Of a stretch of 64,000 nucleotides of DNA, positions 1-64,000 are shown one piece after another. Location of the stretch: the NCBI GenBank assembly GCA_964580785.1, contig CAZOKX010000003.1:2512-66511 (forward strand), given 5' to 3'. The stretch comes from an uncultured bacterium. Its GTDB lineage: Bacteria > Chlamydiota > Chlamydiia > Chlamydiales > Rhabdochlamydiaceae. Under the pieces are notes generated by a model that saw only the letters and a list, made by a program, of their open reading frames with translations, was not told where the DNA came from and searched no databases. The stretch's first letter is position 1; every line of letters begins with the position of its first letter. A program made the translations under genes and the position numbers.

Positions 1-320
1 GGTCAAGCTAATTTAGGTCCCGGCCACTTTGATGGCCGGATTGCTGGCCCATGTGCTGGCCTTTTTTCATCGTTTTTATCACTGAATTACCAATAGAAAA
101 CATGCTGGCCACTTTGGTGTACTTTTCAAGCACCATTAGGGTGTCGACAGCTCGATTTTTTGCATATTAATTCATATCATATTGGCCTTAAAACGGTTGG
201 TTATCCACTCATACAGCTTGCTGGATCCATGGATTTCTGGCTGTCCAATCTGCCATACTCTCAGGCATCCAGCTCCCCAATCGACTGGATTATTGGATGT
301 CCACCCGTCCATTCTATATT

Positions 321-1563
321 TGTGAGCCAAGGGGGTCGATCTTGTTTACGCTTGTTTACAACGAAAAACGCCAAAACTGATAGAAAAATTACCGCAAAAC
401 CTTGACCAGCTCAAATAGATGTAACCAATTGTTTTAGAGATGGTTTACTTGAAGGCCCTTCAAAACTTTAGGTGCTCGGAAAATCTCACAATGAAATCTG
501 TCCTGCTTTTTGAAACTGTGAGTCAAAGGGGTCGATTTTGTTTACACCTGTTTACAAGACCCATCTTTTATGGAAAGAGGGAGAATCTCAACCCCTTTTG
601 TTTACAAACCCAAGAGCGTTTGATCAAGCAGTCTCTTATCTGAGAAAATCTATAAGTTGCTTAAATTCAACAAACTGTCTTTTTCTTTATTATCCTATCT
701 GTGAAGGATAAGGGTCGAAAAATGTGAATCAAATAGGTCGATTCTGTTTACAAAATAAAGTCTTTTAAGAGAGGAGGTGTGAAAGATGGGGGTCGATCTT
801 GTTTACGCTTGTTTACAAGATTCAATAGCTTTCGAGGACTTGCCTCTCTAGAGGGTTCGTTTCATCTGCTATTTTCGATTCTTAACAAGTCCAACTTTGA
901 GTCTATACCTGATAAATCTTCGATTGTGTGAATGATAAAGGTCGAAGATTGTGATCCAAAAAGGTCGGTCCTGTTTACAAAATAAGAGACCTCCGAGAGG
1001 GCACTGTGAAAGATAGGGGTCGATTTTGTTTACAGTTGTTTACAAAACTCAACTACCTTCTAAATCGAGCAAAGTTCCCATGAGGTTTTAAGGAGAAAAT
1101 TTATCTAATCTAAAGGAAAAAAATTGAGACTGTGAAAGATGAGGGTCGATCTTGTTTACATCTGTTTACAAGCTCCATTATTACAATTTCTTAGAGGAAA
1201 ATTCATTCAAAAAGGCGATTTCTCGCTGTGAAAGATGGGGGTCGGTTTTGTTTACACTTGTTTACAAAAGGTGTCTTGATGCAGCTCAATTCATCAGAAT
1301 GGTTTCTTTTTTGGCTCTCGTAGCGAAGCGAGAGAGAGCCTTTGTTTGCTGCGCAGCTGTAAACACTTTATATTCTGATTGAATATAGTTAGAGCTGTTT
1401 ACTTAAGCATAAGTCGCATAAATACAATGGCTTGCAAAACAGGCAGTGAACCAAAGGGGTCGGTGTGGTGATTGATCCAGGTCGGTATTGTGACTGAAGA
1501 GGGACGATTTTGTTTACAAGACTGTGAAAGATAGGGGTCGATCTTGTTTACACTTGTTTACAA
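321..1563 (+). repeat. Iteron array (putative replication origin): 7 near-identical 41-bp direct repeats plus 3 degenerate or composite copies
   Basis: Full copies TGTGAAAGATGGGGGTCGATCTTGTTTACNCTTGTTTACAA at 321-361, 517-557, 778-818, 1005-1045, 1131-1171, 1227-1267 and 1523-1563, all in one orientation. Degenerate copies at ~723-755, ~927-986 and ~1447-1520. Each unit carries CTTGTTTAC twice, 10 bp apart. Confidence 0.8.
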
Positions 1564-1628
1564 AGCGCATTATACATGAGAAGAGCAAGGCTTCTATAAT
1601 TTTTGACATATCAAAAACCGATGTTTTT

Positions 1629-3278
1629 TTACAAATTTTTATCGGCAAAAGCCCTTACCTTATCTGAGACTTCTTTGCTGATTTGCCTTTTCTCATTGAG
1701 GATATAGCTAACCATTTGCCCAGTAATACCCACATGATTGCCAAACTGTCTGACGTTTAAATTGGACTTTTTGTAGATTTCCTTAAACTCTTCATAGTCG
1801 ACTAGCTTACGCTCATCTTTTTTCTCTAGAGCTGGAATCTCTTTATTAGACTGGATGCGACCAACTTCTTGCCCAAACCAATCAGGTGGGGTAAGCGTGA
1901 GAGAACAGGCAAAAGGATTTTCGCATTCTGAGAGGAGAGATTTTCCTCCGGTATGAGACCACTCTCCTAAGTACCCATGCTCTTTCATATAGTTGAGTTC
2001 GGATTCAAGAGATCTGAGGTCTCTCATCTTGTATCGGCTCTCGGATCCTAAGTGACACCAATCCATCAGATTAGTAACGGATATTTTTCGATCTGCACTC
2101 ATCCGCCAGAAAATTGCTAACAAGGGAGTTAAATAGATCGTTAGAGGATGCACACGGTGGTTTTCTTGAGCGATTTTTTTAAGCAGCTTCGTGTATTTGG
2201 CCGATTGTCCATCCTTGGGCTCAAAGGCGTTTTTGTACCAAAAGTCTGTAGCCCTAAGCTTGATCTTTTCGTCGATGATGACCTTATCGAATATCTCCTG
2301 CTGAAAGCCTTCTATGCTAAAAAGTCGTTCGCCTCGAAGCACTTCGTGTTTCCCATCTTTTCTTCGAGCTGTGATAAAAAGGCTTTGGAAAATTCTGAGA
2401 ATCTCACTAGCTGTCTTTTTTAGCTCATGATCATAAGAACCGTTCGCCTTTTTCTTATGGCCCAATCTAGATAGATGGTCGTTAACGCTCCAAATGAAAT
2501 GTCCTTTTCGGAAGTTTTCTTCCATACCGATTAACAAACCTAAAAGATGTCTTAGTCCCTCGGCACCGAAGGTGCGTTTGATATAGAGAGCCAGGCTAAC
2601 TTCTCTGAAGTGAATGTCATTTTTAAAAAGAGCGATATCGATCTGGGCAGATGCTTCTACCTTTGGGTTATCGCTGATTACAGCAATATGTTTTGTGTCG
2701 GTTTCCTCTCGCCCGCTCTCGTAGCTACTGGTTTTTTCTACTCTTATGATAGAGGAGAAAAATTCTTCAGCTTCTTTGTGTTCTTTTTCTGTCCATTCAG
2801 ACTGAGGCTTAGTTAATAGACGCCTTGGGATCATGTCAGGCTTTCCAGCAAACATAGCGAGTAGGGTGAACATCAAGGGATGGGATGGAAGGGCAAAAGT
2901 ATCTCTGTTGGAAGATTGCTCGACTATTTTTTCAATAGCTGCTTCAATTTGAGATTTTTGGGCAATAGGGCCCATCTCACTCAATATGTTTTTTAAAGAA
3001 GCAAGCTGATGAGGGGAGAAATTTTGTATGGTTGATGCGGTGGGTTCCCAGTCGCTACTTTCCGAACGATTGGCTTCTCCGAAAGAAATGCCAAGCAGCT
3101 GCAGGTCTTCGACTGTTTTAATGTTGATGGATTTTCCCGTTCTGTTGTCCACAACGTGTAGCTTTTTATTTACCACGGAAAGCTGATAATCTGGCTCTGA
3201 GGGTACCTCAGCAGGTAATAGTTTGGCTTCTTCCTTTACAACTTTCTTTTTTTCTTTTTTTGCTTTTGTTTTGCCCAT
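1629..3278 (-). CDS. Putative replication initiator / iteron-binding protein with C-terminal XRE-type HTH (function inferred from position)
   Basis: 549-aa ORF whose 3' end lies 66 bp from the last iteron, 4 bp downstream of the primase-helicase gene. Lys-rich N-terminus. C-terminal HTH-like NVRQFGNHVGITGQMVSYILNEKRQIS. No family recognised with certainty. Confidence 0.45.
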   Translation of the reverse strand: MGKTKAKKEKKKVVKEEAKLLPAEVPSEPDYQLSVVNKKLHVVDNRTGKSINIKTVEDLQLLGISFGEANRSESSDWEPTASTIQNFSPHQLASLKNILSEMGPIAQKSQIEAAIEKIVEQSSNRDTFALPSHPLMFTLLAMFAGKPDMIPRRLLTKPQSEWTEKEHKEAEEFFSSIIRVEKTSSYESGREETDTKHIAVISDNPKVEASAQIDIALFKNDIHFREVSLALYIKRTFGAEGLRHLLGLLIGMEENFRKGHFIWSVNDHLSRLGHKKKANGSYDHELKKTASEILRIFQSLFITARRKDGKHEVLRGERLFSIEGFQQEIFDKVIIDEKIKLRATDFWYKNAFEPKDGQSAKYTKLLKKIAQENHRVHPLTIYLTPLLAIFWRMSADRKISVTNLMDWCHLGSESRYKMRDLRSLESELNYMKEHGYLGEWSHTGGKSLLSECENPFACSLTLTPPDWFGQEVGRIQSNKEIPALEKKDERKLVDYEEFKEIYKKSNLNVRQFGNHVGITGQMVSYILNEKRQISKEVSDKVRAFADKNL

Positions 3279-3282
3279 GAAA

Positions 3283-5628
3283 TCAGCTCTTCTCTTTTAG
3301 TGTAGACAAAGGTCTATCAAATACCAGGGAGATGGTATGGTTGGAGCGACCATTGCGATTTTTGATAACGGCTAAGTCAATATCAACGAAGCGATTCATA
3401 GAGGATTCGCCCTTAGTCTCTGTGCTCTCCTTTTCCCCATTCCAAATACCCAAAATGACCTTTGCATCGTTCTCGATATCGCCAGCCTCACGTATGTTAT
3501 CCATACGCAATACCTCTGATTTAGTGGTTCCTCTCCCGAGTTGGGCTCCTAAAACAATAGGGACGGAATTGGACTTTGCTGTTTCCAGAATGGTTTCCGA
3601 AATTTTTTGAAGCTCTAATTGTCTACTGGAGGATTTGCCACGGAACTTGATTTTTTGCATGTAATCAATAAAAACAGCTCCTAGCTTCCCTCTTTCTTTA
3701 AGTCGTGCGATTTCCTTACTCAAATCATCTACGAAAAGAGGGTGATCACAAACGATCAACCGATGGCTCTCTGTCAATGTTTGGAGAAGATCGATAGCTT
3801 CATTAACTTTAGGGACTTTAGTGAGACCACCTCTTACGTAGCCCTCTAAATTGGCAAGGTTGGTAACCTCATTGAGACATTCTCCGCTAAGGATATTCAA
3901 AATCTTCAGAAGAATCTGGTTTTTCGGCTCCTCATAGGAGAAAAAATAAAACTCTCTGTCAGGATACAGCTTAACCATGTTTACAAGAAAATTGAGCAGG
4001 GTCGTTGTTTTCCCATGAGAAGGTCTACCTGCGATGATCGTAATAGCCCCTTGAGGAATTTGAACAGTTTTATCGAGAGATTTGTACCCAGTTTTCAAGC
4101 CTTCTGGGATATTTGATAGATCTGCCTTTAAATTTTCTACAGTATAGGGTTTAACGCGGAATTCCTCAGCTTTATCTTCTTTTCTCAATTTAGAAAGAAG
4201 CTGAGTGGCTTGATTGAGATCCCCCTGGGCAATTAACTTTTGAGCTTCATCAAGCGACTGCTTATATTTTTCAGCTTCATCTTGAGATTTTTGCTCTTTT
4301 AACGCTTTAGCTAGGACATTATCGATTTCAGCAGAGGGCAGATCGAAAATGTTTCCTATTTCCTGTCGGAAAATGCCTTTGCTGAAATCATCTTCAATTT
4401 GGGCATATGCCTTAGAAGCCCTTCCTAAGGCCGAGAATCGACCAATGTCGGTTGAAAGGTCATACTTGTAGGCAAAGTAAGAAGGAAGCCATCTAACGCG
4501 GGCCTGAGCCTTTTCTTCCACCAGCTTTTTGAAAGCTTCAGCTCCTTTTGCTTTCACATATTCATCTGGATCTTTGAATGGAGCTAGGTGATGTGGAGGT
4601 AAGATAAATGCCTTAATGTCATTTCTTTCCAGCAATTCGGCAGCTTTTTTTGCCTTTTCAATAGATCCTATTTCGCCTTTGTTATCCTTTGGGTCGTTGT
4701 CAAAGACGATTACCACGCTCTCGATCTCATAAATTTTCAAGCTTTCAATATGCTTGGTGGAAAGCTCCCCCTGACCTGTAGCGGCAATGTTTTTTATACC
4801 CAAGCTTGGTAGATAGGCGGCATCAGGAAGGCCCTCTACTAAGATTAGCTGCTTTTCGCGCCTACATCGGTAAACATTGAAAGGATCGTCTTTTTTAAGG
4901 CCCGAAGTATAACTCCAACGATGAGTTTTACCTTCAGCATCCTCAATCCCCTCTTTGATGGTGGCTCTTTTGGCAAATCCAAGAATTTTTCCGTATCTAT
5001 CTCTATAGGGAAGAGCAACTCTGAAAAGATCTCCACCGTTTCCGTTGAGTTTGATAGAGGTTGCTTCCAGGTGCTTTTCCTTTGGAAGTTTGGATTTTAA
5101 ATGCTTCCTTATTTCAGCATCCTCTGGCCAATATATCCATTCCGTAGCTTGAAGATTGGTTGTATCATATCCTCTAACATTGACTAGGTATTCAAGAGCT
5201 TCCTTTCCTTTTGAGGAAAACAGCAGCTCTTTTCCATATTGAAAGATCATCTCATAGAGGTGAGAAGCAGCATATACAGGTTTGGGTTCTTGGGTTAAGA
5301 AATTGCCTCTTTGTAACTCTTCGAGTAGATCGGTTCGAAATGTTTCGGCGAGATACTTGCAGGATTCGACGAAATTCAGCCCTTTTTCCCTTTGAACAAG
5401 CTCAATGGCGTCAAAAGACTCATTACAGCTAAAACAATGCAAATGACCCCATCCAGGCCCTAATTTACAGCATTGACCGCTTTTTGACTCGTGACCGGCG
5501 ATACATTTTCCTACTAGATAGCCTCCAACCGACTTAAATCCTAGCTTATGGCGTAAGTCAAGATGATCAATGACATCTTCTATCCGTATGGACGCTTTTA
5601 ATTTTTCCTTAGCCAAGTTGCCAATCAT
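3283..5628 (-). CDS. Primase (CHC2 zinc finger + TOPRIM) fused to DnaB-type replicative helicase
   Basis: 781 aa. Zinc-finger-like CIAGHESKSGQCC...HCFSCNESFD. TOPRIM-like LILVEGLPDA ... VVIVFDNDPKD. C-terminal Walker A IIAGRPSHGKTT, Walker B VFIDYMQKI, and NRNG near the end. Confidence 0.85.
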   Translation of the reverse strand: MIGNLAKEKLKASIRIEDVIDHLDLRHKLGFKSVGGYLVGKCIAGHESKSGQCCKLGPGWGHLHCFSCNESFDAIELVQREKGLNFVESCKYLAETFRTDLLEELQRGNFLTQEPKPVYAASHLYEMIFQYGKELLFSSKGKEALEYLVNVRGYDTTNLQATEWIYWPEDAEIRKHLKSKLPKEKHLEATSIKLNGNGGDLFRVALPYRDRYGKILGFAKRATIKEGIEDAEGKTHRWSYTSGLKKDDPFNVYRCRREKQLILVEGLPDAAYLPSLGIKNIAATGQGELSTKHIESLKIYEIESVVIVFDNDPKDNKGEIGSIEKAKKAAELLERNDIKAFILPPHHLAPFKDPDEYVKAKGAEAFKKLVEEKAQARVRWLPSYFAYKYDLSTDIGRFSALGRASKAYAQIEDDFSKGIFRQEIGNIFDLPSAEIDNVLAKALKEQKSQDEAEKYKQSLDEAQKLIAQGDLNQATQLLSKLRKEDKAEEFRVKPYTVENLKADLSNIPEGLKTGYKSLDKTVQIPQGAITIIAGRPSHGKTTTLLNFLVNMVKLYPDREFYFFSYEEPKNQILLKILNILSGECLNEVTNLANLEGYVRGGLTKVPKVNEAIDLLQTLTESHRLIVCDHPLFVDDLSKEIARLKERGKLGAVFIDYMQKIKFRGKSSSRQLELQKISETILETAKSNSVPIVLGAQLGRGTTKSEVLRMDNIREAGDIENDAKVILGIWNGEKESTETKGESSMNRFVDIDLAVIKNRNGRSNHTISLVFDRPLSTLKEKS

Positions 5629-5685
5629 ATCAAATCCCCTTGAAGACGCGTATTTGGTTTTCTCTCACAGTCAAGCCTTATAGCG

Positions 5686-6237
5686 CTATCTAATTTGCTC
5701 TTCTTCCATATTGATAAGCAATTGAATGGCTTCGCAAATCATTTCTGATTTTTCTGTAGCTCTCCCCTGCAATATTCGATTCGCATAAAGATCATGAAAT
5801 GCCTTATGAATGTCCTCCCTTATATTGAAAGTCATCTTGCAGGTAGGAATTTTCTGATTTTTCGACTGTTTAGTCGAGAATATCGTTGGTTGTCTGGTTT
5901 GTGGGGCCTCTGGTTTAACATCTAGCTGGACTTCCATCTTTCCAGCAGGGTGGATTGTCGTCTGCCCAGATAGTTGGTGATTTGGGAAAATGGTTTGTTG
6001 GGGAGTCGGTTGACCGGATGGCTGGACCTCCGGGTGAATGGCCGTCTGGGTGACAGGACTTATGGGTTTCTGGATGTCCAGATGGCTGGCCTGTTTATTT
6101 TCTGGTTTACCATCTTTCTGGCTGTCTGGTTTGCCAACCATTTGATCTCCAATCATTTCGGAGAGACCGATTTTGCGCTTCTCATTGACTTCGAGTTGCT
6201 TTTTAGATTTTTCTTTGAGTTCGTTAATTCCTGACAT
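5686..6237 (-). CDS. Putative ribbon-helix-helix centromere-binding partner of ParA (ParG-like), with long Pro/Gln-rich linker
   Basis: 183 aa, overlaps the parA stop by 14 nt. C-terminal RHH-like KMTFNIREDIHKAFHDLYANRILQGRATEKSEMICEAIQLL. Low-complexity middle region. Confidence 0.5.
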   Translation of the reverse strand: MSGINELKEKSKKQLEVNEKRKIGLSEMIGDQMVGKPDSQKDGKPENKQASHLDIQKPISPVTQTAIHPEVQPSGQPTPQQTIFPNHQLSGQTTIHPAGKMEVQLDVKPEAPQTRQPTIFSTKQSKNQKIPTCKMTFNIREDIHKAFHDLYANRILQGRATEKSEMICEAIQLLINMEEEQIR

Positions 6238-7003
6238 TAGTTAGTCTCCCCATAACTTCTTTGACTAAATTTCCATATGCTTCTGCTCCCGAACACTTGG
6301 GATCATGGTCGAATACTGATTTGCTAGTTTCTTGGGCTTCGCTCAGTTTGACGTTTTCTGGGATCCTAGTTTCAAAAACTTTGTCGCCAAATAGCTCATT
6401 AATCGTTCCAAGTACTCGTTTTGATAAATTGCTCCGTGTCTTGAAAAAGGTGAAGAGGACCCCCATGATCTGAGCGTGATGATCTACCAAGCTTCCTGCT
6501 CTTTCGTTAGTACAATTGACAGACTCTAAAAAGGATTGGATGCCAGCTAAGCTGAAATAGTCTAATTGAACTGGTAAGATGATGTGCTCAGCTGTTAAAA
6601 AAGCGTTGGCTAGAAGCGTATTGAATGTAGGGGAGGTGTCAATGATGAGAAAATCATAGTCTGCATTCTTGAGTTTTTTTCTTAGAACAAACTCTTTAGC
6701 TGTAGTTTGTGCTAACTTAAATTCGGCCGCAGAAAGAGAATTGTCGGAGGGAATTATATGCAGATTTTCAATGTATGACTCTTGAACCACGTCTTTTATA
6801 TGGCAGTTGTCTTGGCATAAGAGCTCTGCGATTGTTTGTCGGTTTTCTGTTTTAATGCCGAGACCCAAGCTCGAATGGCCTTGGGGATCTAAATCGACCA
6901 AGAGCACTCGTTTGCCTGCACGAGCAAGCCCTGCGCTCAAGTTGATGGCAGTAGTGGATTTTCCTACGCCTCCTTTTTGATTCGAAATAGCTATCTTGTG
7001 CAT
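6224..7003 (-). CDS. parA: ParA/Soj-family partition ATPase
   Basis: 259 aa. Deviant Walker A NQKGGVGKSTT, then VLLVDLDPQGH and FLIIDTSP. Confidence 0.9.
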   Translation of the reverse strand: MHKIAISNQKGGVGKSTTAINLSAGLARAGKRVLLVDLDPQGHSSLGLGIKTENRQTIAELLCQDNCHIKDVVQESYIENLHIIPSDNSLSAAEFKLAQTTAKEFVLRKKLKNADYDFLIIDTSPTFNTLLANAFLTAEHIILPVQLDYFSLAGIQSFLESVNCTNERAGSLVDHHAQIMGVLFTFFKTRSNLSKRVLGTINELFGDKVFETRIPENVKLSEAQETSKSVFDHDPKCSGAEAYGNLVKEVMGRLTNVRN

Positions 7004-7038
7004 TCAGTTGAGTCCTTGCATTCCGTTGGTCTGATTAT

Positions 7039-7101
7039 ATTCCCCAACTTTAAGTTAGGCGAATATTTATGTAAATAGGGAATTGGGGATTTACGGGAAT
7101 T
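7039..7101. promoter_or_regulatory. Candidate operator/centromere-like motifs in the divergent parA / RHH intergenic region
   Basis: GGGAATT at 7078-7084 and 7095-7101, GGGGAT at 7085-7090, and the inverted ATTCCCC at 7039-7045, between the parA start (7003) and the RHH gene start (7157). Confidence 0.3.
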
Positions 7102-7156
7102 ATGGGTGTTGTTAAGATGAAAACACTTTAGCAAAACTGATAGACGAGGATAGGTA

Positions 7157-7354
7157 ATGGCGAAAAAAACCGTTAAAGAAAATTCGGAAAAATCGAAAAG
7201 AGCGCGCATTTCATTAGAATGTTCTCAAGAAATCAGAAAATTCATACGGGTTAGCGCTGCGAAAAAAGACACAAGCATGAATGACTATGTTGTATCGCTT
7301 GTATTGGAGAAAATGCAACAAGATAAAGAAATCGCTCATTCACCAAAATCATGA
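7157..7354 (+). CDS. Small ribbon-helix-helix (CopG/Arc/ParG-like) DNA-binding protein
   Basis: 65 aa, divergent from parA. RISLECSQEIRKFIRVSAAKKDTSMNDYVVSLVLEKM fits a beta-strand plus two helices (RHH pattern). Confidence 0.5.
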   Translation: MAKKTVKENSEKSKRARISLECSQEIRKFIRVSAAKKDTSMNDYVVSLVLEKMQQDKEIAHSPKS

Positions 7355-7669
7355 AGATTTCGGATACATGTCTTTAATCTTTTTAATCAGTTCTACCCAT
7401 ACTTGTCCATCAGGACCGATATCAATCCCTTTCGATGCTAGATAGGCAAGCGATTTATACACTAAATCTAGTTGATCTCCGAGAGGTGGGTAAAGAGCAC
7501 GCCTAAAATCAGCATAGTAAGCCCAATGATAAAGGCGTCCATCAGGTCCTAAAATCGCATCACATGTAGTTTCTGTGACATTCTCTGGAATGGGCTGGTC
7601 TTTTGGCCAGTTTCCACACCAGATGGGCATCCCGTGCCTGTAATAGCATTTGACGTTTCTATAAAACAT
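7349..7669 (-). CDS. Hypothetical protein at the distal end of the fibre cluster (possible fibre accessory/assembly factor)
   Basis: 106-aa ORF, last gene of the minus-strand virion block. Contains PPLGDQLDLVYKSL. No confident family. Confidence 0.4.
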   Translation of the reverse strand: MFYRNVKCYYRHGMPIWCGNWPKDQPIPENVTETTCDAILGPDGRLYHWAYYADFRRALYPPLGDQLDLVYKSLAYLASKGIDIGPDGQVWVELIKKIKDMYPKSS

Positions 7670-7682
7670 AAAAAGAAGGCAC

Positions 7683-8066
7683 CTAAACGTTGGCTATTAA
7701 AAATCTTGTTCCATAAGGAGTTAGTCGGCAATTATAGACAAATCCTCCTGAAGTGGTTGAGTTCACAATAATCATTCCAGATGAATCCAGGGTAATAGAG
7801 TTGAAGGTATAAGCTCCCGCAGTATTGTTAAAATTGCGAATAGTGGCAAGTTGATTCGCAAAGCCAGGACCCCCAAATCCTTCATGGGAGACGGTATACA
7901 TAAACCGTATATCTAAGTTAGGACCACCAAGTTGGATAAACATGAGAAATGCTTGAGTATTGTTTGCTGTTACCCCTGGTAGTTGTGAAATGTTTGTATT
8001 CCCATTTAATAAATTCCCAGAAAAGGATTGAGAATTGTTATTTACTGTATTCTGTGATAATCCCAT
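7683..8066 (-). CDS. Hypothetical fibre-cluster protein (Asn/Thr/Gly-rich)
   Basis: 127-aa ORF packed 30 bp downstream of the 976-aa fibre gene. Composition resembles the neighbouring fibre proteins. Confidence 0.45.
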   Translation of the reverse strand: MGLSQNTVNNNSQSFSGNLLNGNTNISQLPGVTANNTQAFLMFIQLGGPNLDIRFMYTVSHEGFGGPGFANQLATIRNFNNTAGAYTFNSITLDSSGMIIVNSTTSGGFVYNCRLTPYGTRFLIANV

Positions 8067-8096
8067 CTAAATTGTTATCCTAAAAAATTGTACTCT

Positions 8097-11027
8097 TCAT
8101 GCGGGGACTCCTACAAGCTCTGCTGTAAAGTCGGTAATATTTGTCCCTCCACCTACGCCTTTTACGGCTACGGTTTTTGTGCTGCCTGAAACTTGAATGC
8201 TGACATAGGCTTTATTGGGGACTGCATCAGGGCCAATCCCATTCATCATCCCATAGGTTTCTACAGTCACCATATTTGAAGTGTCTTTCGAGGCTGCAGG
8301 ATTGAAATAGTGCCCCAGATTTCTATTGGGTGTATGGATCGTTAACAGGCCGCTCGTATGGCCAGCTCCCACATTTCCGATAGTAACTTTGGAATGGAAT
8401 TTCCAAAAGCATGGGCTTGGTGTTGTCGCTGGAATTTGGTATTGTGCAGTGCCTGTATTCCAGCCGCTTTGGTTGTCGATGATGACCGTATCGAAAGGGA
8501 TCGTATAGTCTGTTCCGTCTCCAGTGACATTTGCGATGTCATTCGAATTATAGGCATTGAAGATGGCGTTTTTAGGGAACCAAACCTGCTGATTTTTATC
8601 GGCATAGACGCTTTGCGAACTAGAGTTGTCCGATTGGTACTGGTTATTGTAATTCACAGAATTCAGGTAAGTAACCGTGGCACCTGACCCTAAAGTCGGT
8701 GTTCCGCTTCCTGCTGTATTGGAGCTAGAAAAAAGAACCGTGGCATTATTCCCAAGGGTTAAGCCATTGGGAAAATTGCAATAGGAGTTGTAGATAAGAA
8801 AGTTAGAAGATGTTCCCGAGTTTATTCCGAAGGAAGTCAGCAGGGTAGAATCGTAGATTTGATAGGAATTACTTCCACCCGCCGAATCATCGATGAAATA
8901 GGTCATCGATTGGTTTGTGGTGCATTGGGTGATCCGAGCAGAAAGGTTGTTTTTTGCTCGGATACCATACGTGCAAGAATTCCCAAAATTGCAATTATAG
9001 AGGACTAAGTCTGTCGATGTCGTTGCTGCAGAGCTATCTATAAGCGTGCTGCTTTGAATACTGCAATTATTAATCACTATCCCAATGCCAGAAGTTGCAG
9101 CGTTGATGATAGAGGAGCTGTTATCGAACTGGCAGTTATCAAATTGGTAAAAATCTCCGTTTCCGCTGTGAGCGGTAATAGTGGCTCCAAGTGCGCAATT
9201 CACCATTTGGAAGAGCAAATATTTGTTAGAAATGCTGTCTATAGACGAAGAGCTAAACCTGCAGTCGTTGAAGTTAATTCTTATGCTCGCAGAATTGGTG
9301 ATCGAATAACTATTGATATAGCACCCAACAAACTGGAAACCGTCAGCTAAAGTCGCGGTCCCGCTGGTTATCTGGCAATTTGAGATCGATCCTACACCAG
9401 TTCCGGTAATACTGCCTGATATAATCGTATCGGGATTGATGAAGGCTCCAAGCCCGCTAAATTCGTGTGTCTGGTTTCCTGCTGATAATCCCATCAAGAA
9501 AATGATTGTAGATGCGGGAAAAGTTAAATTTTCGAAATAGTTTCCTGGTTTGATGTAAATATTAGCACTTGATAATCCATCTGTGACAATCTGGTCTATA
9601 GCAGCCTGAATAGTGGTAAATCCTGCATGGATGTCGCCCACTGGTCCTACGATATAAGGGGTAATAGACGTATATCCACTTCCGCCTCCTCCATGCCAAC
9701 TTCCATTGTAGAACCAGGGGATATCATTGGTGGCATCATAGACCATAGGTATAGCAGAGCCATAACTTGTTGGGGTCCCAGTTGGAGAACCGTTGCAGCT
9801 TGGGATATGTAAAAATCCGTCTGTGGCTGAGGTGGAAAGCTGGTCTGAGTTAGTGATAGTATTCCCGTTTCCAGAGAAAGAATCTATGTAGTGGACCTTG
9901 GCTCCAGTCCCTAAAGTAGGGGTGCCAAATCCTTGGAGATTGCAGTTATAGAGATAGACGTTGGAGTTATTTCCCAAATTGACGGCTTGGCTATTTGAAA
10001 CGGTGGAGTTTCTGACAAAATAAGAGTTTGATCCTGTCCCAACAGAGTCATCGATAAAATAAGTATTTCCATTGATTGTGCAGTTATTGATAGAAGCGCT
10101 TGCTTTATTAACTTTTAATAAAGCGGTTGATGTTGAATAAGCTTTACAAAAATTTAGCTCACAAGAGATCCCTGCTGTTGTGCTTGCCGTAGTGTCTATG
10201 AGTATTGGAGAGAGAATGTCACACCATTGGAATATGAAAGAAACGTTGCTACTTGCAGAAAGAGTGAATCCGCTGCTGATCGTACTCTTCTCGATGATTA
10301 ACTGATTGCCTACCCCTCCTATTGTAAAGCTTCCAGCAAGATAGCTATTTTGGAAACGCATATCCACCCATTTGGTTGAAGAAAAGAAGGTGCCTGTGTT
10401 GAGAAAACAGGTTTCAAATTCTAAACTTTTTCCATCGGCGGTTGTGGAAATATAAGTGCCGGTTGCTCCGAAGAATTGACAATTTTTAAATTTTAGGTTT
10501 CCTCCACTGCTAATGGCTGTGCTGCTTCCACTATAAGCAATACGGATTGATTCAAAAACCATGGTCCCGCTTGCAAGAGTACAAATTCCATTCCAAATGA
10601 CTGAAAGAGGAGGGAAATCATTACTAGAGCTTGATGCTCCAGCTCCTAATCCGATGAGGCGGATCCCAGCTTGGGAAGTCAGGTTTTCGATGTAAGTCCC
10701 TGGTTTTATATAAATATTGATAGGGGAACTATCGGAGGCCCCTGCGGCAATCGCGGCTGTAATGGCATCTTGGATTGTTGTGAAATCGGAATTAGTAGGT
10801 CCAACAATGTATGGACTTAAAGAGGTTCCTCCTCCTCCTGCCGCAGCAATTGTAATGCTCCCTTGACCATTGGTGATGGTTACGTTCGAACCAGCTATTA
10901 GAGTGGAGATCTTGGGATTTCCTGTGCTATCGCCAATGATGAGCTGGCCATCGGTTAAGATCTGGGTGCTCCCGTTATCGAAAGAGATATTATCTGCCTT
11001 TATAAGGCCGTTATTAAAACCAACCAT
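8097..11027 (-). CDS. Large tail fibre/tailspike: two tandem pectin-lyase-type beta-helix modules plus a C1q/TNF-like C-terminal tip
   Basis: 976 aa. The module start occurs twice: SPYIVGPTNSDFTTIQDAITAA..NIYIKPGTYIENL and TPYIVGPVGDIHAGFTTIQAAIDQ..NIYIKPGNYFENL. The N-terminus MVGFNNG is shared with ORF 11094-11576. C-terminal NVTGDGTDYTIPFD...TDFTAELVG. Confidence 0.7.
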   Translation of the reverse strand: MVGFNNGLIKADNISFDNGSTQILTDGQLIIGDSTGNPKISTLIAGSNVTITNGQGSITIAAAGGGGTSLSPYIVGPTNSDFTTIQDAITAAIAAGASDSSPINIYIKPGTYIENLTSQAGIRLIGLGAGASSSSNDFPPLSVIWNGICTLASGTMVFESIRIAYSGSSTAISSGGNLKFKNCQFFGATGTYISTTADGKSLEFETCFLNTGTFFSSTKWVDMRFQNSYLAGSFTIGGVGNQLIIEKSTISSGFTLSASSNVSFIFQWCDILSPILIDTTASTTAGISCELNFCKAYSTSTALLKVNKASASINNCTINGNTYFIDDSVGTGSNSYFVRNSTVSNSQAVNLGNNSNVYLYNCNLQGFGTPTLGTGAKVHYIDSFSGNGNTITNSDQLSTSATDGFLHIPSCNGSPTGTPTSYGSAIPMVYDATNDIPWFYNGSWHGGGGSGYTSITPYIVGPVGDIHAGFTTIQAAIDQIVTDGLSSANIYIKPGNYFENLTFPASTIIFLMGLSAGNQTHEFSGLGAFINPDTIISGSITGTGVGSISNCQITSGTATLADGFQFVGCYINSYSITNSASIRINFNDCRFSSSSIDSISNKYLLFQMVNCALGATITAHSGNGDFYQFDNCQFDNSSSIINAATSGIGIVINNCSIQSSTLIDSSAATTSTDLVLYNCNFGNSCTYGIRAKNNLSARITQCTTNQSMTYFIDDSAGGSNSYQIYDSTLLTSFGINSGTSSNFLIYNSYCNFPNGLTLGNNATVLFSSSNTAGSGTPTLGSGATVTYLNSVNYNNQYQSDNSSSQSVYADKNQQVWFPKNAIFNAYNSNDIANVTGDGTDYTIPFDTVIIDNQSGWNTGTAQYQIPATTPSPCFWKFHSKVTIGNVGAGHTSGLLTIHTPNRNLGHYFNPAASKDTSNMVTVETYGMMNGIGPDAVPNKAYVSIQVSGSTKTVAVKGVGGGTNITDFTAELVGVPA

Positions 11028-11093
11028 GATGTTTCTGCCTTTTATGATTTATATTCTGTAATAGTCTTGGGTAATTGGGTTGAAGATCTGAGC

Positions 11094-11576
11094 TTAGCCA
11101 ATAAAGAATCCCCCAAAATCACACCATTGATCTCCGGTGGCTTTCGTTCCAACAACCTTCGTTCCCCCGAGGACTTGGACTTGCAGGGTGAATGTGCTAG
11201 ATGCTCCTATTCCGTTTATGTAACCGGAAACTTCCAGAGTAAGCTCGTTTCCTGCGGTTCTACTATTAGCAGCGTTGATGTCAAAGTAAAGGTTCCTGTT
11301 GGCATTGGTGATCGACAGGACCGCAGTTGTGTGGGAGGAAGTTATCCCTGTAAGAGTAACCTTTCCTTGGAGGAACCAAATGCCCGTTGGAATGTTAGAT
11401 GGAACTGTATAGATCCCTGTTGCTGGGTTGTATCCATTGGAGGGATCGAATATTTCAATGTCGCAGATCACGTTTGCTGTTGTTCCATCGCCAGTCAAGT
11501 TCGATTGCGAAGTGAGTTGATAGGCAAAGAAAGAGAAATTGTTTGATGACAAAAATCCATTATTGAAACCGACCAT
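11094..11576 (-). CDS. Short tail-fibre protein with C1q/TNF-like jelly-roll domain
   Basis: 160 aa. The N-terminus MVGFNNGF is paralogous to that of the 976-aa fibre. SNLTGDGTTANVICDIEIFDPSNGYNPATGIYTVP ... DFGGFFIG fits the C1q-type pattern. Confidence 0.55.
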   Translation of the reverse strand: MVGFNNGFLSSNNFSFFAYQLTSQSNLTGDGTTANVICDIEIFDPSNGYNPATGIYTVPSNIPTGIWFLQGKVTLTGITSSHTTAVLSITNANRNLYFDINAANSRTAGNELTLEVSGYINGIGASSTFTLQVQVLGGTKVVGTKATGDQWCDFGGFFIG

Positions 11577-11588
11577 ATTCTTTACCTT

Positions 11589-12086
11589 TTATGATTCATA
11601 TTCTGTAATCGTCAGGGTACAGACCCCTGCGCCTCCATATATGCGCGTATTGCTGCCGCCACCCATGAGATCGAAGGCATTGGCATCTGGACCTATTCTA
11701 ATTTTAAATGTTGTTGATGAGGTTGTTCCTGCTGACATGTAGTAGGTCAATGGAGTAACAACTTTTAAAAACTGAGAGCCAGGACTTGTTGCCATACAGG
11801 CAATAGCGTTCGGGTTAGAGTCCTGGAAAAGAGCACAACAGACTGTTTGTCCTTGCGTTCCTCCTCCCCACACATTTGCTTGAATAACCAGAATATTTGA
11901 TGCACTTGTTGGAGTGATAGAAGCAAACATGATCTGTGTCCCTTCTGTATTTTGAGGGACTGTGTCATCCTGAGGAATAAGGGCTGTCAGTCTCTGAAAG
12001 GTGGTTGTGCTCGTTCTTACTTGTTGGACTAGAGTGCCCTTTAACCCAAAAATTTGGACGTAGCCATTATTTGTTCCTGTGCTCAT
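11589..12086 (-). CDS. Hypothetical fibre-cluster protein
   Basis: 165-aa ORF overlapping the upstream gene's stop by 4 nt. Ser/Thr/Gly-rich. No family recognised. Confidence 0.45.
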   Translation of the reverse strand: MSTGTNNGYVQIFGLKGTLVQQVRTSTTTFQRLTALIPQDDTVPQNTEGTQIMFASITPTSASNILVIQANVWGGGTQGQTVCCALFQDSNPNAIACMATSPGSQFLKVVTPLTYYMSAGTTSSTTFKIRIGPDANAFDLMGGGSNTRIYGGAGVCTLTITEYES

Positions 12087-13624
12087 GAGTTTGTTAAAAC
12101 CTTTTGATAGCTATAGGTGCAGACCCAGTTATAAGTCGTTGAGGCAACTCCTGCTATTCTGATCCTTACCGTTTGAGTTGAGGTGTCTACATCACATGTA
12201 AAGCTGGCGGAGGAGCTGCTCTCTATGTTGACAATGGGACTTCCAATTAGGGCGACGTTTCCTCCAGAAGCACGCCTTGCACAGATCAAGAAATTACCTC
12301 CTATCATGTTTGTATGGTCACTCTGAGCAGCTGTAATGCTCCCTGAGAGGGTGATTGATTCAGTTTGATTGACGACGACAGATGCTAAAGTCTGCGTAGT
12401 ACTGTCTGTGGTCTGAAGGCCAGCTTGTCCCGTATATTGTTGTGATCCTGTGAATCCGGATCCGATTAGTTGCCTTCTTTCTAAAAATAAGCCGGAAGAT
12501 GGATTGCATTGACAGCCAGCGGTGATGACTTTCCCACCAGTAATTATATCGGAGTATCCGTTGATTAAGTTAGGCCCCCAGAAAGAGGTGTTGAAGGCAT
12601 TGAAAGAGACATTCGGATTGTTGATAATAGCGATTTTATTAGCACTTGATATGCCGATTGAAGAGTTTGTGTAATCAATATATGAACTATTTGTTGTAGA
12701 AGGCCCAATTGAATGGAAGGCTCCTATTGATACGGCCCCTGTTTGAATATGCAAAGTATTGTAGGCTACAAATTGGTAATAGACTGAGCTAGCAGAGGCG
12801 TCAAAGCAGGAGAGAAGAACAGCGCTCGAAACTTGCATATGAAATGTAGAACTTGCAGGGATTACAGCAGCTTGGATTTGTGATGCTTGGACAAAGCAAT
12901 TTGAGATTATAAGCTTGAGCAAACCCCCAGAGCCAGTATAGCTAAATAAGGTGGTGTTAGCTGTATTGTCGGACAAGACACATTCTTCAAAACAAACCCA
13001 CATGGTTGCAACTGCAGGCGTATAAGAAAAAATAGAATTTCCGGCTTGAGTGGTTTGAATGAAGCACCCTTTAAAAAGAATGCCTGTAAGAGAGGCACAA
13101 GCCAGATAAATGGCAGAGCCAGTTGTAGGCTGAATCCACATATTGAAAATTTTGCACGATTGACCGCCGCTTGGAGAAAAAGAAATACTCCCAGTTAATT
13201 GTACACTTGGAAGACTTGAGATGTTTGGTACTCCATATTGGTAATCTTGAGTAAAATTGATAGGATCGAATCCAATAAGAGAAATCCCATCATATACGGT
13301 AAGGTCTTCGACGTAAGTTCCAGATTTGATATAGATGTTTTTCGGAGCTGAATGAGAAGCTCCATCAGCAACAGCCTGATCGATGGCAGCTTGAATTGTT
13401 GTAAAATCACTTCCTGTTGCCCCTACAATATAGGGAGATAGGGTAGTGCCTCCTCCGGAAACAGTAGCCCATTTGGCACCAGTTGGCATCGTGTTATCCA
13501 GTGTTAAAACCAGACCATTTGCTCCTGCTGAAAGCACAGATGGATTAAGGCCACCGCCTTGTCCTAGAAGAAGATCTCCTTTGTTGAAAAGAGCAGGAGT
13601 GTTGATTGTATTTTGTGTTCCCAT
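12083..13624 (-). CDS. Tail fibre/tailspike with pectin-lyase-type beta-helix
   Basis: The track ORF runs to 13648; I prefer the start MGTQNT at 13624, just after the upstream stop. NKGDLLLGQGGGLNPSVLSAGANGLVLTLD fibre motif, then SPYIVGATGSDFTTIQAAIDQAVADG..NIYIKSGTYVEDL. Confidence 0.65.
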   Translation of the reverse strand: MGTQNTINTPALFNKGDLLLGQGGGLNPSVLSAGANGLVLTLDNTMPTGAKWATVSGGGTTLSPYIVGATGSDFTTIQAAIDQAVADGASHSAPKNIYIKSGTYVEDLTVYDGISLIGFDPINFTQDYQYGVPNISSLPSVQLTGSISFSPSGGQSCKIFNMWIQPTTGSAIYLACASLTGILFKGCFIQTTQAGNSIFSYTPAVATMWVCFEECVLSDNTANTTLFSYTGSGGLLKLIISNCFVQASQIQAAVIPASSTFHMQVSSAVLLSCFDASASSVYYQFVAYNTLHIQTGAVSIGAFHSIGPSTTNSSYIDYTNSSIGISSANKIAIINNPNVSFNAFNTSFWGPNLINGYSDIITGGKVITAGCQCNPSSGLFLERRQLIGSGFTGSQQYTGQAGLQTTDSTTQTLASVVVNQTESITLSGSITAAQSDHTNMIGGNFLICARRASGGNVALIGSPIVNIESSSSASFTCDVDTSTQTVRIRIAGVASTTYNWVCTYSYQKVLTNS

Positions 13625-13635
13625 TTTTTTACCTT

Positions 13636-14163
13636 TTATTGAGACCAAGTTCCGAGAATTACACAGCTCATCGTGATGGAAGTTCCTGTTGCGGCTGTAT
13701 TTACGTTTAAATAACCAGATGTATTAGCGGGAATTGCATTCAACACGCCGCTGAGTTGAACCACTTGGTAATTATTGGCCGCTGTTAACCCGCCGAAAGA
13801 GGTGTTAGCTAAGATGTTGTTGTAGCTAGAGCCATTCGTTCCAATAGAAATACTCGCGCCGGAGGAGATCGAAGTTGCAAAGAGAACGCTTATAATGATC
13901 TGTGTTGGGAAAAAACGAAATCCGCTGGATGGAGTAGTAAAAAAGATGGTATTTCCTGTGTTTTTTGCATTGAATGTATTCAGGTAATATCCTGTCATCC
14001 CATACATGTACTTGAATCCGCTTGCTGCGGTAGAGTCACAGGCAAGTACTTGTCCATTTAAAGATCCCCAATTAAGCATGACGGGCCTAGCCCCGTTTTG
14101 TCCTACGAGTATTTGTCCTTTGGCAGTGTAGTCTGGGTTATTGATAGAGTTTTTTATAGCCAT
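13636..14163 (-). CDS. Short tail-fibre protein
   Basis: The track ORF runs to 14247; I prefer the start MAIKNS at 14163. Carries the fibre motif AKGQILVGQNGARPVMLNWGSLNGQVLACD also seen in ORFs 12083 and 16191. Confidence 0.5.
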   Translation of the reverse strand: MAIKNSINNPDYTAKGQILVGQNGARPVMLNWGSLNGQVLACDSTAASGFKYMYGMTGYYLNTFNAKNTGNTIFFTTPSSGFRFFPTQIIISVLFATSISSGASISIGTNGSSYNNILANTSFGGLTAANNYQVVQLSGVLNAIPANTSGYLNVNTAATGTSITMSCVILGTWSQ

Positions 14164-14168
14164 AATTT

Positions 14169-14669
14169 TTAATCCACCAAGTATCCATAGATAAATGAAA
14201 TGCCAGCCGCTTGAAGTGAAATAACTTTTGCTCCTCCGCCGACCCAAATAGTGAAATAAGCAGTATCGTTGGCATTCATACGAGCAAGCGTGGATGTAGC
14301 GATTTGAAGGGTTTGGGAGCTTGAAGAAAGAGCAAAAGCCCCCAATTCTGCAAGACGGTATGTCTTAGCAGTTGTTTCGCATTTCAAGACGTATGCGTTC
14401 ATCCCTGACGTAAGACCTTGAGTATTTATAGAGGCACCAAAGACATAATTTCCTTGAACCGGAGCAGTAAAAATACCTGTTAGAGGGTTATAACTAGAGC
14501 TTTGGTCCATCACGACGTTGTCACAGACAATGGTGTATACAGTTCCGTCTCCCGTGACGTTGCCTGTGCTAGAATTTAAGAGAGCTTGAAAAGAGCACTG
14601 CAACGGGCGTGTCACTTGATGATTGGCGACTATTATCGGTGAATTCGTGCTATTATTATTTTGGACCAT
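14169..14669 (-). CDS. Short tail-fibre protein with C1q/TNF-like jelly-roll domain
   Basis: 166 aa. GNVTGDGTVYTIVCDNVVMDQSSSYNPLTGIFTAPVQGNYVF ... ISFIYGYLVD matches the classic C1q-domain pattern (F-x-AP-x-x-G-x-Y-x-F, with a hydrophobic C-terminal strand). Confidence 0.55.
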   Translation of the reverse strand: MVQNNNSTNSPIIVANHQVTRPLQCSFQALLNSSTGNVTGDGTVYTIVCDNVVMDQSSSYNPLTGIFTAPVQGNYVFGASINTQGLTSGMNAYVLKCETTAKTYRLAELGAFALSSSSQTLQIATSTLARMNANDTAYFTIWVGGGAKVISLQAAGISFIYGYLVD

Positions 14670-14693
14670 TCATTCCCTTTCAGTTCAAATTGG

Positions 14694-16079
14694 TTAATTG
14701 ACGGTTATATTTCCTATAGCTCCAAAAGCTACCCACTGACTTGAGTTCACTGAGACTAGAGTTACGCAATCGTATTGATCGACAAATTCTAGGAAGCCCG
14801 TCACCCCTGTTGTTGTGGCAGAGGAGCCAAGATGGATGATCTGCCCCGCATTTTGAGCAATTTTCCATCCTCCTGCACCAAAACCAACAATCTGAAGCAT
14901 GTCCCCAAGCTGTTGAGGGTCCGGAAGTGTCAGAGTCACGAGAGAAACGTTGTTTGCGACAATGTAAGCATTGCCTGCTACCATGGTTGTATCTGTAGTA
15001 GCAGCATTCCAAGTTAGACTTCCTGACGAGGCATTGATAGTGATAGAGCCATTCCCATTAACGATGCTGACATTGCTACCTGCCGTGAGAGTGGCTATTT
15101 TGGGCACCCCTGTGCTATCACCAATGATAAGTTGACCGTCCCCAATGATTTTTGTAGCGCCCCTGTCAAAGCTGAGGTTCTGTAAAAAGGCTGTGCCGCT
15201 TTCGATTTCTGTCGTATAGATCTTCGTAATTGTCCCTGCAACTGCAAATCCTTCAACGTAGGAGACGCTCGTAAATTCAACGCTGCCTGTTCCTGCTATG
15301 ACGGGATTAGCGGTAGAGTCAATGACAACATTATTGAGAACAACCGGATTAGAAGAGGTCGTGGTGATCGCTGCTGTAGCTCCACTACTAATTCGAGAAT
15401 TAGAAATGGTTTGGGTAGAACTATCAGAGAAAGTTAATCCCTGCGTAAAGGTAGAGCTATCAATAGAAAGATTTGCTGTTCCTTGAATTGTAAGAGGGCA
15501 AGCTATACCCGCTCCAAATAGGACTGTTGTACCGCTGAGCACCATACTATTCGCAGTTCCAGCTCCTAAGCCTGCATCAAAAACGAAAAGAGAAGCTCCT
15601 CCAGTATTGTTAACGCCCCCATCACTCCCAGCTCCTGGGTTAATGTCAAAAAGCTCAAAAATTCCTGTCCAATTAGGTAAATCGAATGTGTAACCGTTTG
15701 TTACGTTCAATAAGGCATCTATGATGACGAGATGTGATTGACCAGCAGCGCTACTATCAAAAATTGCGGTAGGGCTGGAGAGCTTTGTATTCCTAAAAAT
15801 GAAGGTCGTGTTGGCAGTTGGAGGGATATGAGTTCCGACGATCTCAACTTGTCCTTCATCTCCTAAGCCGGTTGCTCCAACTACTTCAACAAAATTTGTG
15901 ATTGCTGATAGATCAAGATCCTCAGTATACGTTCCTTGTTGAAGAAATACGCTTCCTCCACCAGCTGCTGTTGCGGCATTCACTGCAGATTGGATCGTTC
16001 TATACGATCCATTGCCAGGTGTCGTACTGACAATATATCGCGAAATTCCGAAGTTGTTTGTACTGTTATTAGTGCCCAT
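14694..16079 (-). CDS. Tail fibre/tailspike with beta-helix and a conserved C-terminal GxGAGGW module
   Basis: 461 aa. ISRYIVSTTPGNGSYRTIQSAVNAATAAGGGSVFLQQGTYTEDL. Internal GDGQLIIGDSTGVPKIATLTAGSNVSIVNGNGSITI is near-identical to the N-terminal part of the 976-aa fibre. The C-terminus LVTLTLP..IVGFGAGGWKIAQNAGQ is paralogous to ORFs 16191 and 16884. Confidence 0.65.
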   Translation of the reverse strand: MGTNNSTNNFGISRYIVSTTPGNGSYRTIQSAVNAATAAGGGSVFLQQGTYTEDLDLSAITNFVEVVGATGLGDEGQVEIVGTHIPPTANTTFIFRNTKLSSPTAIFDSSAAGQSHLVIIDALLNVTNGYTFDLPNWTGIFELFDINPGAGSDGGVNNTGGASLFVFDAGLGAGTANSMVLSGTTVLFGAGIACPLTIQGTANLSIDSSTFTQGLTFSDSSTQTISNSRISSGATAAITTTSSNPVVLNNVVIDSTANPVIAGTGSVEFTSVSYVEGFAVAGTITKIYTTEIESGTAFLQNLSFDRGATKIIGDGQLIIGDSTGVPKIATLTAGSNVSIVNGNGSITINASSGSLTWNAATTDTTMVAGNAYIVANNVSLVTLTLPDPQQLGDMLQIVGFGAGGWKIAQNAGQIIHLGSSATTTGVTGFLEFVDQYDCVTLVSVNSSQWVAFGAIGNITVN

Positions 16080-16190
16080 AGTTATTAATCCCTTGCCTCT
16101 GGAGGTAATTTGGCTCCAGGGATGTTGAATCTCCCTGGGCCAAAATCTTCAAAATTATTACTAATCCCTTGTGCTGTCCTTTGCATCTGA

Positions 16191-16859
16191 TTAAACAACG
16201 GTTAAGTTGCCGACTGCACTGAGTACTCTCCATGTGGTGTCTGCAACCACGCAGAGGCACTCTAAAGCATCGCCTGAGTCAGTTGAGGCTAAGCTTCCTC
16301 CGACGCCAGCAGTCGTAGCTGTATTGCCAAATTTGACCGTTTGGGAAGCGTTCTGAGCCAATAGCCATCCGCCTGCTCCGTTACCAGCGATTCTGAAGGT
16401 TGTGCCTTGAGCTGCTGTCGTTGGGAGGGTTAAGGTGACCAAGGCAGCGTTGTCGGCGATATAACCGGTGTTGACTGCGATTGTTTGGGAAGTTCCTGTA
16501 ACATCTACCCATGTTGTCACGCCGCCGCTACCCCCGCTTGCAGCCGCCCATTTAACGCCTGATGTTTGAGTGGAATCTGCAGTTAAGACAAAAGTGTCTG
16601 TTCCAATAGTTAGGGGGGTGAAAGTCCCTACGCCAGTACCGACTAAGATCACGCCTTTGGCGGTATAGTCCGCAAAGCCGATCAAAGTATCTGCTGCTCT
16701 ATTAGGGAATGTGTAAACCCCTGAGCCAGCAAATTGATTTGTAAGGGTATAATCCCCGCTGCCGTTATAGGTAACGGTTCTTTTGGTGGTACCTCCACCA
16801 ATGCTAAATCCAACCGACAGGTTAGAAATGTCTAAGTTTACTGATGAATTACGAGCCAT
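16191..16859 (-). CDS. Tail-fibre protein with conserved C-terminal GxGAGGW module
   Basis: 222 aa. [29 protein letters not shown] fibre motif. C-terminal [34 protein letters not shown]. Confidence 0.55.
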
Positions 16860-16883
16860 ATGTCCTTGCCTCTTTTTTTGTTG

Positions 16884-17351
16884 TTAAACGAAATTTACGC
16901 GCCCTTCTGGGCCATTTGATACCACCCAAATTGTGTTGTCTTGGATACAGAGCAATCCAATGCTGTCGGTACCAAAATTTGATTCCAGAAGACCTTTAAC
17001 GCCGCTTGTAGTGGCTTTAGTGCCATGCCTTATCTGCTGACCCGCTCCTTGGAGAATTCGCCATCCTGCATCTGAATAACCAACAACCCGTTGACGAGTT
17101 CCCGCTGGAGCAATAGGAGGAAGGGTTAAGTTGATTTTCTTGGAGCCTACGACGTAGTAATAGATGTTGCTTTTCATGATCAGGTCGGAGATGGCTGGAA
17201 ACCAAACTTCGAGTGAAGCGCGAGCTTTTAGCTGAATTGCACTAAGATTTCTTGAAAACTCGTCATATTGACGGAGGATAAAAGAGGCAAGAGCATCCAC
17301 TCTTTTTGTGGTGGGCAGTTGATTGATATTACGAAGAACTAGATGGCTCAT
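16884..17351 (-). CDS. Fibre-cluster protein with the third copy of the C-terminal module
   Basis: The track ORF runs to 17414; I prefer the start MSHLVL at 17351. C-terminal INLTLPPIAPAGTRQRVVGYSDAGWRILQGAGQ. Confidence 0.5.
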   Translation of the reverse strand: MSHLVLRNINQLPTTKRVDALASFILRQYDEFSRNLSAIQLKARASLEVWFPAISDLIMKSNIYYYVVGSKKINLTLPPIAPAGTRQRVVGYSDAGWRILQGAGQQIRHGTKATTSGVKGLLESNFGTDSIGLLCIQDNTIWVVSNGPEGRVNFV

Positions 17352-17691
17352 GGCGTATTTCTCCCTTTTTTTGTTTTTTGGGAATCTGCTTAGGGGCAGC
17401 TTGCTGGAGAACATACTCCTTGCTTTGCTGGATCAATTGCCCTAAGAGTCCTTCCAAAGTTTCAAGACGATTTCTCATTTGCTCAACGGCCTGTTGCAAT
17501 GCAAACATGCGGTTTACCTCAACCTGCTGCTGGATCAGCATCCTTTTCGGTGCGCAGTCGCTGATGACTTTTGGCTGTCCAGTCCCTCCTTCTTGCCACC
17601 ACGATTCCATGAAATTGGGGCATTCTCGCTCGCTTGCGCATAGCTTGCTCTTGACGAAAGGGCAGTTTTCTTTACATGAGGTACAATCCAT
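17329..17691 (-). CDS. Cys-rich, coiled-coil hypothetical protein inside the fibre cluster
   Basis: 120 aa. N-terminal MDCTSCKENCPFVKSKLCASERECPNF...DCAP (8 Cys in about 46 aa), followed by a Gln/Leu-rich helix and a Lys-rich tail. Confidence 0.45.
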   Translation of the reverse strand: MDCTSCKENCPFVKSKLCASERECPNFMESWWQEGGTGQPKVISDCAPKRMLIQQQVEVNRMFALQQAVEQMRNRLETLEGLLGQLIQQSKEYVLQQAAPKQIPKKQKKGEIRHEPSSSS

Positions 17692-17718
17692 TGGGTTCTC
17701 CTTTAGTTGGTTAATTTT

Positions 17719-18321
17719 TTAAGGTTGTTTCTGACATAAAACTCCTGTTGCTGCTAACGGTCTCCATGTGGAACCGTGATTGTGTGGAGCATTTCCTCCA
17801 GTAGATGATGTTGTTATCGTGCCACCGTTATCTGATCTCCAGGGTTTGGTATCAGCGGATCCTCTTTGGTTTTTACCCACGATAAAAGGGGAAAGTGTGT
17901 GTGCGTGGGAGGGCATTTGATCAATAGTCAAAGTATGATCTGCTGTTTGCCATGTACCTTGTGGCAAGGAACCTCCGACGGTATAGGTAGACCCTCCCTT
18001 AACACTTAAAAGGCAGTCTCCGACGGGCATGATTACCCACCCGCTTGGGGCAACATCTTGATAAAACCAAAGCTGGGTGCCTGCGACAAAACTGATTTGA
18101 TCGAAGCGAATTTGATAATTTGTCGATCCTCGGCCTATAACCATTAAGTCATTGTTGATCGCCGTGCTAGGGAGAGGATCAAAGAGGGAGATATCAAAGT
18201 TTCTTATCTGAGCAATTGTGGCTTTCTTATCCGTAAATCCTTGATGAACAATAGTAAGGTCGTTGGTTGGATCTATTGTTCCCACTGGATCGAGGTCTGT
18301 AATCAGAACAGGTGTACTCAT
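17719..18321 (-). CDS. Tail-fibre protein with phage tail-collar-like domain
   Basis: The track ORF runs to 18366; I prefer the start MSTPVL at 18321. HTLTIDQMPSHAHTL and GGNAPHNH resemble the tail-collar/MdpB pattern. Confidence 0.55.
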   Translation of the reverse strand: MSTPVLITDLDPVGTIDPTNDLTIVHQGFTDKKATIAQIRNFDISLFDPLPSTAINNDLMVIGRGSTNYQIRFDQISFVAGTQLWFYQDVAPSGWVIMPVGDCLLSVKGGSTYTVGGSLPQGTWQTADHTLTIDQMPSHAHTLSPFIVGKNQRGSADTKPWRSDNGGTITTSSTGGNAPHNHGSTWRPLAATGVLCQKQP

Positions 18322-18331
18322 GGTTTCTCCT

Positions 18332-18799
18332 TTAAGACGGAATAATTTTTGATTGTCCCCAGACAATGATGGTTGCTGGATCCGCCGCCCCTGTAATAGG
18401 GACAGACGTACCAGAAATCACTCCCAGTGCCAGAGTTGCGCTTGCTACCGTTGTCAAGGTCACCGTTCCTCCAACATTTGCTCCGATGGCATAGAGATAG
18501 TGAGTTGGGCTCGCTGTATCGACGGCGAACAAAACGCAAAGAGAGCCACTAATCGGGAAAATATTGACGCCAGATCCGTCCGTGACAATCGCTTGTTCTT
18601 CTTGCTGCTTGAACCAATTCAGCCAACGCCAGGTATAGCGCGCCAGCCAGTTGAACCAGTTTCGAGGGGGGTATTCAAGCCTGGCCCAACCCTCTAATTT
18701 TTTCTCGGGAGGCGGCTCAAGAACGTTGTTTTGCCCTGATATTGGGTCCACAACGTCATTTTCGGCCCATTCGGGTAAGATTGTGGGTTTTGATACCAT
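18332..18799 (-). CDS. Tail-fibre proximal (baseplate-attachment) protein
   Basis: 155 aa. The N-terminus PEWAENDVVDPISGQNNVLEPPPEKKLEGWARLEYPPRNWFNW is a pattern common at the N-termini of phage fibres. Confidence 0.5.
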   Translation of the reverse strand: MVSKPTILPEWAENDVVDPISGQNNVLEPPPEKKLEGWARLEYPPRNWFNWLARYTWRWLNWFKQQEEQAIVTDGSGVNIFPISGSLCVLFAVDTASPTHYLYAIGANVGGTVTLTTVASATLALGVISGTSVPITGAADPATIIVWGQSKIIPS

Positions 18800-18808
18800 G
18801 GTTTCTCC

Positions 18809-19564
18809 TTAAGGTGGTGGCGGCTCTGAGCCGTTAAACATGATTACTTCTGCCAGTTGCCCAGCTCCTGTCGTATCAATAGGTGTTCCAAACTCTGCAA
18901 AGCAGCCACCGAATGTGGGATTGACGACATTGCCCGCATTGACTGCTAAAAGATCGACAACCTGCACTTGAAGGTTTCTAAAATCGAAGGGGGTAGATTC
19001 AAAAGGAGCGACATCGAGAAGCTCAATGATTGGATCTCCGCTAAACACAAAAGGAAGGGGTACTCCGTAAGTTGCGGTGATAGGTGTGTATTGAACGGCT
19101 GCAGGGCTCACTGATTGGATCGCAGAGACTAATTGCTCGGGTGGAACAGAGAATGTGATCCCGTCCGTATCCATTTGGAAGGCTGCGGGGTAATATTCGT
19201 GGTAGCGGATCTTGGTTGCTTTGGTCAAAAACTTGAGAACGGCGATCACTTCCTCGGGAGTCCCATTGGATTTATTGATGAAGATCTGAAATTTCAGTTT
19301 TTCTCTATAATCATCGTCCGATTCGTCCGGAAGTCGACTAAGCCCTAAGATTTGCCCAAGGCCGTCAAGCTGAACGCCGACCGATGTTTCGATAGAGCGC
19401 TGAGATTTCAAGGTTTGATCGACATCGTCAATTTCTTGAAATTGAGTGACAAACGCCTGAATCAACCGTTGGAAACGACTGTATTCTCCATCTAAGAGGC
19501 TCTGCTGAAATTGACCAGCTAGTAGGGCGATCGCTCTTTGGACATGATTCGGTATTAAGGCCAT
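18809..19564 (-). CDS. Baseplate wedge / fibre-attachment protein (P2 gpI / DUF2612-like)
   Basis: 251 aa, immediately downstream of the baseplate J gene. GVQLDGLGQILGLSRLPDESDDDYREKLKFQIFINKSNGTPEEV fits the wedge-protein pattern. Confidence 0.55.
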   Translation of the reverse strand: MALIPNHVQRAIALLAGQFQQSLLDGEYSRFQRLIQAFVTQFQEIDDVDQTLKSQRSIETSVGVQLDGLGQILGLSRLPDESDDDYREKLKFQIFINKSNGTPEEVIAVLKFLTKATKIRYHEYYPAAFQMDTDGITFSVPPEQLVSAIQSVSPAAVQYTPITATYGVPLPFVFSGDPIIELLDVAPFESTPFDFRNLQVQVVDLLAVNAGNVVNPTFGGCFAEFGTPIDTTGAGQLAEVIMFNGSEPPPP

Positions 19565-19583
19565 TGTGCTACCTCTTTCTTTG

Positions 19584-21569
19584 TCATACCGTCACCGTGA
19601 TGCGCGATAGATCAAATACCGCTATTTCATTCTCTTGGATCGGAATGTCAGCCGTTCCATAAAGAGGGCTATCCCCAGGGCCATTAGTCGCAGCGATCTG
19701 CATAATTCCGCTTGCGATCCCAGGAACATTAAAGATTTGGGCTAAAACCCGTTGTAAGAGAACATCAACCCCGATCCCTAAGTTGTTCCCATATGTATTG
19801 ATTGCGGAAGCTACTAGGTCTTGTCCATTTGGTGGGAAGGTCTCCTCTGAGTAGAGGGTTAGCGCAACCGTAACCCAAATGTAGATGGGGGTGGGGCGGC
19901 TAAAGTTGATGACCTGTTGTTCACCCTGTGAGTCGGTGATGGTAAAGGACGTATTACCGAAGGTTTGGATCCCCGCCGGTTTGGTAAGCCAGATTTTATT
20001 TGCAACGTCAGCATCAGAACCTCCTTCTACGACTGCTTCGAAACTTTTGGCGAGACGACCGCCTTTAAATACTGCTTGAGCTTGACTCGCCCCACCAGTG
20101 ACTGAAAAAGTTGTGATAGTGACCTCAGCCGACTCTTTCATAGACATGGTAATTGTTCGATTAGCTGTCCCACCCACGACTGCCGAAGCAATTTGGGGCT
20201 GATTAGCGAGCACAATTGCTATTGCATTCATCGTATCGAGGTGTGAGGTAGCAAAGGTGACAATGGGAAGCATTTGAATGGTATTGAAAACAATCGTGAT
20301 CGTATTTCCGGTGACCAAATCTTGATTGAGTACGATATCGATAGGCTCTTGAGTCATCGTCCTGTTTTCGAAGATGAAAGCTGAGGTAACTCCTGGGACT
20401 TGCTGGAGAAGGCGCGCTCTAATGGACTCGACAGTTCCAGCTCCTAACAGGCGAATAGAATTATTTCTTCTGATGCGCAGCTCAGCATCCGTTTCGATAA
20501 AACGGCCAGTTACGCCAGCCTTTGGATTATTGATCGAATTCCAGCCTGAAATGGGGGTTAAAATTTCTACCAACGTGTTGATAGGAGCGGCGATAGGGGC
20601 AAAATCTTGGGATGAAAAGGCAATCGGAGAAGATTGAGCTGTGATACTTAGGTTAGTCCCTACACTGATAGAAAAAGGGACATCGGGATCATCGGCCACA
20701 ATGGACAAGCTCCCTGTCAAATCGGTCGCTACAATAGTTGAAATCGTCGCATTGATGATGCTGGTTAAATTTTGGGAGACGGCATTGACGGTGGGTGTAG
20801 CAAAAGTCACTGCATAAGTGGGTTGGGAAGCACCCCCTGTTATGACAATTGAATTGATCACGACATTCTTGCCTAACACTGGGATGATACTGATGATATT
20901 TGGGTTGGTAGGCGTGGCAGATAAGACGTCTGGATTGGCCGCGATCGCAGTGGATAGATCTGCAAGAGTTTGGTTATTGCTTGTATTGAAAGGGACGGCG
21001 GCCAATGTCGTCCCATTGAGGGTTACGACGATCGAGTTTCCAGCAACAAAGCTCCCTGTAAAGGTGATGATAGGGAGAGAATAGGTAAGGGCTTGGTTAT
21101 TGATGATAACGGTGTAAGCTTGAGGCGCTGCTAGCCCTACTTGGATGGTAGCGGAGGCTGCATTGGACCGAGTGATAAATGCATCTGCTTGACAAAAGAA
21201 AACAGCGCCCGTATCTGGAATTCTGGCTAATGCCCCTTGATTAATAAGAGTACCTTCCAGTCCTGCACATACAGCGGTAACCTTCGTTTGTTGCGCCGCT
21301 AGTCGAGTGATTGCATTCAATTGAACGACATTATCCAGGCTAATTCCTTCAGCGGAGTTTGGGTACTGGCTGAAGTAGACATCCTGCATATTTTCCCATA
21401 TGTCGGCCTCTACCTTTGAAATAACGCCGATAAGCTGACCAAAGATTGATTGAGGATCCAGGTTGATTTCGCCAAAGGCTGCGAGTAACAGGTTCTCATT
21501 TTCTGCAACGATGTCTGGTAATCGTTTGATCTTGAAACCTTGAGGAGTGAGCCCGAATGGAGAGGTCAT
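19584..21569 (-). CDS. Baseplate J-like wedge protein with two inserted ~90-aa domains
   Basis: 661 aa, positioned after the gp25-like gene. Insert copies at aa ~166-256 and ~411-501 (…VTLNGTTLAAVPFNTS…[10 protein letters not shown] / …VTFATSHLDTMNAIA…VTGGASQAQ). Confidence 0.65.
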   Translation of the reverse strand: MTSPFGLTPQGFKIKRLPDIVAENENLLLAAFGEINLDPQSIFGQLIGVISKVEADIWENMQDVYFSQYPNSAEGISLDNVVQLNAITRLAAQQTKVTAVCAGLEGTLINQGALARIPDTGAVFFCQADAFITRSNAASATIQVGLAAPQAYTVIINNQALTYSLPIITFTGSFVAGNSIVVTLNGTTLAAVPFNTSNNQTLADLSTAIAANPDVLSATPTNPNIISIIPVLGKNVVINSIVITGGASQPTYAVTFATPTVNAVSQNLTSIINATISTIVATDLTGSLSIVADDPDVPFSISVGTNLSITAQSSPIAFSSQDFAPIAAPINTLVEILTPISGWNSINNPKAGVTGRFIETDAELRIRRNNSIRLLGAGTVESIRARLLQQVPGVTSAFIFENRTMTQEPIDIVLNQDLVTGNTITIVFNTIQMLPIVTFATSHLDTMNAIAIVLANQPQIASAVVGGTANRTITMSMKESAEVTITTFSVTGGASQAQAVFKGGRLAKSFEAVVEGGSDADVANKIWLTKPAGIQTFGNTSFTITDSQGEQQVINFSRPTPIYIWVTVALTLYSEETFPPNGQDLVASAINTYGNNLGIGVDVLLQRVLAQIFNVPGIASGIMQIAATNGPGDSPLYGTADIPIQENEIAVFDLSRITVTV

Positions 21570-21928
21570 GCTACAAGCTCCTGCGTTAAGGTGATTTCGC
21601 CTTGGACAGTGCTTACAGAAAATGTGACCGAATAGATGCGCCGCTGAGCATTGAAGTTGCTTACGAAGCTAAGAATTTGGAAAATACCAGGGGTATCCAG
21701 GATTTCTTCTTTAAGAACGCTTTCTATGCGAATTTGATTAGGAGCTTTAATGAAGAAATCATCGTAATAGGGGACACCGGCTGTGGTGTCTAGAAACCAT
21801 TCTCCTAGAATAAAGCGGAGCCTAATCGCTAAGTTTTGAGCGATTTGATCACGGCCTTCTACTAGTTGAAGGTCAAAGTTTTCTAAAAGTAAGTCGCCGG
21901 TCGTTGGATCCAGCGCGATATCTTTCAT
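21566..21928 (-). CDS. Baseplate gp25/W-like (sheath-initiator, DUF2634-like) protein
   Basis: 120 aa. MKDIALDPTTGDLLLENFDLQLVEGRDQIAQNLAIRLRFILGEWFLDTTAGVPY. Overlaps the baseplate J start by 4 nt. Confidence 0.6.
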   Translation of the reverse strand: MKDIALDPTTGDLLLENFDLQLVEGRDQIAQNLAIRLRFILGEWFLDTTAGVPYYDDFFIKAPNQIRIESVLKEEILDTPGIFQILSFVSNFNAQRRIYSVTFSVSTVQGEITLTQELVA

Positions 21929-22015
21929 GAAGCCTCGTTAACTCAAAAACGTTTCCTAATCGTTTACGGTTGGGTCTTTGAGTTAATCGAGACTATTGGG
22001 TATGCTTGGTAGCTA

Positions 22016-22666
22016 TTAAGGGATTGATCCCTTGATAGAGTCCAAAGCTAATTTTAAACTTGCGTAAGTGGGTCCTACTCCTTGGAAAATTGGGCTTCCT
22101 GGTGCTGTTGTCACAGAAGTTATCAAAATTCCAAGTATACTGCTGACGATATCTAGCACTTCTGCTGAGGTATTTCCTATCGCCACCTTTGAAGCTGTTT
22201 CGATTTGAATATCTCCACTAGCTTTAATTCTTATACTAGAGTTTTTGTATGTTAAAAGCACGTCTTCATTGTTTTCGGATAAAGAATTTTCTGAAAATGG
22301 AAGAAGCCCCATAATTGCGACAGCATCGGAGAGATCGAATTTTCTTGGATCATTGGGAGCAACCACTCCGCCTACAGATTTCCAAAGATCGGTGCTTCTT
22401 TCAATAAACAAGAGAAGGCATGTGTCACCTGGTAAAACCGGAAAAGTCAAGCTTGCCTCACCTGATCGTGGGAAAATCACGGGGACATTATTGAGTATCG
22501 GCATTTCTTGAGTAGTTCCGTCTAGATAGCTCTTCTTTAAACAAGGTTGGATCGTCGCTTTTTGGATCGAGTAATCATAAGAGATGATTTGACCAGGCAG
22601 TGCGGTATGGACGTCGTATAGCTGAAATAAAACGGCCTGTCTCATAGCATCGGTCATTGTGGTCAT
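22016..22666 (-). CDS. Central baseplate spike (Mu gp45 / Gp138 N-terminal domain-like)
   Basis: 216 aa. LPGQIISYDYSIQKATIQPCLKK...PILNNVPVIFPRSGEASLTFPVLPGDTCLLLFIERS fits the spike OB-fold N-domain pattern. Confidence 0.55.
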   Translation of the reverse strand: MTTMTDAMRQAVLFQLYDVHTALPGQIISYDYSIQKATIQPCLKKSYLDGTTQEMPILNNVPVIFPRSGEASLTFPVLPGDTCLLLFIERSTDLWKSVGGVVAPNDPRKFDLSDAVAIMGLLPFSENSLSENNEDVLLTYKNSSIRIKASGDIQIETASKVAIGNTSAEVLDIVSSILGILITSVTTAPGSPIFQGVGPTYASLKLALDSIKGSIP

Positions 22667-23526
22667 ACTAAGATCATCTCCATAATTGAGCGCCAGTTGG
22701 GGCCGAAAGTATCCCCCTCGTGCTTGATTGAGAAAACCGAATAGGGGCCATCGAGTCCAATTCTTTGCGATTTAACATTGATCAAGTCTCCAGGAAGAAT
22801 GTCAGGGCGCAGGGTTGTTGTGACAATGTAACCCGTCTTCGGGCCATCTAGGTAAAGGCTAGCCCTTTTGTCTGTAAATCTTTGGGGGATGCCAATCATG
22901 CCTGTATCCGCATTGATTTCTACGGCTGGTTTTGAGGTAGTGCCAAATTGGGGAATGATTTGAAGCTGACCGTTTTGGACGCTCCATTTTAGCCCTAGTC
23001 TTGAGACGGCTTTATCGATTGCATTCTTGCCCATTCCTATGAACTCAAAGCCTTGCTCGTAAATAATATTATCAGTAGGAGCAAACTCAGAAATAGTAAG
23101 TCCCATTTGCTGGGCGATTGTCTCGACAACCTGACGCACGGCGACCTTCTCTTTGAAGCTGACGGTAATATTCTTTTGATTAAGAATCCTTTCGCCATCT
23201 CCACAGTCCAAGGTTGTGATGATTTCGGGTTGTTCGTAAGCATGGCTGACTTGTGTGGTGTTGCCGATGAAAAGCAATTGTTCCCCTGCGGCTTGACTGT
23301 ATCCGGCTGACACGATGACTTGGTCTCCATAGTCTTTAATCCTATTTCTATTTTCTTGGCTTAAATTCCATATTTTTACCGAGGCTGTGTTGGCTGACCA
23401 GGCTAGATTTTTTTGCATAGAGAAAGCGATGCGTAAGTTTGCCAGTTTTATGCTCCCAATATACCCACTAAAAGTGGCATTTCTTAAATCTATCTGGACA
23501 CTTGCTACACGATTAAATCGGGTCAT
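22663..23526 (-). CDS. Baseplate hub protein (Mu gp44 / XkdQ-like)
   Basis: 287 aa. LRIAFSMQKNLAWSANTASVKIWNLSQENRNRIKDYGDQVIVSAGY is a typical hub-protein N-terminal pattern. Confidence 0.55.
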   Translation of the reverse strand: MTRFNRVASVQIDLRNATFSGYIGSIKLANLRIAFSMQKNLAWSANTASVKIWNLSQENRNRIKDYGDQVIVSAGYSQAAGEQLLFIGNTTQVSHAYEQPEIITTLDCGDGERILNQKNITVSFKEKVAVRQVVETIAQQMGLTISEFAPTDNIIYEQGFEFIGMGKNAIDKAVSRLGLKWSVQNGQLQIIPQFGTTSKPAVEINADTGMIGIPQRFTDKRASLYLDGPKTGYIVTTTLRPDILPGDLINVKSQRIGLDGPYSVFSIKHEGDTFGPNWRSIMEMILV

Positions 23527-23527
23527 T

Positions 23528-23848
23528 TTAGACGAACTCCCCTAAGGCATAATAAATTAATTCAGAGACTTCTCCCATGTCATAACGCTGAATTTTTCCT
23601 TGGCCGCCGATGATATTTTCACAGACAATATCCCCACTTGGCTTCCCATTTGTGACATATTGAGCGGTTAAATCGTAGTTGACGACTACCTTAATCCCTA
23701 CAATCAGGGGGACTAAATCTCTTGTGAGAATGTCCATGACCCAATATTCATTCATCGCATTCCAGCTGAAAGAGAGGACAAATGTTTGATTGCTGAGCTC
23801 GATTTGCTCTTGCCATTGAGAAGGCTCTTTAAAAGGAATGATCTGCAT
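23528..23848 (-). CDS. Small baseplate/tail protein (plug-like)
   Basis: 106 aa between the distal-tail and hub genes. FVLSFSWNAMNEYWVMDILTRDLVPLIVGIKVV. Confidence 0.4.
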   Translation of the reverse strand: MQIIPFKEPSQWQEQIELSNQTFVLSFSWNAMNEYWVMDILTRDLVPLIVGIKVVVNYDLTAQYVTNGKPSGDIVCENIIGGQGKIQRYDMGEVSELIYYALGEFV

Positions 23849-24495
23849 TATGTCACCCCCAGAATTTGACTTTTCACAGATAAGACGGTCGGTAGAATAT
23901 TGCCAGGGATAGGAGCTAAAGATTGGACTCCCACATTAATCCCGCTGGCTGCTTGGTCTTTTAAACTGTCTGGTGGGTCATTTTGAATGATAGGGTAGTT
24001 GGCATTTGAAGCTACGATGTCTCTAGGAATCTTAGTCTGAATCCCTCCAAAAATATTGCCTTGGTCCAGCAATAGCCTGACAGAAGTATCAAAGACAATC
24101 CTTTGCAGCTCAATAGTAAAGGTAAGGGATTGGCCAGTTCTAACATCTCTTGGCACGTCCAGAGTTGTGATGGCCATATTTTTATAAACTTTTAAGCCGG
24201 TTACGACGGTGATCACATCTCTGTTCTGGTGTAGCTGAATCAAACGATTGAAGGCATCAATGGAGCGATTAAAAGGAGCAAAAAGGGAAAGAGGGGTGTC
24301 TGTAACTAATCCAACCAGAACTACAATGTCTGGTTCATTGATGATATGATCTGAAACAATGGTGCCATCTTCGACAGGGTAATTTGTTACCCGCGATGCA
24401 AAGCGATGTTCTTCCCGAATGGTCACATCTAAATCGATCGAGCCAATTTTTGGACTCGGATATTTTTTGCCAAATAGAAGAGATAAGACCATCAT
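23848..24495 (-). CDS. Distal-tail / baseplate protein following the tape measure
   Basis: 215 aa, overlaps the tape-measure stop by 4 nt. IGSIDLDVTIREEHRFASRVTNYPVEDGTIVSDHI. Confidence 0.45.
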   Translation of the reverse strand: MMVLSLLFGKKYPSPKIGSIDLDVTIREEHRFASRVTNYPVEDGTIVSDHIINEPDIVVLVGLVTDTPLSLFAPFNRSIDAFNRLIQLHQNRDVITVVTGLKVYKNMAITTLDVPRDVRTGQSLTFTIELQRIVFDTSVRLLLDQGNIFGGIQTKIPRDIVASNANYPIIQNDPPDSLKDQAASGINVGVQSLAPIPGNILPTVLSVKSQILGVT

Positions 24496-25562
24496 TCCAC
24501 CTGGGGGTTATTGTTGTAGATTTCTCTTACCTGATCGATCAAAGCGCTTTTAATCACCTCATCGACAGTTTCTCGCAAGATAACTTGCTGCTGTTCGGTG
24601 GTCCCTGGGGGGACTTGCATCTCTATTTTCGTATCGATATTGAAGTTCTGTTCAGTGACAGCAGGAGCGTTTTTGGCAGCCTGATTTTCCATGATTCGAT
24701 TGATCTTCTGGGTGGCTTCGATTTCAAAGTCGGGGATATCCGCTAAATCTGACATGATCTCACGTTGGACCCCTTCACCGATCAGCTTAAAGGCTCCTTT
24801 AATCCCGCGAGCTACATAGCCAATGCCTCTCATGACGACTTCTAAGACTTTTACACCGGCTGTGATAGCAGGCAAAATATCCTCGACAAAAGCCATCTTG
24901 AAAGCTTCAAAAGTATTCCAAAAAGAGCGGATGGATTTATTGACTTCTTCGAAGGCAGGAAGAGAATTTTCAAGAGACTTGGCATAGTCGGCGTATTTAG
25001 CTGTCAAAACATCGAGGTTATCTCCTGCTTCCTGCGCAAATTTGATGAATTTTTGAGCATCTTCCTCGCCGAAGAAGAATTTGGCAATGGAGAATTTTTC
25101 AGTTTCGGTGCGTGCTTCATTGATCCTCTTAAGAATATCAATGAAGAGGTCACGAGCATTCTTGACTTCTCCTGTGAATTTATCTCGAAATTCAATGCCT
25201 GTGTAATAGGCAATGTTTGCCAAATCTCCCATGCCGTATTTGGCTTCGCGAAGCATTCTGCTCAAGCTTTTTAGGGCAGACTCAAAGTTTTTAGGGTCGA
25301 TCCTGAAATCTTCAGCTGTTTTTCTTAGCTTGAGAAACTCTTCAAAGGAAATACCTATGCTTTTTGCTAGGTCATTGGCATCAAGGGTTGCATCGGAAAT
25401 GTCTTTGAAAAATTCTAAAGTCTTAGCTACGAAGGCAGTTGCTGCCGTTGCGGCGATAGCAAATTTAGTTTTAAAGCCAATAATGGTGCGGTTGAAATCT
25501 TCAACCCCTTTCTTATCGACTACAAAACCGAGGACGGTGGTAAGCTCTCTAACTACTGTCAT
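24492..25562 (-). CDS. Tail tape-measure protein (short)
   Basis: 356 aa, largely helical. The N-terminal part resembles the tape-measure core (…GFKTKFAIAATAATAFVAKTLEFFKD…), and the gene sits after the chaperone pair. Confidence 0.6.
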   Translation of the reverse strand: MTVVRELTTVLGFVVDKKGVEDFNRTIIGFKTKFAIAATAATAFVAKTLEFFKDISDATLDANDLAKSIGISFEEFLKLRKTAEDFRIDPKNFESALKSLSRMLREAKYGMGDLANIAYYTGIEFRDKFTGEVKNARDLFIDILKRINEARTETEKFSIAKFFFGEEDAQKFIKFAQEAGDNLDVLTAKYADYAKSLENSLPAFEEVNKSIRSFWNTFEAFKMAFVEDILPAITAGVKVLEVVMRGIGYVARGIKGAFKLIGEGVQREIMSDLADIPDFEIEATQKINRIMENQAAKNAPAVTEQNFNIDTKIEMQVPPGTTEQQQVILRETVDEVIKSALIDQVREIYNNNPQVE

Positions 25563-25716
25563 TTCGACCCTTTTCTCTTAGATTCTTCCATCAAATCAAG
25601 CCGCATATCCAGTAGAGCATTTGCCCTCAGTAGATCATCTAGACTCCATGTGCGCTCGATCTCCTCTAAAGAAGCGATTCCTTCCAATATTATACGCCAG
25701 AAAAGAAACTCATTCT

Positions 25717-26193
25717 TTATGTCCGGATGGAGGTTTTTCTCGTGTCTGGCTGACGATTCTGCGGCATCGGTACTACGTTCCCGAATAGGTTTCCAATACC
25801 GCTCTCCCCAAAAAAAGAACCAAAGTTACAGTCGATAACAAACCATAAGACCTGCATGAGGGTGCCAAGATCTCCAGCAAATTCTACGTCTATGACAGAC
25901 TCTGTCAATTCCATACCGTCTTTTCTTACCCCTTGGCAGAGCTCAAGTACCAGGCTCTCAAAGGTTTTATCATCGAGCTGGCTCATTAAAGATTCTACTG
26001 CACGTACAGCTTCTACTTTTGAAAAGGGGAGACCAGATATGCTTTCATTGTTTCCTCCTGGCAGCAGTAGCTGAGCAAGAGCTGGGCCGAATAAGCGTAA
26101 TAGTTTGGCTTTTAAGCGAAGAGCTCTTCTAGCTGGCAGCTGCGTGACAGAATAGACGGCTCCTTTAATTTGCTTTTCTTTTGTTTGAATCAT
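25717..26193 (-). CDS. Tail assembly chaperone (gpG-like; the gpGT-like extension would reach 25559)
   Basis: 158 aa between the tube and tape-measure genes. An otherwise non-coding 154-nt gap lies before the tape measure, and the -1 frame fills it. Confidence 0.55.
   Translation of the reverse strand: MIQTKEKQIKGAVYSVTQLPARRALRLKAKLLRLFGPALAQLLLPGGNNESISGLPFSKVEAVRAVESLMSQLDDKTFESLVLELCQGVRKDGMELTESVIDVEFAGDLGTLMQVLWFVIDCNFGSFFGESGIGNLFGNVVPMPQNRQPDTRKTSIRT
25732..25740 (-). other. Candidate -1 programmed frameshift site (AGAAAAACC on the coding strand) in the tail chaperone gene
   Basis: A run of five A sits 6 codons before the chaperone stop. The -1 frame stays open for about 55 further codons and ends at TGA 25559-25561, overlapping the tape-measure ATG (ATGA). 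Confidence 0.5.
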
Positions 26194-26624
26194 ACATTTA
26201 CTCCATTACTTCCGACGAAGACGTCGAGATCAACTAGGTCCAAGACCCACTCGCGGTTTGCAAGGTCTTTCCCAAATTCTGAGGAGGGGTATTTCTTAAC
26301 CCATCCCGTTGCGCTGAAAAAGATAGAGTTACCGCTTAGATCCTTAACTAAAATGGGGACAACCCCCGCATTTGTGAGCTCATCGACATTCGCAAAGCCA
26401 GAGAGCACGTCGTTGCTTGGGCTTGACTGCTTGAGGGTAATGATCATGTTTCCAGAGCGGTTATTGCTCTTGATTCGTGTACTTGTGCCATCTGCACCAG
26501 TGACTTTATTCCATTGATTGTCATCTCTATCAACGGTAAGGAAAGAGCCGTCAGCAAAACCGCTCATCGGAACTCCACCTACCGTGATAATGACCTGTTT
26601 AGGGTCGTACGTCCTTACGCTCAT
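26190..26624 (-). CDS. Tail tube protein (DUF3277-like)
   Basis: 144 aa. MSVRTYDPKQVIITVGGVPMSGFADGSFLTVDRDDNQWNKVTGADG. Position relative to the sheath gene. Confidence 0.6.
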   Translation of the reverse strand: MSVRTYDPKQVIITVGGVPMSGFADGSFLTVDRDDNQWNKVTGADGTSTRIKSNNRSGNMIITLKQSSPSNDVLSGFANVDELTNAGVVPILVKDLSGNSIFFSATGWVKKYPSSEFGKDLANREWVLDLVDLDVFVGSNGVNV

Positions 26625-27121
26625 AGTGCACCTCCAATTTTACCATGCAAGTTTTTATGACAAGACACACAGAGCCATATAACATCTAAAGGTTTGCCAT
26701 AATCCTCGTGATGCCCCTCGATTCTTTTAGACTGAACTCCACATTTCTGGCATGCGGAGGGTTTTTCAATTTTGCCCATTTGGACTGCCTTTCTTAATTT
26801 GTTTCTAGCCCTATGTTTTTCAGGGTTTTCAGCAATATAATTGTTGATCTGTTGCCTGATCTTTTCTTTGTTTTCTCTGGCATACTGTTTGTGCCTTGCA
26901 AGGACCTGCTCTCTATATTTTTCATTGTTCCTGTAATAATTTAATTGGTAGCCAGCCTCTTTCTTCTTTTGCCTTTGACCAAGCTCAACAAGCTTCCCCT
27001 TTCCCGTTCCCTTATATTTCTTTTCTGCTTCCCTACATTTGCATCGTTTGCACACTTCTTTTTGTTTCTTAGGAAATTCAGAATCTTCCTTTTCTACTCC
27101 ACAACTTGAACATTTAAGCAT
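26621..27121 (-). CDS. HNH-type (homing) endonuclease-like zinc-finger protein inserted between the sheath and tube genes
   Basis: 166 aa. N-terminal CSSCGV...CKRCKC. C-terminal CQKCGVQSKRIEGHHEDYGKPLDVIWLCVSCHKNLH. Lys/Arg-rich centre. Confidence 0.6.
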   Translation of the reverse strand: MLKCSSCGVEKEDSEFPKKQKEVCKRCKCREAEKKYKGTGKGKLVELGQRQKKKEAGYQLNYYRNNEKYREQVLARHKQYARENKEKIRQQINNYIAENPEKHRARNKLRKAVQMGKIEKPSACQKCGVQSKRIEGHHEDYGKPLDVIWLCVSCHKNLHGKIGGAL

Positions 27122-27176
27122 AGGTCCCTCACTTTAGGGAGGGTACTATACCTTACTGCCATTTAAACCCTGCCCA

Positions 27177-29057
27177 TCAAATTGTTACGGTACCCGTAAT
27201 ATTAATCGCGTGTATGGCTCCCGATAACGTCGCTTGAAATCGGACGTTTTTCAAAATCCTCTGAGCTTTGTCATTGGGAGGAACATTTGCAGCTTTGGGG
27301 ACTGTCACTGTTGGGGCGGGATCATTTGCTATGAAATTATTGCTGATTCCCAGCTGTAAGGCTCTTTTTACCTCGGATTCAATGGCTGTGATTCCTGCAT
27401 CGGTGTAAGGGACTTTATTGCTGTTCACAAGCACGGAATAAACGAACTCTTGAATTCGAGAGGTCAGCCAATCTACTCCACGCACGATATCAATAAATTC
27501 TCCTTGAGCCACAGTGCCTTCCCTGGTAATCCCTACACCGCCAATGAATTCATAGGTATTGGCTTTTTTATTCCTCGCGTTTTGGGATTGGGTGCTTGTG
27601 AGGTTAGAGTAGGAGATGGAGTTTAGCCTTTTGAATTTCCAAGTTTCTGATCCTGGATCAAGAGGAAGGACGCCACCAAACCAAGCACATTCAGGGAAGT
27701 CATTTGCCGCATCTTGGTGATAAAGGACGAATGTCCGGACGTAACCAGCTTGGTTGCATTTAGCTGCAATAGAAGAAAGATCGACTCCAGCAGCTAAATT
27801 GATGATATTTGGATCAGCGGAAGCTGTGCCAAAAAGTTTGATTTGGCCTTCTGTCCATCCTGCTGCTGAGAAAACTGTAGCCGCTGTTCTATCTGTAAGA
27901 GCGAGGGCATACCAGGAGTCATCGACTAATTGGACGGCATTTAAATCATTGATCACAGTGTCAGAAGGTACAAAGGGATTGATGATCAAGCCAAATTGCT
28001 TGCTGAGGATCCCATCAGACACGCTCAGAACAAAACCAGTCCCTGGAACGTTGGCTGTCAGCTCAAAGCTTCCATCGTGGTTGTCTTCAGCGCTCACAGG
28101 TACAGCTGTTTGAGCCACAAGGATTGCAACTAAGGCCGCTGCAATATCTTCATTTGTCTGGACTTCGTTCAAAGTTGTATAGGTAAAAGCGACTCCGTTG
28201 ATTGTCACCGTATAGTCGGTATTCGGTTCCACTTGGGTCACTGTAACCCGCGCGGCATCCGGATTCACGATCGTTGAACTCACGTCTAAGGTGTAAGGAG
28301 TGCCTGGGGTGCCTGCGGTTAAGTTAAAAGTCCCATCGTTGTTATCTGTTGCCGTTACTTCTAGAGCGGCGGTATTTATTGCAGCAACCAATGATCCGGC
28401 AATAGTCTCTGGTGAAACAGGTTGGACGGGGGTCGTAATCGTAGCTGTTGGTTGGCTTGCCCCTCCAGTCACGACAAAAGAGTTGATGATGGCTGAAACG
28501 TTAGGAGCACCAAAAACATTGATGACCAGGTTGGATCCTGTGATGCTAACAGAATCGACGGCGGGATTGGCTTCTAGCGCTGTCGCAATATCATTCATCG
28601 TAGTGATTTGGTCCGTATTGAAGGGGATAGCGGCTAAAGGAGTGCCATTTAGAGTGATTGCAATAGAGTTGCTGGCTACGAAGTTGCCACTCATTGTCAC
28701 TACAGAGTTTTGCGCTGTAGGAGTGGAGGCGACAGTGACATTGGTCGAGTTGATCGTGGTTGTATAATTGAATGGAGACATAGCCGTTTCGACCAAGATC
28801 GTGGCGTTATCTACTGTCCTACGTCCAATGGCTATCTGCTCGGGGCTTAGGTTTTGACTGAAAGCTTCTTGAGCAGCGATATATTCTAGATCAGTAGGAC
28901 TGAAATCATTGCTTACCGCCTGAATATTGCTATAAAACCTGATGCGATCATTAAACCGTTTATGGGTTCCCAAAATCATGAGAAGGCCAAAGCCAGCTTC
29001 TGAAACAGCTTGAGTGTCTCGAGTGATCTGCACGTTTACGATGTCGCTTAATGGCAT
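27177..29057 (-). CDS. Contractile tail sheath protein (DUF3383-like) with inserted surface domains
   Basis: 626 aa. The C-terminal half ([12 protein letters not shown]…[33 protein letters not shown]) fits the sheath family. A ~90-aa insert sits at aa ~118-208, followed by two further beta-alpha-beta-like repeats. Confidence 0.7.
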
Positions 29058-29065
29058 ATCCCCTC

Positions 29066-29614
29066 CTAGGGTATTGTGATTGTGTGATCGTAGACCACGC
29101 TTCCGCTAGCATCTTGATAAATTTCCTCTACCTCGACTGTCTCAATCAGACCTAAATTGTCTTGGTAGTTTTCCCCTATTCTGAAGAGGACATCCATGGC
29201 AGCTCTTTTTTCAAATCGCGAATCTAGGAGTTCGGTGGTATCGTTAATAGAGAAATGATTTACAAACACGATTCCGTTGGCTCTTAAAGTATCCAATACA
29301 GTTTGCATCTGCAGGCTGTTTCTTAAATCTTCAAGACGGGTGATGCAATCCCCGCCATAAGTTTGAATCTGCAGAGTGAATTCTCTATCGCCTACCATGT
29401 CTACTAATCCATTGACATCGGCCTCTGGGGTGTAGTCTTCGCCTATTTGATTCAGAGCACTGAGCAATAAAGTCACATATGGCTGAGCGGGACGCGGAGC
29501 ATTTTCATTCAAGAAAATGACCGAACATCCAGGGCAATTAGCTAAGGCCCAGGCATAGAGATTAGTCTTTATTGTCTCAAAGTTAAGCGGCATTCCTGTC
29601 TCCGTATAAGACAA
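29066..29614 (-). CDS. Neck / tail-terminator-like protein
   Basis: 182 aa, immediately upstream of the sheath gene. Assigned by position only. Confidence 0.35.
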
Positions 29615-29780
29615 GAACAGAGTGAAGCTTATGTCCTTCCATCTCCATATTGGGCACGTAAAACGTGTCGTATTTGATGTCCAACAGCCGCCATGCGTTG
29701 TCTATGATTTCTTGTAAAAACTCATTCAACCTTGATTCAAGAATTGAGTGATCGGTTTCTGATATCATTTTTGCTTTCAT
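29583..29780 (-). CDS. Small hypothetical neck-region protein
   Basis: 65-aa ORF packed between neck genes. Confidence 0.3.
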   Translation of the reverse strand: MKAKMISETDHSILESRLNEFLQEIIDNAWRLLDIKYDTFYVPNMEMEGHKLHSVLVLYGDRNAA

Positions 29781-30136
29781 TATTGTCCCTCTAATCGTAA
29801 GACTATGTATTTGTAGTGGTTTACCAACCCCATTGCTGAGGCATTTTGCCAGGGAAAAACTTGAACTACTTCGAAGGTTTTTCCAAAAAAAAGAACAAGG
29901 TCAGGGTTTACCGCTGTAACCGTGTTGATGAGAGTTGAGGTAAAAAGTTTATATCCCTCCGAATCTCTTCTTGCTTCTGGCAGCTCCTCCATCTCTTCAC
30001 CCTTCATGGGTTGGATGCTGGAGGTAATTTGAGTATCTGTGTAAGTACCATCGGTCCAGCGCCCATTTGTATATCCTCCGCTTTGAAAGCGGCGCAGTGT
30101 TACAGGGGAGCGAAAGATTTCAAATGGCGACGTCAT
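29780..30136 (-). CDS. Head-closure / neck protein (by position)
   Basis: 118 aa, translationally coupled on both sides. Confidence 0.4.
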   Translation of the reverse strand: MTSPFEIFRSPVTLRRFQSGGYTNGRWTDGTYTDTQITSSIQPMKGEEMEELPEARRDSEGYKLFTSTLINTVTAVNPDLVLFFGKTFEVVQVFPWQNASAMGLVNHYKYIVLRLEGQ

Positions 30137-30615
30137 TTAAGCACCACCTTATAGCGCACCGATTGCACCATCTGACCGAAGTCAATTAAAGGTTTGGAGC
30201 TCTTCTTAATTGCAATGGTTCTTGGAGAGTTGGGGGGAGAGACGATAGCACGGATCTTTTGCACGATTAACTTAGTCATCAGTTGACCGATCAATCCTAA
30301 AGATCTTTCTGTAGTGCTTCTGCCATCTAAAATTTTATTGTATTCGCCTTGGATCGCTTTGTTGATTAATGCCTTGTTTTCGTCGAAGCTTGTGGACATG
30401 AAAGGCCGAGCGGGAATGATTTTTGTTCCAAATTCATTCTCTGCTGCTATTTGAGGAATCGAAAGACCAGCTGTTTGCTTGCGTTGTCCCTTGACTTGAG
30501 TCTTAGTGACGGTTCCCTCTTGAAAACCTACCTTGACGTGAGAGCCATCTAGCAAAGCAATCTGCCTTTGGATTTCTGCAAACCCTAAATCTTTATCCCT
30601 GACAACAACACGCAT
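30133..30615 (-). CDS. HK97 gp10-family head-tail joining protein
   Basis: 160 aa. ENEFGTKIIPARPFMSTSFD matches the gp10-family EFGT…ARPF signature. Confidence 0.65.
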   Translation of the reverse strand: MRVVVRDKDLGFAEIQRQIALLDGSHVKVGFQEGTVTKTQVKGQRKQTAGLSIPQIAAENEFGTKIIPARPFMSTSFDENKALINKAIQGEYNKILDGRSTTERSLGLIGQLMTKLIVQKIRAIVSPPNSPRTIAIKKSSKPLIDFGQMVQSVRYKVVLK

Positions 30616-31006
30616 TGATCACCGCAAAGTTTGGGGGTAAATTTGTTACAGTCGAGCCGATTACGGTTCGCTTGATCAAGTCCTTGTAAAGCCTTCCATA
30701 TTGGGTAGCGTCCAAAATCGAAGAGTCATTACCGATAGCTAAGCCAATCGAAAGCTCTCCCTCACCAAGATTGGTCGCGACCCCTGTCTGAGGGCTGGTC
30801 TGTAATTGAAGCCAATGAGCCAAAAGATAGACGTAGGCCAATACACCGCAGCAAGATAGGACCCGTTCATTGACTTGGCATCTCAACAAACCAATCATGG
30901 TGTTGTAGTTAGCCAACTTCGTTGGGTCAGTCGTATAGAACTGAGGTGCAAGAACAAACAACGTATCAATGATCGTTTGACTTGGTATTGGATCCGAAAT
31001 GCTCAT
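30593..31006 (-). CDS. Head-tail adaptor (DUF4054-like)
   Basis: 137 aa, downstream of the capsid gene region. Assigned by position and a weak pattern. Confidence 0.4.
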   Translation of the reverse strand: MSISDPIPSQTIIDTLFVLAPQFYTTDPTKLANYNTMIGLLRCQVNERVLSCCGVLAYVYLLAHWLQLQTSPQTGVATNLGEGELSIGLAIGNDSSILDATQYGRLYKDLIKRTVIGSTVTNLPPNFAVINACCCQG

Positions 31007-31349
31007 TTTCTTCTGCCTCTGCTTGATGAGAAATTTTATGAAGCTGTTTTTTAGCTGCGTCTACGACCTTTTCTCGGCCATCTTCCTCGATAATTCGATT
31101 TAGATAAGCGTGATCATAAATTTGAGGGATGAGCTTCATCATCTCCTTAACCGACTTCTTACCATCCGCTTCTTTGTCTGGAGATTCGGGAATAATCACG
31201 ATGATTCCTTCTTCGACCCTATGTTGAAATAAAGGATGAAGGAGGAGGGCTTTGAGTTCGCCCTCCGGAATCTCATTGATCCCTGGCATCAGGCGGCTGG
31301 TAAAGTTACAATAGTAGACGTTCTTACCGTTGTACTTGACTAGAGCCAT
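30966..31349 (-). CDS. Hypothetical head-module protein
   Basis: 127-aa ORF starting at the capsid gene stop. Confidence 0.4.
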   Translation of the reverse strand: MALVKYNGKNVYYCNFTSRLMPGINEIPEGELKALLLHPLFQHRVEEGIIVIIPESPDKEADGKKSVKEMMKLIPQIYDHAYLNRIIEEDGREKVVDAAKKQLHKISHQAEAEENEHFGSNTKSNDH

Positions 31350-32278
31350 TAGATTCCCTCCCCGATGGACAACGAGAGTGGGTAATAGATGATGATCCCA
31401 CCGTAACGAGACTCGCAGTTGATGATGAACTCAAGACCACGCTCTTGAGGTGGGTATTGAGTAAATGGCATCGGAATCTCCATCGTGAGCTTATCAGGGT
31501 TCTTCTCATAAGCGATCATGATGTCAACCCCTGAAGGACCAGCACCCTTCAATTCAGGTACCCAATCAACGGTTGTGATGAAAGGGTTGTTCTGAATGAA
31601 ATACTCCAAGATCGTCGTATCGCTGTTAGCGGAACGAGGAGTTGAAGAGATCAAAGTGTATTGGTCGATAGGAAGAATCAGCGTGTTAGGCATTTCAACC
31701 CCGTTTGTGAGACCTACAATGCCATTTGATAATTGGTTCATATCGCGCAAGATTTGATCAGGCGTTTTATTTACCCAAAGAGTTGATCCCCCTGTACCAT
31801 CCGCTGGAACAGAAGCTGCTGGGATATTTGGGTTATTGGTCAGACCAAGAATATTGGAGGCAGTATCTCCAAACCAGGCAAGCCTGTTTACTTTTTGGTC
31901 ATTGGCTCTTCGAGTGGCATTTGCCTGACGTTGTGTAAGGCTTCGGCCTACAAACATCGCGGCTCTAATCTCCTGCATCGAATAACCATAGCTAGCTCCA
32001 ATGGATTTCACTGGAGTGATGAATTCCTTACCGCGAATATCGCAACGAGGAAAGTCATCGGCATAACTCGAAATGATTCGAGCAAGCCCTGTTTCTTCAA
32101 ATGATTGGTACGTGATCGATTCCGCACCTGCTCCGGCCTCTGTGCTAACAGGAATTAGCTTGATGGCTTTGAGAGGAGGGAACTCGATGTCGTACGACTT
32201 TGATTTTATGTACTCGAGCTCACGGGCAAAGAACGCTGTCTCTCCCGCGTCGAGGTTAACGCTAACAATTTTATCCAT
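31349..32278 (-). CDS. Major capsid protein (DUF2184 / encapsulin-like HK97 fold)
   Basis: 309 aa. AGETAFFARELEYIKSKSYDIEFPPLKAIKLIPVS… fits the DUF2184 capsid N-terminal pattern. Position after the scaffold-like and cement-like genes. Confidence 0.7.
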   Translation of the reverse strand: MDKIVSVNLDAGETAFFARELEYIKSKSYDIEFPPLKAIKLIPVSTEAGAGAESITYQSFEETGLARIISSYADDFPRCDIRGKEFITPVKSIGASYGYSMQEIRAAMFVGRSLTQRQANATRRANDQKVNRLAWFGDTASNILGLTNNPNIPAASVPADGTGGSTLWVNKTPDQILRDMNQLSNGIVGLTNGVEMPNTLILPIDQYTLISSTPRSANSDTTILEYFIQNNPFITTVDWVPELKGAGPSGVDIMIAYEKNPDKLTMEIPMPFTQYPPQERGLEFIINCESRYGGIIIYYPLSLSIGEGI

Positions 32279-32290
32279 TTTACCTTCTCC

Positions 32291-33073
32291 TTAGTTCGGC
32301 AAGTTGATTTCTAACGTTGCAACAGCACCAGCAGTAGCTCCAACCGTGTATCTTGCAGTTGGAAGCGCGATAGCTCGGCCCCCATCTGAATCAGCACGGA
32401 ATCCACCAGGGAGCAGAAGACCATTGGCAGCAAATCTCCAGTAAACTGGACTATCGCTGGTTAGGGTTTGCTCTGCCGCTACATAGACACGACCTCTGGT
32501 GAGCAGGGATACGCAATCGCCCTGGAAATAAATCGGATTCCCGAAAGAACCGAGCTGGTTCAAAGGGTTCGGTTTATTTTGAGTTCTTGCACCCACTCCA
32601 TAGAAAGTGTCTTGGGTAGTGTTTGTGATGGTTGCTGTGGCTTGCGATGCGCCTGCCGTTACTACGAATGAGTTAACGATGGCGACATTTCCCTCTGTGG
32701 CTCTCACAGTAAGGGTATGGTTGCTTGGATCACTTACTACTGCAGAAGCAATATGAGGTTGAGCCAAGATCGCAGCTGCGATAGCGTTCATTGTTGCAAC
32801 ACTAGAAGTTGCAAAGGTAATGGGCGCTAGGGCCACTCCGTTGACACTGACATTGATCACGTTTGATGTGACGAGGTCAGCGCTGATGACGGTGGTCGAT
32901 AGGTTAGACTGAGGAAGGCGAACGACGTAATCTTGACCGATTACCTTCGCAAGACCCAGACCTACGTTAAAATTCTCGAATGCAATCGGAGAAAGGACGT
33001 TTTTAAAGCCAGAATCGGCTAAAAGACCTACGCTTCCGACATCCATTAAAAAGGGATAGCTTAGTTGTGGCAT
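32291..33073 (-). CDS. Head decoration / cement-like protein carrying the shared ~90-aa insert
   Basis: 260 aa between the DUF2213-like and capsid genes. The insert at aa ~60-150 (VSVNGVALAPITFATSSVATMNAIAAAILAQPHIASAVV…VVTAGASQATATIT) is paralogous to the inserts in the sheath and baseplate J proteins. Confidence 0.5.
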   Translation of the reverse strand: MPQLSYPFLMDVGSVGLLADSGFKNVLSPIAFENFNVGLGLAKVIGQDYVVRLPQSNLSTTVISADLVTSNVINVSVNGVALAPITFATSSVATMNAIAAAILAQPHIASAVVSDPSNHTLTVRATEGNVAIVNSFVVTAGASQATATITNTTQDTFYGVGARTQNKPNPLNQLGSFGNPIYFQGDCVSLLTRGRVYVAAEQTLTSDSPVYWRFAANGLLLPGGFRADSDGGRAIALPTARYTVGATAGAVATLEINLPN

Positions 33074-34374
33074 GGTATTTTACCTCCTGGCTTGAAACCA
33101 TTTTTCATCTTGTCGATCATCGCCTGACGCGCCATTGCGGAATCGGCAGGTTGATGGTCGAATTTAGTTTTGTACTCAACTGGGGTTGCAATGACCTGAG
33201 ATGGGGCAGGAGTCATGTCCTCAAGCAGAGCGTCGAATCTCGCTTGAATATAGACCGCAGTCTTCCCATCTAGATTTGCGTGCTTTTGGCGGGCTTTGAT
33301 GACTTCTTTCTTGATTTCCAAGTCGGACATATCATCAACTCTGGCCAAGGTTTTAGAATCCAGGACAGTTTCTGCAATTTTTTGCAGTTTGACCCGTTCC
33401 TTAACGAGAGATCTGATAAACGCAGCGTCCATGTTATTGTATTTGTCATTCTCTCTTTTCTCTTTGTCTTGAGGTTTTGGAGGAACTCGCTCGCCGTTAG
33501 GAGCTTTGACAGGAGTTTCTTGGGTTGCATAAGGATTTTCCTTAGACATGTAGCCCACTTCTTTCTCTATCTTTTCTTCTTCCTTATCAGCCTCTTTTTC
33601 CTCTTCCTCATCGTCCCCATTTTTCATGGAGCTCAATTCAGCCGATAACCGATCTCTTTCTTCGGCTATCCTGCTTCTTTCTGCCTCGAGATTTGCGATG
33701 CGGGCAAGCAGCTGTTCAACTTGATTAGCTACATTGTCCTCCATCAAAATCTCGTCATCGTCAATCTTGACTTTCCTTTTAGCCATATTGGCCTCCTCTA
33801 TTAAGATTTCTTCTGCATCGAAACTGTCTAATGCTATTCTTGCCTCGCTGCCTGCTCTGGCGTTGTCAACAATGCTTAGGTGGTTGTATTTGATATTGGT
33901 TTGGCGGAAGTTATAGGGCTGACCCTCATAACTCCCTTCTTCTGGGATAAGATCGACGGTGTACCCTAAAGAGAGCTCTTTACGGTTTCTTTCGGTAACG
34001 TCCTTAACACTAGCCAGGTCTGTAATCAGTAAGTTGGAAAGGACAAACTCCCCGTCTTGAGTAATTGTTTCGCCTGTATAACCAATGGCAAGACGTTTGG
34101 CATTTTCAGCCGAGACAAGACGTTCTTGAGGATGCCCATTTGTCACAGGAATCATTTTCAGGCTGTCTAGACTATCGGTCTTAAAAACCTCATCAGGATG
34201 ACGCAGTTCTTTCCGAATCGTTCCGTCGGGGTTTTTATAGAGAAAAACACCGGTACGGGTGACGACAGCATTTGCTTTGATGTAGCCTTGTTCAGTGATG
34301 AAGGCGTCGCCTTTGACTTGTCCTCTATCAAAACGAGCAACATCATTCAATTTCATTATTTTCCCCAAACTCAA
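33061..34374 (-). CDS. DUF2213-like head scaffold / maturation protein
   Basis: 437 aa. N-terminus FITEQGYIKANAVVTRTGVFLYKNPDGTIRKELRHPDEVF…IPVTNGHP. Coiled-coil Glu/Lys-rich centre. Confidence 0.6.
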   Translation of the reverse strand: MSLGKIMKLNDVARFDRGQVKGDAFITEQGYIKANAVVTRTGVFLYKNPDGTIRKELRHPDEVFKTDSLDSLKMIPVTNGHPQERLVSAENAKRLAIGYTGETITQDGEFVLSNLLITDLASVKDVTERNRKELSLGYTVDLIPEEGSYEGQPYNFRQTNIKYNHLSIVDNARAGSEARIALDSFDAEEILIEEANMAKRKVKIDDDEILMEDNVANQVEQLLARIANLEAERSRIAEERDRLSAELSSMKNGDDEEEEKEADKEEEKIEKEVGYMSKENPYATQETPVKAPNGERVPPKPQDKEKRENDKYNNMDAAFIRSLVKERVKLQKIAETVLDSKTLARVDDMSDLEIKKEVIKARQKHANLDGKTAVYIQARFDALLEDMTPAPSQVIATPVEYKTKFDHQPADSAMARQAMIDKMKNGFKPGGKIPCHN

Positions 34375-34495
34375 AACTTTAAAATCACAACAATTTAGCT
34401 TTCAGTGCGTTGGCTAGATGGGTAGCTGGATGGTTGGTTAGCTGTATGTATGGATTTCTGGGAAGTTTGTTGTTTGGGTGAATGAGTGATTGGGT

Positions 34496-35347
34496 CTAGA
34501 CATCCAAGAGTCCTTCAAGAACCGGAACGGCTACACATCGGCAATTGATGTCCGTTGAGGGATGACCTGTATCTTTCGGAGGGTTATCCCAACGAAATTT
34601 CTTCCCATCATGGGCTCTATGTGTAGGACGAACTCTTTCATCGCCTGCCGTTTGCCAAATGTATTCTTCGACACCTAATTCCTGCTGCCTAAGCCGAGTT
34701 AAGCTCGCATTCAATTTTGATGTCTGGTCTCTCGCGATTAACTTCGCGCGCCGTCTAGTTATTCCGAATCTTTCTTGGATAGATTGAGTCATTGAGTGAA
34801 ATCTGCTTCCTTCCTGCAAGCCTCTTTCGATGATCTGTGCGACCTGATCGAGCTCTTGTTCTGGAAGAGAGCGGATTAGTTGAGCATTTTGGCTAGCAAA
34901 CAGTTTGAGCTGATCTTGCAGCCAGGGCTGGTCGATAAAAATATCAATTCCAAACACGGAATTGTTAATCTTGTCGAACTGCCTTTTATTGTACCTGGCG
35001 ACTTGTACGCCAATTTTTTTCGATTCCGCTATAGTTTCTTCAACTTTACCCTTTATAGCTTGTATTACAGAATTTATCAATCTTTTTAGTTCATCAGAAA
35101 AATCATCCCCCCTAGAAGAAGAAGTTGGATAGAATTGTTCTACCTCGGAAATGAGAGAGGGGAGAGCGGGGATAATGATCTCTTTAATCAGACGTTTTAA
35201 CTCGTTGGTCAGTGAAAATAAAGCTCTCTTATATTCCCGTTCTTGAGAAGAGGGCGGATGCCATTTGGGAGGCTTTTTTAATTTGGAAGGATTCACCTTT
35301 ACAAGACGACGCTGATGAATTTTAGTCAGCTGATCAATAGAGACCAT
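34496..35347 (-). CDS. Minor head protein, Mu F / SPP1 gp7 family
   Basis: 283 aa. WQTAGDERVRPTHRAHDGKKFRW…GHPSTDINCRCVAVPV is the family signature. Confidence 0.85.
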   Translation of the reverse strand: MVSIDQLTKIHQRRLVKVNPSKLKKPPKWHPPSSQEREYKRALFSLTNELKRLIKEIIIPALPSLISEVEQFYPTSSSRGDDFSDELKRLINSVIQAIKGKVEETIAESKKIGVQVARYNKRQFDKINNSVFGIDIFIDQPWLQDQLKLFASQNAQLIRSLPEQELDQVAQIIERGLQEGSRFHSMTQSIQERFGITRRRAKLIARDQTSKLNASLTRLRQQELGVEEYIWQTAGDERVRPTHRAHDGKKFRWDNPPKDTGHPSTDINCRCVAVPVLEGLLDV

Positions 35348-35349
35348 TA

Positions 35350-36807
35350 CTATATAGCTCCGCGATACCTTACCCCTGTTGGCATAAAGTCAGGTCCAAT
35401 ACCAGGTGAGGGAGTTTCCTGGGCTTTTTTCTCTTTCTCGAGTTCGGCGACTTCTTCAGGGTCAAAACCACCCTCTCTAGCCTCAAGATCCACTTCAGTA
35501 TTCATTGACCATCTGTTACCGCCAAAACGAGAGACGGCTACTTCTGCAGGATCCAGAACACCTCGATCCAGGTAAATGGCATCTGTTTCTGCCACAATCT
35601 TTCTGACAAGGGCCTCTTGCTCTTCCGTGTTTTGCCAAAGAGGCACAAACTGGATAGACCAGTTTTCTGGTTCGACTCCGGCGAAGGATCCATCTTTGGA
35701 GAGCATGATGTAGCGAGTCAGCTTTTCAAGCATGGGCTTGAGCTTAGACTCTTGCTCTTGTTTGACCATGTCGTAAAAATTTCTGACGTCGTTATCTCCT
35801 GTAGCATTCATGCCTGCCGCACTTCTTCCGAAGAGCAGGGATACGGGGACGCCAGAGACCGCAGATAGAGCCAACATAAAACGGTCGAGAAGCTCAGGGA
35901 TACCAGAGATGTTTGTGGATGCTTTTTCATATTTCTCCGCAGCATCCAATATCATCGTATTGGTTGCTCCTTTTGTGAGGTTAAGTAGATCCAAGCGTTT
36001 CATGACTTGATTATCAGCACATTGAGAAGCGATCAATTCAGCCAGATTAGGGATGGAGAGGGTATAATTGACAAAATCCTGCATGATCAGGCCCGCATTC
36101 GCAAAGGCCGTGGAATAATTACGCAGTTCATTATAGATCGATTGAATAAGAGGGTCTCCCCAACCATTGTTGAAATTTTGCTGTCTTGGCGGCAGTAATG
36201 ACCAATCCGCGCGCAGGATGCGCGAGTGGTGCACATAGAAAAGTGCGCCCGTGCGTGTATCATTAACTGTGTAAACGTTGGGGAACCCATAGTTGGGGCT
36301 GTTCAGGTCTTTTTCGAACGTTCCATCTCTACTGAAAGCTTGATAGCGGTCAAAAACATGAAGCCACTTCACATCACGGATGTTTTTCTCATCTACAGGC
36401 TCCTCAAGAGGAAGGCCGTCTGCAATACCCATAACGCATAAAGCCCCTCCATAGAGCCTTGCCCAACGGAGCACTGTGATTAAGTTGAAATTGGCCTTAA
36501 TGGATTCCATCTTGGCGTTGATCTCTTGATTCGCATCGCCTTCGATTTCCCAGCCTTGACGAACCATTTCAGCAGGAACGATATCCATAATCCGGCGCGT
36601 AATTCCATCAGATCTATAAAGCTGATCTAACTCTGTCTGTTCAAAAATTCTCTCTATCCAGAAATGTGCATGAACATTTTTGTCTCGACCCCGCATACCA
36701 AGTCCTGTTAAGACATTGATCCAACCATCAGATTTGACGGCTCCATCGTTATGGGGGATACGGCTTTGTTCTTCGGCTGATTTTTTCTCAAAATTATACG
36801 TGCCCAT
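35350..36807 (-). CDS. Portal protein (DUF1073-type)
   Basis: 485 aa. DGWINVLTGLGMRGRDKNVHAHF…LDQLYRSDGITRRIMDIVPAEMVRQGWEIEGD. Followed by the MuF-like gene. Confidence 0.8.
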   Translation of the reverse strand: MGTYNFEKKSAEEQSRIPHNDGAVKSDGWINVLTGLGMRGRDKNVHAHFWIERIFEQTELDQLYRSDGITRRIMDIVPAEMVRQGWEIEGDANQEINAKMESIKANFNLITVLRWARLYGGALCVMGIADGLPLEEPVDEKNIRDVKWLHVFDRYQAFSRDGTFEKDLNSPNYGFPNVYTVNDTRTGALFYVHHSRILRADWSLLPPRQQNFNNGWGDPLIQSIYNELRNYSTAFANAGLIMQDFVNYTLSIPNLAELIASQCADNQVMKRLDLLNLTKGATNTMILDAAEKYEKASTNISGIPELLDRFMLALSAVSGVPVSLLFGRSAAGMNATGDNDVRNFYDMVKQEQESKLKPMLEKLTRYIMLSKDGSFAGVEPENWSIQFVPLWQNTEEQEALVRKIVAETDAIYLDRGVLDPAEVAVSRFGGNRWSMNTEVDLEAREGGFDPEEVAELEKEKKAQETPSPGIGPDFMPTGVRYRGAI

Positions 36808-36983
36808 GTTCTTCCAAGAGTTAAAGACTTAAGGTGATCTGCTTTATTGGGAAAATGGGTAGTTTGGTCTAGAAGATGACCATTTTTGAGTAGATGGGTC
36901 TTTTAATTAGGCGACTTTACCTAGTTGAAATCTACCTTATCATAGGTATCTAAAAAATAACAGGGCAAGCTTAAGAAATACTG

Positions 36984-37154
36984 CTATCTTTTGCTTATAC
37001 GATTTATTTTCGCCAACATAACTGCAAGTAGAACCGTCTGAGTAACAAGTGCGATGATGACGATCCAACCAAATATCTCCATACCCATGCAACAATTTTT
37101 CATCATGCCCATCATCTCATTATTGCCTTGCATCATGTTCATCTGCCCATCCAT
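36984..37154 (-). CDS. ORF absent from the supplied track: 56-aa Met-rich single-pass membrane peptide (possible Cu/metal-associated)
   Basis: Hand translation gives MDGQMNMMQGNNEMMGMMKNCCMGMEIFGWIVIIALVTQTVLLAVMLAKINRISKR. An AAGAGG Shine-Dalgarno lies 5 nt upstream. Downstream of the ATPase on the same strand. Confidence 0.4.
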   Translation of the reverse strand: MDGQMNMMQGNNEMMGMMKNCCMGMEIFGWIVIIALVTQTVLLAVMLAKINRISKR

Positions 37155-37189
37155 CAAAACCTCTTATTGAAAGCTTTTGTCTCTTGTTT

Positions 37190-37327
37190 TTAGTGGCAGC
37201 CTTTATGGTTGTCGTCATCCTTGTCTTTGCTTTTGTCTTTGCGTAGTCTCTTGATAAATGAGCCACCGCAACAGCCAAGCATGCAAACTGCTAGAACAAG
37301 TACTAAAATGATAGTTGTCCAATCCAC
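37190..37327 (-). CDS. ORF absent from the supplied track: 45-aa membrane peptide with Cys cluster (GTG start)
   Basis: Hand translation gives (M)DWTTIILVLVLAVCMLGCCGGSFIKRLRKDKSKDKDDDNHKGCH. Only a GTG start is available, and the Shine-Dalgarno is weak. Confidence 0.25.
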   Translation of the reverse strand: MDWTTIILVLVLAVCMLGCCGGSFIKRLRKDKSKDKDDDNHKGCH

Positions 37328-37374
37328 ACAGCACCCTTATTCTGGTCCGCCATTAATCTTATCGGTACAGGCTA

Positions 37375-39561
37375 TCATAATTTTTGTCTATTTAATCTCA
37401 GTGAATTCATAATCACAGATACGGAGCTTAGGGTCATCGCCGCGCTCGCAATAATGGGGCTCAGTAAAAGCCCAAATACTGGATAGAGTATCCCTGCCGC
37501 GATAGGAACTCCCAGAGTGTTGTAAATAAAAGCAAACCAGAGATTTTGCTTGATATTGCGCATTGTGGCATGGCTGAGTTTTCTTGCTCTTGTAATTCCT
37601 CTGAGGTCTCCTTTAACAAGAGTAATCCCTGCACTTTCAATGGCAATATCAGTCCCAGTGCCCATAGCGATGCCGACATTGGCTTGAGCTAGCGCTGGAG
37701 CATCATTGATGCCATCGCCAGCCATAGCTACAACCCGTCTCTCAGTTTGAAGACGTTTGATAATCCTGTTCTTATCCTCAGGTAATACCTCTGCTTCAAT
37801 TTCATCGATATCCAGCGCTTTTCCGACGGCTCTTGCTGTTGTCTTATTGTCCCCCGTTAGCATGACAATCCGAATGCCCTCTTTATGCAGCATTTCAATC
37901 GCTTCTTTTGTGGAGGCTTTAATGACATCTGAGACAGCAAGAATTCCGGCTAATTTCTCATCCATCGCTAGATATAAGACAGTTTGACCCTCCTGGCGAA
38001 AAGAGTCAGTTTTTTCTAAGGCGACACCCAAATCAATTTTTAGATCCGAGAGGAGCCTTTGATTGCCAATTGCTACCGTTTTTCCGCTTATTTTCCCAAC
38101 AATCCCTTTCCCTGTCACACTCTTAAAATCTTCTACAGGCAGTAAGGATACGCCTTTCTCTTTGGCCCTGGATACAATGGGAGTCCCTAATGGATGTTCA
38201 CTGGCGATTTCCAAGCTAGCGGCTACTTGAAGAAGTTCGTCCTCGCTTTTTTCCCCAAGACTCAAAATCGTTGTCAGTTTTGGTTTCCCTTCGCTTAGAG
38301 TTCCCGTTTTATCTACGACAACGGTGTTCACTTTAGACATCATCTCAAGAGCTTCCGCATTTTTGATTAAAATACCGGCCCTAGCCCCTTGACCCACACC
38401 AACCATAATGGACATGGGAGTCGCAAGACCCAGCGCACAGGGGCAAGCAATGATAAGAACCGCGACGGCGTTAATGAGCGCATGGGCAAAAGCAGGAGAT
38501 GGACCCACCAAACCCCAGATGATAAAAGTGATGATAGCTATAGCCACAACAACGGGGACAAAATAAGAAGACACTAGATCAGCAAGCTTCTGAATAGGCG
38601 CACGGCTCCGCTGTGCCTCGCTGACCATTTGAATAATCCTAGAGAGCAGAGTTTCACTGCCAACTTTTTCTGCCCGCATGATAAAACTTCCGCTACCATT
38701 CAAGGTAGCTCCTGTTACCTTGTCGCCAACATGTTTAGTGGCAGGGAAAGGTTCTCCAGTGATCATAGATTCGTCTATGGAGCTACTCCCTTCAAGGACG
38801 ACTCCATCCGTCGGGATTTTTTCGCCAGGTCTTACACGCAATGTATCGCCTTTTTTAACCTCCTCAAGCGGAATGTCTTTCTCACTTTTATCCTCTAAAA
38901 TCAGACGAGCTGTCTTAGGTGCTAAGTTCAGAAGCTCTCGAATCGCATGGCTTGTTCTATCTCTGGCCCGCAGCTCTAAAACCTGGCCTAAGAGAACTAA
39001 GACAGTGATCACACTAGCCGCTTCAAAATAGACGGGAATTTCATTGTTCTTGCTTTGAAAAGAGGGAGGAAAGATCGAGGGCCAGAATGCAGCAATCATG
39101 CTATAGAGGTAAGCAGCCCCTACACCAATGCTAATCAAGGCAAACATATTTAGATTGCGATGGATAACCGAACTCCAGCCGCGTGTGAAAAACGGCCATC
39201 CACCCCAGAGGACTATTGGAGTTGTAAGAGCTGCTTGAATCCAGATGTTAACAGTAGGCGAGAAGCCAAGAGAGAAGAGAGGCCCTACCATCGTAAAAAA
39301 TAAGATAGGCAATGTTAAGAAGAGACCAATCCAAAAACGCAGAGTCATTTCTTTTAGCTCTATATTTTCTTCTTTCTCTGCTGTAAAAATTTTGGGTTCT
39401 AAAGCCATTCCGCAGATAGGACAGCTTCCTGGTCCAGACTGTACAACTTGAGGATGCATGGGACAGGTGTATTCGGCAGGCCCATTATGAGGATTAGTGC
39501 TGTTTATTTTTTCAGAAGGGGAGCGATGAGAAGAAGAGCAACAGTTGGATTTTGATTTCAT
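37375..39561 (-). CDS. copA: Cu(I)/Ag(I)-type P1B ATPase
   Basis: 728 aa. N-terminal [26 protein letters not shown] metal-binding motif. TGEP, CPC ([12 protein letters not shown]), [11 protein letters not shown] and [10 protein letters not shown]. Confidence 0.85.
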
Positions 39562-39641
39562 GTCTTTGTATCTTTAAGAGCTTTTTTGTTTCTTTTCAGC
39601 TTCATTTTAAGCATTAAAATTTATAAGCTCTCTAACATTTG

Positions 39642-41474
39642 CTAAGCAACCTTGGTTAATCGAAAACTATGAAGAATCACGATCAGAGTGACTCCCACAT
39701 CGGCAAAAATCGCTAAAGCTAAATTACTCATCCCTGTTAAGGCCAGCAGAATAAAAATGAGCTTTATAGCAACAGCCAAAACAATATTTATTCGAATCGT
39801 CTGAAGGTTTTTTCTTCCTAAACGTATCAGAAAAGGCAGGCGGTTCAAATGGTCATTGAGAATGACAATCGAAGCAGCTTCTATAGCAGTGTCGCTTCCT
39901 AATTCACTCATGGTAATCCCTGCATTGGAGAGTGCTAAGGCGGGCGCATCATTGATTCCGTCTCCAACCATCGCGACCGTCGTGTATTTTGCTAAAAGCT
40001 CTTTTATCGCTTGAGCCTTATCCTCAGGAAGTAGATTCGCTTTGACATTTTCAATTCCTATCTTTTGAGCAACAGCAAGAGCAGATGTTTGATGGTCTCC
40101 CGTCAGCATGACAGGAGCGATCCCCATTTTTCTAATCTCTGCTATGACCTGTTTGCTTTCTGGCCGAATATTATCTTGCAGTCCAATAATGCCCTCGACT
40201 TCCTTGTGAGTACAAATCACAATCGCTGTTTTTCCTTCATCCTGTAATAAATTAATTTTTCGTATCACTTCATCTGAAACTCGATGCTCTTCTAAAATGA
40301 ATTCTAATTTTCCTATACAATGATGTTTGTCATCGCAAACCAAACAATCAGCCTGCGCCCCTTTACCCACTCTAATTTGAAAATTCTCTATAGGATGCAG
40401 AGTCAGATTTTCTTCTTGGGCCGCTTGCACGATGCTCTGCGCTAAAGGGTGCTCTGAGCGGCTTTCAATACCGGCTGCGCAACTTAAGAGGTGCTCTTTT
40501 GTCTGAGTGCCAAAAGGGATAACATCCGTGACGACTGGATTCCCAAATGTCAAAGTACGAGTTTTATCAAATGCAATGGCTTTGATCTTTCCCATGGCTT
40601 CGAGATACTTTCCGCCTTTTATCAAGATGCCTTTTTTAGCGGCGTTCCCAATAGCAGAATAGATAGAAACAGGAGTTGAAATCACTAAAGCACAGGGGCA
40701 TGCAATCACAAGAAGAGAAAGCGATTCTTGCAAACTCTGTTGAAAAGGTACCGAGAAAAAGTAAGGAGGGACAACCAACCAAACAAAAGCCAAAGCGACA
40801 ACAGCTGGCGTGTAGTAAGAAGAAAATACTTCAATGAACCTGTGAGTTTGAGCTTTTTGCTGAAATGCCTGCAAGGTGATTTCTTGAATTTTTGCTAAAG
40901 TAGTATTTTTAGCCAACTTTGTCACTTTGACTTCGATATATCCTTGCTTGTTTAAGGTTCCTGCAAAGACCGAGTCTCCTGCCATCTTATCTTTTGGAAT
41001 GGGTTCTCCTGTGATTGCTGCCTCATCCACAGCAGTAAACCCTGTGGTTAAAACGCCGTCCATAGGAATCATTTCCCCAGGCTTGACGATGATCACATCA
41101 TCGATATTGACTTCTTCAACTGAGACAGCACGACCAAGTTTTTTAATAAATGCAGTTTTGGGCATCCTTTCGGCCAAAGAACTCAGAGCTGCTCTGCTTG
41201 TTTCGATGCCATATTCTTCTAATTTTTCAGCAAGATTAAATAAGACAATGACGATAGCGGCTTCGATATACTTCTCTAGATAAAAAGCACCCACTGAAGC
41301 GATAACTATTAATAAATTTATGCTTTTAAAATTTAGGTGGAATAAAGCCTTCAACCCATCAACAATAGTTCTATGGCCTATCAAAAGAATGATCAGGAAG
41401 AAAAAAGGAAAAGCAAAGACAGTCGGGAAGTGGAAGCCCGAAAGGGATAAAGCCTCAAATATTCCGACGACCAA
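39642..41474 (-). CDS. Second P1B-type heavy-metal ATPase lacking an N-terminal metal-binding domain; non-canonical DKTRT phosphorylation motif
   Basis: 610 aa. TGEP, CPC (IACPCALVISTP), SEHPL and [10 protein letters not shown]. Reads FDKTRTLT instead of DKTGT (the Arg codon cgt is the complement of 40558-40560). Confidence 0.75.
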   Translation of the reverse strand: MVVGIFEALSLSGFHFPTVFAFPFFFLIILLIGHRTIVDGLKALFHLNFKSINLLIVIASVGAFYLEKYIEAAIVIVLFNLAEKLEEYGIETSRAALSSLAERMPKTAFIKKLGRAVSVEEVNIDDVIIVKPGEMIPMDGVLTTGFTAVDEAAITGEPIPKDKMAGDSVFAGTLNKQGYIEVKVTKLAKNTTLAKIQEITLQAFQQKAQTHRFIEVFSSYYTPAVVALAFVWLVVPPYFFSVPFQQSLQESLSLLVIACPCALVISTPVSIYSAIGNAAKKGILIKGGKYLEAMGKIKAIAFDKTRTLTFGNPVVTDVIPFGTQTKEHLLSCAAGIESRSEHPLAQSIVQAAQEENLTLHPIENFQIRVGKGAQADCLVCDDKHHCIGKLEFILEEHRVSDEVIRKINLLQDEGKTAIVICTHKEVEGIIGLQDNIRPESKQVIAEIRKMGIAPVMLTGDHQTSALAVAQKIGIENVKANLLPEDKAQAIKELLAKYTTVAMVGDGINDAPALALSNAGITMSELGSDTAIEAASIVILNDHLNRLPFLIRLGRKNLQTIRINIVLAVAIKLIFILLALTGMSNLALAIFADVGVTLIVILHSFRLTKVA

Positions 41475-41551
41475 TAAAGAAAATATCAGCCAACGAAATT
41501 TACTATCTTTAGTAAGTTTTATAGGAGACTCCGAGATGGTTGTTAGTCTAT

Positions 41552-41881
41552 TTATTTCTTGTTTTTAGAGACCATTTCAACTGCTTGGTCAGGAGTCATA
41601 TTCATGCCCTTTTGACTGGCCATTTGCATCGCTTGCTCTCGCTGCGCGTCGTTAAATTCTTCGCAAAACGTCTTTAAATTTTTATCATTCAGCTTATCGG
41701 AAAATCTTTTTGTCTCTTCTGAAAAGTTTTGACACTCTTTTTTATAATGATGCCTTTCATAGGGAGCATCCTTTCCAGCCGCTACTATCCCGCCCAAGTC
41801 TTGAGTATTTTCCGCATGTACAGAGCCAAAGCAACCAAAACAGACCATCGCGAGGGAGCCTACGATCTTTTGCATTTTCAT
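41552..41881 (-). CDS. Small secreted hypothetical protein in the metal island
   Basis: The track ORF runs to 41977; I prefer the start MKMQKIVGSLAMVCFGCFGSVHA (signal peptide) at 41881. The upstream extension overlaps the Cys-rich peptide ORF. Confidence 0.5.
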   Translation of the reverse strand: MKMQKIVGSLAMVCFGCFGSVHAENTQDLGGIVAAGKDAPYERHHYKKECQNFSEETKRFSDKLNDKNLKTFCEEFNDAQREQAMQMASQKGMNMTPDQAVEMVSKNKK

Positions 41882-41900
41882 TTTAAATCCTATGAGCTTT

Positions 41901-42038
41901 TCATTTACATGAAGGGCAATGGCATTCAGCACAAGTGCATTTTTCGGCTGATCCTTTGCAACCGCAGTCTCCAGCAAAGGCAGAAGAAATGAGCCCCAGA
42001 GTACATACTGCCATAAAGGTTAAGAAAATCTTTTTCAT
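41901..42038 (-). CDS. ORF absent from the supplied track: 45-aa secreted Cys-rich, metallothionein-like peptide
   Basis: Hand translation gives MKKIFLTFMAVCTLGLISSAFAGDCGCKGSAEKCTCAECHCPSCK. An AAGGAG Shine-Dalgarno lies 6 nt upstream. 7 Cys and 1 His in the 23-aa predicted mature part. Confidence 0.5.
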   Translation of the reverse strand: MKKIFLTFMAVCTLGLISSAFAGDCGCKGSAEKCTCAECHCPSCK

Positions 42039-42209
42039 ACGACGCTCCTTGAATTGGTTATAAAGATAAGTTTTTCTTCAAAATATGAGTTTTCTATTTT
42101 TTGTACAAGGTGCAATTGTCGGAACCGCAGAATACTGAAAATGCAATTTTAAAGAAATTGTTTTACCTATTCTCTTGTTTTTCTCTCGGATTTTCGATAT
42201 GGGAAAAGT

Positions 42210-43577
42210 ATGAACAAGCTCATTTTAAGCCCTTTCATTTGCTGCGCTCTTTTTCTTGCCGGATGTTCCGTTCGGTCGAGCGATTCCTCCTTTGAGACAG
42301 TTCGCGGAGTGATTGAAGAGCGGATTCCAGAAAAGATCGTTTGGCGCGAAGGAGCTCATGAAATTAAGACACAACTTCTGCAAGAGATTCAACAAGAAGG
42401 GCTAACCCAAGAAAAAGCAGTTCAACTCGCGTTGATTAATAATCCTGATTTATTTGCTTATTATGAAAACCTCGAGCTTGGATATGCAGATCTTCTTGAA
42501 GCAGGGCTGATGCAAAATCCCTTCTTTAGCGCTAGCGTCCGATTTCCTAGTCAATCAGGCTATCGTTTAAATAACTTATTTGATGCAGCTATCAGCTTTT
42601 TGGATCTTTTTCTCATCCCACTTCGCAAAAGAGCTGCCGAAGCTGAAATTAAAGTCATTGAAGCTGAAATTGGGCAAAGAGTTCTCGATCTTGTCAAGGA
42701 AGTGCAGATTCATTGGCTTGAGCTAAAAACCCTAGAAGTTCAGTTAAAGGAAGAAGGAAAACGCATAGAGTTGAAGCAGATGGCAGCAGCGTTGGCAGAT
42801 CTTCAATACAAGGCTGGGAATATCAATGCACTCACGGCAAGAACCCGAGAAATTGACTATCAAAATGCTGTAGAAAACCTCAAAGGGTTGGATGCTGACC
42901 TAGAATCTGCACGAGAAAAAATGAATAGGGCCTTAGGTCTCTTTGGGAAAGAGGCCTTTTGGAAAATTACTGGGGAGCTCGATGGAAATAAAGAACCCAA
43001 TCTACCCGATTTATATCAAATGGAGCAGGCAGCCGTAGAAAACCGGCTCGATATCGAGGCTGTCCGGCGAGAGGTTCATGCCATTGCGCAAAGAGCAAAG
43101 CTAAAAGCTTGGTGGACCTATGCTAACCTTTTGGTGGGAGTTTCTTCAGAGATGCAGCCAGAAGGATTTACAACGACAGGGCCTTCGATCGATCTTCAAA
43201 TTCCTATTTTCAACCACGGTCAAGGCGAAAAAAAGAGATACAATGCACAGTTAGAACAAGCACAAAAAAGGCTTCTCTCTAAAGCCGTACAAGCTTGTTC
43301 TGAGGTGAGAGAATTTTTTAAGACCGCTAGTAAATATCGATCCCAACTAGAAGATTTAGAAGTGAGAATCCTTCCCAACCTTGAGAAACAGATCATCGCT
43401 GGGCAGACTCACTACAATGTCATGACACTCGGAAGCTATGCCTTGCTTGATCTTAAAGAAAATGAAATTCAAGCAACCATTGAGCATGTACAGGCGCTAA
43501 AGCACTATAAAAAGGCAAGGATTGAGCTCCTTCATGCAGTAGGTGGATCATTTGCTCTTGTGAGGAAACAGGAATGA
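42210..43577 (+). CDS. TolC/OEP-family outer-membrane efflux lipoprotein
   Basis: 455 aa. Lipobox LFLAGCS. LTQEKAVQLALINNPDL, a typical OEP N-terminal motif. Two coiled-coil-rich halves. Confidence 0.8.
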   Translation: MNKLILSPFICCALFLAGCSVRSSDSSFETVRGVIEERIPEKIVWREGAHEIKTQLLQEIQQEGLTQEKAVQLALINNPDLFAYYENLELGYADLLEAGLMQNPFFSASVRFPSQSGYRLNNLFDAAISFLDLFLIPLRKRAAEAEIKVIEAEIGQRVLDLVKEVQIHWLELKTLEVQLKEEGKRIELKQMAAALADLQYKAGNINALTARTREIDYQNAVENLKGLDADLESAREKMNRALGLFGKEAFWKITGELDGNKEPNLPDLYQMEQAAVENRLDIEAVRREVHAIAQRAKLKAWWTYANLLVGVSSEMQPEGFTTTGPSIDLQIPIFNHGQGEKKRYNAQLEQAQKRLLSKAVQACSEVREFFKTASKYRSQLEDLEVRILPNLEKQIIAGQTHYNVMTLGSYALLDLKENEIQATIEHVQALKHYKKARIELLHAVGGSFALVRKQE

Positions 43578-45361
43578 GGTATCTGCTGCTGCTCTTAGTA
43601 GTGCTTTTTGGATGTAGTAAACAAGAAAAGAACTCTGTCATCACCCCGAATACTACTAAACTTCCTTGGATCATTGAGGATGGAGTCAAAGTCTTTCACC
43701 TGATTGCAGAGCCAGTCAAGCAGGAGTTTGCACCTGGACTCATTGTTAACTGCTGGGGGTACAATGGAAGCACTCCAGGGCCAACTATTGAAGCAACGGA
43801 AGGAGAGAGGGTACGCATCTTAGTCACGAACCATCTACCAGAGCCTACCACCGTTCATTGGCATGGAATTCTTGTTCCAAACAGCATGGATGGAGTGACA
43901 GGTCTCAATCAAGCTCCGATTCCTCCTGGGGAAACTTTTACCTATGAGTTTACTTTAAAGCAGCATGGCACCTATATGTACCATCCCCACTTTGACGAAA
44001 TGACCCAGATAGGAATGGGCATGATGGGCTTCTTTATCATTCATCCCAAAGAACCTTCATCTCAGCCTGTCGATAGGGACTTTGCGATCTTTGTCCATGA
44101 ATGGTACATCCCCTCTGGAGCATCGACTCCCGATCCGATGGTGATGCTCGATTTCAATTATTTCACTTTTAATGGGCGCATTTATCCAGGTACAGACCCA
44201 CTTGTTGTGAAAAAAGGGGAACGGGTGAGGATTCGCTTTGCCAACTTAAGCATGGATAACCACCCCATCCATTTACATGGCTTTGCTTTTACTGTCACAG
44301 GATCTGGAGGATGGACGCTACCTAAAAGCGCTCAATATTTAGGAAATACGATCGACGTAGTTGTCGGCAACACCCATGACATTGAATTTGTAGCCGATGA
44401 ACCTGGCGATTGGGCTCTTCATTGCCATAAGACGCATCATACCATGAGCGGAATGGAGCATAACATTCCCAATATGATCGGTGTCGATCAGGGAGAATGG
44501 GCAGATAAGATCCAAAAAGTCCTTCCCGACTATATGCCGATGGGAGAGACGGGGATGGGCGAGATGTTTGAGATGAGCTGGCATGTGAAAAGGCCTCCTA
44601 ATTTTCTGCCCTATAGCTCTCCTGGTCCTTTTGGGCTTATTGACATGAGTGGCATGTTTACTGTCGTAAAAGTACGGGAAGGAATTACCAATTATAATGA
44701 TCCAGGCTGGTATGCAGAGCCATCTTCCCCTGTACAGCAAGAGACTCCATCTAAAATGCAGCACGGTCAGATGAAAATGGATGGCATGTTGCAACAGGAT
44801 GAATCTTCAAAGCAAGACATGCCAGCAGAAATGAAAATGGACTCTACCCAGATGAATCAGGAAATGACCCATCCAGATCATATGGCAGGTGGACATACGC
44901 ATAATACGGGGGCATTTGAGATAGGAGATCTCCATCCGGTTCTTCTTCATTTTCCGATTGTTCTTTTCTTTATGGTTTTTGCGTTTGATTGCCTATTTCT
45001 TATCGGAAAAATCAAAGAACCTTACCACAGTGTCTCCCACTGGACCGTTATCGTTGCTGCGGCGTTTGCAATCCTTACTGTCATTACAGGTCTATATGCA
45101 GCTAAATTAGGCCATCCAGGCAATGCTTATGTTATTTTGCATAGAAATTGGGCTCTAGGCACGTTGGCCTATAGCATAGGGCACGCAGTTTTTAGAGGCT
45201 ATGTCATCAAGAGCAAGAAGGTCTTTTCAGCATGGGTCTTCGTGTTGATTAGCTTAATCAATGTAAGCTTGATAGGTGTCACGGCAGAGTACGGGGGATT
45301 GGTCACTCGAGGAAAAAGCCTTTGGATGCACTATCTATATCAAGGAAATAAGAAATCATAG
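43574..45361 (+). CDS. Multicopper oxidase (CopA/PcoA-like) fused to a Met/His-rich linker and a C-terminal 4-TM domain
   Basis: 595 aa. Copper-site motifs HWHG, HPH, HLHG and HCHKTHHTMSGM. Linker MQHGQMKMDGM…EMKMDSTQMNQEMTHPDHMAGGHTH. Four hydrophobic helices at the C-terminus. Confidence 0.8.
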   Translation: MRYLLLLLVVLFGCSKQEKNSVITPNTTKLPWIIEDGVKVFHLIAEPVKQEFAPGLIVNCWGYNGSTPGPTIEATEGERVRILVTNHLPEPTTVHWHGILVPNSMDGVTGLNQAPIPPGETFTYEFTLKQHGTYMYHPHFDEMTQIGMGMMGFFIIHPKEPSSQPVDRDFAIFVHEWYIPSGASTPDPMVMLDFNYFTFNGRIYPGTDPLVVKKGERVRIRFANLSMDNHPIHLHGFAFTVTGSGGWTLPKSAQYLGNTIDVVVGNTHDIEFVADEPGDWALHCHKTHHTMSGMEHNIPNMIGVDQGEWADKIQKVLPDYMPMGETGMGEMFEMSWHVKRPPNFLPYSSPGPFGLIDMSGMFTVVKVREGITNYNDPGWYAEPSSPVQQETPSKMQHGQMKMDGMLQQDESSKQDMPAEMKMDSTQMNQEMTHPDHMAGGHTHNTGAFEIGDLHPVLLHFPIVLFFMVFAFDCLFLIGKIKEPYHSVSHWTVIVAAAFAILTVITGLYAAKLGHPGNAYVILHRNWALGTLAYSIGHAVFRGYVIKSKKVFSAWVFVLISLINVSLIGVTAEYGGLVTRGKSLWMHYLYQGNKKS

Positions 45362-45526
45362 AAGCTGCATGCGACACAGCACAATCCTTTTTAATGGGCT
45401 GAAATTTAATAGCTTATGATGTTTGACAAATATGGAGACAGCTGCTTCCCTAATTTAAAGATATGGGCTTGTGTTCATCCGCCAGCTTATTGAAGTTAAA
45501 CGCAGCGGATCAACACAACTTCTTAG

Positions 45527-45826
45527 CTAGGTGTTGTTTTTGAGTGCAGATTTCTTTTTCCAGTAAATGAATAGGCAAGAGCTTCCTACAAGAGCGAATG
45601 TAGCTGAGATAAGATACGGATTCATCGGAGGGGGAGCTTCTTCCATTTCCAGCAGAATTTCATCAAACTCTTCTTCCTCCTCAGGGAAAAAGTCCCAGAT
45701 CAGTGTAATTGCAGCAAAACTTATCAGAATATAGCCAATAAATTTTAGGCGCTTATTCAGTGTTCTTTCGGTCTCGGGTTGTTTTGCCGCTGGCTTCAAT
45801 TTGCTTCCTTCTTGGATGCAGATCAC
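45527..45826 (-). CDS. Hypothetical 2-TM membrane protein
   Basis: 99-aa ORF with two hydrophobic helices flanking an acidic EEEEEFDEILLEMEE segment. Confidence 0.35.
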   Translation of the reverse strand: MICIQEGSKLKPAAKQPETERTLNKRLKFIGYILISFAAITLIWDFFPEEEEEFDEILLEMEEAPPPMNPYLISATFALVGSSCLFIYWKKKSALKNNT

Positions 45827-46050
45827 CCATCAGCTTCCGCATAACCAATTTAAAGTTTCCTTGCAAGGAGGTAAGTCGTTGATATGCCTTGAGTTTCAGT
45901 TAAAAATTTACTTTATAACTAATTGAGCAGAAAATCGACTAATTTACGAATTGCTGCTCGATATTCCTTAACCCAGTCAAACATATCTAATTTAATATCA
46001 AAGGGTTTTGAAAATATGGGAGTATCCGCCGCGTTTGCGATGCTTAAACA

Positions 46051-46086
46051 CGGCGGATAAATTGCAACAATCCATTTTATCCGCCG
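46051..46086. repeat. Perfect 11-bp inverted repeat CGGCGGATAAA / TTTATCCGCCG with a 14-nt spacer
   Basis: Read directly. A third TATCCGCCG copy lies at 46023-46031. Confidence 0.6.
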
Positions 46087-46159
46087 GTTTGGCAAAAGCA
46101 TGCATTGAAATAATTAGTTCATCTTGCAAATCACCATTTTTTTAATCCCTTTTCAAGAG

Positions 46160-46320
46160 TTCGTCCCTCATAAAGCGGCCGTAAATCGACATTTTGCTTT
46201 TTGTTGATGCTTTTTTATGTCCAAAAATTGGGCCGCAAATCATCAAATGACTATTTGCAGCCGCTTTTTTCATGTCAAAGATTAGGCCGTAAATATGCAA
46301 ATGCATATTTACAGATTGAA
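46160..46320 (+). repeat. About 3 tandem copies of a ~54-bp repeat upstream of the ATPase gene
   Basis: The GGCCG(T/C)AAAT core starts at 46177, 46231 and 46285 (spacing 54 and 54). Units 2 and 3 align along most of their length (TTTTTTATGTCCAAAAATTGGGCCGCAAAT… / TTTTTTCATGTCAAAGATTAGGCCGTAAAT…). Confidence 0.6.
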
Positions 46321-46365
46321 ATCCTAGAGGATAACCTGTATGATAGGATTAAAAACGGAGCAACT

Positions 46366-47799
46366 ATGGATCAATCTCCATTTATTGGTAGAGAAGCCGA
46401 AATGGATCGGCTTAAAGGGCTTTTAAAAAAGAAAAGCGCGAGCTTGATTGTAGTGCGTGGCCGTCGAAGAATTGGGAAAAGCAGACTTCTTGCTGAGTTT
46501 GGCAAGGAGATGAAAAGTCTTTTCTTTACTGGCACACCGCCAAGGCGTAAAACGACAGCGCAGTTTCAACGAGAGGAGTTTGCTCGTCAGCTTGCGAGAG
46601 CGGGAATGCCAGGTATTCAACCAGATGATTGGGGAAATATGTTTTGGCATCTTTCCAAGCATACCGGACGGGGGCGTGTTTTAATTGTTTTGGATGAAGT
46701 GTCCTGGATGGGAAGTAAAGACCCTGAGTTTTTAGGAAAATTAAAAAATTCATGGGACATGTATTTTAGCAAGAATCCCCAGCTAATCCTGATTTTATGT
46801 GGCTCGATCTCTTCATGGATTGAGGAAAATATTCTAAGCAGCACGGGTTTTGTCGGTAGGATCACGATTGATTTGGTTCTCGAAGAACTCCCATTGAATG
46901 TGTGCAACGCCTTTTGGCGGCCCAAAGAAAAAATGGTCTCCGCCTACGAGAAATTTAAGCTTCTTTCTATCACAGGGGGAGTTCCTCTCTATCTAGAGCA
47001 AATTAGACCAGATCTCCCAGCAGAGCAAAATATTCGGGATCTTTGTTTCACGAAAGGCGGTCTACTCGTCAGAGAATTTGAGGAAATATTTTCAGATATC
47101 TTTTCTCGCAGCAATGCAACCCATAAAGAGATCATTGGATGTTTGGCAGATGGGCCCAAAGAACTTGTACAAATTTGCAAGGAACTGGGCAAAAATCAAG
47201 GAGGAAGATATAGCAAACATCTCGAAGATCTCGTTAAAGCAGGCTTTGTACAAAGGGATTTCTCCTGGCATTTGAAAAGCGGAAAGGAGAGTAAGTTAAG
47301 CCGCTTTCGTCTAAGTGATAATTACCTAAGATTTTATCTAAAATATATCGCTCCAAATCATTCCAAGATCAACAGAGGTGGTTTCTCAAATTTAATGCTC
47401 ACGAACCTCCCAGGGTGGGATGGTGTTATGGGATTACAATTCGAGAATCTGGTCTCCCATAACCGAAAAATTCTTTGGAAGATGATAGGAATCCCTCCTG
47501 AAGAAATCGTAATGGACGGGCCATTTTTCCAGAATGCGGCTGCGAGGCAGCCTGGGTGTCAAATCGATTACATGGTTCAAATGCGATTTAATACCCTGTA
47601 TATTTGCGAAGTAAAATTTTCTAAAAACCCTATAGGTCCGCGAGTGATTGAAGAGATGAAAGAGAAAACAACGCGTCTGAAAGTCCCTAAACGATTTTCA
47701 ATCAGACCCGTGCTGATCCATGTAAATGGAGTAGAAAATTCCGTTTTAGATGAAGGGTACTTTGATAAGGTCATCGATTTTGGTCAGCTTTTGATATAA
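46366..47799 (+). CDS. AAA/STAND-like ATPase (archaeal-ATPase type) with DUF234-like C-terminal domain
   Basis: The start is moved to MDQSPFIGRE at 46366 (GGAG 6 nt upstream); the track's first 55 codons translate the tandem repeats. FIGREAEMDRL…VVRGRRRIGKSRLL Walker A. VLIVLDEVSWM Walker B. Confidence 0.7.
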   Translation: MDQSPFIGREAEMDRLKGLLKKKSASLIVVRGRRRIGKSRLLAEFGKEMKSLFFTGTPPRRKTTAQFQREEFARQLARAGMPGIQPDDWGNMFWHLSKHTGRGRVLIVLDEVSWMGSKDPEFLGKLKNSWDMYFSKNPQLILILCGSISSWIEENILSSTGFVGRITIDLVLEELPLNVCNAFWRPKEKMVSAYEKFKLLSITGGVPLYLEQIRPDLPAEQNIRDLCFTKGGLLVREFEEIFSDIFSRSNATHKEIIGCLADGPKELVQICKELGKNQGGRYSKHLEDLVKAGFVQRDFSWHLKSGKESKLSRFRLSDNYLRFYLKYIAPNHSKINRGGFSNLMLTNLPGWDGVMGLQFENLVSHNRKILWKMIGIPPEEIVMDGPFFQNAAARQPGCQIDYMVQMRFNTLYICEVKFSKNPIGPRVIEEMKEKTTRLKVPKRFSIRPVLIHVNGVENSVLDEGYFDKVIDFGQLLI

Positions 47800-47800
47800 C

Positions 47801-48316
47801 TCACTCTTTTACAAGCTTATTGTCATTAAAGCTAAACGCAATCATCGCTATGGAAATAAGATTTATAACCAGGGCAATCGAGAACCCGTAAAAATTAGGG
47901 AGTTGTAGCAAGAAAGGAATGGCCAGCGCTCCGTATCGGCAAGCAAAAGCGTAGCGTATAACTGACTGAAAATCATTAATCCGCTCTGAATAAGCCGCTG
48001 CCGCAACAGGAAATACATTTCCAAAGACCCCATTGATTATAGAAGCAATACCCAGCAAAAGTGGGAACTGCTCTTTAGAACATAGAGGTTTTCCAATCAA
48101 CATCGTTAGCATGGATAAGAGTATGCAAGAAATCGTAAGGAGAAGAATTTTTTTCCTAGAACCTTTATCGGACATGTACCCTTGAAGAGGGGATCCTAGA
48201 GCAAATCCAATAAGAAATACAAACATAAGGAACTGCCATTTTTCTTGTTCGAGACAGCATTTAAGTAGGCACCCTCGGGAAAACCACTGACAGAAAATCG
48301 AATAGAGAAACAGCAT
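47801..48316 (-). pseudogene. Truncated MFS transporter (N-terminal half only)
   Basis: 171 aa. MFS motif A-like GYMSDKGSRKKILLL and a TetA-like AAAYSERIND. The ORF stops 2 nt from the end of the ATPase gene, and the C-terminal six helices are absent. Confidence 0.55.
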
Positions 48317-48426
48317 AATGACCTACTTAATTTATTTTTTTGAGCTTACCCATTTAACCACGAGAAATCAAGCAGAGACTCCCGTCAAAAAGTCTAAAGG
48401 TATGCTGCAAACAACTTCTCATGAGG

Positions 48427-48466
48427 ATTCATCCCGAAAATGACAATTGCTAATTTCGGGATGAAT
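48427..48466. terminator. Perfect 13-bp stem hairpin (ATTCATCCCGAAA / TTTCGGGATGAAT, 14-nt loop), T-run on the + strand
   Basis: Read directly. Lies between the stop of ORF 48517-48942 and the MFS remnant's start. Confidence 0.45.
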
Positions 48467-48516
48467 TTTTGCCTTCAATTTTGGATCCCCAAAATGGCAT
48501 TTGCTGATTTACGGAC

Positions 48517-48942
48517 TTAAAGCACCTTAAATTTATAGAAAAAGCATTCGGGATTTTGACAAACACCATTCCCGTCTGTCTTAACGTCACAATTAGGGCA
48601 AGGACCTTTTGTTTTTTCCTTCTTTGCTGCCGCTAACTCTATACCATGACTAAAACTTCCCTCTATAAAGTGGCCATTCCTATTAAATTGTAAGAGGGGA
48701 AGAGGAGAAAATTCGGATCCATTCAAATTAATAAAAAGGCCTTGATGCGTAGGAACAATATTTTCTGGACGAATGAAAATCTTATCTCCGTCAAAAGCAG
48801 ACACGCAGTATCCATGATTTTCAACGATTTTGTGGATTAAATGGTGCTCTGTTGTTTCAATTGGAACCATCTCCGCGTGCAAGGAACCAATCGCTCCTAA
48901 AAAGGCTGAGATCATCAAACTGAAAAGTTTTCTCTTGATCAT
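48517..48942 (-). CDS. Secreted hypothetical protein
   Basis: 141 aa. Signal peptide MIKRKLFSLMISAFLGAIGSLHA. C-terminal Cys cluster CPNCDVKTDGNGVCQNPEC. Confidence 0.55.
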   Translation of the reverse strand: MIKRKLFSLMISAFLGAIGSLHAEMVPIETTEHHLIHKIVENHGYCVSAFDGDKIFIRPENIVPTHQGLFINLNGSEFSPLPLLQFNRNGHFIEGSFSHGIELAAAKKEKTKGPCPNCDVKTDGNGVCQNPECFFYKFKVL

Positions 48943-49108
48943 ATTGAACTCCAGTTAGGGTAAGTGTAGGTGACTTTTGCAAGTCAAATAAATTTTCTAG
49001 CACCAGCTGATTTAAGGCAAGCGTTCATAGAAGAGTTCGAGTAAATTATCTTGTTTGAAACCATGGGCGCTTCTACACTTGATTTCCCATACGTTTAGGT
49101 AAGAGATT

Positions 49109-50134
49109 ATGCAGCGCAAGAGAACCAGTCTGATTTATGTCTTGATGATATTTTTGATGCTTTTTACTGCCTGTTCTTCGCCATATCCAGAGCAATCCAA
49201 AAAGTTCGAACTTACGGCTGAAGAACACATTTGGCTAGAGAAATTTTTCCGCTATTTCATGCTACATGAAACGACGATCTATACGCTTGCAGGTTCAAAG
49301 CCTTTAACTAGAATGATTCTTTGCTATGAAGATACGCCGGAAGAGCAGCTCAGAGAAGAGAAACGAGAAGAGTATCTTTATTTCTTATTGAATAGAAGTA
49401 ACGAAAAGGACATGCAGTTCTATGAAAAACTTTCACCTCTAGAAAAAGAAGAAAAAGCACTACTTATCGATGACAAAGACTTCATTTATAATATTGAAGA
49501 ACTATGGGAAAAATGGGAAAAGATACAACACCGCTTTCCCATTAAGAAGCGGTTTCTCCTGTTAAAAAAAGAGCGACCTAAAGAGGATTCAAAAGAGACG
49601 GCTATATACTACGATGTTCTATTTGTCGATGTGCTAAAAACAGCTCTCGTTATTCAGGAGAATTATGAGCTATTTAGGAAGACTGTAGGATATGATTTCG
49701 ACCCGCTTGAAGTTGTATTTGAACTAGAAAACAAGCACTCTAATTTTTGGGAGAAGCTTCGAGGAAAAGAGGGATGGAGATACGCTACCCTATGGGGAAT
49801 TCTATACGGTTTTGGTAGAGAAAATGCTTTTGTCTACACTTGGAAAGGCAGAAATACAAAAGAGCCCCACCGAACTCAACAAGAAAAGCTTTGGGCAGCA
49901 AGCCTTCCATCATGGAGTAGCTGTAAGAACAGACCTTCTTGTGATGATAAAGGCGCTTTTACTCTCTCAAATTTTACCATCCCAGTATTTAAGTCTTTCA
50001 TTGAGAACGACCCTGTCGTTGCTAAGTATGAAGCAGAAAGAGAAAATATCAAGCAGCTCTATAAGGGAAAGGATTTTGTTGCTTATACCTTAGAGCTGCT
50101 CACAGAGCTGCCAGATGCGGAGAAAGAAAAATAA
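49109..50134 (+). CDS. Hypothetical lipoprotein
   Basis: 341 aa. Lipobox LFTACSS. Glu/Lys-rich. No family recognised. Confidence 0.55.
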   Translation: MQRKRTSLIYVLMIFLMLFTACSSPYPEQSKKFELTAEEHIWLEKFFRYFMLHETTIYTLAGSKPLTRMILCYEDTPEEQLREEKREEYLYFLLNRSNEKDMQFYEKLSPLEKEEKALLIDDKDFIYNIEELWEKWEKIQHRFPIKKRFLLLKKERPKEDSKETAIYYDVLFVDVLKTALVIQENYELFRKTVGYDFDPLEVVFELENKHSNFWEKLRGKEGWRYATLWGILYGFGRENAFVYTWKGRNTKEPHRTQQEKLWAASLPSWSSCKNRPSCDDKGAFTLSNFTIPVFKSFIENDPVVAKYEAERENIKQLYKGKDFVAYTLELLTELPDAEKEK

Positions 50135-50706
50135 TGAAAAATGAACAAGTGCCTCCAGTAAAAGTTGAGAAATTCCATCTGGGAATCTATGTGATTATCA
50201 CTAAAGGAGACAGTGTTCTGCTCGTAAAAAAATCACGAGGCCCCTATCGAGGTAAATGGGATTTGCCTGGAGGCTCTCCTCTGCATGGAGAATCGATCTT
50301 ACAGACCCTTCATAGGGAAGTGTTTGAGGAGACTGGAGTGCGTCTTGATTGTGTAGATCATCACAAAAATATAGCTTTCACTGTTGAATACAAAGAGGGC
50401 GGCAAGAGAATTTCTCTTCATCATATATGTCTCGTCTATATGGCAAGAGACTCCTTCGATACCTCTGGGTTTATAGAAAAGGTGGAAAAGGAAGACGTTA
50501 GTGAATGCGCCTGGATCAAAAGATCTCAGCTATTGGGAAAGTTTCCGACTTCAAAAGTTTTTCGCTATAGCTATGGAGGGGAGACCCCTCTTAATGAAAA
50601 TAGGGAAAAATCTCATAAGAAAGTCAAAAACAGACAGAAAAACGGGCCAAATGGCTTTTACACCTTTGGGAGATTAGAGAAGACAAAAGGCACTAAAAAA
50701 GAGTGA
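50134..50706 (+). CDS. Nudix hydrolase with basic C-terminal tail
   Basis: 190 aa. Nudix box GGSPLHGESILQTLHREVFEETGV. The ATG overlaps the upstream stop. Confidence 0.8.
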   Translation: MKNEQVPPVKVEKFHLGIYVIITKGDSVLLVKKSRGPYRGKWDLPGGSPLHGESILQTLHREVFEETGVRLDCVDHHKNIAFTVEYKEGGKRISLHHICLVYMARDSFDTSGFIEKVEKEDVSECAWIKRSQLLGKFPTSKVFRYSYGGETPLNENREKSHKKVKNRQKNGPNGFYTFGRLEKTKGTKKE

Positions 50707-50770
50707 TCTTTCTCTTGGCATCTCAGTAAAAAAGTTGAGGATTTAAAAGAAATTCAGTAAATTGACCTCT

Positions 50771-51325
50771 ATGAACATTCGACAGAGCTATCAGTCTTTA
50801 GTGGATAAGTATAAGGGTGGTAACCAGATCATCAGAAAGATGGGGTTGTACGGCTTATTTATTCAGATTGGTGCCATTGGTGCTATCAATGCCTGGAAGC
50901 CTCTGCAGATAGGTTATTATCATATTGCAGTGCCAGCTCTCTTTACTGTCTCTGTTTATTATCTTGTTAAAGATTTTTTTGTTTTACGCCGCATTGAAGA
51001 GAATATGGGGCGGATGATTTTAGAAGGAATAGATCACGAGACCAAAAACCCTGCTCTTGGAAATTTTTTTCATAGAGTGCTCCAATCCTTCAACTTTTCA
51101 CGCACCCTTATACAAAGGTCTCTGGTTAATGTTTTGTCCCTAGGATGTTTAGGGTATTTGATGCTTCAGTTTGTTAGGGAAATGAATCCGGATGTTGCCA
51201 TTAGCCAGTGGTTTCTCGGTTTGTTCACTTGGATACCTGGTGTTATAGCCACAAAACTGTACTATGATTCTCTCAAAGATCTTGACGAGGCAAAAGAAAG
51301 AGTTTTTGCCAAACAATCTTCCTAA
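50771..51325 (+). CDS. Hypothetical membrane protein
   Basis: The track start at 50762 is TTG; the first ATG (MNIRQSY) is at 50771. About 4 hydrophobic helices. Confidence 0.5.
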   Translation: MNIRQSYQSLVDKYKGGNQIIRKMGLYGLFIQIGAIGAINAWKPLQIGYYHIAVPALFTVSVYYLVKDFFVLRRIEENMGRMILEGIDHETKNPALGNFFHRVLQSFNFSRTLIQRSLVNVLSLGCLGYLMLQFVREMNPDVAISQWFLGLFTWIPGVIATKLYYDSLKDLDEAKERVFAKQSS

Positions 51326-52311
51326 GAAACAAGCTGAACTTTTTCTGTTGCATTACTCTCTTGGGACGTCTTGTCATAGGCGCAAACCATGGCAGCGCTA
51401 GAATGCCCCGTCACTTTCATGATATCGGTGTCCTGGAAACCTTGTTGTTTCAAATAGGTCACTGTCGAAGCTCTGAGCACATGAGGCGTTACCTTGAAGG
51501 GAATGCCGGCAGCTTTTCCAGCCTTTTCAAACATTTGGGCAAGCCTTGTCATCATAACAGGTTTTCCTGACCGAGTGATAAAAACAAACCCAGTTCTTTC
51601 TCCGAGATAGCATTTGAGCTTATCCATGACGCTCTGTGGGTAAGTGATAACAGTAGCCTTTCTCGTCCCTTTAGTCTTGGATTGCTCAAAGATGATTTTT
51701 CTTCGTTCCCAGTCGATATTTTGAGTTTGAAGAATTAAAACTTCGTTAGCCCGCTTTCCACCTTGAAGGATCAACTTTGCAATCAAGCATTCTCTCGGAC
51801 TGATCTCTTCCAGAGCGTCTAAGAATAAAACCCATTGAGATTGGCTCATTGCCGCTGTTTTGACCTTATCGTAGACCTTAAAAAAGGTTTTCGCGTGTCC
51901 CTCTCTATTAGCAATGGCTCTACTAATGATTCCTTTCGATCGCCTATGGAGAAATTTTGTAAAAGAGATATAGCAGGCAGCGCGAGATTGCCGACTGCAT
52001 TCAGTCCAAGTTGAGACTAACTTGATTTGATCGATGATGGCTTCATGATTGACCAAGGAAAAACCTTGTAAATTGAGAAGGGGAGAGAGCAGCCCTATTT
52101 CAGCAAGCTTGCGTAGTCCAGATTGGTAATTAATGCGTGTTCGAGGAGTTAGGGTTGAAAGCCACAGCTCAGCGGCTTCTTGAACGGTGACCTTTTCTAA
52201 TTGCTGCCATATTGCATTTGATTGAGTGTTCCTTGCCTCTTCAAAGCTGTTAGCGCTTGGAAGTTCTAAGCCACTTGTATTTATTATCGTCAAAGACATG
52301 TTCTTCTCCAT
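51322..52311 (-). CDS. Tyrosine recombinase resembling the chlamydial plasmid integrases Pgp7/Pgp8
   Basis: 329 aa. …[11 protein letters not shown]…[12 protein letters not shown]…[56 protein letters not shown] closely parallels my recollection of pGP8-D (…[51 protein letters not shown]). Confidence 0.8.
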   Translation of the reverse strand: [329 protein letters not shown]

Positions 52312-52344
52312 TTAATGTTTATAAATAGCATTATAAACATTAAA
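52311..52344. promoter_or_regulatory. Perfect 14-bp-arm palindrome abutting the integrase start codon (candidate operator or recombination core)
   Basis: TTTAATGTTTATAA-ATAGCA-TTATAAACATTAAA, read directly. Confidence 0.5.
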
Positions 52345-52442
52345 AATGCATCAAAAAAAATCAAGCTATCTACTTGGAGACTAGGATCTGAAAGATCTTA
52401 GGAACATTTAGATTTATGTGGATAAGAGAATCTTAGAATTCA

Positions 52443-52763
52443 GTGGCTATTAAAACTATTGACGCCTTATATTCCTTGTTGCTACAGATACAAAAAACCC
52501 AAGGAAATCAAATGACTCAAGCGCCCATACAACAAATCCAAGCTAGCGATGAAGAGACAATCAACACAGTTGAACCAATCGCAAAGTCTAATAAAAAAGT
52601 TAAATTTTCAGCCTATTTGACTGAAGAAGCAGAAAAGGCGTTAGCAGAACTCTATACCACACGTTACATGAAGGACAGGAAGACGGATCGCTCAGCGATT
52701 GTCAGCGAAGCCATTCTGGATTTTTATCAGAGAGAAAGCCCTACAGAACAGCAAAATATGTAA
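52443..52763 (+). CDS. Ribbon-helix-helix DNA-binding protein divergent from the integrase
   Basis: 106 aa (GTG start; an alternative ATG lies at 52512). C-terminal KVKFSAYLTEEAEKALAELYTTRYMKDRKTDRSAIVSEAILDFY is RHH-like. A hairpin plus T-run follows the stop. Confidence 0.5.
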   Translation: MAIKTIDALYSLLLQIQKTQGNQMTQAPIQQIQASDEETINTVEPIAKSNKKVKFSAYLTEEAEKALAELYTTRYMKDRKTDRSAIVSEAILDFYQRESPTEQQNM

Positions 52764-52814
52764 CGGAAACACCCAGTCGGTCCATTTGGGTTTTTGTATT
52801 ACATACTGCCTTTC

Positions 52815-54164
52815 CTAAAGCGTCATCATCGCATTCAGATCATAAGTCGCATCAGTCAGCATCAAGAATGCACCACTTAGAGCATCGACGATATCATCAT
52901 GGCTGCCCTCAGGGAAATTCTCCAGCTCTCGTAGAAGGTCCTCATTCCATGGAGCTTGCAAAAGCTTAATATTCCCAGCTTCTGCCTGAGATGAGACGGG
53001 GAGAGATCTGGTAACCTTGTCCTGAGTTGCTTTGACAGTTTTTATGTTATAGCCTTGAAGCATTCGAACCAAATAGTCAGCTTCACTTACCCCAGCTTGC
53101 CCAGGATCTTGCTCAATTCCAATCCTTACAGAAACTCCATCTTGAGAGGCAGTATTTTTAATAGCACTTTGAACGCCCAGTGGGGTTTGCTGAATCCTCA
53201 CCATATCGGTGACATATAAGATGTTGTTTTTGTCTTTCTCCAGCCTAAGCCCAACGGTATAGTCGGGATCGTTATTCTCTGTTTTTTTGGTAGCTGCACG
53301 ATCCCAATAACGCACGGCCTTTGTTCCTCCCTTTGGGATGGCTTTAACAATTTCAAAAAAGCTACGCTGGAAAAACATCCCAGCCGTGGGTCTGACGTTC
53401 CAATTTCCCATGAGAAGTTGCTCTCTTTCAAACCGCGGCAAAGCTTTAAGATTGGCTAGGTAGCCAGGGTCTTTTTCGAGCAAGATTTTGTTATCGTGCA
53501 CAGTTGATGCTATAAATGAAACGCTCTTAGGCAGGCAATGCGGGTCCTTTTCGATTAGTTCTTGTCGACTTGACCCCCAAATGGTTTGATCATTTTGGAT
53601 GAAAAACCAGCGAATTTTTCCGCTTCGAGAAGGGATTGGATAGCCGGTGCTTTCATCAATCCACCAGGAGATAAAATGCCGAACCCACGAGTCAGGATCG
53701 GGATTTGTAGTAGCTCGAATATAAGGCTTTATGCCGCAAGTTGATCTATTTCTTGAGAGCATATAGACGAACTGGGTCCATGAAAAATGAGTTAATTCAT
53801 CGAATCCAATCAAAACCAGTTGTGAACCTTGCCAGTCAAAGCGTGTCTTGTCATGTTCTAGGTGAGCAAATTTCACTCGACCTTTCCCTTGAAAGTCCCA
53901 CTCAAGCGTTGACTCTTTTGGAACGCCTCCAGCATGGGGAAAAATCTCGCAACTCGTATCCCATAGTCCTCCTGGATTTCTTACCTGTGTGCTATTTTTG
54001 CGAAAGATAACCGCAGAGAACCCAGGGATATTGCGACGGCGTAGACACTCTATTAAAAGAGCCCAACTTTTCCCTCCGCCTGCGGCTCCTCCGTAGATCA
54101 CTATGTCAGCCCTGTTTAACAAAAAAGCTTCTTGAGGACCTTTTTGAGGGACAATTTCAGACAT
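52815..54164 (-). CDS. terL: Terminase large subunit
   Basis: 449 aa. Walker A VIYGGAAGGGKSWAL, Walker B-like LIGFDELTHF. C-terminal nuclease-like region with …GSHDDIVDALSGAF. Confidence 0.85.
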   Translation of the reverse strand: MSEIVPQKGPQEAFLLNRADIVIYGGAAGGGKSWALLIECLRRRNIPGFSAVIFRKNSTQVRNPGGLWDTSCEIFPHAGGVPKESTLEWDFQGKGRVKFAHLEHDKTRFDWQGSQLVLIGFDELTHFSWTQFVYMLSRNRSTCGIKPYIRATTNPDPDSWVRHFISWWIDESTGYPIPSRSGKIRWFFIQNDQTIWGSSRQELIEKDPHCLPKSVSFIASTVHDNKILLEKDPGYLANLKALPRFEREQLLMGNWNVRPTAGMFFQRSFFEIVKAIPKGGTKAVRYWDRAATKKTENNDPDYTVGLRLEKDKNNILYVTDMVRIQQTPLGVQSAIKNTASQDGVSVRIGIEQDPGQAGVSEADYLVRMLQGYNIKTVKATQDKVTRSLPVSSQAEAGNIKLLQAPWNEDLLRELENFPEGSHDDIVDALSGAFLMLTDATYDLNAMMTL

Positions 54165-54645
54165 TTGGATCCTCCACTTTTTCTTCTATGAGATCATCCC
54201 GTCCATTATCAGGAATGTAGATCTTAACAGGGTCTTCTTCTTGAACAATTGTTTTTGTAACGATAGTCTCTCTTTGACCGAGCCATATTTTGCCCAGCCA
54301 GATGGCCATCGTGGCACTTCGCTGAGCTTGCTGAAATTGATAGCGGCGAAGGGACAGTTTATGCAGTCCATTACACCTTTTTCTTAACTCCGCAAAACCC
54401 ATACCAAAAGCCTCCCTTAATCGGCGGTCTAAAGTGTCTGTGCTGACCCTAAAAGCGCCTGCTACTTCTTCAGCCGTTGCCTGAAGTTCTATCCAATACA
54501 GCACTTGGTCGAGATTGATTTCTTTCTCAGGGACCGTTCCTTTCCATTCTGAAGGGGGAGCATTTGGATCTATAGGAGCCTTTGTTTTAATCTTCGGCCT
54601 CCCGCTGGGCCGTCCTGTAGGTTTTCTAGGCATAAGCTTTCCCAT
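54157..54645 (-). CDS. terS: Terminase small subunit (HTH)
   Basis: 162 aa. Overlaps the terL start by 8 nt. …AEEVAGAFRVSTDTLDRRLRE… HTH and ATMAIWLGKIWLGQRE motif. Confidence 0.65.
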   Translation of the reverse strand: MGKLMPRKPTGRPSGRPKIKTKAPIDPNAPPSEWKGTVPEKEINLDQVLYWIELQATAEEVAGAFRVSTDTLDRRLREAFGMGFAELRKRCNGLHKLSLRRYQFQQAQRSATMAIWLGKIWLGQRETIVTKTIVQEEDPVKIYIPDNGRDDLIEEKVEDPNV

Positions 54646-55930
54646 TCAATTTAATTTCACAGGGCTCGTTTCGTTGAAGCTTGTATTTTCTATACCGATC
54701 GACAATCACATCGCAGTACTTCGGGTCTAGCTCACATCCATAGCAGCGGCGATTCAGTTGCTCCGCGGCGATCAAGGTCGTACCTGAACCAAGGAAAAAG
54801 TCGAAGACAAGCTCGCCTTTTTTAGAGTTGTTATTAATCAGATAGCCGATTAATGGGATCGGCTTCATCGTGGGATGCTCTTTATTTCTTTGAGGGCGAT
54901 CAAACTTAAGAAGGGTGGTTTGCTTGCGATTGTTATACCAACGGTGTTTTTCCCCCTCTTTCCAACCATAGAGCACAGGGTCGTGATCGCTGTATTCTTT
55001 ACCTCCGAAAAGTATGGGCTCGTGTTGCCATTGGTAGTCTTGCCGACCAAGGACAAAGGAGTTTTTCAACCAGATAAGGCATTGAGCCATTTTTAGGTTT
55101 GCTTCTCTAAAAAATCTTCGAAATTTCTCCCCTTCGGAATCAGCATGAAATACATAGATCGCTGCGCCTTCTTTCATGAATACAAAAGCATTCAAATAAA
55201 ATTCCTTTAAAAGGGTTTCAAACTCCTCATCTGAAAGGTCATCGTTTTTGATGGTCAACTGGTCTGGCGTACCGCCTTTATAAGCTACATTGTAAGGGGG
55301 ATCTGTGATGACAAGATCAATAAGCTCTGATTCCAGCACTTTTTCAACATCTTCGAAAACCGTTGCAGACCCACAGATAAGTCTGTGTTTTCCAAGCTCA
55401 TAAATATCTCCGCGTTTAGTTTTTGGTGCTTCAGGCAGGACCTCTTCATATCCATCGTCGATAGCCTCAATTCTTTCAATATCTTCGATTTGGAGCTCAT
55501 CTTCAGTGAATCCCCAATTGAATAGGTCGGCTGTCTCCCATTCATTGGCCAGCCGTTCCCAATCCCATTCTCCTGTATTCTTATTGCTGCGGATGAGATA
55601 TTCTTCTGCCTCTTTTGGGGTCAACTGCCGGTTGGGGACGCGGACCTCAATCTCTTCTTTTCCACGGCCAAGAGCTTTTAATGCTCGGATCCTCATATGG
55701 CCGGCGAGAATGGTATTGTCTAGATTGACGACAATGGTCTCTACATAGTTAAAATTCTCAAGCGATTGCTTAAGCTTTTCCAGCTGATCTTTGGTAATTT
55801 TGCGAGGATTTTTCTCGTGCTCTTTCAAATCTTTGATTTTTCTGATTTCGGTATGCCATACGAGTGCCTCTAAGGGAACATCACCATCTGCTTTCTTGAC
55901 CTCTACTTTTTTAGCTTTATCCTTTTCCAT
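54626..55930 (-). CDS. ParB-like nuclease domain fused to N6/N4 DNA methyltransferase
   Basis: 434 aa. ParB-N-like ILAGHMRIRALKALG. Methyltransferase motif IV VITDPPYNV. C-terminal AdoMet-binding-like FDFFLGSGTT. Confidence 0.8.
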   Translation of the reverse strand: MEKDKAKKVEVKKADGDVPLEALVWHTEIRKIKDLKEHEKNPRKITKDQLEKLKQSLENFNYVETIVVNLDNTILAGHMRIRALKALGRGKEEIEVRVPNRQLTPKEAEEYLIRSNKNTGEWDWERLANEWETADLFNWGFTEDELQIEDIERIEAIDDGYEEVLPEAPKTKRGDIYELGKHRLICGSATVFEDVEKVLESELIDLVITDPPYNVAYKGGTPDQLTIKNDDLSDEEFETLLKEFYLNAFVFMKEGAAIYVFHADSEGEKFRRFFREANLKMAQCLIWLKNSFVLGRQDYQWQHEPILFGGKEYSDHDPVLYGWKEGEKHRWYNNRKQTTLLKFDRPQRNKEHPTMKPIPLIGYLINNNSKKGELVFDFFLGSGTTLIAAEQLNRRCYGCELDPKYCDVIVDRYRKYKLQRNEPCEIKLNGKAYA

Positions 55931-56078
55931 TTCATCTTCCTGTTTAATTTGTCATACAAAAGCCTTTGCAGCCAATTTTTCCAATTCAATTTAGAAAACG
56001 GCCTGGCTTAGGATTTTAAAAGGGTTATTGAGGAAGGGGAGTAGTTAGGGTACTTGGGTAGAAGCCTGAGGGCTTAAT

Positions 56079-56423
56079 TTAGACTTTACTGACGATTTCG
56101 ATAGTTACGGGATACAATTCTTCAACCATTTTCCGCTTTGTTTGACTTAAGGCTGTATCTTTGCCTTTAGTATCCACAAAGCTTATCTCACCATTCGCAT
56201 AGAAGATCTGAAAATCACATACGTAACGAACTTTCCCCGGCAAATCGAATGGAATCTGCCTTAAGAAGAATAAAACTTCACCTGCTTTTTGGAGCATTTG
56301 CAGTTTATCATAGTAGTTTCTCTCTAACTTCGAGGGAAATTTCTTTCCATCTCGTTCACAGGGGATAGCGCCAAATTTGTGTCGGGGCCTCCTCCCAAAA
56401 GGTTGTTTAAACACGATAGGCAT
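56079..56423 (-). CDS. DUF1064-like small nuclease-fold phage protein
   Basis: 114 aa. KFPSKLERNYYDKLQMLQKAGEVLFFLRQIPFDL…YVCDFQIFYANGEISFVDTKG fits the DUF1064 pattern. Confidence 0.55.
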   Translation of the reverse strand: MPIVFKQPFGRRPRHKFGAIPCERDGKKFPSKLERNYYDKLQMLQKAGEVLFFLRQIPFDLPGKVRYVCDFQIFYANGEISFVDTKGKDTALSQTKRKMVEELYPVTIEIVSKV

Positions 56424-56583
56424 AACTCCTTCTATTTAAATTTGTTTATACAAAGCCCATTCTGTCAGATCTTTTCTTTAGGAGCAATTACCCTTCTATA
56501 ATGCTTTCTTGCTAAATTGCTATAGTTCTGTTATGGCAGGAATTAAAGAAACCGCTTTAGATCAGCACTTTGCTGGGAGGATT

Positions 56584-57561
56584 ATGAGAAGCAACCCTTT
56601 TTCGATATTGGTATTTTTTCTAATTTTATGCATTGGGACGGCATTGGGCTATCCAATCTATAAAACTAACCCAGATGATTTCTTATGGATCTTAGGGGGT
56701 ACATTCCTTATCGCACTTCTCCTTGCCTCTTCTATCAAAATTGCAAATCAATGGGACAGGGCGATAGTTCTACGCCTAGGTCACTTTCGGGCCTTGAAAG
56801 GGCCTGGATTATTTTTGATTGTCCCAATCATCGATAAGATTTCCTACTGGATCGATATCCGCGTCATCACAACTGCGTTCAAAGCGGAAAAGACCCTAAC
56901 CAAAGATACAGTGCCAGTAGATGTTGATGCAGTTCTCTTCTGGAAAGTGATAGATCCAAAAAAAGCGGCGTTAGAGATAGCCGACTACGAAAGCGCTATA
57001 GGTTGGGCATCTCAAACAGCTCTGCGTGATGTCATCGGAACGACAATGCTTTCAGATATGCTTGAAGGGAGAAACAAGATTAGCAACGAGCTACAAAAGA
57101 TCATAGATGAGCGTACAGAGCCTTGGGGCGTCAATGTCATTTCTGTCGAGATCAAGGATGTCTTAATTCCCCCTGCTTTGGAAAACGCTATGTCGATGCA
57201 AGCGCAAGCGGAAAGAGAGCGTCAGGCCCGTGTAATTCTGGGAGATTCTGAACGCCAGATAGCTGAAAAGTTTGGTGAGGCAGCCTTGACCTATGCCAAC
57301 AATCCTACGGCTTTACATCTACGAGCAATGAATATGCTTTACGAGGGGTTGAAAGAAAACTCTACCATTGTCCTTGTTCCTAGCTCTGCTATTGAATCGA
57401 TGCAGCTAGGTGGCCTTGCAGGGATGACAGCCATGACCATGGGATTAGAGCAGAAAAAGGCAGAATTGGAACAGAAACAAGCTCACAAAAGAAAAGACGC
57501 TGAAGTTGAGAAAAAAGATAAACGAAAAGCCTTAGAAAATGACGAGCCAGAAGATGCATAG
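56584..57561 (+). CDS. SPFH/band-7 (stomatin-like) membrane protein
   Basis: The start is moved to MRSNPF at 56584 (GGGAGG just upstream; the track starts at TTG 56509). …QWDRAIVLRLGHFRALKGPGLFLIVPIIDK…VISVEIKDVLIP…. Confidence 0.85.
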   Translation: MRSNPFSILVFFLILCIGTALGYPIYKTNPDDFLWILGGTFLIALLLASSIKIANQWDRAIVLRLGHFRALKGPGLFLIVPIIDKISYWIDIRVITTAFKAEKTLTKDTVPVDVDAVLFWKVIDPKKAALEIADYESAIGWASQTALRDVIGTTMLSDMLEGRNKISNELQKIIDERTEPWGVNVISVEIKDVLIPPALENAMSMQAQAERERQARVILGDSERQIAEKFGEAALTYANNPTALHLRAMNMLYEGLKENSTIVLVPSSAIESMQLGGLAGMTAMTMGLEQKKAELEQKQAHKRKDAEVEKKDKRKALENDEPEDA

Positions 57562-57715
57562 AATGAGATAGGGGATTCTGAAAGGAATGAGCAATGGTTT
57601 TAAAGAATTCAAAATCCATAGCCATCCATATTTACGAAGTCTTAGATTCCTTGATTTTTGCAAGCCCAAAAAATATTATTTCGTATAAAGTACACTAGAT
57701 AGATAGGAAACTGGT

Positions 57716-58519
57716 ATGGGAGAACGCTTCGAGCAATTTTTTAAGCAACGCAGGGGACTGGCGATTGCCATTATCCTTTTCTTGGTATTGACACTTGTTT
57801 TTGTTGTGCCGAAAATTTATTTCTCTTTCGACGAAGGTAATAAGAAAACGTACTGGGGTACCTTTTTGCTCAGCTTCGGGATCATCATGTATGTATTCTT
57901 TGGGAGAAAATCTGCAAAAGAGGCTCCCCCTAAAGAGAAAATTGTGGAATCATCCTCAGCTCCACGGTCTTATCAAAAGCTCTTAGATGAAGTAGCCCGT
58001 TGTTCAACGGAGTTGAAAAAACATCGAAGGTGGGCTTATGCTTGCCTCATGATGGGTTGGATCGCCTTATTGATAGGGAGATGGAGTGATTATCCTCCTT
58101 ACAACCATCCTATAATCGCAATTCCTGTTTTTGCATTAGCGCTGCTAGGGGCTACAAAATCTTTAGAAGAGGAGAATGAGCTAGATGCGAGCATTGCCAA
58201 ATGCATCGCTGAAGGAATAGAGATAGAGAAAAAACGGCCAGGGCTTAAATCAAGCTACTTTCAAGATGCTGCAACCGGTTATGAGGGGTGGGGAATGTGG
58301 GCATTCGCTTTCATACGAGTTTCCCCACCTATGATGATTATCTTTTCCCTTCTCAATAACGGTCCTCTTTCTCTTATTGTCAACCACTTATCTCTTCCTT
58401 GGTGGACTGCCAGCTGTTTTTCTGGTCTCATTCTTGGATTCTCTTTTCTCTTTTTGGCAAGGATTGCCTGCCGTCATTATTACTGGCTGCTCGAGAAAAT
58501 GAAGACTATCCCAGCGTGA
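57716..58519 (+). CDS. Hypothetical polytopic membrane protein
   Basis: 267-aa ORF with about 6 hydrophobic helices, downstream of the SPFH gene. Not recognisably NfeD-like. Confidence 0.5.
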   Translation: MGERFEQFFKQRRGLAIAIILFLVLTLVFVVPKIYFSFDEGNKKTYWGTFLLSFGIIMYVFFGRKSAKEAPPKEKIVESSSAPRSYQKLLDEVARCSTELKKHRRWAYACLMMGWIALLIGRWSDYPPYNHPIIAIPVFALALLGATKSLEEENELDASIAKCIAEGIEIEKKRPGLKSSYFQDAATGYEGWGMWAFAFIRVSPPMMIIFSLLNNGPLSLIVNHLSLPWWTASCFSGLILGFSFLFLARIACRHYYWLLEKMKTIPA

Positions 58520-58526
58520 AAACTCT

Positions 58527-58658
58527 TTATTTGGTAGCCTGCACGCTCTCTTGTCCGTATTCAGTTTCACCATGAGGATGAACATCAGGTTCTTCTGGCG
58601 AGCAAGATGTCAGGAGAGATGTAATTAGAAAAGATGTCATCAACAATAGAAGACGCAT
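58527..58658 (-). CDS. ORF absent from the supplied track: 43-aa candidate lipoprotein
   Basis: Hand translation gives MRLLLLMTSFLITSLLTSCSPEEPDVHPHGETEYGQESVQATK. Lipobox LTSC. GAGG 5 nt upstream. Confidence 0.3.
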   Translation of the reverse strand: MRLLLLMTSFLITSLLTSCSPEEPDVHPHGETEYGQESVQATK

Positions 58659-58951
58659 TAAAACCTCGCTTTTCCTTTCTATTAACGTCTTCTTCTTTTT
58701 TGTACTATATTAATTCTACAAGAACGACAAAACGGACTGATTCAGAAAGACTTGGATTAGCATTGTTCTATAGGAATCTACGAGTAGGAGTGGACATCAA
58801 GAAGAAGAAAAATAATTAGAAATAAAAACCTTGCTAATGTTAGGATGCCCGATAAATCAATCGTTTAGCCATTTTGGAAGTCTCTGAGAGGACTTTAGAC
58901 AAAAGCCGTCTTCTTGCTGCCTGGGATTGATTTATTAAATAGGAGGATCCC

Positions 58952-60985
58952 TTGCTGCGATATTCCAAGCTTTTTGTAAACTCTGTACTCCTTCTCACAA
59001 TGCCATCTGTTGCTCTTTATCCTCAAAGTCATACTCCCCAAACCACATTTCAAGTGAAAAAAGTCAACTTCGAAGAGAAACAGATAACACGGGATTATGT
59101 GTTGTCCTATGATGAAATCCTTCACCTGCTTGATCAGATCGAATCCGGTGAATTAGAAGCGAAATGCTCTGATGAACAGGTAGCGAACATCGCTAATTTT
59201 GTCGCCTTGTTAGCAAAAGAAGGAGTCCTGCCGGACAATTCTCCAGAAAGTTTATCCCTTGATGATGATATTGAGGACCTTCTCAATGGAGAAGATAACA
59301 TTTATGAAGATGCCGTTTCTTTTGTAACTCCTGGTGAATACCAATACATGATCGTCCCTGCCGTTTTATATGGAAACGGCGAAGTCGTTCTTTGCAAAAG
59401 CTGGGTGCAAAAACAATGGAAGCATGTCAAAAAATTCGCTAAAAAGCATAAGAAAGCGCTTATTATCGGAGCTGCAGTGGTCGTCGCAGCTGCCGTTGTA
59501 GTTGTTGCAGTAGCAGCTGCATCTTCTGCAGCAGCGGCAGGAGCCGCTGGAGCAGCTACGGGAGGAGCGTCAGGAGGTGGAGGTGCAGCAGCGGGAGCTG
59601 CAGGAGCCACAGCCGCAGGTGTAGCGGCAGCGGCAGCCGCTTCTGACAATGAGTCTGATAAAAAGAATCAAAAAGAGGGGTCTTCCTCCTCTCCTTCAGT
59701 TCCAACTGATATCCCACCTGGGATGGCAGCAACTCAAGAAGCTCCAACCTTAAGATCCGCTCTTAATGATCAAGCCTATTCCTTCAAAGAAAATATCGTG
59801 CAAAATCAGTTCTTTCAGCCTACAAACCCAGCAATCCATAATCAGGGACTATCATGGGAAGAAAACGCACGAGCTCTAGGCTCTCTTTTTGCCCACGATA
59901 GCTACAATAATCTTCAAAATCAGATTCCTTACTATCCAAGACTTGCCCAAGAGGTTGCAGATATTAACTCAAAATATACTTTCCCGATTCCAGGCGGATA
60001 TCAGGGAACTTCAACTGGCCATCCTGAAATTGATCGAAAATTTTCGACCGATTATACCTCTCTTTATTCAAATCCAGGCCAAGAAGTCGATTTTAACACT
60101 CTTTCCCATCAGGTTCGAGGAGAAAGGGCCTTAGCTTTTGGATATTATAATCAGGCAGTCCAGGATTTAGGAAAAGCAATTGAGACGAATCCAACGAACC
60201 CAGTCCCCTATCTTGAGAGAGGGGTCGCTCACTTTGGATTAGGTCAATATGATCGTTCTCTAGAAGATTATAAGCAGTTTACTGCACAGATCCAAAAAAA
60301 CAATTCCCTTTCTATCCCTGAGTTTAGTCTAGGCTTTGCCAAAGGGCTCCCCCAGGGAATGTATGCATCAGGCCGTGGCCTTCTTAGGTTTGTATCTGAT
60401 GCAACTATCCATCCTATTCGTACAGCGGAACAAATGTATGAGGCTTTCACACTTTTCAGCGGTTTAGCACGCGCTGGAGAATGGGAAACATTGCGTGAGG
60501 TTTTAGCCCCAGAAGTTCATCAGCTTATTAATGAGTGGGATACACTTCCTTCCGATCGACGTGGAGAATTAGTTGGATTTGCCTTTGGAAAATATGGAGC
60601 TGATATTCTTGCTCCAGCTGCTTTATTAAAAGCTTTTTCAAAAGGAGTAAGGGGAGCTCAAGAACTCAATGCAGCCTATAGAGGACTCAAAACGGCTGAA
60701 CAGACCTTTCTTCTTGAATCGGCTGCAGGTATAGGAAACGGTGCGAAAATTGCAGAAGTTGTCCAATTGGAAAAGCAAATTTCTGGCTGGCTAGGGGAGG
60801 GCACGCAGTTTATTCGCAATAAAGCAGGAGATCCTGTTTTTCTTTCTAAAGATGGGTTAAGGCGTGTTCGGTTTGACTTTAACAACCCACATGGGGATAA
60901 GTTACATCTTCACATTGAACATAAGATTGGAGGAAGATGGGAAGATGCTTCATCACAACATAGGATATATCCGAGAAATGAATAA
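58952..60985 (+). CDS. Large membrane-anchored protein with Ala/Gly-rich hydrophobic tract, TPR-like repeat and a distinct C-terminal ~70-aa domain (putative polymorphic toxin/effector)
   Basis: 677 aa. TTG start with AGGAGG 5 nt upstream. Hydrophobic tract at aa 169-230. TPR-like AFGYYNQAVQDLGKAIETNPTNPVPYLERGVAHFGLGQYDRSLEDYKQF. C-terminal …GLRRVRFDFNNPHGDKLHLHIEHKIGGRWED. Confidence 0.6.
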   Translation: MLRYSKLFVNSVLLLTMPSVALYPQSHTPQTTFQVKKVNFEEKQITRDYVLSYDEILHLLDQIESGELEAKCSDEQVANIANFVALLAKEGVLPDNSPESLSLDDDIEDLLNGEDNIYEDAVSFVTPGEYQYMIVPAVLYGNGEVVLCKSWVQKQWKHVKKFAKKHKKALIIGAAVVVAAAVVVVAVAAASSAAAAGAAGAATGGASGGGGAAAGAAGATAAGVAAAAAASDNESDKKNQKEGSSSSPSVPTDIPPGMAATQEAPTLRSALNDQAYSFKENIVQNQFFQPTNPAIHNQGLSWEENARALGSLFAHDSYNNLQNQIPYYPRLAQEVADINSKYTFPIPGGYQGTSTGHPEIDRKFSTDYTSLYSNPGQEVDFNTLSHQVRGERALAFGYYNQAVQDLGKAIETNPTNPVPYLERGVAHFGLGQYDRSLEDYKQFTAQIQKNNSLSIPEFSLGFAKGLPQGMYASGRGLLRFVSDATIHPIRTAEQMYEAFTLFSGLARAGEWETLREVLAPEVHQLINEWDTLPSDRRGELVGFAFGKYGADILAPAALLKAFSKGVRGAQELNAAYRGLKTAEQTFLLESAAGIGNGAKIAEVVQLEKQISGWLGEGTQFIRNKAGDPVFLSKDGLRRVRFDFNNPHGDKLHLHIEHKIGGRWEDASSQHRIYPRNE

Positions 60986-61214
60986 CGGAAACTTTAAAAA
61001 ATTTGAATGCAAGAAAAATAATATATATTATGTAATTGAAGAAGATTTAGTTGGTTGGTATTTGATCGTCTATAATGACGAAAATAAAAACGAATCTTCT
61101 AAAGATTATTTATTTGATACATTGGAAGATGCGATATTTGAAGCTGAAGATAAATTCAGTATACCTAAAAATAGTTGGAAAGAATTTCTGGGTAAAAGCA
61201 AAACAAACAGATAG
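60978..61214 (+). CDS. Small AT-rich ORF coupled to the putative toxin (immunity-like)
   Basis: The start MNNGNFKKF at 60978 overlaps the upstream stop (ATGAATAA). 78 aa. Visibly AT-richer than the flanks. Confidence 0.45.
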   Translation: MNNGNFKKFECKKNNIYYVIEEDLVGWYLIVYNDENKNESSKDYLFDTLEDAIFEAEDKFSIPKNSWKEFLGKSKTNR

Positions 61215-61228
61215 ATTCGAGTATTATT

Positions 61229-61468
61229 GTGCGAATTTTAGATGATAAATCTGATAAAAAGTTAGACACAGTTACCCTCTTCTTAACTCAGGAAGAGGCA
61301 CTACAGCTCAGAAGTGATTTAGATCAGTTGCTAGCTAAGCCCAAACTCCACCATACACATCTATCGAGCGAAAATTACCAGAAAGAGATCACTGTCTGTG
61401 TGTATGATGAAAAAAATTTGCAGGGATTCCACCCGAGAGCAATAAAACTCATCAAAGAAGATATTTAG
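61229..61468 (+). CDS. Small hypothetical protein (GTG start)
   Basis: 79-aa ORF between the two immunity-like genes. The start is uncertain. Confidence 0.35.
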   Translation: MRILDDKSDKKLDTVTLFLTQEEALQLRSDLDQLLAKPKLHHTHLSSENYQKEITVCVYDEKNLQGFHPRAIKLIKEDI

Positions 61469-61485
61469 CTCGGAAAATCGGCAAA

Positions 61486-62106
61486 ATGCTTGATAAATTC
61501 GAAATGGCTAAAAATAAAGAGTCAGGGTCTATAACTTCTCCTGAAAAAGAATTGAGAGATCCAGACTTTTGCATTGGAGGCTTTGAGTTATGGATTTATG
61601 GACGGCAATTTCCTGATTCGGATGATTATTGGGATGGTAATTGGCTAGATGTTATAGCACGCTGTACTGCAGCTTCTTCGGTAGTAGAAGCTGCTGGATG
61701 TATTCTTCATCTTGCCGAGCTGCATGGGCTAATGGCTGAATGTAAACAAATATATGATACTTTAGCTGGGGAAGCAAAGCTGGAGTGCCTAGAACCCAAT
61801 ATTGGCCTAAAAATAAAGATGAAAAATGGAGGCCATTGTGAATTAACCGTTTCTATTACTCCTGATCATCTTTATCAAGAGCACTCCTTTATTTTTGATC
61901 TAGATCAGTCCTATCTTCCACCGCTCATAAAAAGTCTTGAACTGATATTACATTCCTATCCCGTAAAAGGGTGGAACCACCACTCTCCCATACGTACTTC
62001 TCATGAAGCTAACAATAACAAAGAAATTTTAAGGAAGGTTTTTAACACCGTCCCAGCCTGGATAAAAAGGAGTATTTCCTGTTTTCTTGGGAAACGATTT
62101 CTATAA
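61486..62106 (+). CDS. Immunity-like protein (WapI-family-like pattern)
   Basis: 206 aa. GGFELWIYGRQFPDSDDYWDGNWLDVIARC resembles the E-F-P…Y-(W/Y)-D-x-N-W-L signature I recall for WapI-type immunity proteins. Confidence 0.45.
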   Translation: MLDKFEMAKNKESGSITSPEKELRDPDFCIGGFELWIYGRQFPDSDDYWDGNWLDVIARCTAASSVVEAAGCILHLAELHGLMAECKQIYDTLAGEAKLECLEPNIGLKIKMKNGGHCELTVSITPDHLYQEHSFIFDLDQSYLPPLIKSLELILHSYPVKGWNHHSPIRTSHEANNNKEILRKVFNTVPAWIKRSISCFLGKRFL

Positions 62107-62403
62107 ACTTGCTGCTGTAGCCTCTTTCAGCCTCTTAGCTTCCTCTCTTCTAGCTTTGTCTCTTTCCATTTTGAGTTTCAGCTTTTGCTGCTTTAGCTTA
62201 ATCTTTTCAATCAACTTTTCAGACAGACCTAGATCTTCCAGAGTAACGCGTCCTCCTGTTGCTTTCACAATTTTGACAGCCACATTAGAGCGGGGGACTC
62301 CTCCCTTGAGATAACTATAGAGCGACTCCTTACAAAGGTTATGATTTTTAGCGAATCTATTGACCGTCAGATAATTAGCCGTTAGCCAATCGTTTAATTT
62401 CAT
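62101..62403 (-). CDS. Cro/YdaS-like HTH regulator, copy 1
   Basis: 100 aa. MKLNDWL…LKGGVPRSNVAVKIVKATGGRVTLEDLGL, with a Lys/Arg-rich tail. Confidence 0.6.
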   Translation of the reverse strand: MKLNDWLTANYLTVNRFAKNHNLCKESLYSYLKGGVPRSNVAVKIVKATGGRVTLEDLGLSEKLIEKIKLKQQKLKLKMERDKARREEAKRLKEATAASL

Positions 62404-62421
62404 TGCTCTTGCCTTGAGAAT

Positions 62422-62742
62422 TTAGGAGGAACCATTAGAGGTCAGTTGAAGATTGTTAGCCGCGTCCACTTGGTCTTGCGCAGCCCTTTTGGCTTTATCT
62501 CGCTCTTTTCTTTCTCGCATCTTCTGCTGCTTGAGACGTATTTTATCGATAGTGGTTTGTTCTAAGCCCAAATCTTCTAAAGTGACTTCTCCGCCAGTTG
62601 CTTTCACGATTTTTATAGCGATATTTGAACGTGGGACGCCACCTTTAATGTATGTATAAACAGATTCCTCACAAAAGTCATTGTACTTGCAAAACTTGGG
62701 AACTGAAATACACTTAAAAATCAGCCAATCCTTTAACTTCAT
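62422..62742 (-). CDS. Cro/YdaS-like HTH regulator, copy 2 (tandem paralogue)
   Basis: 106 aa. MKLKDWL…IKGGVPRSNIAIKIVKATGGEVTLEDLGL. Confidence 0.6.
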   Translation of the reverse strand: MKLKDWLIFKCISVPKFCKYNDFCEESVYTYIKGGVPRSNIAIKIVKATGGEVTLEDLGLEQTTIDKIRLKQQKMRERKERDKAKRAAQDQVDAANNLQLTSNGSS

Positions 62743-62801
62743 GTCTATCCTAAAAAATTTAAACCGTATTGTAGAGTTCCTACTAATTTAGGAACAAGCT
62801 T

Positions 62802-63299
62802 TTACTGGGCAATAGAGCGCTCTTCTTCTACGAGTTTTTTGTAGGTTTCCCAAAGACCTACATCGACTTCTTTCGCACGGATCATATCGAGCATAAGCTT
62901 CTGGACTTGTCCAATAGTTTGGTGAGGAGACAACATTGCGATCAAATCTTCAGAGCCCTCGATTTTGGAAATTTTCAACGCATTGAGAAGCTGATTGATC
63001 ATTGACTTTTTGATCGTAAGATCTACAGTTCTTTTCATCTTTAGACCAGGCTTTGGAGCAGAAGAGAGAGGCTCGGGATTTTCCTTGTCCAAGATATACT
63101 CCCGAATCATCTGTTGTAATTCCTCTGGACTAGTTTTCTTAAGTTTTACAAAAGCAAAATGATGGAGATAGCCTTTTTTTCCAGGTATGTACCGACTGAG
63201 ATCTGTTTCCTTCTGAACGCCTACTTTTTTCATCGCATCGGCAATGCACTCGTTGAGCTCTTCGACGGGATTTCTCTCTAGCAGTGTACTTGTGACCAT
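62802..63299 (-). CDS. Hypothetical protein upstream of the Cro-like pair
   Basis: 165-aa ORF. No family recognised. Confidence 0.45.
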   Translation of the reverse strand: MVTSTLLERNPVEELNECIADAMKKVGVQKETDLSRYIPGKKGYLHHFAFVKLKKTSPEELQQMIREYILDKENPEPLSSAPKPGLKMKRTVDLTIKKSMINQLLNALKISKIEGSEDLIAMLSPHQTIGQVQKLMLDMIRAKEVDVGLWETYKKLVEEERSIAQ

Positions 63300-63437
63300 T
63301 CAACACCTTTCCTTTTGGTTGTTAACTTTTTACACGGTGCTCAAATCGCCTAAATTTGTCAATATACTTGAAGAAATTTTTTTGAGAAAGAGCGTTTAGT
63401 AGTAATTGTAGAAACCCCTTTGCGAGAGCAAAAGCTT

Positions 63438-63587
63438 CTGTTTTGTAGTTTTTTATGGAGTGTTTGCAAAACAGGAAAAACTGCCCTTATTCAGTAAGAA
63501 AAAACTACATCTGAAAATGCAGAACTAATACGCGCATTATCAAGAACTTGCAGTTTTGCAAACGCCTCATAAAAAACTACAAAACTG
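63438..63587. repeat. 37-bp imperfect inverted repeat (32/37) with a 76-bp spacer, plus a flanking ~21-bp direct repeat
   Basis: Left arm 63438-63474 CTGTTTTGTAGTTTTTTATGGAGTGTTTGCAAAACAG. Right arm 63551-63587 is its near reverse complement. Direct repeat GAAAAACTG-C-C--ATTCAG at 63474-63494 and 63602-63623. Confidence 0.6.
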
Positions 63588-63781
63588 GCATTCAAGTACA
63601 GAGAAAAACTGACACTCATTCAGGTCTTCTATTTCGGTTTTTTTCATAAGAAAAAATAGCCTTTAAAATTTCCTTGAGGTTGCTATTGCGATCCTCAATA
63701 GATTCTGCTATGGTCAGATTAAAGCTAAAATTTTTACCTAAAAGTCTAGCATGCCGCTAGACCTTTAAAGATGAGGGTGGC

Positions 63782-64000
63782 ATGACGATCAATTTCCCGA
63801 GAGAAGAAGAGAATTTGTCTCCAAAGGATGGATTTATCGCATATAAGAATCTTGCAGACTATCATCTACATTTCCTCAAGCAACAATCGAAGTGTGAGTT
63901 TTTCTACTGGAAGGGGCTGGGGGTTTTCTTTTTACTGAGCATGGGACTTTTCGTTTTACACGACCACGATTTTGCGTTCTCTCCTTTCCTTGGCATCTCC
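63782..64000 (+). CDS. Partial ORF running off the window (hypothetical membrane protein)
   Basis: ATG at 63782 with GAGGGTGG upstream. 73 codons stay open to the window end. Hydrophobic GLGVFFLLSMGLFVL. Confidence 0.35.
   Translation, partial: MTINFPREEENLSPKDGFIAYKNLADYHLHFLKQQSKCEFFYWKGLGVFFLLSMGLFVLHDHDFAFSPFLGIS

Follow-up and report, generated by a model that had tools for sequence, protein, structure and literature searches.

Chlamydial plasmid genes interleaved with a complete contractile-tailed virion gene set on a contig of a probable environmental chlamydia

The window, the 64,000-nucleotide stretch of DNA analysed here, covers about 92% of a 69.5-kb contig, and its ORFs are intact and closely packed. 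No overlap was found between its two ends. Genes for replication and partition are located at the start of the window.

316-1585, + strand: iteron array (putative origin), 10 copies of a unit of about 40 nt (TGTGAAAGAT-GGGGTCGATCTTGTTTACAnnTGTTTACAA), irregularly spaced, in one orientation
1629-3278, - strand: Rep549, a putative iteron-binding initiator of 549 aa adjoining the iterons, with a C-terminal HTH of XRE/HigA type
3283-5628, - strand: primase (CHC2 Zn-ribbon and Toprim) fused to a DnaB-type helicase (Zn-ribbon_DnaG, Toprim, DnaB_C E 2e-36)
5686-6237, - strand: ParA partner, 183 aa, overlapping ParA
6224-7003, - strand: ParA partition ATPase, Pgp5 type (AAA_31, E 9e-53)

The iteron core, GGTCGRTYYTGTTTAC, was matched 10 times between 334 and 1551, always on the + strand, against 0 matches expected from shuffles. 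It also adjoins the Rep gene in UViG loci L103-L108 and in the plasmid of C. sequanensis CRIB-18 (LK031773; here the Criblamydia plasmid), a closed, circular molecule of 89.5 kb published in 2014. Rep549 was matched by no Pfam or NCBIfam family, and its sole match among 72,556 plasmids was an ORF of the Criblamydia plasmid (78% identical), while homologues were found in at least 150 metagenomic clusters. Its C-terminal HTH was matched at E 5e-4 against the PDB, and the top fold matches of its AF2 model (pLDDT 62) were RepE, RctB domains 2-3 and WH1 Rep (E 1.6e-3 to 0.1). On other large contigs, distant homologues come after the gene for a DnaB-type helicase, and contig L160, which holds one of them, carries TraD, DsbB and a MobA relaxase, as found on Simkania pSn.

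The replication and partition module shows 69% nt identity with the Criblamydia plasmid, the primase-helicase being 72% identical, and parA is 65.6% nt identical to that of the Protochlamydia naegleriophila plasmid. The ParA partner matched no library family, but is kept downstream of ParA in 9 relatives; its low-complexity N-terminus and RHH-like C-terminus, recognised by sequence reading, suggest that it is probably the centromere-binding protein. A first-pass annotation had placed iterons, a putative Rep, a primase-DnaB fusion and a ParA/RHH pair at 0.3-7.4 kb, and all were present at or near these positions. It had also taken the helicase and ParA as hallmarks of chlamydial plasmids; the genes are indeed there, but their likeness to C. 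psittaci Pgp1 (30%, helicase domain) and Pgp5 (34% aa) is generic.

The virion genes form an uninterrupted block on the - strand at 7.3-36.8 kb, with PHROG profile matches from the portal through to the fibres, and the terminase genes are located separately.

7349-16079, - strand: hypervariable tail-fibre or receptor-binding block, three long fibres (976, 521 and 461 aa) and small tip or accessory proteins
11589-12086, - strand: homologue of the Pgp3 C-terminal domain (Pgp3-CTD), within the fibre block
14169-14669, - strand: C1q-domain protein (C1q, E 1.6e-7), within the fibre block
16191-25562, - strand: distal tail and baseplate (PHROG matches; 44-88% aa identical to Criblamydia), comprising baseplate I-like (251 aa), gp6/J-like (661 aa), gp25-like (120 aa), spike (216 aa), hub (287 aa), LysM215, tape measure (356 aa) and conserved small tail proteins
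25717-26624, - strand: tail assembly chaperone and tail tube (phrog_1613, E 3e-27; phrog_280, E 3e-42)
26621-27121, - strand: HNH166, an endonuclease, between the tube and sheath genes (phrog_2340, E 1e-31)
27177-29614, - strand: contractile sheath (626 aa, DUF3383 type) and tail terminator (phrog_205, E 6.5e-108; phrog_7975, E 4e-26)
29780-31349, - strand: head-tail connector and neck proteins (phrog_939, 222, 302 and 1983; 91-96% aa to Criblamydia)
31349-32278, - strand: major capsid protein (MCP), DUF2184 / HK97-type (phrog_264, E 1e-93)
32291-36807, - strand: head assembly, with a 260-aa structural or scaffold-like protein, protease (DUF2213), Mu-F/SPP1 gp7-like morphogenesis protein and portal (DUF1073)
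52815-54164, - strand: TerL (Terminase_6N E 3e-27, Terminase_6C E 3e-16; 88% to Criblamydia)
54157-54645, - strand: putative TerS, assigned by position alone (84% to Criblamydia)
54626-56423, - strand: ParB_N-DNA methyltransferase fusion and DUF1064 protein, a conserved phage block upstream of the terminase

The PHROG roles matched were head morphogenesis, protease (E 1e-84), MCP, neck, tail terminator, sheath, tube, chaperone and tape measure, together with portal (E 5e-108), hub, spike, gp25-like and gp6/J-like baseplate proteins and fibres. The head assembly proteins are 90-91% identical to those of Criblamydia. LysM215 is our label for a 215-aa baseplate protein with PHROG matches to endolysin and tail fibre. 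HNH166, likewise our label, is absent from the tube/sheath junction in Criblamydia, has a 49% homologue at that junction in locus L054, and may be a homing endonuclease. No holin, endolysin or CI-type repressor was recognised in the window by profile searches and sequence reading.

Compared with three relatives, the virion genes, including those of the distal tail and baseplate, have dN/dS of 0.01-0.10 (MCP 0.02-0.03) wherever dS could be estimated, dS being near saturation. The fibre block has zero similarity to the Criblamydia plasmid and has been fully replaced, whereas the remaining virion module is 71-81% nt identical. The low dN/dS, the intact, packed ORFs and the replacement of the fibre block amid a conserved virion module suggest that virion function is maintained; the virion genes are under strong purifying selection. 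The module at 7.3-36.8 kb had been annotated at first pass as complete, apparently intact and of myovirus type, with terminase genes at 52.8-54.6 kb, and both descriptions hold.

The remaining genes lie between the portal and TerL or beyond the DUF1064 gene; groups of cargo or accessory genes are listed without a strand.

37375-45361: metal-resistance cargo, two P-type ATPases, an outer-membrane efflux protein and a multicopper oxidase-DUF2231 fusion
46201-47799, + strand: AAA ATPase with ArsR-type HTH (AAA-HTH), a conserved integrase neighbour in relatives
47801-51325: miscellaneous cargo, an MFS fragment, hypothetical proteins and a NUDIX hydrolase
51322-52311, - strand: tyrosine recombinase (integrase), Pgp7/8 clade, between TerL and the portal side of the element
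52443-52763, + strand: small protein of 106 aa, RHH-like C-terminus by sequence reading
56509-63299: accessory plasmid genes, SPFH, 4-TM, TPR, WapI-type immunity, two paralogous Cro-like HTH and 165-aa proteins

The integrase is nearer to Simkania pSn (70% identical) than to Criblamydia (59.5%), followed by Waddlia (50.6%), C. psittaci Pgp8 (47.5%) and Pgp7 (42%), which bears out the parallel with Pgp7/Pgp8 first drawn from the sequence, and Chlamydia accounts for 112 of its 193 plasmid matches. In Simkania pSn an AAA ATPase is likewise located immediately upstream of the integrase, and the right-end TPR, HTH and 165-aa proteins have 37-43% homologues on the same plasmid. A 54-bp x2 tandem repeat is present at the 5' end of the AAA-HTH gene. 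The 106-aa protein was matched by no library family.

The window thus combines, in interleaved order, the full set of packaging, head and contractile-tail genes from a myovirus lineage with a chlamydial plasmid core, which comprises iterons and an initiator-like gene, a primase-DnaB helicase, ParA and its RHH partner, and an AAA ATPase beside a Pgp7/8-type recombinase. The phage genes fall into two blocks with plasmid genes between them on either side, and in the window, as in Criblamydia and the MAG relatives, the integrase and AAA gene are located between TerL and the portal. As these blocks are separated in this way, and as no att-like repeats or tRNA genes were found in the window, the element is a single chimeric entity and not an att-bounded prophage within a plasmid.

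The element belongs to one family with the Criblamydia plasmid and the circular, 92-kb plasmid of P. massiliensis, which has about twice the chromosomal read depth. All share the order iterons, Rep, primase-helicase, RHH, ParA, tail, head, portal, cargo, integrase, TerL, TerS, methylase and DUF1064, with 69-81% nt identity, an MCP 97% identical in aa (96.8% to Criblamydia) and a common iteron core. However, the tail-fibre block is wholly different from that of these two plasmids, and the tube/sheath endonuclease insertion and an intact AAA-HTH gene set the window's element apart. Members of the family were found in at least 13 MAG species and on at least 16 IMG/VR contigs, with MCP identities of 94-99% in at least 13 MAG contigs and 93-98% in at least 16 UViGs. 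Tail genes lie beside the backbone in all the Rep549-fetched loci that extend far enough (L103, L104, L107, L108 and L110), and Rep and MCP occur together on three UViG contigs. One relative is on a 350-kb contig, where the portal gene appears frameshifted. The 94-99% MCP identity extends across contigs binned to Parachlamydiaceae, Rhabdochlamydiaceae, Criblamydiaceae and other groups, and such near-identity between family bins may be counted as a sign of mobility in favour of the reading preferred below.

The nearest relatives of the virion lineage are phage-like contigs of about 41-47 kb in IMG/VR. These myovirus-like UViGs (e.g. IMGVR_UViG_3300028800_000162; GC 43%) are collinear with the window for DUF1064, methylase/ParB_N, TerS, TerL, portal, head and tail, with MCPs 60-78% aa identical, but TerL and the portal are adjacent. 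One rebuilt UViG contig of 43.4 kb is without integrase, ParA, primase-helicase and Rep, and has a 6.4-kb early region (with DUF932) at the position occupied by the plasmid module in the chlamydial elements.

Taken together, the contig is probably a chimeric plasmid, and its host an environmental chlamydia that may belong to the Rhabdochlamydiaceae or Parachlamydiales. The best explanation overall, and in our judgement a probable one, is a phage-plasmid in the P1/N15/SSU5 sense on a chlamydial replicon; the contig would then be episomal and could give rise to virions. Iteron-controlled initiation, ParA/RHH partition and multimer resolution by the recombinase could maintain the element as a circular plasmid of low copy number. 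A signal of some kind would switch on the virion genes, TerS/TerL would package element DNA into tailed particles, and these could carry the element, or parts of it, between chlamydiae sharing a host cell or environment. Several points speak against this reading: no lysis or CI-type repressor gene was recognised, cargo on the opposite strand splits the late genes, the element and its sisters may be too long for the head, one relative has an apparently frameshifted portal, and the papers on the two cultured carriers report no virions, as far as the searched literature shows. The chlamydial origin first proposed for this DNA is supported by the backbone, the best matches of which (integrase, replication/partition module and right-end genes) fall inside Chlamydiota, and by the synteny with the Criblamydia plasmid. 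Three findings that had been named in advance as speaking against that proposal, a backbone from outside Chlamydiae, chromosomal or att-flanked borders and degraded structural genes, were all looked for, and none of the three was obtained.

Another possibility, which we consider rather unlikely, is a domesticated, GTA-like particle system that packages plasmid or host DNA only in headful pieces of about 45 kb, has lost phage propagation and is selected for exchange among intracellular chlamydiae. With a core of 42.3 kb in the window and free relatives of 41-47 kb, the plasmids of 64-98 kb (at least 64-69.5 kb here, 88-98 kb in sister elements) may exceed the head capacity. The lack of recognised lysis and immunity genes, the strong purifying selection on virion genes and the high flow of plasmid genes between families (Köstlbacher et al. 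2021) would also fit. However, head capacity is not given by sequence, nine independent assemblies at 88-98 kb could reflect the headful limit of a larger head, and infectious phages typically have TerS/TerL, a methylase and fast-evolving fibres.

It is improbable that a tailed prophage integrated in an ancestral chlamydial plasmid and is now decaying, inert cargo. This follows the literature, in which a "phage group / putative prophage" was named on the Criblamydia and P. massiliensis plasmids (Köstlbacher et al. 2021), and would agree with phage genes split by cargo insertions, an AAA-HTH gene reduced to a 39-aa remnant in Criblamydia and an apparently frameshifted portal in one long-read MAG. 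Against it stand the low dN/dS in every estimable virion gene (dS saturated), virion genes syntenic with the window in at least 13 MAG and at least 16 UViG relatives, the lack of att borders, and a phage early module that is gone with the plasmid module in its place. A piece of chlamydial chromosome, with plasmid-like genes from an integrated plasmid, is very improbable. Plasmid integration is known in P. amoebophila (Köstlbacher et al.) and some relatives are on contigs of 154-350 kb, but housekeeping, tRNA and rRNA genes are lacking from the window, its syntenic relatives are closed circular plasmids, and several relatives' contigs break within single-copy genes, as circles linearised arbitrarily would. 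An assembly chimera of a phage and a plasmid contig is hardly credible even for what is probably a metagenome-assembled genome, as the ParA|tail-fibre junction recurs at 100% identity in two independent Logan assemblies and like junction types are present in the finished Criblamydia plasmid and many MAGs and UViGs.

The claim of "new biology" first made for this element was overstated. Its sister plasmids were published before, with phage genes remarked in 2014 and 2021, and the element is not the first of its kind, although they were described solely as carrying "phage-derived genes". What is added here is the interleaving of phage and plasmid genes, the purifying selection, the spread of the family, the free phage-like relatives and the Pgp3-CTD homologue.

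Through the fibre-block protein, which is specifically homologous to the C-terminal domain of Pgp3, the element resembles the 7.5-kb Chlamydiaceae virulence plasmid (Pgp1-8), with which it also shares Pgp7/8-, Pgp1- and Pgp5-like genes and an overlapping second gene immediately after the helicase gene. However, the element is ten times larger, its primase domain is fused to the helicase, its iterons show no relation to that plasmid's 22-bp x4 tandem array, and the window yielded no homologue of Pgp2, Pgp4 or Pgp6 (hhalign probability <2%). To our knowledge, chlamydiamicroviruses (Chp1-type Microviridae) are the only cultured chlamydial phages; these small ssDNA icosahedral viruses, without tail or plasmid genes, have the host phylum in common with the element and are otherwise unrelated.

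In phage-plasmids such as P1, N15 and SSU5, plasmid-type replication and partition, a recombinase, a tailed-virion and terminase set and accessory cargo are carried on one replicon. The window's element has that combination, as judged from its genes, but on a chlamydial core replicon with a Pgp7/8-clade recombinase in an obligate intracellular host phylum, without recognisable lysis or immunity genes and with cargo dividing the late genes. The TerL|portal junction and the region beyond DUF1064 have both gathered cargo, which here is metal resistance. The metal-resistance genes are inserted between the portal and AAA-HTH genes, which follow each other directly in five relatives (L011, L013, L015, L016 and L018); copper genes are found only here, whereas the Criblamydia and P. 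massiliensis plasmids carry ars, RND efflux, AbiE and sugar-metabolism genes. The cargo that interrupts the late genes is on the opposite strand.

The element in the window adds a new member to a chlamydial plasmid family that is already known, and this family is best read, from its gene content and order, as a version of the phage-plasmid lifestyle in chlamydiae, whose members may function as infectious phages. Plasmid-type replication and partition functions (iterons, an initiator-like protein, a primase-helicase, ParA and an RHH partner) share one molecule with the virion genes. The feature is real, and the interpretation in the first-pass annotation, a candidate tailed phage-plasmid on a chlamydial plasmid-type backbone, stands; every feature that it had listed was borne out by ORF listing and family scans, which gave the following densely packed map:

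316-1585: iteron array of ~40-nt units, with the core GGTCGRTYYTGTTTAC ten times in a single orientation (0 expected from dinucleotide shuffles)
1629-3278, minus strand: Rep549, a putative initiator of 549 aa, without a match in family scans
Minus strand, after Rep549: fusion of a Zn-ribbon/Toprim primase and a DnaB_C helicase
5686-6237, minus strand: 183-aa protein with a C-terminus that reads as RHH-like
Minus strand, overlapping the gene of the 183-aa RHH-like protein: ParA
0.3-7.0 kb: plasmid-type maintenance module, from the iterons to ParA
7.3-36.8 kb, minus strand: virion block, continuous and all on the same strand, consisting of the next five lines
Virion block, tail side: three fibre sets and conserved distal tail proteins
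Virion block, baseplate: gp6/J-like and gp25-like proteins, spike and hub
Virion block, tail: tape measure, chaperone, tube and sheath (E 7e-108)
Virion block, head-tail: terminator and neck proteins
Virion block, head: major capsid protein (MCP, E 1e-93), protease, Mu-F-like morphogenesis protein and portal (E 5e-108)
37.4-45.4 kb: copper/metal cargo
46.2-47.8 kb: AAA ATPase with an HTH
47.8-51.3 kb: miscellaneous cargo
51322-52311: tyrosine recombinase
52815-54645: TerL and putative TerS
To 56.4 kb: ParB_N-methylase fusion, then DUF1064
56.5-63.3 kb, right end: accessory genes (SPFH, TPR, WapI immunity and two Cro-like HTH paralogues)

Homologues of some right-end genes occur on the Simkania negevensis plasmid pSn, and no tRNA genes were found in the window.

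A chlamydial host is well supported as the probable one through the relatives of the backbone genes. When searched by tblastn against 72,556 plasmids, the recombinase was closest to those of Simkania negevensis pSn (70%), Criblamydia sequanensis (59.5%) and Waddlia (50.6%), and Chlamydia accounted for 112 of the 193 plasmid matches, with 47.5% identity to Pgp8 and 42% to Pgp7 of the Chlamydiaceae 7.5-kb plasmid (proteins Pgp1-8). All of the top plasmid matches were chlamydial, in agreement with the likeness to Pgp7 and Pgp8 that had been proposed for this recombinase. The replication/partition module has 69% nucleotide identity to the plasmid of C. sequanensis CRIB-18 (the Criblamydia plasmid), and the recombinase, the replication module, parA and Rep549 all match chlamydial plasmids. 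The element also carries the genes by which Köstlbacher et al. 2021 delimited their core group, namely a tyrosine recombinase of the Pgp7/8 clade, a ParA/Pgp5-type ATPase and a DnaB-type helicase (Pgp1).

The helicase and ParA had been put forward as Pgp1- and Pgp5-like hallmarks of chlamydial plasmids. The likeness itself was found, at 30% identity between the helicase domain and Pgp1 and 34% amino acid identity between ParA and Pgp5, with nucleotide-level parA matches on the Criblamydia and Protochlamydia naegleriophila plasmids. However, a DnaB-type helicase alone is not diagnostic of chlamydial plasmids, because plasmids from Cyanobacteria and Bacteroidota come directly behind Criblamydia among the full-length matches of the primase-helicase. 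The element is outside the Chlamydiaceae 7.5-kb plasmid type, with which it shares the recombinase, ParA and the helicase domain, whereas homologues of Pgp2, Pgp4 and Pgp6 were not found here and the origin of four tandem 22-bp iterons is lacking. In both sequence and layout, the iterons are unrelated to the 22-bp x4 tandem array by which the C. psittaci plasmid is marked. A relationship of Rep549 or the RHH protein to Pgp2, Pgp4 or Pgp6 was rejected (hhalign probability <2%), and NCBIfam gave no match to CT583 (Pgp6).

The gene of Rep549 adjoins the iterons, and its product ends in an XRE/HigA-type HTH. The top six PDB fold matches of its AF2 model, which is of moderate pLDDT (62), are RepE, RctB domains 2-3 and a WH1 Rep (E 1.6e-3 to 0.3); fold matches of E 1.6e-3 or weaker are suggestive, not proof, of an iteron-type initiator. 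The sole match of Rep549 in PLSDB is the Criblamydia plasmid, and an identical Rep549 is present on an NCBI contig of 69,537 bp. Two homologues at 54-56%, on the metagenomic loci L160 and L161, come straight after a gene for a DnaB-type helicase, which they overlap by the same 4 nt. In L160 (ENA ERZ25039544 contig_17740) the neighbours of the Rep549 homologue are TraD, DsbB, a relaxase of MobA/TraI type and IS605 elements, and phage genes are absent in the 21.7 kb seen. Judged by this gene content, the Rep549 replication module appears to be used by conjugative-type plasmids as well. The helicase-Rep549 pair would therefore be a general chlamydial-type plasmid replication module, here joined to a myovirus.

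The closed Criblamydia plasmid (89.5 kb) matches the architecture of the window around its entire circle. Nucleotide identity by blastn was 69% in the replication module, 71-76% in the baseplate genes, 81% over the sheath-to-portal stretch and 76% between TerL and DUF1064, with zero similarity in the tail-fibre block (8-16 kb). A further sister is the circular P. massiliensis plasmid of 92,055 bp, which has a read depth ~2x that of the chromosome. The phage genes of these sister plasmids have been described as of 'phagic origin', as a 'phage group' or as a 'putative prophage' (Bertelli et al., Köstlbacher et al.); Köstlbacher et al. 2021, who used the last two terms and treated the putative prophage as a building block, also inferred whole-plasmid transfer between the two carrier species. 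The literature that we found on tailed phages or phage-plasmids of Chlamydiota did not go past this wording, and none of it called these elements complete tailed-phage gene sets or phage-plasmids. The earlier framing of the element as new biology was overstated, since sister plasmids with the same genes had already been sequenced and their phage genes remarked on.

The virion and packaging set is complete (terminase, portal, MCP, protease, connectors and tail) and its genes are all intact. The MCP relatives in IMG/VR form three shells, at 93-98% (the chlamydial clade), 69-78% and ~50-60%, the latter two of which cluster at contigs of 41-47 kb. These outer, myovirus-like relatives have an unbroken order of DUF1064, methylase/ParB_N region, TerS, TerL, portal, head and tail. 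One of these free relatives was rebuilt from four loci to 43,397 bp (GC 43%); it has homologues of most of the conserved virion genes of the window, and the integrase, ParA, primase-helicase and Rep are all absent. A search for a terminal repeat in it found none, and the rebuilt contig may thus be incomplete. Its fibres are separated from DUF1064 by no more than an early region of 6.4 kb (with DUF932), and in the chlamydial elements the plasmid module occupies this position, with cargo beyond it. A recombinase of Pgp7/8 type and its AAA neighbour sit between TerL and portal in the window, the Criblamydia plasmid and the MAG relatives, and Simkania pSn has the same AAA-integrase pairing. Therefore, the phage genes lie in two blocks and plasmid genes flank both.

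No att-like repeats were found in the window, where the sole repeats around the cargo are two paralogous P-type ATPases. Att-flanked prophage borders, which the first-pass annotation had named as a point that would speak against its reading, were absent, and phage and plasmid genes are interleaved. Two Logan assemblies match window positions 789-16455 and 6027-9003 at 100%, the junction between ParA and the tail fibres included. When IMG/VR was searched for Rep549 relatives with a conserved fragment, the tail genes adjoined the backbone in the fetched loci that reached far enough (Rep at least 69% identical). In L110 (IMGVR_UViG_3300049255_000556) the order is rearranged, with the tail module inverted and located downstream of Rep and the iterons, not upstream of ParA. 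The ends of the window do not overlap each other. Several relatives' contigs end within single-copy genes (their two ends could not both be read), which is consistent with circles that were opened at arbitrary places. A search around the cargo for att sites or IS ends found none.

The structural genes are not degraded in the window, which had been a second point against which the phage-plasmid reading was to be checked. Their ORFs are unbroken with intergenic gaps of at most 170 bp, and dN/dS was 0.01-0.10 for each virion gene with an estimable dS (Nei-Gojobori against the Criblamydia plasmid and two MAG relatives, with dS mostly near or at saturation). The MCP is 94-99% identical across 13 GTDB species-representative MAG contigs, which were labelled Parachlamydiaceae, Rhabdochlamydiaceae, Chlamydiota and a few probably mis-binned taxa, and the fibre block is wholly swapped between relatives. 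Intact, conserved virion genes together with fibre replacement fit a functional, mobile virion system and argue against decay.

Between 29.8 and 35.3 kb, dS to the Criblamydia plasmid is 0.26-1.1 in the genes for neck, MCP, scaffold, protease and morphogenesis proteins, and it has reached saturation in those for portal, sheath, tube, TerL and hub elsewhere in the virion module. This suggests that lineages have recently exchanged the head-gene segment by recombination. On a 350,419-bp long-read Parachlamydiaceae MAG contig (L010, CAVVXH010000002.1), a relative has a frameshifted portal ORF and a morphogenesis gene that was matched only in part; 21 kb of it are visible and its flank is cargo (AbiEii, MarR and GNAT). 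This copy could be integrated or decaying, or the portal frameshift could result from long-read indel errors.

A somewhat unlikely alternative is a GTA-like or partial-transduction system instead of a phage that carries the full replicon. At no less than 64-69.5 kb, the element is larger than the 41-47-kb free relatives, as are its sisters, and the non-cargo core of the window totals 42.3 kb, which is the size of those relatives; this mismatch raises doubt on the production of infectious particles that carry the replicon. However, nine independent assemblies have sizes of 87,956-98,405 bp (the relatives' loci L013, L014, L015, L017, L018, L162 and P0143, and the Criblamydia and P. massiliensis plasmids), and their clustering at 88-98 kb could be a coincidence or a packaging-size constraint, such as the headful limit of a larger head. 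The alternative is kept because sequence alone cannot separate these two readings of capacity. No holin, endolysin or CI-like repressor was recognised with Pfam, PHROGs and NCBIfam across all small ORFs or in a hydropathy scan, only the two Cro-like HTH paralogues and two RHH-like proteins were seen, and the late genes are interrupted by opposite-strand cargo. A tailocin or contractile injection system was ruled out, as these consist of sheath, tube and baseplate without capsid, portal and terminase, whereas the element has conserved genes for those three and for the protease.

The tail-fibre block of the putative phage-plasmid encodes a 165-aa protein (11589-12086, minus strand) that matched Pfam PF05475 (Pgp3 CTD) at 18.7 bits, below the 25-bit cut-off. 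Its family contains at least 673 metagenomic proteins, is phage-associated and has many members with PF05475. A 35-sequence profile of the family matched only Pgp3 chains in the whole PDB (E 1.8e-4), and hhalign gave a match to C. psittaci Pgp3 over residues 143-259 (E 6.5e-5). With the AF2 model (pLDDT 86), the top 18 Foldseek matches were all Pgp3 (E 1e-9), followed by the lambda gpJ fibre (E 2.6e-5), and comparison with the Pgp3 structure 4jdn gave a TM of 0.88 and an rmsd of ~2 Å. By these profile and model comparisons, the protein is specifically homologous, in sequence and fold, to the TNF-like CTD of Pgp3 from the virulence plasmid of Chlamydia. The family extends beyond this lineage, with one member closing the late operon of a podovirus-like 43.6-kb contig, and in 2016 the RBP head of Tuc2009 had already been described as structurally similar to Pgp3. 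Because the Pgp3-like protein is found among the fibres of a chlamydial phage-plasmid, an origin of the Pgp3 CTD from a phage fibre-tip domain is suggested, as a lead and not as demonstrated ancestry. The rearranged L110 contig carries a 39% homologue of this protein. A second small fibre-associated protein (14169-14669, minus strand) has a C1q domain (Pfam E 1.6e-7), with collagen X and C1q heads as its best PDB sequence matches; therefore, the fibre block holds two different tip proteins of C1q/TNF fold.

Chlamydiae are obligate intracellular bacteria that are genetically hard to manipulate, and to our knowledge their only known phages are small Microviridae. If particles are made, the elements would be natural carriers of DNA into environmental chlamydiae and candidate vectors for them, would supply a mechanism by which plasmid genes have moved between families, as phylogenies had led others to infer, and would open a route for the spread of metal-resistance genes. 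As sister elements are present in two cultured strains, C. sequanensis CRIB-18 and P. massiliensis, the hypothesis is directly testable. The Pgp3 CTD homologue offers a concrete clue to how a major virulence factor of Chlamydia arose in evolution. The widest form of the hypothesis would make these elements active, broad-host-range tailed phage-plasmids and the first tailed phages of Chlamydiota, shuttling metal-resistance and other cargo between families, with Pgp3, and perhaps the small Chlamydiaceae plasmid and its phage-type Pgp7/8 integrases, descended from them and Pgp3 itself a domesticated tail-fibre tip or receptor-binding domain. We consider it unlikely that all of this holds jointly.

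An endonuclease gene (26621-27121, minus strand, phrog_2340) is inserted at the tube/sheath junction, where the Criblamydia plasmid lacks it and the IMG/VR contig L054 has a 49% homologue; it is probably a homing endonuclease. At the 5' end of the gene for the AAA ATPase with an HTH, a 54-bp unit is repeated twice in tandem (46209-46314, 81% match) and may be a regulatory or binding site. No toxin gene was recognised close to the gene of the WapI-family immunity protein (61486-62106, plus strand, Pfam E 1e-30), which may be a plasmid-borne orphan. The two Cro-like HTH paralogues, of ~100 aa each, are adjacent (62101-62403 and 62422-62742, minus strand), and each is 37% identical to a small HTH regulator of Simkania pSn, which makes them candidate regulators of the element. 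RHH-like C-termini are found on two small, unrelated-looking proteins, the ParA partner (5686-6237, minus strand) and a protein between the integrase and TerL (52443-52763, plus strand), the latter of which may act in regulation or bind a centromere, as the ParA partner probably does.

Follow-up and report, generated by a model that had tools for sequence, protein, structure and literature searches.

A modular fibre gene block, probably a recombining receptor-binding apparatus, in a phage-plasmid of environmental Chlamydiota

In several phages, including CBA120 (TSP1-4), G7C (gp63.1/gp66), phiK64-1/RaK2 and phi92, many receptor-binding genes are clustered beside the baseplate genes, and in the CBA120 tailspike TSP4 the XD1 domain spans residues 80–178 (PMC8825819). 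The myocyanophage Pam3 has a minimal baseplate with a single tail fibre, gp24, that bears a TNF-like tip, and a chaperone, gp25 (PMC9608196). For chlamydial plasmids, Köstlbacher et al. 2021 (PMC7846284) reported “phage group” families, including terminase and tail proteins, and left the fibre cluster undescribed. Here, we describe an 11.4-kb block of 14 minus-strand open reading frames (ORFs), 7349..7669 through 18332..18799, in a 64,000-nucleotide stretch of DNA from an uncultured bacterium (the window), and interpret it with moderate confidence as a multivalent, recombining receptor-binding (host-recognition) apparatus of a chlamydial phage-plasmid.

The element, represented by a contig of about 69.5 kb, appears from its gene content to be a contractile-tailed phage-plasmid of environmental Chlamydiota: it encodes a complete virion gene set (portal, capsid, sheath, baseplate and TerL) together with partition and replication genes of the chlamydial plasmid type. 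Its ParA, helicase and integrase match the Chlamydia plasmid proteins Pgp5 (2e-26), Pgp1 (3e-23) and Pgp8 (Pgp7/8 type, 4e-85), respectively. Relatives comprise 11 genome loci, 8 in Chlamydiota-labelled MAGs, and the circular 89.5-kb plasmid of the cultured Criblamydia sequanensis. The Chlamydiota MAGs with the backbone belong to several families, and its presence there and on the Criblamydia plasmid bears out the obligate intracellular host assumed in the preliminary description. The block of about 14 ORFs delineated there agrees with the ORF boundaries (Table 1), and all 14 ORFs are intact and in the same orientation, separated by gaps of 6–111 nt or joined by short overlaps. Directly upstream, on the same strand, lie the sheath, hub, plug, spike, gp25-like, J and I-like genes, and directly downstream are ParA and a primase-helicase. 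The block adjoins the baseplate J and DUF2612 genes, and the claim of a large modular receptor-binding cluster is supported.

Table 1. Coordinates of the block genes, their modules and flanking features in the window
Feature	Residues	Position (nt)	Strand	Evidence
Baseplate wedge genes flanking and anchoring the block		18809..21569	-	Pfam, PHROGs
Baseplate_J gene		19584-21569	-	Pfam, PHROGs
DUF2612/P2-I-like gene		18809-19564	-	Pfam, PHROGs
ORF 18332, 155 aa, conserved proximal fibre protein, first after the baseplate wedge		18332..18799	-	PHROG
ORF 17719, 200 aa from ATG, conserved proximal tail protein		17719..18321	-	PHROG 5795
ORF 17329, 120 aa, small Cys-rich conserved protein		17329..17691	-	conservation in relatives
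ORF 16884, 176 aa, XD1-like LTLP module by itself		16884..17414	-	HMM, BLASTP
ORF 16191, 222 aa, last conserved block gene		16191..16859	-	BLASTP, HMM
ORF 14694, 461 aa, beta-helix, Pgp3-N-like motif and XD1-like beta-sandwich		14694..16079	-	AF2, Foldseek, HMMs
ORF 14694 beta-helix	about 9-290	15210-16055	-	AF2, Foldseek
ORF 14694 Pgp3-N-like motif	300-353	15021-15182	-	HMMs
ORF 14694 XD1-like C-terminal beta-sandwich	349-461	14697-15035	-	Foldseek, HMMs
ORF 14169, 166 aa, stand-alone C1q-domain protein		14169..14669	-	Pfam C1q, PHROG 15750
ORF 13636, 175 aa from ATG		13636..14163	-	KG HMM
ORF 12083, 513 aa from ATG		12083..13624	-	BLASTP, NCBIfam, HMMs
ORF 11589, 165 aa, Pgp3 C-terminal (TNF-like) domain homologue		11589..12086	-	Pfam, profile, hhalign
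Direct repeat copy 2 at 93% identity, covering the true 3' end of ORF 11589 and the ribosome-binding site upstream of ORF 11094		11585..11613	.	
ORF 11094, 160 aa, MVGFNNG start joined to C1q-type tip		11094..11576	-	BLASTP
Direct repeat copy 1; spacer upstream of ORF 8097		11038..11066	.	
ORF 8097, 976 aa		8097..11027	-	AF2, Foldseek, HMMs, NCBIfam
ORF 8097 Pgp3-N-like motif, after MVGFNNG start	13-66	10830-10991	-	
ORF 8097 beta-helix 1	66-385	9873-10832	-	AF2, Foldseek
ORF 8097 conserved linker	about 390-450		-	
ORF 8097 beta-helix 2	451-790	8658-9677	-	AF2, Foldseek
ORF 8097 C1q-type tip	808-973	8109-8606	-	BLASTP to ORFs 11094, 14169
ORF 7683, 127 aa, small protein with Asn-rich start		7683..8066	-	conservation in relatives
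ORF 7349, 106 aa, last block gene		7349..7669	-	PHROG 2504

The genes nearest the baseplate wedge include a conserved proximal set. ORF 18332, of which residues 3–64 are weakly similar to tail-fibre N-termini (PHROG families 7389 and 4465), is 90–94% identical in close relatives and 62–63% in Criblamydia-type elements. ORF 17719 (76–88% in close relatives) matches the PHROG 5795 “tail protein” family (5e-9) and contains a His-x-His in its C-terminal part; a comparison with PDB sequences gave no match. ORF 17329, kept in all relatives at 67–93%, had no family match in the Pfam, PHROG and NCBIfam searches and is perhaps an assembly factor. ORF 16191, 64–92% identical in every relative, the Criblamydia plasmid included, consists of an Asn-rich start, a “KG” motif (residues 56–121) and a C-terminal XD1-like module (residues 111–222) named after its LTLP motif. 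The same module makes up ORF 16884, a questionable member of the array (residues 64–175, XD1 HMM 1e-35; 37% identity to ORFs 16191 and 14694 by BLASTP), behind an N-terminus that is unlike those of the fibres and lacks the Asn-rich start; an alternative start of this ORF would give MSHLVL, and the gene was not found at the same position in any relative (L003–L015).

The three C-terminal LTLP modules, in ORFs 14694, 16191 and 16884, had been described as paralogous, and both BLASTP (34–37% mutual identity) and HMM searches (1e-35 to 3e-46 on the three copies) confirm that they are. The module most likely adopts the beta-sandwich fold known as XD1 in CBA120 TSP4 and T4 gp9. For the structural model of ORF 14694, the top Foldseek matches were to the N-terminal region of TSP4, with probability 1.0 and alignments of about 120 columns; the output does not give the residue range of ORF 14694 in these alignments, so that placing the XD1 fold at the C-terminus relies on the weak alignment of the LTLP profile with TSP4 residues 77–126 (E 0.76).

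Four beta-helix modules with a common entry motif were likewise recovered: by BLASTP, ORF 12083 is 53% identical to module 1 of ORF 8097 over 110 aa, 37% to module 2 over 162 aa and 37% to ORF 14694 over 49 aa, and the motif YIV...TIQ.A...G.Y.E.L is retained across an alignment of all four. In the AF2 model of ORF 8097, two beta-helices were obtained with pLDDT of about 90 (residues 70–380) and about 75 (residues 460–790), and the model of ORF 14694 has a mean pLDDT of 88; both models match phage tailspikes, two-domain PL6 lyases and pectin methylesterases in Foldseek with probability of about 1.0. The folds that had been anticipated were therefore predicted for the helices, but not for the C1q-type tip of ORF 8097, where the model is poor (pLDDT 30–60, low confidence). 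ORF 12083, in which an Asn-rich start and KG motif precede the entry motif and a C-terminal domain of ~120 aa follows, is predicted to be a beta-helix protein by homology. The entry regions of ORFs 8097 (3e-11) and 12083 (9e-6) match NCBIfam PRK10531 (YbhC), both far below the whole-protein cut-off; PF01095 matches the homologues P0045 and P0002, and these pectinesterase profile matches are restricted to about positions 3–133. ORF 14694 has 408 homologues and no counterpart in relative L003, and in relatives the counterparts of ORF 8097 begin with a KG N-terminus and differ in their second half.

The paralogy of three C1q-type tips also held; the C1q assignment is direct, by Pfam, for ORF 14169 (32 bits, against a C1q cut-off of 23.7; 65–74% identity in relatives) and transitive, by BLASTP, for the other two. 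ORF 11094 is homologous to ORF 14169 (7e-12, 28%) and to residues 823–959 of ORF 8097 (8e-21, 36%), and the ORF 8097 tip matches ORF 14169 at 1.7e-9; neither ORF 11094 nor the ORF 8097 tip has a direct Pfam match or a PDB profile match. In relatives, ORF 11094 is 64% identical to the tip of a 981-aa protein (L003/L002) and 72% identical to a stand-alone gene (L008).

Sequence comparison suggests that two modules of the block are related to opposite ends of Pgp3, the virulence factor that pathogenic Chlamydia encode on their plasmid. ORF 11589, overlooked in the preliminary description, is by its homology to the Pgp3 C-terminal TNF-like domain a fourth jelly-roll tip. Alone, it scores 0.0016 (18.7 bits, below the cut-off of 25) against PF05475, a family on record for many of its 673 homologues; Pgp3 is the sole PDB match of the family profile (E 1.1e-4 over 112 residues, Pgp3 residues 146–257), and hhalign aligns the family with Pgp3 residues 144–258 (E 1.3e-4). 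At the other end, the motif GDGQLIIG...GSITI of ORFs 8097 and 14694 has its best PDB profile match in Pgp3 residues 24–69 (E 0.0014; hhalign probability 79%; pairwise BLASTP 37% over 57 columns, E 0.1). The window copies have no Pfam match to PF20858, the Pgp3 N-terminal domain, and the homologues P0045 and P0110 exceed its cut-off exactly on this motif. The motif had been called an adaptor; it is indeed shared by ORFs 8097 and 14694 (70% over 54 aa), but it is not an N-terminal adaptor as such. Among the matches listed, it directly precedes the C-terminal domain in about 80 of 120 homologues of ORF 14694, and since it usually precedes the distal domain, it is probably a trimeric shaft element and not a docking site. 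The two Pgp3-like parts sit in separate proteins in the window, with no triple coiled coil connecting them, and the metagenomic fibre proteins P0061 and P0079 contain a contiguous Pgp3 N-C unit without a coiled coil.

The proposed N-terminal signatures stand as well: MVGFNNG is common to ORFs 8097 and 11094 (10 of 16 residues alike), and the KG motif to ORFs 12083, 13636 and 16191 (pairwise BLASTP E 5e-6, 1e-4 and 1e-3). A further feature, absent from the preliminary description, is an Asn-rich N-terminal peptide. Of the 10 proteins encoded between ORFs 16191 and 7683, these two included, 9 start with it, compared with 2 of 54 ORFs elsewhere in the window (Fisher p = 2e-8); it is also found in 48 of 65 cassette ORFs of relatives. 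Upstream of ORFs 11094 and 8097, a junction of about 90 nt is duplicated, made up of the two copies of a direct repeat and the MVGFNNG codons common to these genes; repeat copy 1 is a relic of the 3' end and ribosome-binding site of an ORF 11589-like gene. As for the remaining small genes, ORF 13636 has an Asn-rich start, an N-terminal KG motif (HMM 1e-31) and a C-terminal stretch of about 100 aa; it has no Pfam match, and this C-terminal part has no profile link to the other modules. ORF 7683, also without a family match or profile link to other modules, follows the 976-aa gene in each relative in which the latter is present (75–77% in L002 and L003). ORF 7349 (70–72% in the same two relatives) matches PHROG 2504, of unknown function (3e-10), and is by position a candidate fibre assembly factor. 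Profile comparison yielded no fold assignment for ORFs 7683 and 7349 or for the C-terminal parts of ORFs 13636 and 12083.

Comparison of relatives, in line with the earlier suggestion to look for cassette swapping among strains, revealed extensive exchange. Proximal genes are kept, at 75–94% identity in close relatives, and everything distal is exchanged, with different content in every element. The 981-aa protein, for example, has a KG start in L003 versus MVGFNNG and the Pgp3-N motif in its window counterpart, L005, L007 and L008 encode short KG+XD1 proteins, and at least 20 module orders occur among the metagenomic homologues listed. The block is 4.5 kb to at least 9.8 kb long in relatives, and its size is therefore a family trait, not peculiar to this element; that such an arrangement is unexpected for a phage of an intracellular host is a judgement. 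Purifying selection seems to act on the block genes: among orthologues dN is 0.04–0.2 against saturated dS, and dN/dS is about 0.07 for ORF 11094. Because dS is saturated, these values are qualitative only.

On the receptor-binding reading, the baseplate wedge is followed by a conserved proximal set (ORFs 18332, 17719, 17329 and 16191) and then by a hypervariable array of receptor-binding proteins built from at least six module families: the Asn-rich N-terminal peptide with or without the KG motif, the Pgp3-N-like motif, the pectinesterase-entry beta-helix, the C1q jelly-roll, the Pgp3-C (TNF-like) jelly-roll and the XD1-like beta-sandwich. Each block protein would form a trimer, with a short conserved N-terminus that anchors it to the baseplate or to the conserved proximal fibre; given such common attachment, we propose that several different distal binding domains could be displayed on one virion at once, as in phi92, CBA120 and phiK64-1, and that these may allow adsorption to the differing surfaces of several chlamydial lineages. 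Recombination at the conserved 5' junctions and at module boundaries would cause cassettes to be gained, lost and exchanged. Alternatively, each particle might carry no more than one or two fibres, probably made up of the proximal set and a single distal protein, the arsenal being sequential and the remaining genes serving as a recombination store of tips or representing recent duplicates heading for loss. The gene content that differs in every relative, the four distal genes of Criblamydia, the duplicated junction and short “N-terminus plus tip” ORF 11094, which resemble recombination or deletion products, and the isolated module of ORF 16884, found in no relative and devoid of the Asn-rich start, all fit such a store. 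However, the ORFs are all intact, closely packed and in the same orientation, like one late operon, the dN of orthologues is far below dS, ORF 11094 is retained as a stand-alone gene in L008 (72%), and neither inverted repeats nor a cassette-switching invertase were found; we regard a store of this kind as unlikely, although it deserves consideration.

Another view, which we consider improbable, takes some small Pgp3-like and C1q-like proteins out of the virion: the chlamydial host would secrete them or bear them on its surface, and they would act on the eukaryotic cell in the manner of Pgp3, with their genes carried beside those for plasmid maintenance. In its favour, both Pgp3 domains have homologues in the block, folds of the C1q and TNF kind are characteristic of signalling proteins in eukaryotes, and the block adjoins ParA and a helicase, matching Pgp5 and Pgp1; the secretion of Pgp3 into the host cytosol (PMC6370636) points the same way. 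Against this, hundreds of metagenomic proteins encoded on phage-like contigs of 30–50 kb contain these modules, fused to tailspike beta-helices, the small genes carry the N-terminal signature of the large fibre proteins, and TNF-like tips are established as fibre tips in the related myophage Pam3 (PMC9608196). We give practically no credence to the notion that the repeated motifs reflect low-complexity similarity without common ancestry. The block proteins do have a biased composition, with much S, T, N and G, and some pairwise comparisons give modest E-values (for the KG motif, 1e-3 to 1e-4), but the main module pairs reach 1e-9 to 1e-21 in BLASTP with composition correction, HMM scores range from 1e-21 to 1e-75, the AF2 fold models are confident and orthologues occur in at least 12 independent assemblies; chance similarity was rejected, the alignments and models refuting it.

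Beyond the clustering of genes beside the baseplate, the block resembles the branched myophage systems in its beta-helix tailspike bodies, in combining conserved N-terminal with exchangeable distal parts and in a domain with the XD1 fold of TSP4 and T4 gp9. It differs in that the XD1-like domain is C-terminal and not an internal spacer and that the tips are C1q/TNF-type jelly-rolls. Among the modelled and profiled domains, neither XD2 nor XD3 was detected, the T4 gp10-like branching domains by which the known branched complexes are defined, and no sequence similarity of the block to CBA120, G7C, phiK64-1, RaK2 or phi92 was found. The host here, moreover, is an obligate intracellular chlamydia, and chlamydiae have no known capsule; this counts against the receptor-binding reading, as a target for beta-helix tailspikes is not apparent. 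With Pam3 the element shares a simple baseplate type (matches to the Pam3 gp18 plug, hub and J) and a TNF-like jelly-roll at the fibre tip, whereas the one fibre protein and one chaperone of that phage contrast with 14 genes, at least four jelly-roll tips and four beta-helices here. The window also lacks a glycine-rich domain, although Gly-rich proteins of 290 aa are encoded by Criblamydia-type relatives. The CE8 pectin methylesterases and YbhC (PF01095, PRK10531, PDB 1GQ8, 3GRH) share the right-handed beta-helix and the N-terminal entry motif Y.V...TIQ.A...I.I..G.Y.E., but the match is confined to the first ~100 profile positions, and the catalytic motifs QDT, DFIFG and GRxW occur in none of the four window modules; a CE8 pectinesterase identity of the helices was rejected on these grounds.

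The backbone is shared with the Criblamydia sequanensis megaplasmid (PMC4208316): across the baseplate region the nucleotide sequences are 72% identical, ParA and helicase are the same, and the metal-resistance cargo is arranged in the same way. The distal block of the megaplasmid is much smaller and different in content, with one 99-aa gene and two genes for Gly-rich proteins of about 290 aa. Pgp3 (PDB 6GJT, 4JDM, 4JDN, 4JDO; PF20858, PF05475) has a counterpart of its C-terminal end and a probable one of its N-terminal end in the window, where the copies fall under the Pfam thresholds. The C. trachomatis protein is a secreted virulence factor, and its plasmid, of 7.5 kb, has no virion genes. 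Pgp3 too starts with an Asn-containing peptide, MGNSGFYLYN, and the Chlamydia plasmid and the window element both have a Pgp7/8-type integrase, a Pgp5-type ParA and a Pgp1-type helicase. We consider this link to Pgp3 the most novel lead of the analysis.

The virion module of the window lies complete on its minus strand and is of the contractile-tail type (see the table of features), with a sheath 36-38% identical to those of Pseudomonas myophages and a baseplate of the simple type, as in Pam3 and E217. Directly downstream of the wedge gene, 14 co-oriented ORFs (each named by its lower coordinate) run from 18799 to 7349, separated by spacers of 6-111 nt or slightly overlapping; the limits proposed for this block in the preliminary description agree exactly with ORF boundaries. 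This position is the usual fibre site of myophages. A promoter and terminator scan gave counts no different from those of shuffled sequence.

Positions of features in the window
Feature	Position	Strand	Remark
Portal	35350-36807	-	virion module
DUF2213 protein		-	virion module
Major capsid protein	31349-32278	-	virion module
Sheath	27177-29057	-	virion module
Plug, hub, spike, gp25-like genes		-	virion module
Baseplate_J	19584-21569	-	virion module
DUF2612/P2-I-like wedge gene	18809-19564	-	virion module; directly before block
ParA	6224-7003		directly after block
Primase-helicase	3283-5628		downstream of block, with ParA
Extended duplicated junction	~10975-11100 and ~11524-11649
29-nt direct repeat, 93% identity	11038-11066 and 11585-11613		within duplicated ~90-nt junction
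ORF 8097 inter-helix linker	9677-9870		residues ~390-450
Copper-resistance island	37375-45361		between portal and large terminase
Adjoining region	46201-52311		beside copper island
Integrase	51322-52311		adjoins copper island
Large terminase	52815-54164
SPFH/Band-7, TPR and WapI-like proteins	56509-62106		outside phage module
WapI-like immunity protein	61486-62106

Each of the module paralogies claimed for the block was borne out by all-against-all BLASTP of its ORFs with composition correction (see the table of paralogous segments), and with HMMs of the modules, the window copies scored between 1e-21 and 1e-75; that the repeated motifs are a compositional artefact is exceedingly improbable. 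At the DNA level, the only self-repeats in the block are an 86-nt repeat (71% identity) and a 29-nt junction repeat. Because nucleotide repetition is almost nil, the paralogy is old, and recent DNA-level duplication as its origin is ruled out.

Paralogous segments in the block (BLASTP)
Segments	Identity / length	E-value
ORF 12083 vs ORF 8097, module 1	53% / 110 aa	1.6e-17
ORF 12083 vs ORF 8097, module 2	37% / 162 aa	5e-12
ORF 12083 vs ORF 14694	37% / 49 aa	0.002
ORF 11094 vs ORF 8097 residues 823-959	36% / 137 aa	8e-21
ORF 11094 vs ORF 14169	28% / 134 aa	7e-12
ORF 14169 vs ORF 8097 tip	28% / 165 aa	1.7e-9
ORF 14694 vs ORF 16191	34% / 207 aa	5e-20
ORF 14694 vs ORF 16884	37% / 87 aa	5e-13
ORF 16191 vs ORF 16884	37% / 81 aa	7.5e-14
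ORF 14694 residues 300-353 vs ORF 8097 residues 12-65	70% / 54 aa	3e-17
KG motif, ORFs 12083, 13636, 16191	35-47%	5e-6 to 1e-3

The AF2 model of the 976-aa ORF 8097 protein, built with 14 homologues in the input, contains two beta-helices in succession (mean pLDDT ~90 for residues 70-380 and ~75 for residues 460-790) and a poorly modelled tip. Its Foldseek matches in the PDB, with probabilities up to 1.0, include tailspikes or fibres of Agrobacterium phage 7-7-1, Acinetobacter phages Fri1 and P1, and CBA120 (TSP1, 3, and 4), along with PL6 alginate lyases (enzymes of two beta-helix domains) and pectin methylesterases. ORF 14694 (mean pLDDT 88) is modelled as a beta-helix that leads into a compact C-terminal beta-domain (pLDDT 92-96). 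The anticipated beta-helix folds are thus recovered by structure prediction in these two proteins and, in ORF 12083, are predicted by homology. Their entry motif is that of the pectinesterase/YbhC family (NCBIfam PRK10531 on ORF 8097, 3e-11, and ORF 12083, 9e-6; PF01095 on homologues). These matches are confined to the first part of the profiles. Because none of the four modules has CE8 catalytic motifs, an active pectinesterase is ruled out, and the modules are beta-helix bodies of the pectin-lyase-like superfamily with no sign of esterase. The linker between the ORF 8097 helices (DGFLHIPSCNGSPTGTPTSYG...YDATNDIPWFYNGSW), although poorly modelled, is the most conserved stretch among homologues, with many near-invariant G, P, D, Y, and W residues.

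For the three C1q-type tips claimed, ORF 14169 matches the Pfam C1q domain above threshold, and ORF 11094 and the ORF 8097 tip, which gave no direct family or PDB match, are putatively assigned through BLAST similarity to it; a profile of their subfamily found nothing in the PDB. The LTLP module likewise keeps its three-copy paralogy (34-37%), and its identity is revised: most likely, it is an XD1-like domain. Foldseek places the N-terminal region of CBA120 TSP4 first among the structural matches of the ORF 14694 model (~120 columns, probability 1.0), and the best, although weak, match of the module profile is to TSP4 residues 77-126 (E 0.76). As Foldseek gives no query coordinates, we infer the placement of the structural match on the C-terminal domain. 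TSP4 XD1 (residues 80-178) is a nine-stranded beta-sandwich, a fold that recurs in T4 gp9 and in the domains with which CpaA and StcE bind glycans (PMC8825819). Sequence searches of the PDB with ORFs 8097, 12083, 14694, and 17719 returned nothing useful; Pfam gave no meaningful match to isolated segments (two Pgp3-N-like motifs, the tips, the C-terminal parts of ORFs 13636 and 12083, and ORF 7683), and hhalign of those C-terminal parts and ORFs 7683 and 7349 against XD1, Pgp3-C, and C1q profiles stayed at or below 20% probability.

The motif GDGQLIIG...GSITI, shared by ORFs 8097 and 14694 as described (70% identity), had been taken for a docking adaptor, a role at odds with its placement. In about 80 of the 120 ORF 14694 homologues listed, it occurs, often as two or three copies, immediately ahead of a C-terminal XD1-like domain or a distal domain of another type. 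Against the whole PDB, the best match of its profile is C. trachomatis Pgp3 residues 24-69 (E 0.0014; 79% probability against the Pgp3 N domain in hhalign), and PF20858, the Pgp3 N-terminal domain, matches two homologues exactly at the motif. Given this placement and the Pgp3-N match, it is probably a shaft or neck element. ORF 11589, previously left unclassified, has 673 homologues, many with a recorded Pgp3 C-terminal domain, and Pgp3 is the sole PDB match of its family profile (E 1.1e-4 over 112 residues), which identifies it as a fourth TNF-like tip.

Relatives were found by scanning species-representative genomes with the wedge protein. The scan yielded 11 loci, 8 in MAGs labelled as Chlamydiota (Parachlamydiaceae, Rhabdochlamydiaceae, Parachlamydiales, or Chlamydiae), 2 labelled uncultured bacterium, and 1 Verrucomicrobia, on contigs mostly of 70-98 kb (full range 34-350 kb). 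The Verrucomicrobia case (JAFEGE010000043.1), whose wedge protein is 93% identical, probably reflects erroneous binning of a mobile element, and it illustrates that MAG labels are weak evidence of host. A single relative came from the plasmid collection: cultured Criblamydia sequanensis CRIB-18 has a circular plasmid of 89.5 kb that is 72% identical in nucleotide sequence over the baseplate. Moreover, the integrase, ParA, and helicase of the window match Pgp8/7 (4e-85), Pgp5 (2e-26), and Pgp1 (3e-23) of the 7.5-kb C. trachomatis plasmid (pCTA, NC_007430), in agreement with the chlamydial plasmid core that Köstlbacher et al. described together with a "phage group" (PMC7846284). The relatives in Chlamydiota MAGs and Criblamydia and the Pgp-type genes together support the chlamydial host proposed earlier.

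Comparison of these loci, which had been suggested as a check for cassette swapping, shows just that. All relatives keep the J and DUF2612 genes and ORFs 18332, 17719, 17329, and 16191 (75-94% amino acid identity in close ones), and in all of them the content between ORF 16191 and ParA differs. Locus L003 lacks ORFs 16884, 14694, 11589, and 11094; L008 carries a pair of ORF 12083-like genes, together with an ORF 11094-like tip that stands alone, a short protein of KG+XD1 type, and one triplet of 240-250-aa paralogues, of which L005 has two; L004 and L009 have a fibre of 693 or 697 aa; and in Criblamydia the distal block includes a gene for 99 aa and two for Gly-rich proteins of ~290 aa. Block length ranges from ~4.5 kb in Criblamydia through at least 9.8 kb in L008 to 11.4 kb in the window, which stands at the upper end of a family size trait. 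The triplet proteins, which carry a YTCPAGK motif, occur as one or two triplets in L004, L005 (for example, 14186-18662), L007, L008, and L010, are absent from the window, and form a further, unclassified fibre cassette family. The Gly-rich proteins (GGGGGGSG runs), which replace the window cassettes in the Criblamydia plasmid (NZ_LK031773, 64734-66494), L011, and L013, are reminiscent of the glycine-rich adhesin domains in Pam3 gp24 and T4-type gp38.

Exchange within genes also appears in the aligned proteins: the 981-aa protein of L002 and L003 has an N-terminal KG module where ORF 8097 has MVGFNNG and the Pgp3-N motif, is 68-71% identical to ORF 8097 in the first helix and 31-42% in the second half, and has a tip closer to the stand-alone ORF 11094 (64%) than to that of ORF 8097 (42%). 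In the window, a junction of ~90 nt (the end of ORF 11589, a ribosome-binding site, and the MVGFNNG codons) is duplicated, with one copy preceding ORF 11094 and the other ORF 8097; it resembles a cassette-insertion footprint and suggests that recombination takes place at conserved 5' junctions. Cassettes that invert or switch in the manner of Mu or P1 are ruled out, as all genes lie on a single strand and the block has no inverted repeats of 25 nt or more.

We favor, with moderate confidence, the interpretation of the block as a multivalent receptor-binding apparatus, in which a conserved proximal fibre would bear, or stand beside, several trimeric distal proteins displayed together, with beta-helix, C1q, TNF-like, and XD1-like domains as the presumptive receptor-binding parts, and in which cassette recombination would renew the distal proteins. 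The analysis establishes the folds, gene position, turnover, selection, and host; trimers, common docking, joint display, and the receptors are proposed. A possible common docking element is an Asn-rich start (at least 2 Asn within residues 2-10; roughly M-x-x-N-(N/S/T)-x-(I/V)-N), present in 9 of the 10 proteins from ORF 16191 to ORF 7683 (ORFs 16191, 14694, 14169, 13636, 12083, 11589, 11094, 8097, and 7683; for example, MGTNNSTNNF, MVQNNNSTNS, MAIKNSINNP, and MGTQNTINTP) vs 2 of the 54 other window ORFs (Fisher p = 2e-8) and in 48 of 65 cassette ORFs of relatives (L003-L015), including families unrelated to those of the window; Pgp3 itself starts with MGNSGFYLYN. In branched Klebsiella phage systems, short conserved N-terminal peptides serve as docking elements. 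The Asn-rich peptide of these proteins favors common docking more than the previously described motifs do, but it could alternatively be just the mark of a recombination junction.

One alternative is a cassette reservoir from which only one or two fibres are displayed, a reading that we consider unlikely. All block genes are intact, and dN between orthologues is low (0.04-0.2, and 0.46 in the mosaic ORF 8097 pair) with saturated dS. The computable dN/dS values of 0.02-0.07, that of the stand-alone tip ORF 11094 included, argue against decaying duplicates, although they are qualitative only. Likeness to Pgp3 raises another alternative, namely, that some of the small proteins are Pgp3-like host-interaction cargo and not virion parts, which is less probable still. 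The multivalent apparatus remains our preferred reading; what had been observed in the block is confirmed, and its interpretation is partly supported, with the motif and module identities corrected.

The relationship to Pgp3 appears to extend to both globular domains of that protein. HMMs built from phage-side sequences only match C. trachomatis Pgp3 at residues 24-69 (2e-6) and 146-257 (1e-6), E-values that refer to a small database, and in two metagenomic proteins, P0061 and P0079, a beta-helix is followed by the Pgp3-N motif and a contiguous Pgp3-C domain. P0061 lies on a 36-kb phage-like contig and, on a second contig, near a protein whose C-terminal domain is that of a K1 lyase. The Pgp3 C-terminal domain is known to resemble a lactococcal phage receptor-binding head in fold (PMC4742702); our literature search found no account in which both Pgp3 domains are linked by sequence to fibre modules of chlamydial phage-plasmids. 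Direction of descent aside, the two fibre modules appear linked to the two Pgp3 domains at modest E-values. It is possible, although we hold it to be somewhat short of an even chance, that Pgp3 is a domesticated distal tail-fibre unit (trimeric shaft motif plus TNF-like tip) of this phage-plasmid lineage. The Pgp1 helicase, Pgp5 ParA, and Pgp7/8 integrase are likewise common to the 7.5-kb Chlamydia plasmid and these elements, and that plasmid would then be a reduced phage-plasmid relative and not only an acquirer of phage genes. ORFs 5686 and 1629 occupy positions comparable to pgp6 and pgp2; phmmer (E up to 10) found no match between them and Pgp6 and Pgp2, respectively. As a corollary, some fibres may bind eukaryotic (amoebal) rather than chlamydial structures, which, if true, would help a particle to reach a bacterium inside another cell.

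To our knowledge, the only phages known for chlamydiae so far are small Microviridae, and our literature search for tailed phages or phage-plasmids of chlamydiae yielded nothing beyond the "phage group" plasmid genes of Köstlbacher 2021. The cluster indicates that tailed chlamydial elements carry a large, fast-recombining receptor-binding repertoire, which is relevant to the way in which a virus or transducing particle locates an obligate intracellular host and to the movement of plasmids and resistance cargo between chlamydial families. It also offers candidate binding modules for genetic tools in the tool-poor chlamydiae, names for widespread fibre modules (Pgp3-N-like, Pgp3-C-like, and XD1-like), and a testable origin for Pgp3, an immunodominant plasmid-encoded protein that is a major Chlamydia virulence factor and vaccine antigen. 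The copper-resistance island of the window encodes two P-type ATPases, an outer-membrane efflux protein, and a multicopper oxidase and adjoins the Pgp8-like integrase; with arsenite-resistance cargo in its place in the Criblamydia relative, these phage-plasmids seem to carry metal-resistance cargo. The WapI-like protein may mean that the element carries an immunity gene of the polymorphic-toxin kind.

Deposited phages gave no megablast match to the block, tblastn with ORF 11589 found none in the phage and plasmid collections, and the sole tblastn match of ORF 14694 was the XD1 part of one Microcoleus phage. The block modules are nearly absent from cultured phages and are common in uncultured freshwater Caudovirales. 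The XD2 and XD3 domains that define the CBA120-type branched complex were not found in the block, which is not a complex of that type as so defined. The single fibre of Pam3 has a TNF-like domain at its end (PMC9608196), as also found in the window block, but there it is the only fibre. In presumed function, the block resembles phi92, CBA120, G7C, and phiK64-1. The modular multi-fibre cluster is of a known kind, and its host is unusual.

Follow-up and report, generated by a model that had tools for sequence, protein, structure and literature searches.

Tailed phages shuffle Ig-like add-on domains among their virion proteins. In PMC9230969, citing Fraser 2006, Ig-like domains of the I-set, FN3 and Big_2 types are placed on Hoc, major tail, wedge and fibre proteins, and adhesion is discussed as the role proposed there for these promiscuous domains. 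For extra domains of tail sheath proteins, both adhesion and tail stabilisation have been proposed (PMC9230969).

A repeated domain in three virion proteins

Within the window (the whole 64,000-nt stretch of DNA that was analyzed), which belongs to a phage-plasmid of chlamydiae, four segments of about 91 aa, distributed over three virion proteins, represent copies of one domain of approximately 90-95 residues, here named D90. The host proteins and the D90 copies are as follows:

19584..21569, minus strand: baseplate wedge protein J (Baseplate_J / wedge 2), 661 aa; PF04865 27 bits (cut-off 21.1), phrog_6 3.7e-54; two D90 copies
20802..21074, minus strand: D90, J1 copy, aa 166-256; HMM i-E 1.1e-36; nested within the IN-like module of J
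20067..20339, minus strand: D90, J2 copy, aa 411-501; HMM i-E 2.6e-39; clean insertion
27177..29057, minus strand: tail sheath protein, 626 aa, DUF3383 / E217 gp31 type; PF11863 96 bits (cut-off 34.9), phrog_205 6.5e-108
28434..28706, minus strand: D90, sheath copy, aa 118-208; HMM i-E 1.7e-39; nested within external module 1
32291..33073, minus strand: head cement (decoration) protein, 260 aa; PF22758 Phage_cement 66.3 bits (cut-off 27); one D90 copy
32624..32896, minus strand: D90, cement copy, aa 60-150; HMM i-E 3.8e-39

The initial annotation had claimed that one domain recurs at four sites; its coordinates convert exactly, and the recurrence is borne out by alignment. The four segments share 30-50% pairwise identity (26-45 identities over 85-90 columns). 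Smith-Waterman scores of all pairs ranged from 81 to 227, versus shuffled means of 34-41 (sd ~7), which corresponds to z scores of 7.4 to 26.6; none of 500 shuffles reached the observed values, so Ala/Thr/Val composition does not explain the similarity. With the four segments as input, an HMM was built and run on the six-frame translation of the window and on the whole 1.73-Mb genome. In the window it identified these four copies only (i-E 1e-36 to 4e-39; next match at E > 1), and in the genome the same four and none besides.

Ala, Thr, Val, Ser and Asn are abundant in the segments (S, T, N, A, G, V and I together make up 70%), as low-complexity similarity would require. A compositional artefact was nevertheless ruled out by the z scores and by HMM E-values reaching 1e-39. 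The possibility that the segments are either low-complexity matches or core parts of the host folds is practically negligible, given also the confident fold prediction and the solved homologues of the host proteins, which lack the segments.

The AF2 model of the isolated sheath copy (pLDDT 91.8, pTM 0.82) shows the order β-β-α-β-β-β-β, i.e. an N-terminal beta-hairpin, a single helix of 13 residues and a beta-meander, followed by the conserved end motif (V/I)TGGASQ(P/A)T. The GGASQ loop is present in every copy. Residues that do not vary are the N just before strand two, the NG of the hairpin turn, the T that opens the helix and the GG of the last loop; these may be demanded by the fold instead of forming a ligand site. 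D90 contains less K+R than the remainder of the same proteins (2.5% vs 6.8%) and more Thr (14.9% vs 8.7%); K, R and H are all missing from the sheath copy. Over 194 D90 copies W+Y amounts to 1.3%, and the sole conserved aromatic residues are core Phe; a classical carbohydrate-binding platform is thus not evident.

The four copies matched no Pfam family at E <= 10, Ig included, no NCBIfam model was matched at E <= 1, and a PDB sequence search with the D90 profile returned nothing meaningful. The view that D90 fits no named family is therefore upheld. Its suggested likeness to Ig-like and BACON decorations stands in part. Promiscuous spread over virion proteins and dispensability for the host fold are shared with Ig-like domains, but the fold is alpha/beta, not all-beta, and is neither Ig nor BACON; Foldseek top matches of the isolated domain were sheath, nozzle and flagellin domains, not Ig. 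For BACON and CBM families there was no Pfam or NCBIfam match, and no conserved aromatic platform was found. On the basis of the model, D90 is one autonomous domain; it behaves as a portable plug-in.

Insertion sites in the host proteins

The sheath protein was assigned to the DUF3383 / E217 gp31 type by profile score and by homology to solved sheaths, including the Pam3 sheath (E 4e-19) and 9zdk gp76 (428 aa, E 4e-75). In the latter alignment, query residues 3-112 correspond to chain residues 4-113, and 268-626 to 85-428. The following modules were delimited by alignment and by a jackhmmer search seeded with the second external module of the sheath:

28719..28805, minus strand: sheath external (IN-like) module 1, N-terminal half, beta-hairpin, aa 85-113 (jackhmmer and alignment of the joined halves)
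28284..28424, minus strand: sheath external module 1, C-terminal half, helix and strands, aa 212-258 (jackhmmer)
28023..28256, minus strand: sheath external module 2, intact, aa 268-345 (aligns to gp76 from residue 85 on)
21078..21149, minus strand: J IN-like module, N-terminal half, aa 141-164 (alignment of the joined halves)
20664..20795, minus strand: J IN-like module, C-terminal half, aa 259-302 (jackhmmer, aa 240-299 = model positions 13-74, 1.1e-14)

Module 2 has its counterpart in the only external module that 9zdk gp76 contains. Module 1 is split by D90: sheath aa 85-128 matched model positions 1-43 and aa 192-255 positions 12-74, and the two halves, joined after removal of D90, align uninterrupted with intact modules as well as with 9zdk gp76. 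Pfam Flagellin_IN (PF07196) did not match D90; in the adjoining sheath module it gave a weak match at aa 220-250 (16.6 bits; module matches 16.6-17), below the 22.7-bit cut-off.

Protein J belongs to Baseplate_J PF04865 / wedge 2, as judged from its profile score and homology to solved wedge proteins, namely 9zd7 gp88 (487 aa, 4.5e-42) and Bas63 wedge 2 (8.5e-39). Three blocks of J (6-190, 275-411 and 508-660) align to gp88. The J1 flanks (aa 141-164 and 259-302), when joined, align to intact sheath-type modules, while the J2 copy falls between gp88 residues 334 and 339.

The 260-aa protein was placed in PF22758 (E217 gp24 / Pam3 gp6) by profile score and core fold, the core giving Foldseek TMt values of 0.62-0.70 to the cement proteins of Pam3, XM1, T1 and FCWL1. 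In the alignment of its homologue profile with Pam3 gp6 (8hdt_G), query residues 3-49 correspond to chain residues 5-52, and 160-258 to 70-157, so that ~110 residues including D90 replace ~17 residues (53-69) of gp6. In the AF2 model of the complete protein (pLDDT 86.7), D90 occupies residues 58-152 and is folded as in the isolated model.

All four copies are thus inserts relative to solved homologues. The earlier proposal of insertion into hosts of unrelated folds agrees with this mapping, which places the segments in non-core loops of three such proteins; direct insertion into sheath and J proved correct only for J2, which lies in the wedge core, since the sheath and J1 copies are nested in another accessory module. 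From these alignments we infer that D90 is exposed on the virion surface. Very probably D90 was spliced in frame into permissive loops, leaving the host cores intact, so that the domain is an extra. At the cement site it occupies the loop equivalent to Pam3 gp6 residues 53-69, at the sheath and J1 sites the loop between hairpin and helix in an external accessory module of greater age, and at the J2 site a position directly within the wedge core.

Distribution and evolution of D90

A profile search identified D90 in 953 protein clusters (E <= 1e-3), nearly all of them uncultured. Among the best 150 of the 953 clusters the hosts comprise seven virion protein families, i.e. cement, DUF3383 sheath, PF04984-type sheath, baseplate J, neck terminator, collar and XM1-type minor capsid proteins, each protein carrying 1-4 copies. 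Neither Flagellin_N nor Flagellin_C was among the families seen in the 57 top hits left unclassified. In relatives, D90 nested inside D90 was also observed. Cultured phages nearly all lack D90: in 50,697 deposited genomes the only carriers were five closely related Rhizobium phages, with the RHph_I42 group represented among them. The same four D90 sites are present on a Criblamydia sequanensis plasmid, whose cement and J homologues are annotated as “hypothetical protein”. The four-site layout also occurs in eight further genomes of the phylum, and exactly four copies each were found in nine of 300 genomes from that phylum.

D90 is under purifying selection (dN/dS 0.02-0.13). In close orthologues its amino acid identity is near that of the host cores, and changes and indels are concentrated in the hairpin following the helix; over longer distances it evolves 2-7 times faster than the cores. 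Family-wide, the least conserved columns extend from the helix end through the strand preceding the GGASQ motif. Where the amino acid is identical in the cement gene, codon identity reaches 49% within D90 versus 72% outside (p = 9e-4), and relatives rank differently by similarity in D90 and by similarity in the core. Judging by these sequence comparisons, the D90 segment of the cement gene has a history separate from its flanks.

In a poorly resolved tree of 194 copies, based on only 94 columns, J1 and J2 group by site, while sheath and cement copies do not. The cement-sheath sister pairs in this tree suggested exchange within a genome, but at locus L084 same-site copies of different phages are more alike than copies sharing one genome, and within-genome homogenisation is therefore not claimed. 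A blastn-short comparison covered the D90 copies from the window, from the Criblamydia plasmid and from 18 related loci. Significant DNA tracts were confined to same-site pairs, except for two cases involving L040, in which the site is unassigned. Different-site matches were only short and weak, and gene conversion between paralogous copies was rejected. At the amino acid level, copies from the sheath, cement and J2 sites share the hairpin variants SDPSN(H/R)TLTV and GGxN(D/R)RTIT; DNA support for these cross-site variants was not found by blastn-short among the D90 copies.

In the chlamydial phage-plasmid lineage the four insertions are old, inherited by site and held by purifying selection; across phages D90 varies in copy number, nests in itself and appears in further virion proteins. 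What the initial annotation called “deliberately distributed” amounts in this lineage to four insertions of old vertical inheritance, not to recent within-genome spread. We consider this structural and evolutionary description as a whole very probably correct.

Possible functions and relation to described systems

Many copies of weakly binding D90 would cover the head, tail and baseplate, as Ig-like decorations do, and such a coat would raise the odds of productive contact with the host or with host-associated surfaces. Adhesion can be proposed tentatively, at somewhat below even chances; the scarcity of aromatic residues and the absence of carbohydrate-binding family matches speak against it. 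Description and adhesion combined, i.e. the plug-in explanation as a whole, we judge to be evenly balanced between right and wrong. Alternatively, D90 may touch neighbouring subunits or other D90s, serving as extra cement for the capsid, extended sheath and baseplate with no outside binding. The cement protein itself bears one copy and an external sheath module another, tail stabilisation has been proposed for extra sheath domains (PMC9230969), purifying selection in close relatives is of about core strength, and nine genomes of the phylum show the four-site layout unchanged. A structural role of this kind would account equally well for the strict conservation of that layout and for the core-like constraint seen among close relatives. 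On the other hand, solved homologues assemble without D90, its copy number varies from 1 to 4 among orthologues, copies nest, and an indel-bearing variable hairpin together with the separate history in the cement gene would be unusual for a tightly co-evolving contact surface. Lattice stabilisation thus seems rather unlikely, and weak multivalent adhesion is the function that we would favour over it.

The K/R-poor, Thr-rich, mildly acidic composition, extreme in the sheath copy, and a fold resembling flagellin outer domains would also suit a protective layer against proteases or recognition, perhaps a glycosylation scaffold. This composition may merely mirror the fold, however, and the family is spread far outside intracellular hosts, which makes a protective coat improbable. 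Still less credible is that D90 on head, sheath and baseplate anchors one hypothetical shared accessory protein, e.g. a fibre or whisker: conservation of the GGASQ loop in all copies would accord with a common docking site, but many phages that carry the family have different sets of tail genes.

D90 extends the shuffling known from Ig-like add-ons, on a large scale (about a thousand clusters, at least seven kinds of virion proteins), to an unrelated, uncatalogued alpha/beta domain, one loop of which tolerates recursive domain-in-domain insertion. It merits a family definition, which would correct “hypothetical protein” labels and account for length outliers in the sheath, cement and wedge families. 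Given its predicted fold, D90 could serve as a compact, well-folding scaffold with a permissive insertion site for phage display. D90 is moreover a marker of a virion gene set that is conserved on plasmid-like elements in environmental chlamydiae; we know of no tailed phage particles described for these bacteria. A bolder reading, which we regard as doubtful, is that D90 is a second “decoration currency” beside Ig-like domains: a self-nesting, gene- and phage-hopping cassette and a true multivalent adhesin. If so, copy number and the stretch after the helix would tune the stickiness of the whole particle to host-associated surfaces, here those of environmental chlamydiae inside amoebae.

Like D90, Ig-like decorations are small accessory domains on unrelated head, tail and baseplate proteins; in both cases the host fold is intact without the domain, copy number is variable and the domain is exchanged between phages. 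Ig-like decorations, however, are appended beta-sandwiches, whereas D90 is inserted inside loops and nests in itself. The outer variable domains (D2/D3) of the flagellin FliC and the cap protein FliD resemble D90 at the fold level (TMq 0.38-0.45), and both they and D90 are variable inserts between conserved terminal core parts, surface-exposed in the flagellar proteins and probably so in D90. The inserted domain of podophage nozzles (T7 gp12, P-SCSP1u) reaches TMq 0.58-0.65 over ~95-105 columns, with 17-21% identity and a different host protein.

The external sheath domains (“D3” of phiTE, residues ~85-170 of 9zdk gp76, and those of Bas63, Milano and A-1(L)), an equivalent of which is found in wedge-2 proteins, have the same hairpin-helix-meander order as D90. 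Foldseek gave TMq 0.63 for A-1(L) 8kee (E 5e-4), 0.49 for phiTE 9cb9 and 0.48 for Bas63 9mt4, and hhalign of D90 with a clean alignment of the modules yielded 47% probability (E 2e-4, 60 columns) in equivalent register. The hairpin-helix loop is the insertion site in the external modules and in D90 alike. Homology between D90 and the external sheath domains is suggested by these results; D90 differs from them in its extra N- and C-terminal strands, its GGASQ motif, its separate sequence family and its occurrence also in head, neck and collar proteins.

Virion gene module and the four domain copies

The analyzed region contains a myophage structural module located on the minus strand.

Features of the structural module (window coordinates)
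35350-36807, minus strand, portal
33061-34374, minus strand, protease/scaffold
32291-33073, minus strand, cement protein
31349-32278, minus strand, major capsid protein
29066-29614, minus strand, neck terminator
27177-29057, minus strand, sheath
26190-26624, minus strand, tube
19584-21569, minus strand, baseplate J

The sheath and tube genes are separated by an ORF encoding a 166-aa Cys-rich protein (26621-27121, minus strand), whose C-terminus appears HNH-like by eye (GHHEDY...LCVSCHKNLH) and which had no Pfam match at E <= 0.01. On the plasmid of Criblamydia sequanensis CRIB-18 the tube gene directly follows the sheath gene (L085, positions 11887 to 11905) with no intervening ORF, so the ORF is an apparent insertion; it looks like a gene of the homing-endonuclease type. 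The segment adjoining the portal gene (36808-45361) encodes two P-type ATPases, one of them with a heavy-metal-binding domain, an outer-membrane efflux protein and a multicopper oxidase. These genes are metal-resistance cargo within the phage-like element.

The initial annotation described four segments of one ~90-aa domain (D90), located in the cement protein, the sheath and, twice, baseplate J (copies J1 and J2). Their coordinates convert exactly and the repeat was confirmed. Pairwise local alignments of the four copies gave scores of 81-227 (26-45 identical residues), compared with means of 34-41 for shuffled sequences; the similarity is significant (z = 7.4-26.6), and none of 500 shuffles reached the observed scores. 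A profile HMM of the four copies recovered all of them in the six-frame translation of the window (i-E 1e-36 to 4e-39) and found no further copies there, while a whole-genome search returned the same four and no others.

Fold and insertion sites of D90

D90 is a real fold without a family name. Forty-nine copies were aligned, comprising those of the window and others excised from IMG/VR loci. An AlphaFold2 model of the domain had a mean pLDDT of 91.8 and a pTM of 0.82. It consists of strands at positions 5-9, 18-23 (plus two short bridges), 54-60, 65-70, 78-84 and 92-95, and a helix at 37-49. In the model of the complete cement protein (pLDDT 86.7), residues 58-152 adopt the same fold. Profile searches against Pfam (E <= 10), NCBIfam (E <= 1) and PDB sequences gave no meaningful match. 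Near-invariant positions are an Asn preceding the second strand, an NG turn, a Thr at the helix start and the C-terminal (V/I)TGGASQ(P/A)T loop; these could as easily be fold determinants as a binding site. Relative to the remainder of its host proteins (194 copies), D90 is poor in K+R (2.5% versus 6.8%) and W+Y (1.3% versus 4.4%) and rich in Thr (14.9% versus 8.7%), and the sheath copy lacks Lys, Arg and His altogether. In the window the sheath copy reads TGGASQ and the cement copy TAGASQ; in the Criblamydia-type lineage (L085, L016, L020, L053, L056 and L060) both proteins carry TLGASQ. The best-conserved loop may have changed in parallel in two proteins of a single phage, through either co-variation or chance.

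The view that the segments are inserts rather than parts of the core was borne out at all sites, as the solved homologues Pam3 gp6 (cement), 9zd7 gp88 (wedge) and 9zdk gp76 (sheath) lack them. In the alignment of a cement profile (51 homologues) with Pam3 gp6, query residues 3-49 correspond to chain residues 5-52 and 160-258 to 70-157, so ~110 residues of the cement protein stand for ~17. The full cement model superimposes on the cement proteins of Pam3, XM1, T1 and FCWL1 (156-166 aa) with TMt 0.62-0.70; the ~265 alignment columns comprise a complete core and an excursion of ~100 columns. Copy J2 lies between residues corresponding to 334 and 339 of 9zd7 gp88.

The sheath harbors two external modules, i.e. 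older accessory (IN-like) domains, compared with one in 9zdk gp76. They are arranged in tandem (aa 85-345), and both match Pfam Flagellin_IN below threshold. The gp76 protein (428 aa) aligns to sheath residues 3-112 and 268-626, and its residues 85-113 match both places. The first module is split around D90: residues 85-128 match the N-terminal half of the module model and residues 192-255 the C-terminal half. After computational excision of D90, both halves in the sheath aligned unbroken to intact modules and gp76, as did J residues 141-164 and 259-302 when joined. The split matches and clean rejoining identify the sheath copy and J1 as domain-in-domain insertions, placed in the hairpin-helix loop of the older module. 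Extra sheath domains sit outside, away from the tube (PMC9230969), as does the "external domain D3" of the phiTE sheath (PMC11972413), from which we infer that D90 is probably surface exposed.

Foldseek searches of the PDB matched D90 to external sheath domains, phage nozzles and flagellin outer domains. The matches included the sheath of A-1(L) (TMq 0.63, E 5e-4), the nozzles of P-SCSP1u (0.65) and T7 (0.56-0.60), the phiTE sheath (0.49), the Bas63 sheath (0.48) and wedge (0.51-0.54), and domains D2/D3 of flagellin FliC and FliD (0.38-0.45). D90 is not an Ig domain, and the analogy to Ig-like/BACON decorations drawn in the initial annotation does not hold at the level of the fold. Among predicted viral structures the best match was a 773-aa protein (TMq 0.88, 33% identity), a true family member, followed by sheaths, siphophage major tail proteins and baseplate J proteins. 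Profile-profile comparison with a clean external-module alignment gave 47% probability (E 2e-4) over 60 columns in a topologically equivalent register. These structural and profile matches make D90 a possible relative of the external sheath module, enlarged and diverged from it.

Distribution, nesting and history

The metagenome search suggested in the initial annotation revealed D90 in 953 clusters (representatives at 50% identity) at E <= 1e-3, 278 of them at E <= 1e-10. Many types of virion protein are represented: the best 150 of the 953 include ~50 cement proteins, 32 DUF3383 and ~9 PF04984-type sheaths, 17 baseplate J proteins, two neck terminators, one E217 gp28-type collar protein and one XM1 gp53-type minor capsid protein, with one to four copies per assigned host protein. 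A metagenomic protein without a Pfam family (P0012, 1570 aa), with four or five copies spread along its length, may be a D90-decorated fibre or enzyme. Only five closely related 193-kb Rhizobium phages (in the sheath) among 50,697 deposited phage genomes carry D90, and only the Criblamydia sequanensis CRIB-18 plasmid (in four places) among 72,556 plasmids. RHph_I42, N46 and RHEph12 are Rhizobium phages of this kind.

D90 can itself be interrupted. The 719-aa sheath of the related locus L084 (10609-12768) contains D90 model positions 2-32, a complete D90, and then positions 32-98. In P0013 and P0028, the equivalent sheaths, the halves of the external module flank the split D90, giving three levels; by analogy, the L084 sheath should also have a split D90 inside a split external module. 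The same nested pattern occurs in P0031, P0056 and the cement protein P0011. The inner copy interrupts D90 in the loop that follows its first hairpin, a position equivalent to the one where D90 is inserted in the external module.

The nearest named relative of the element is the 89.5-kb CRIB-18 plasmid (NZ_LK031773.1), on which Koestlbacher et al. 2021 (PMC7846284) noted a "phage group" of genes. It shares the gene order and all four D90 sites, with 72% identity in the primase-helicase, 76% in the sheath and 97% in the capsid protein. In the phylum, D90 was found in 9 of 300 species genomes (the window's included) across five families, always as exactly four copies, which lie in frames whose sizes match; the eight other genomes share the virion module of the window. 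The element appears to belong to a lineage of tailed phage-plasmids in environmental chlamydiae. A D90 copy resembles its counterparts at the same site in other genomes more than it resembles the other copies in its own genome, and no DNA tracts common to paralogous copies were found, which makes the four insertions old ones that were inherited site by site.

Where dS was measurable, D90 dN/dS against close IMG/VR orthologues was 0.02-0.13. In these orthologues D90 has diverged in aa sequence about as far as the sheath core and somewhat further than the J and cement cores; when the window is compared with the Criblamydia plasmid, identity is 66-77% for D90 and 78-96% for the cores. The least conserved columns (194 copies) extend from the helix end to the strand before the GGASQ motif, and most changes and indels in close sheath and cement orthologues fall in the hairpin after the helix.

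In the cement gene, nucleotide identity to the Criblamydia plasmid is ~0.9 in the flanks and 0.53-0.83 over codons 61-140. Codons for the same amino acid are 49% identical in D90 versus 72% outside (Fisher p = 9e-4; p = 1e-4 when the capsid gene is included). In similarity to the window, L060 and the plasmid rank second for the core (0.897) and last for D90 (0.725-0.729), an order reversed in three other relatives (0.884-0.886 for the core and 0.81-0.84 for D90). The dS of D90 exceeded that of the core in all six comparisons; for L076, which has the same D90 variant, the excess was only marginal. This pattern points to a probable replacement of the D90 segment by recombination.

Possible role and comparison with known decorations

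The strict conservation of the four sites and the core-like constraint on D90 speak for the main rival of adhesion, stabilization of the virion lattice, which we consider a realistic though less probable alternative. A putative protease-resistant coat seems unlikely, and a putative docking site for a shared partner very improbable. Adhesion, although tentative, appears to be the likeliest single role, since D90 matches promiscuous Ig-like decorations in several respects. The accepted working idea for the latter is that they adhere weakly to surface polymers (PMC9230969). Both are spread widely over head, neck, tail and baseplate proteins, vary in copy number and are dispensable for the host folds; like these decorations, D90 also combines a faster-evolving stretch after the helix with a constrained scaffold, and in the cement gene its segment has a history of its own.

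The shuffling of an accessory domain among virion proteins and the presence of extra sheath domains are already known. With respect to the literature searched, the novelty lies in the D90 family as such, its size, the fact that cultured phages almost lack it, the recursive nesting of its copies, and a four-site layout that is conserved on chlamydial phage-plasmids.
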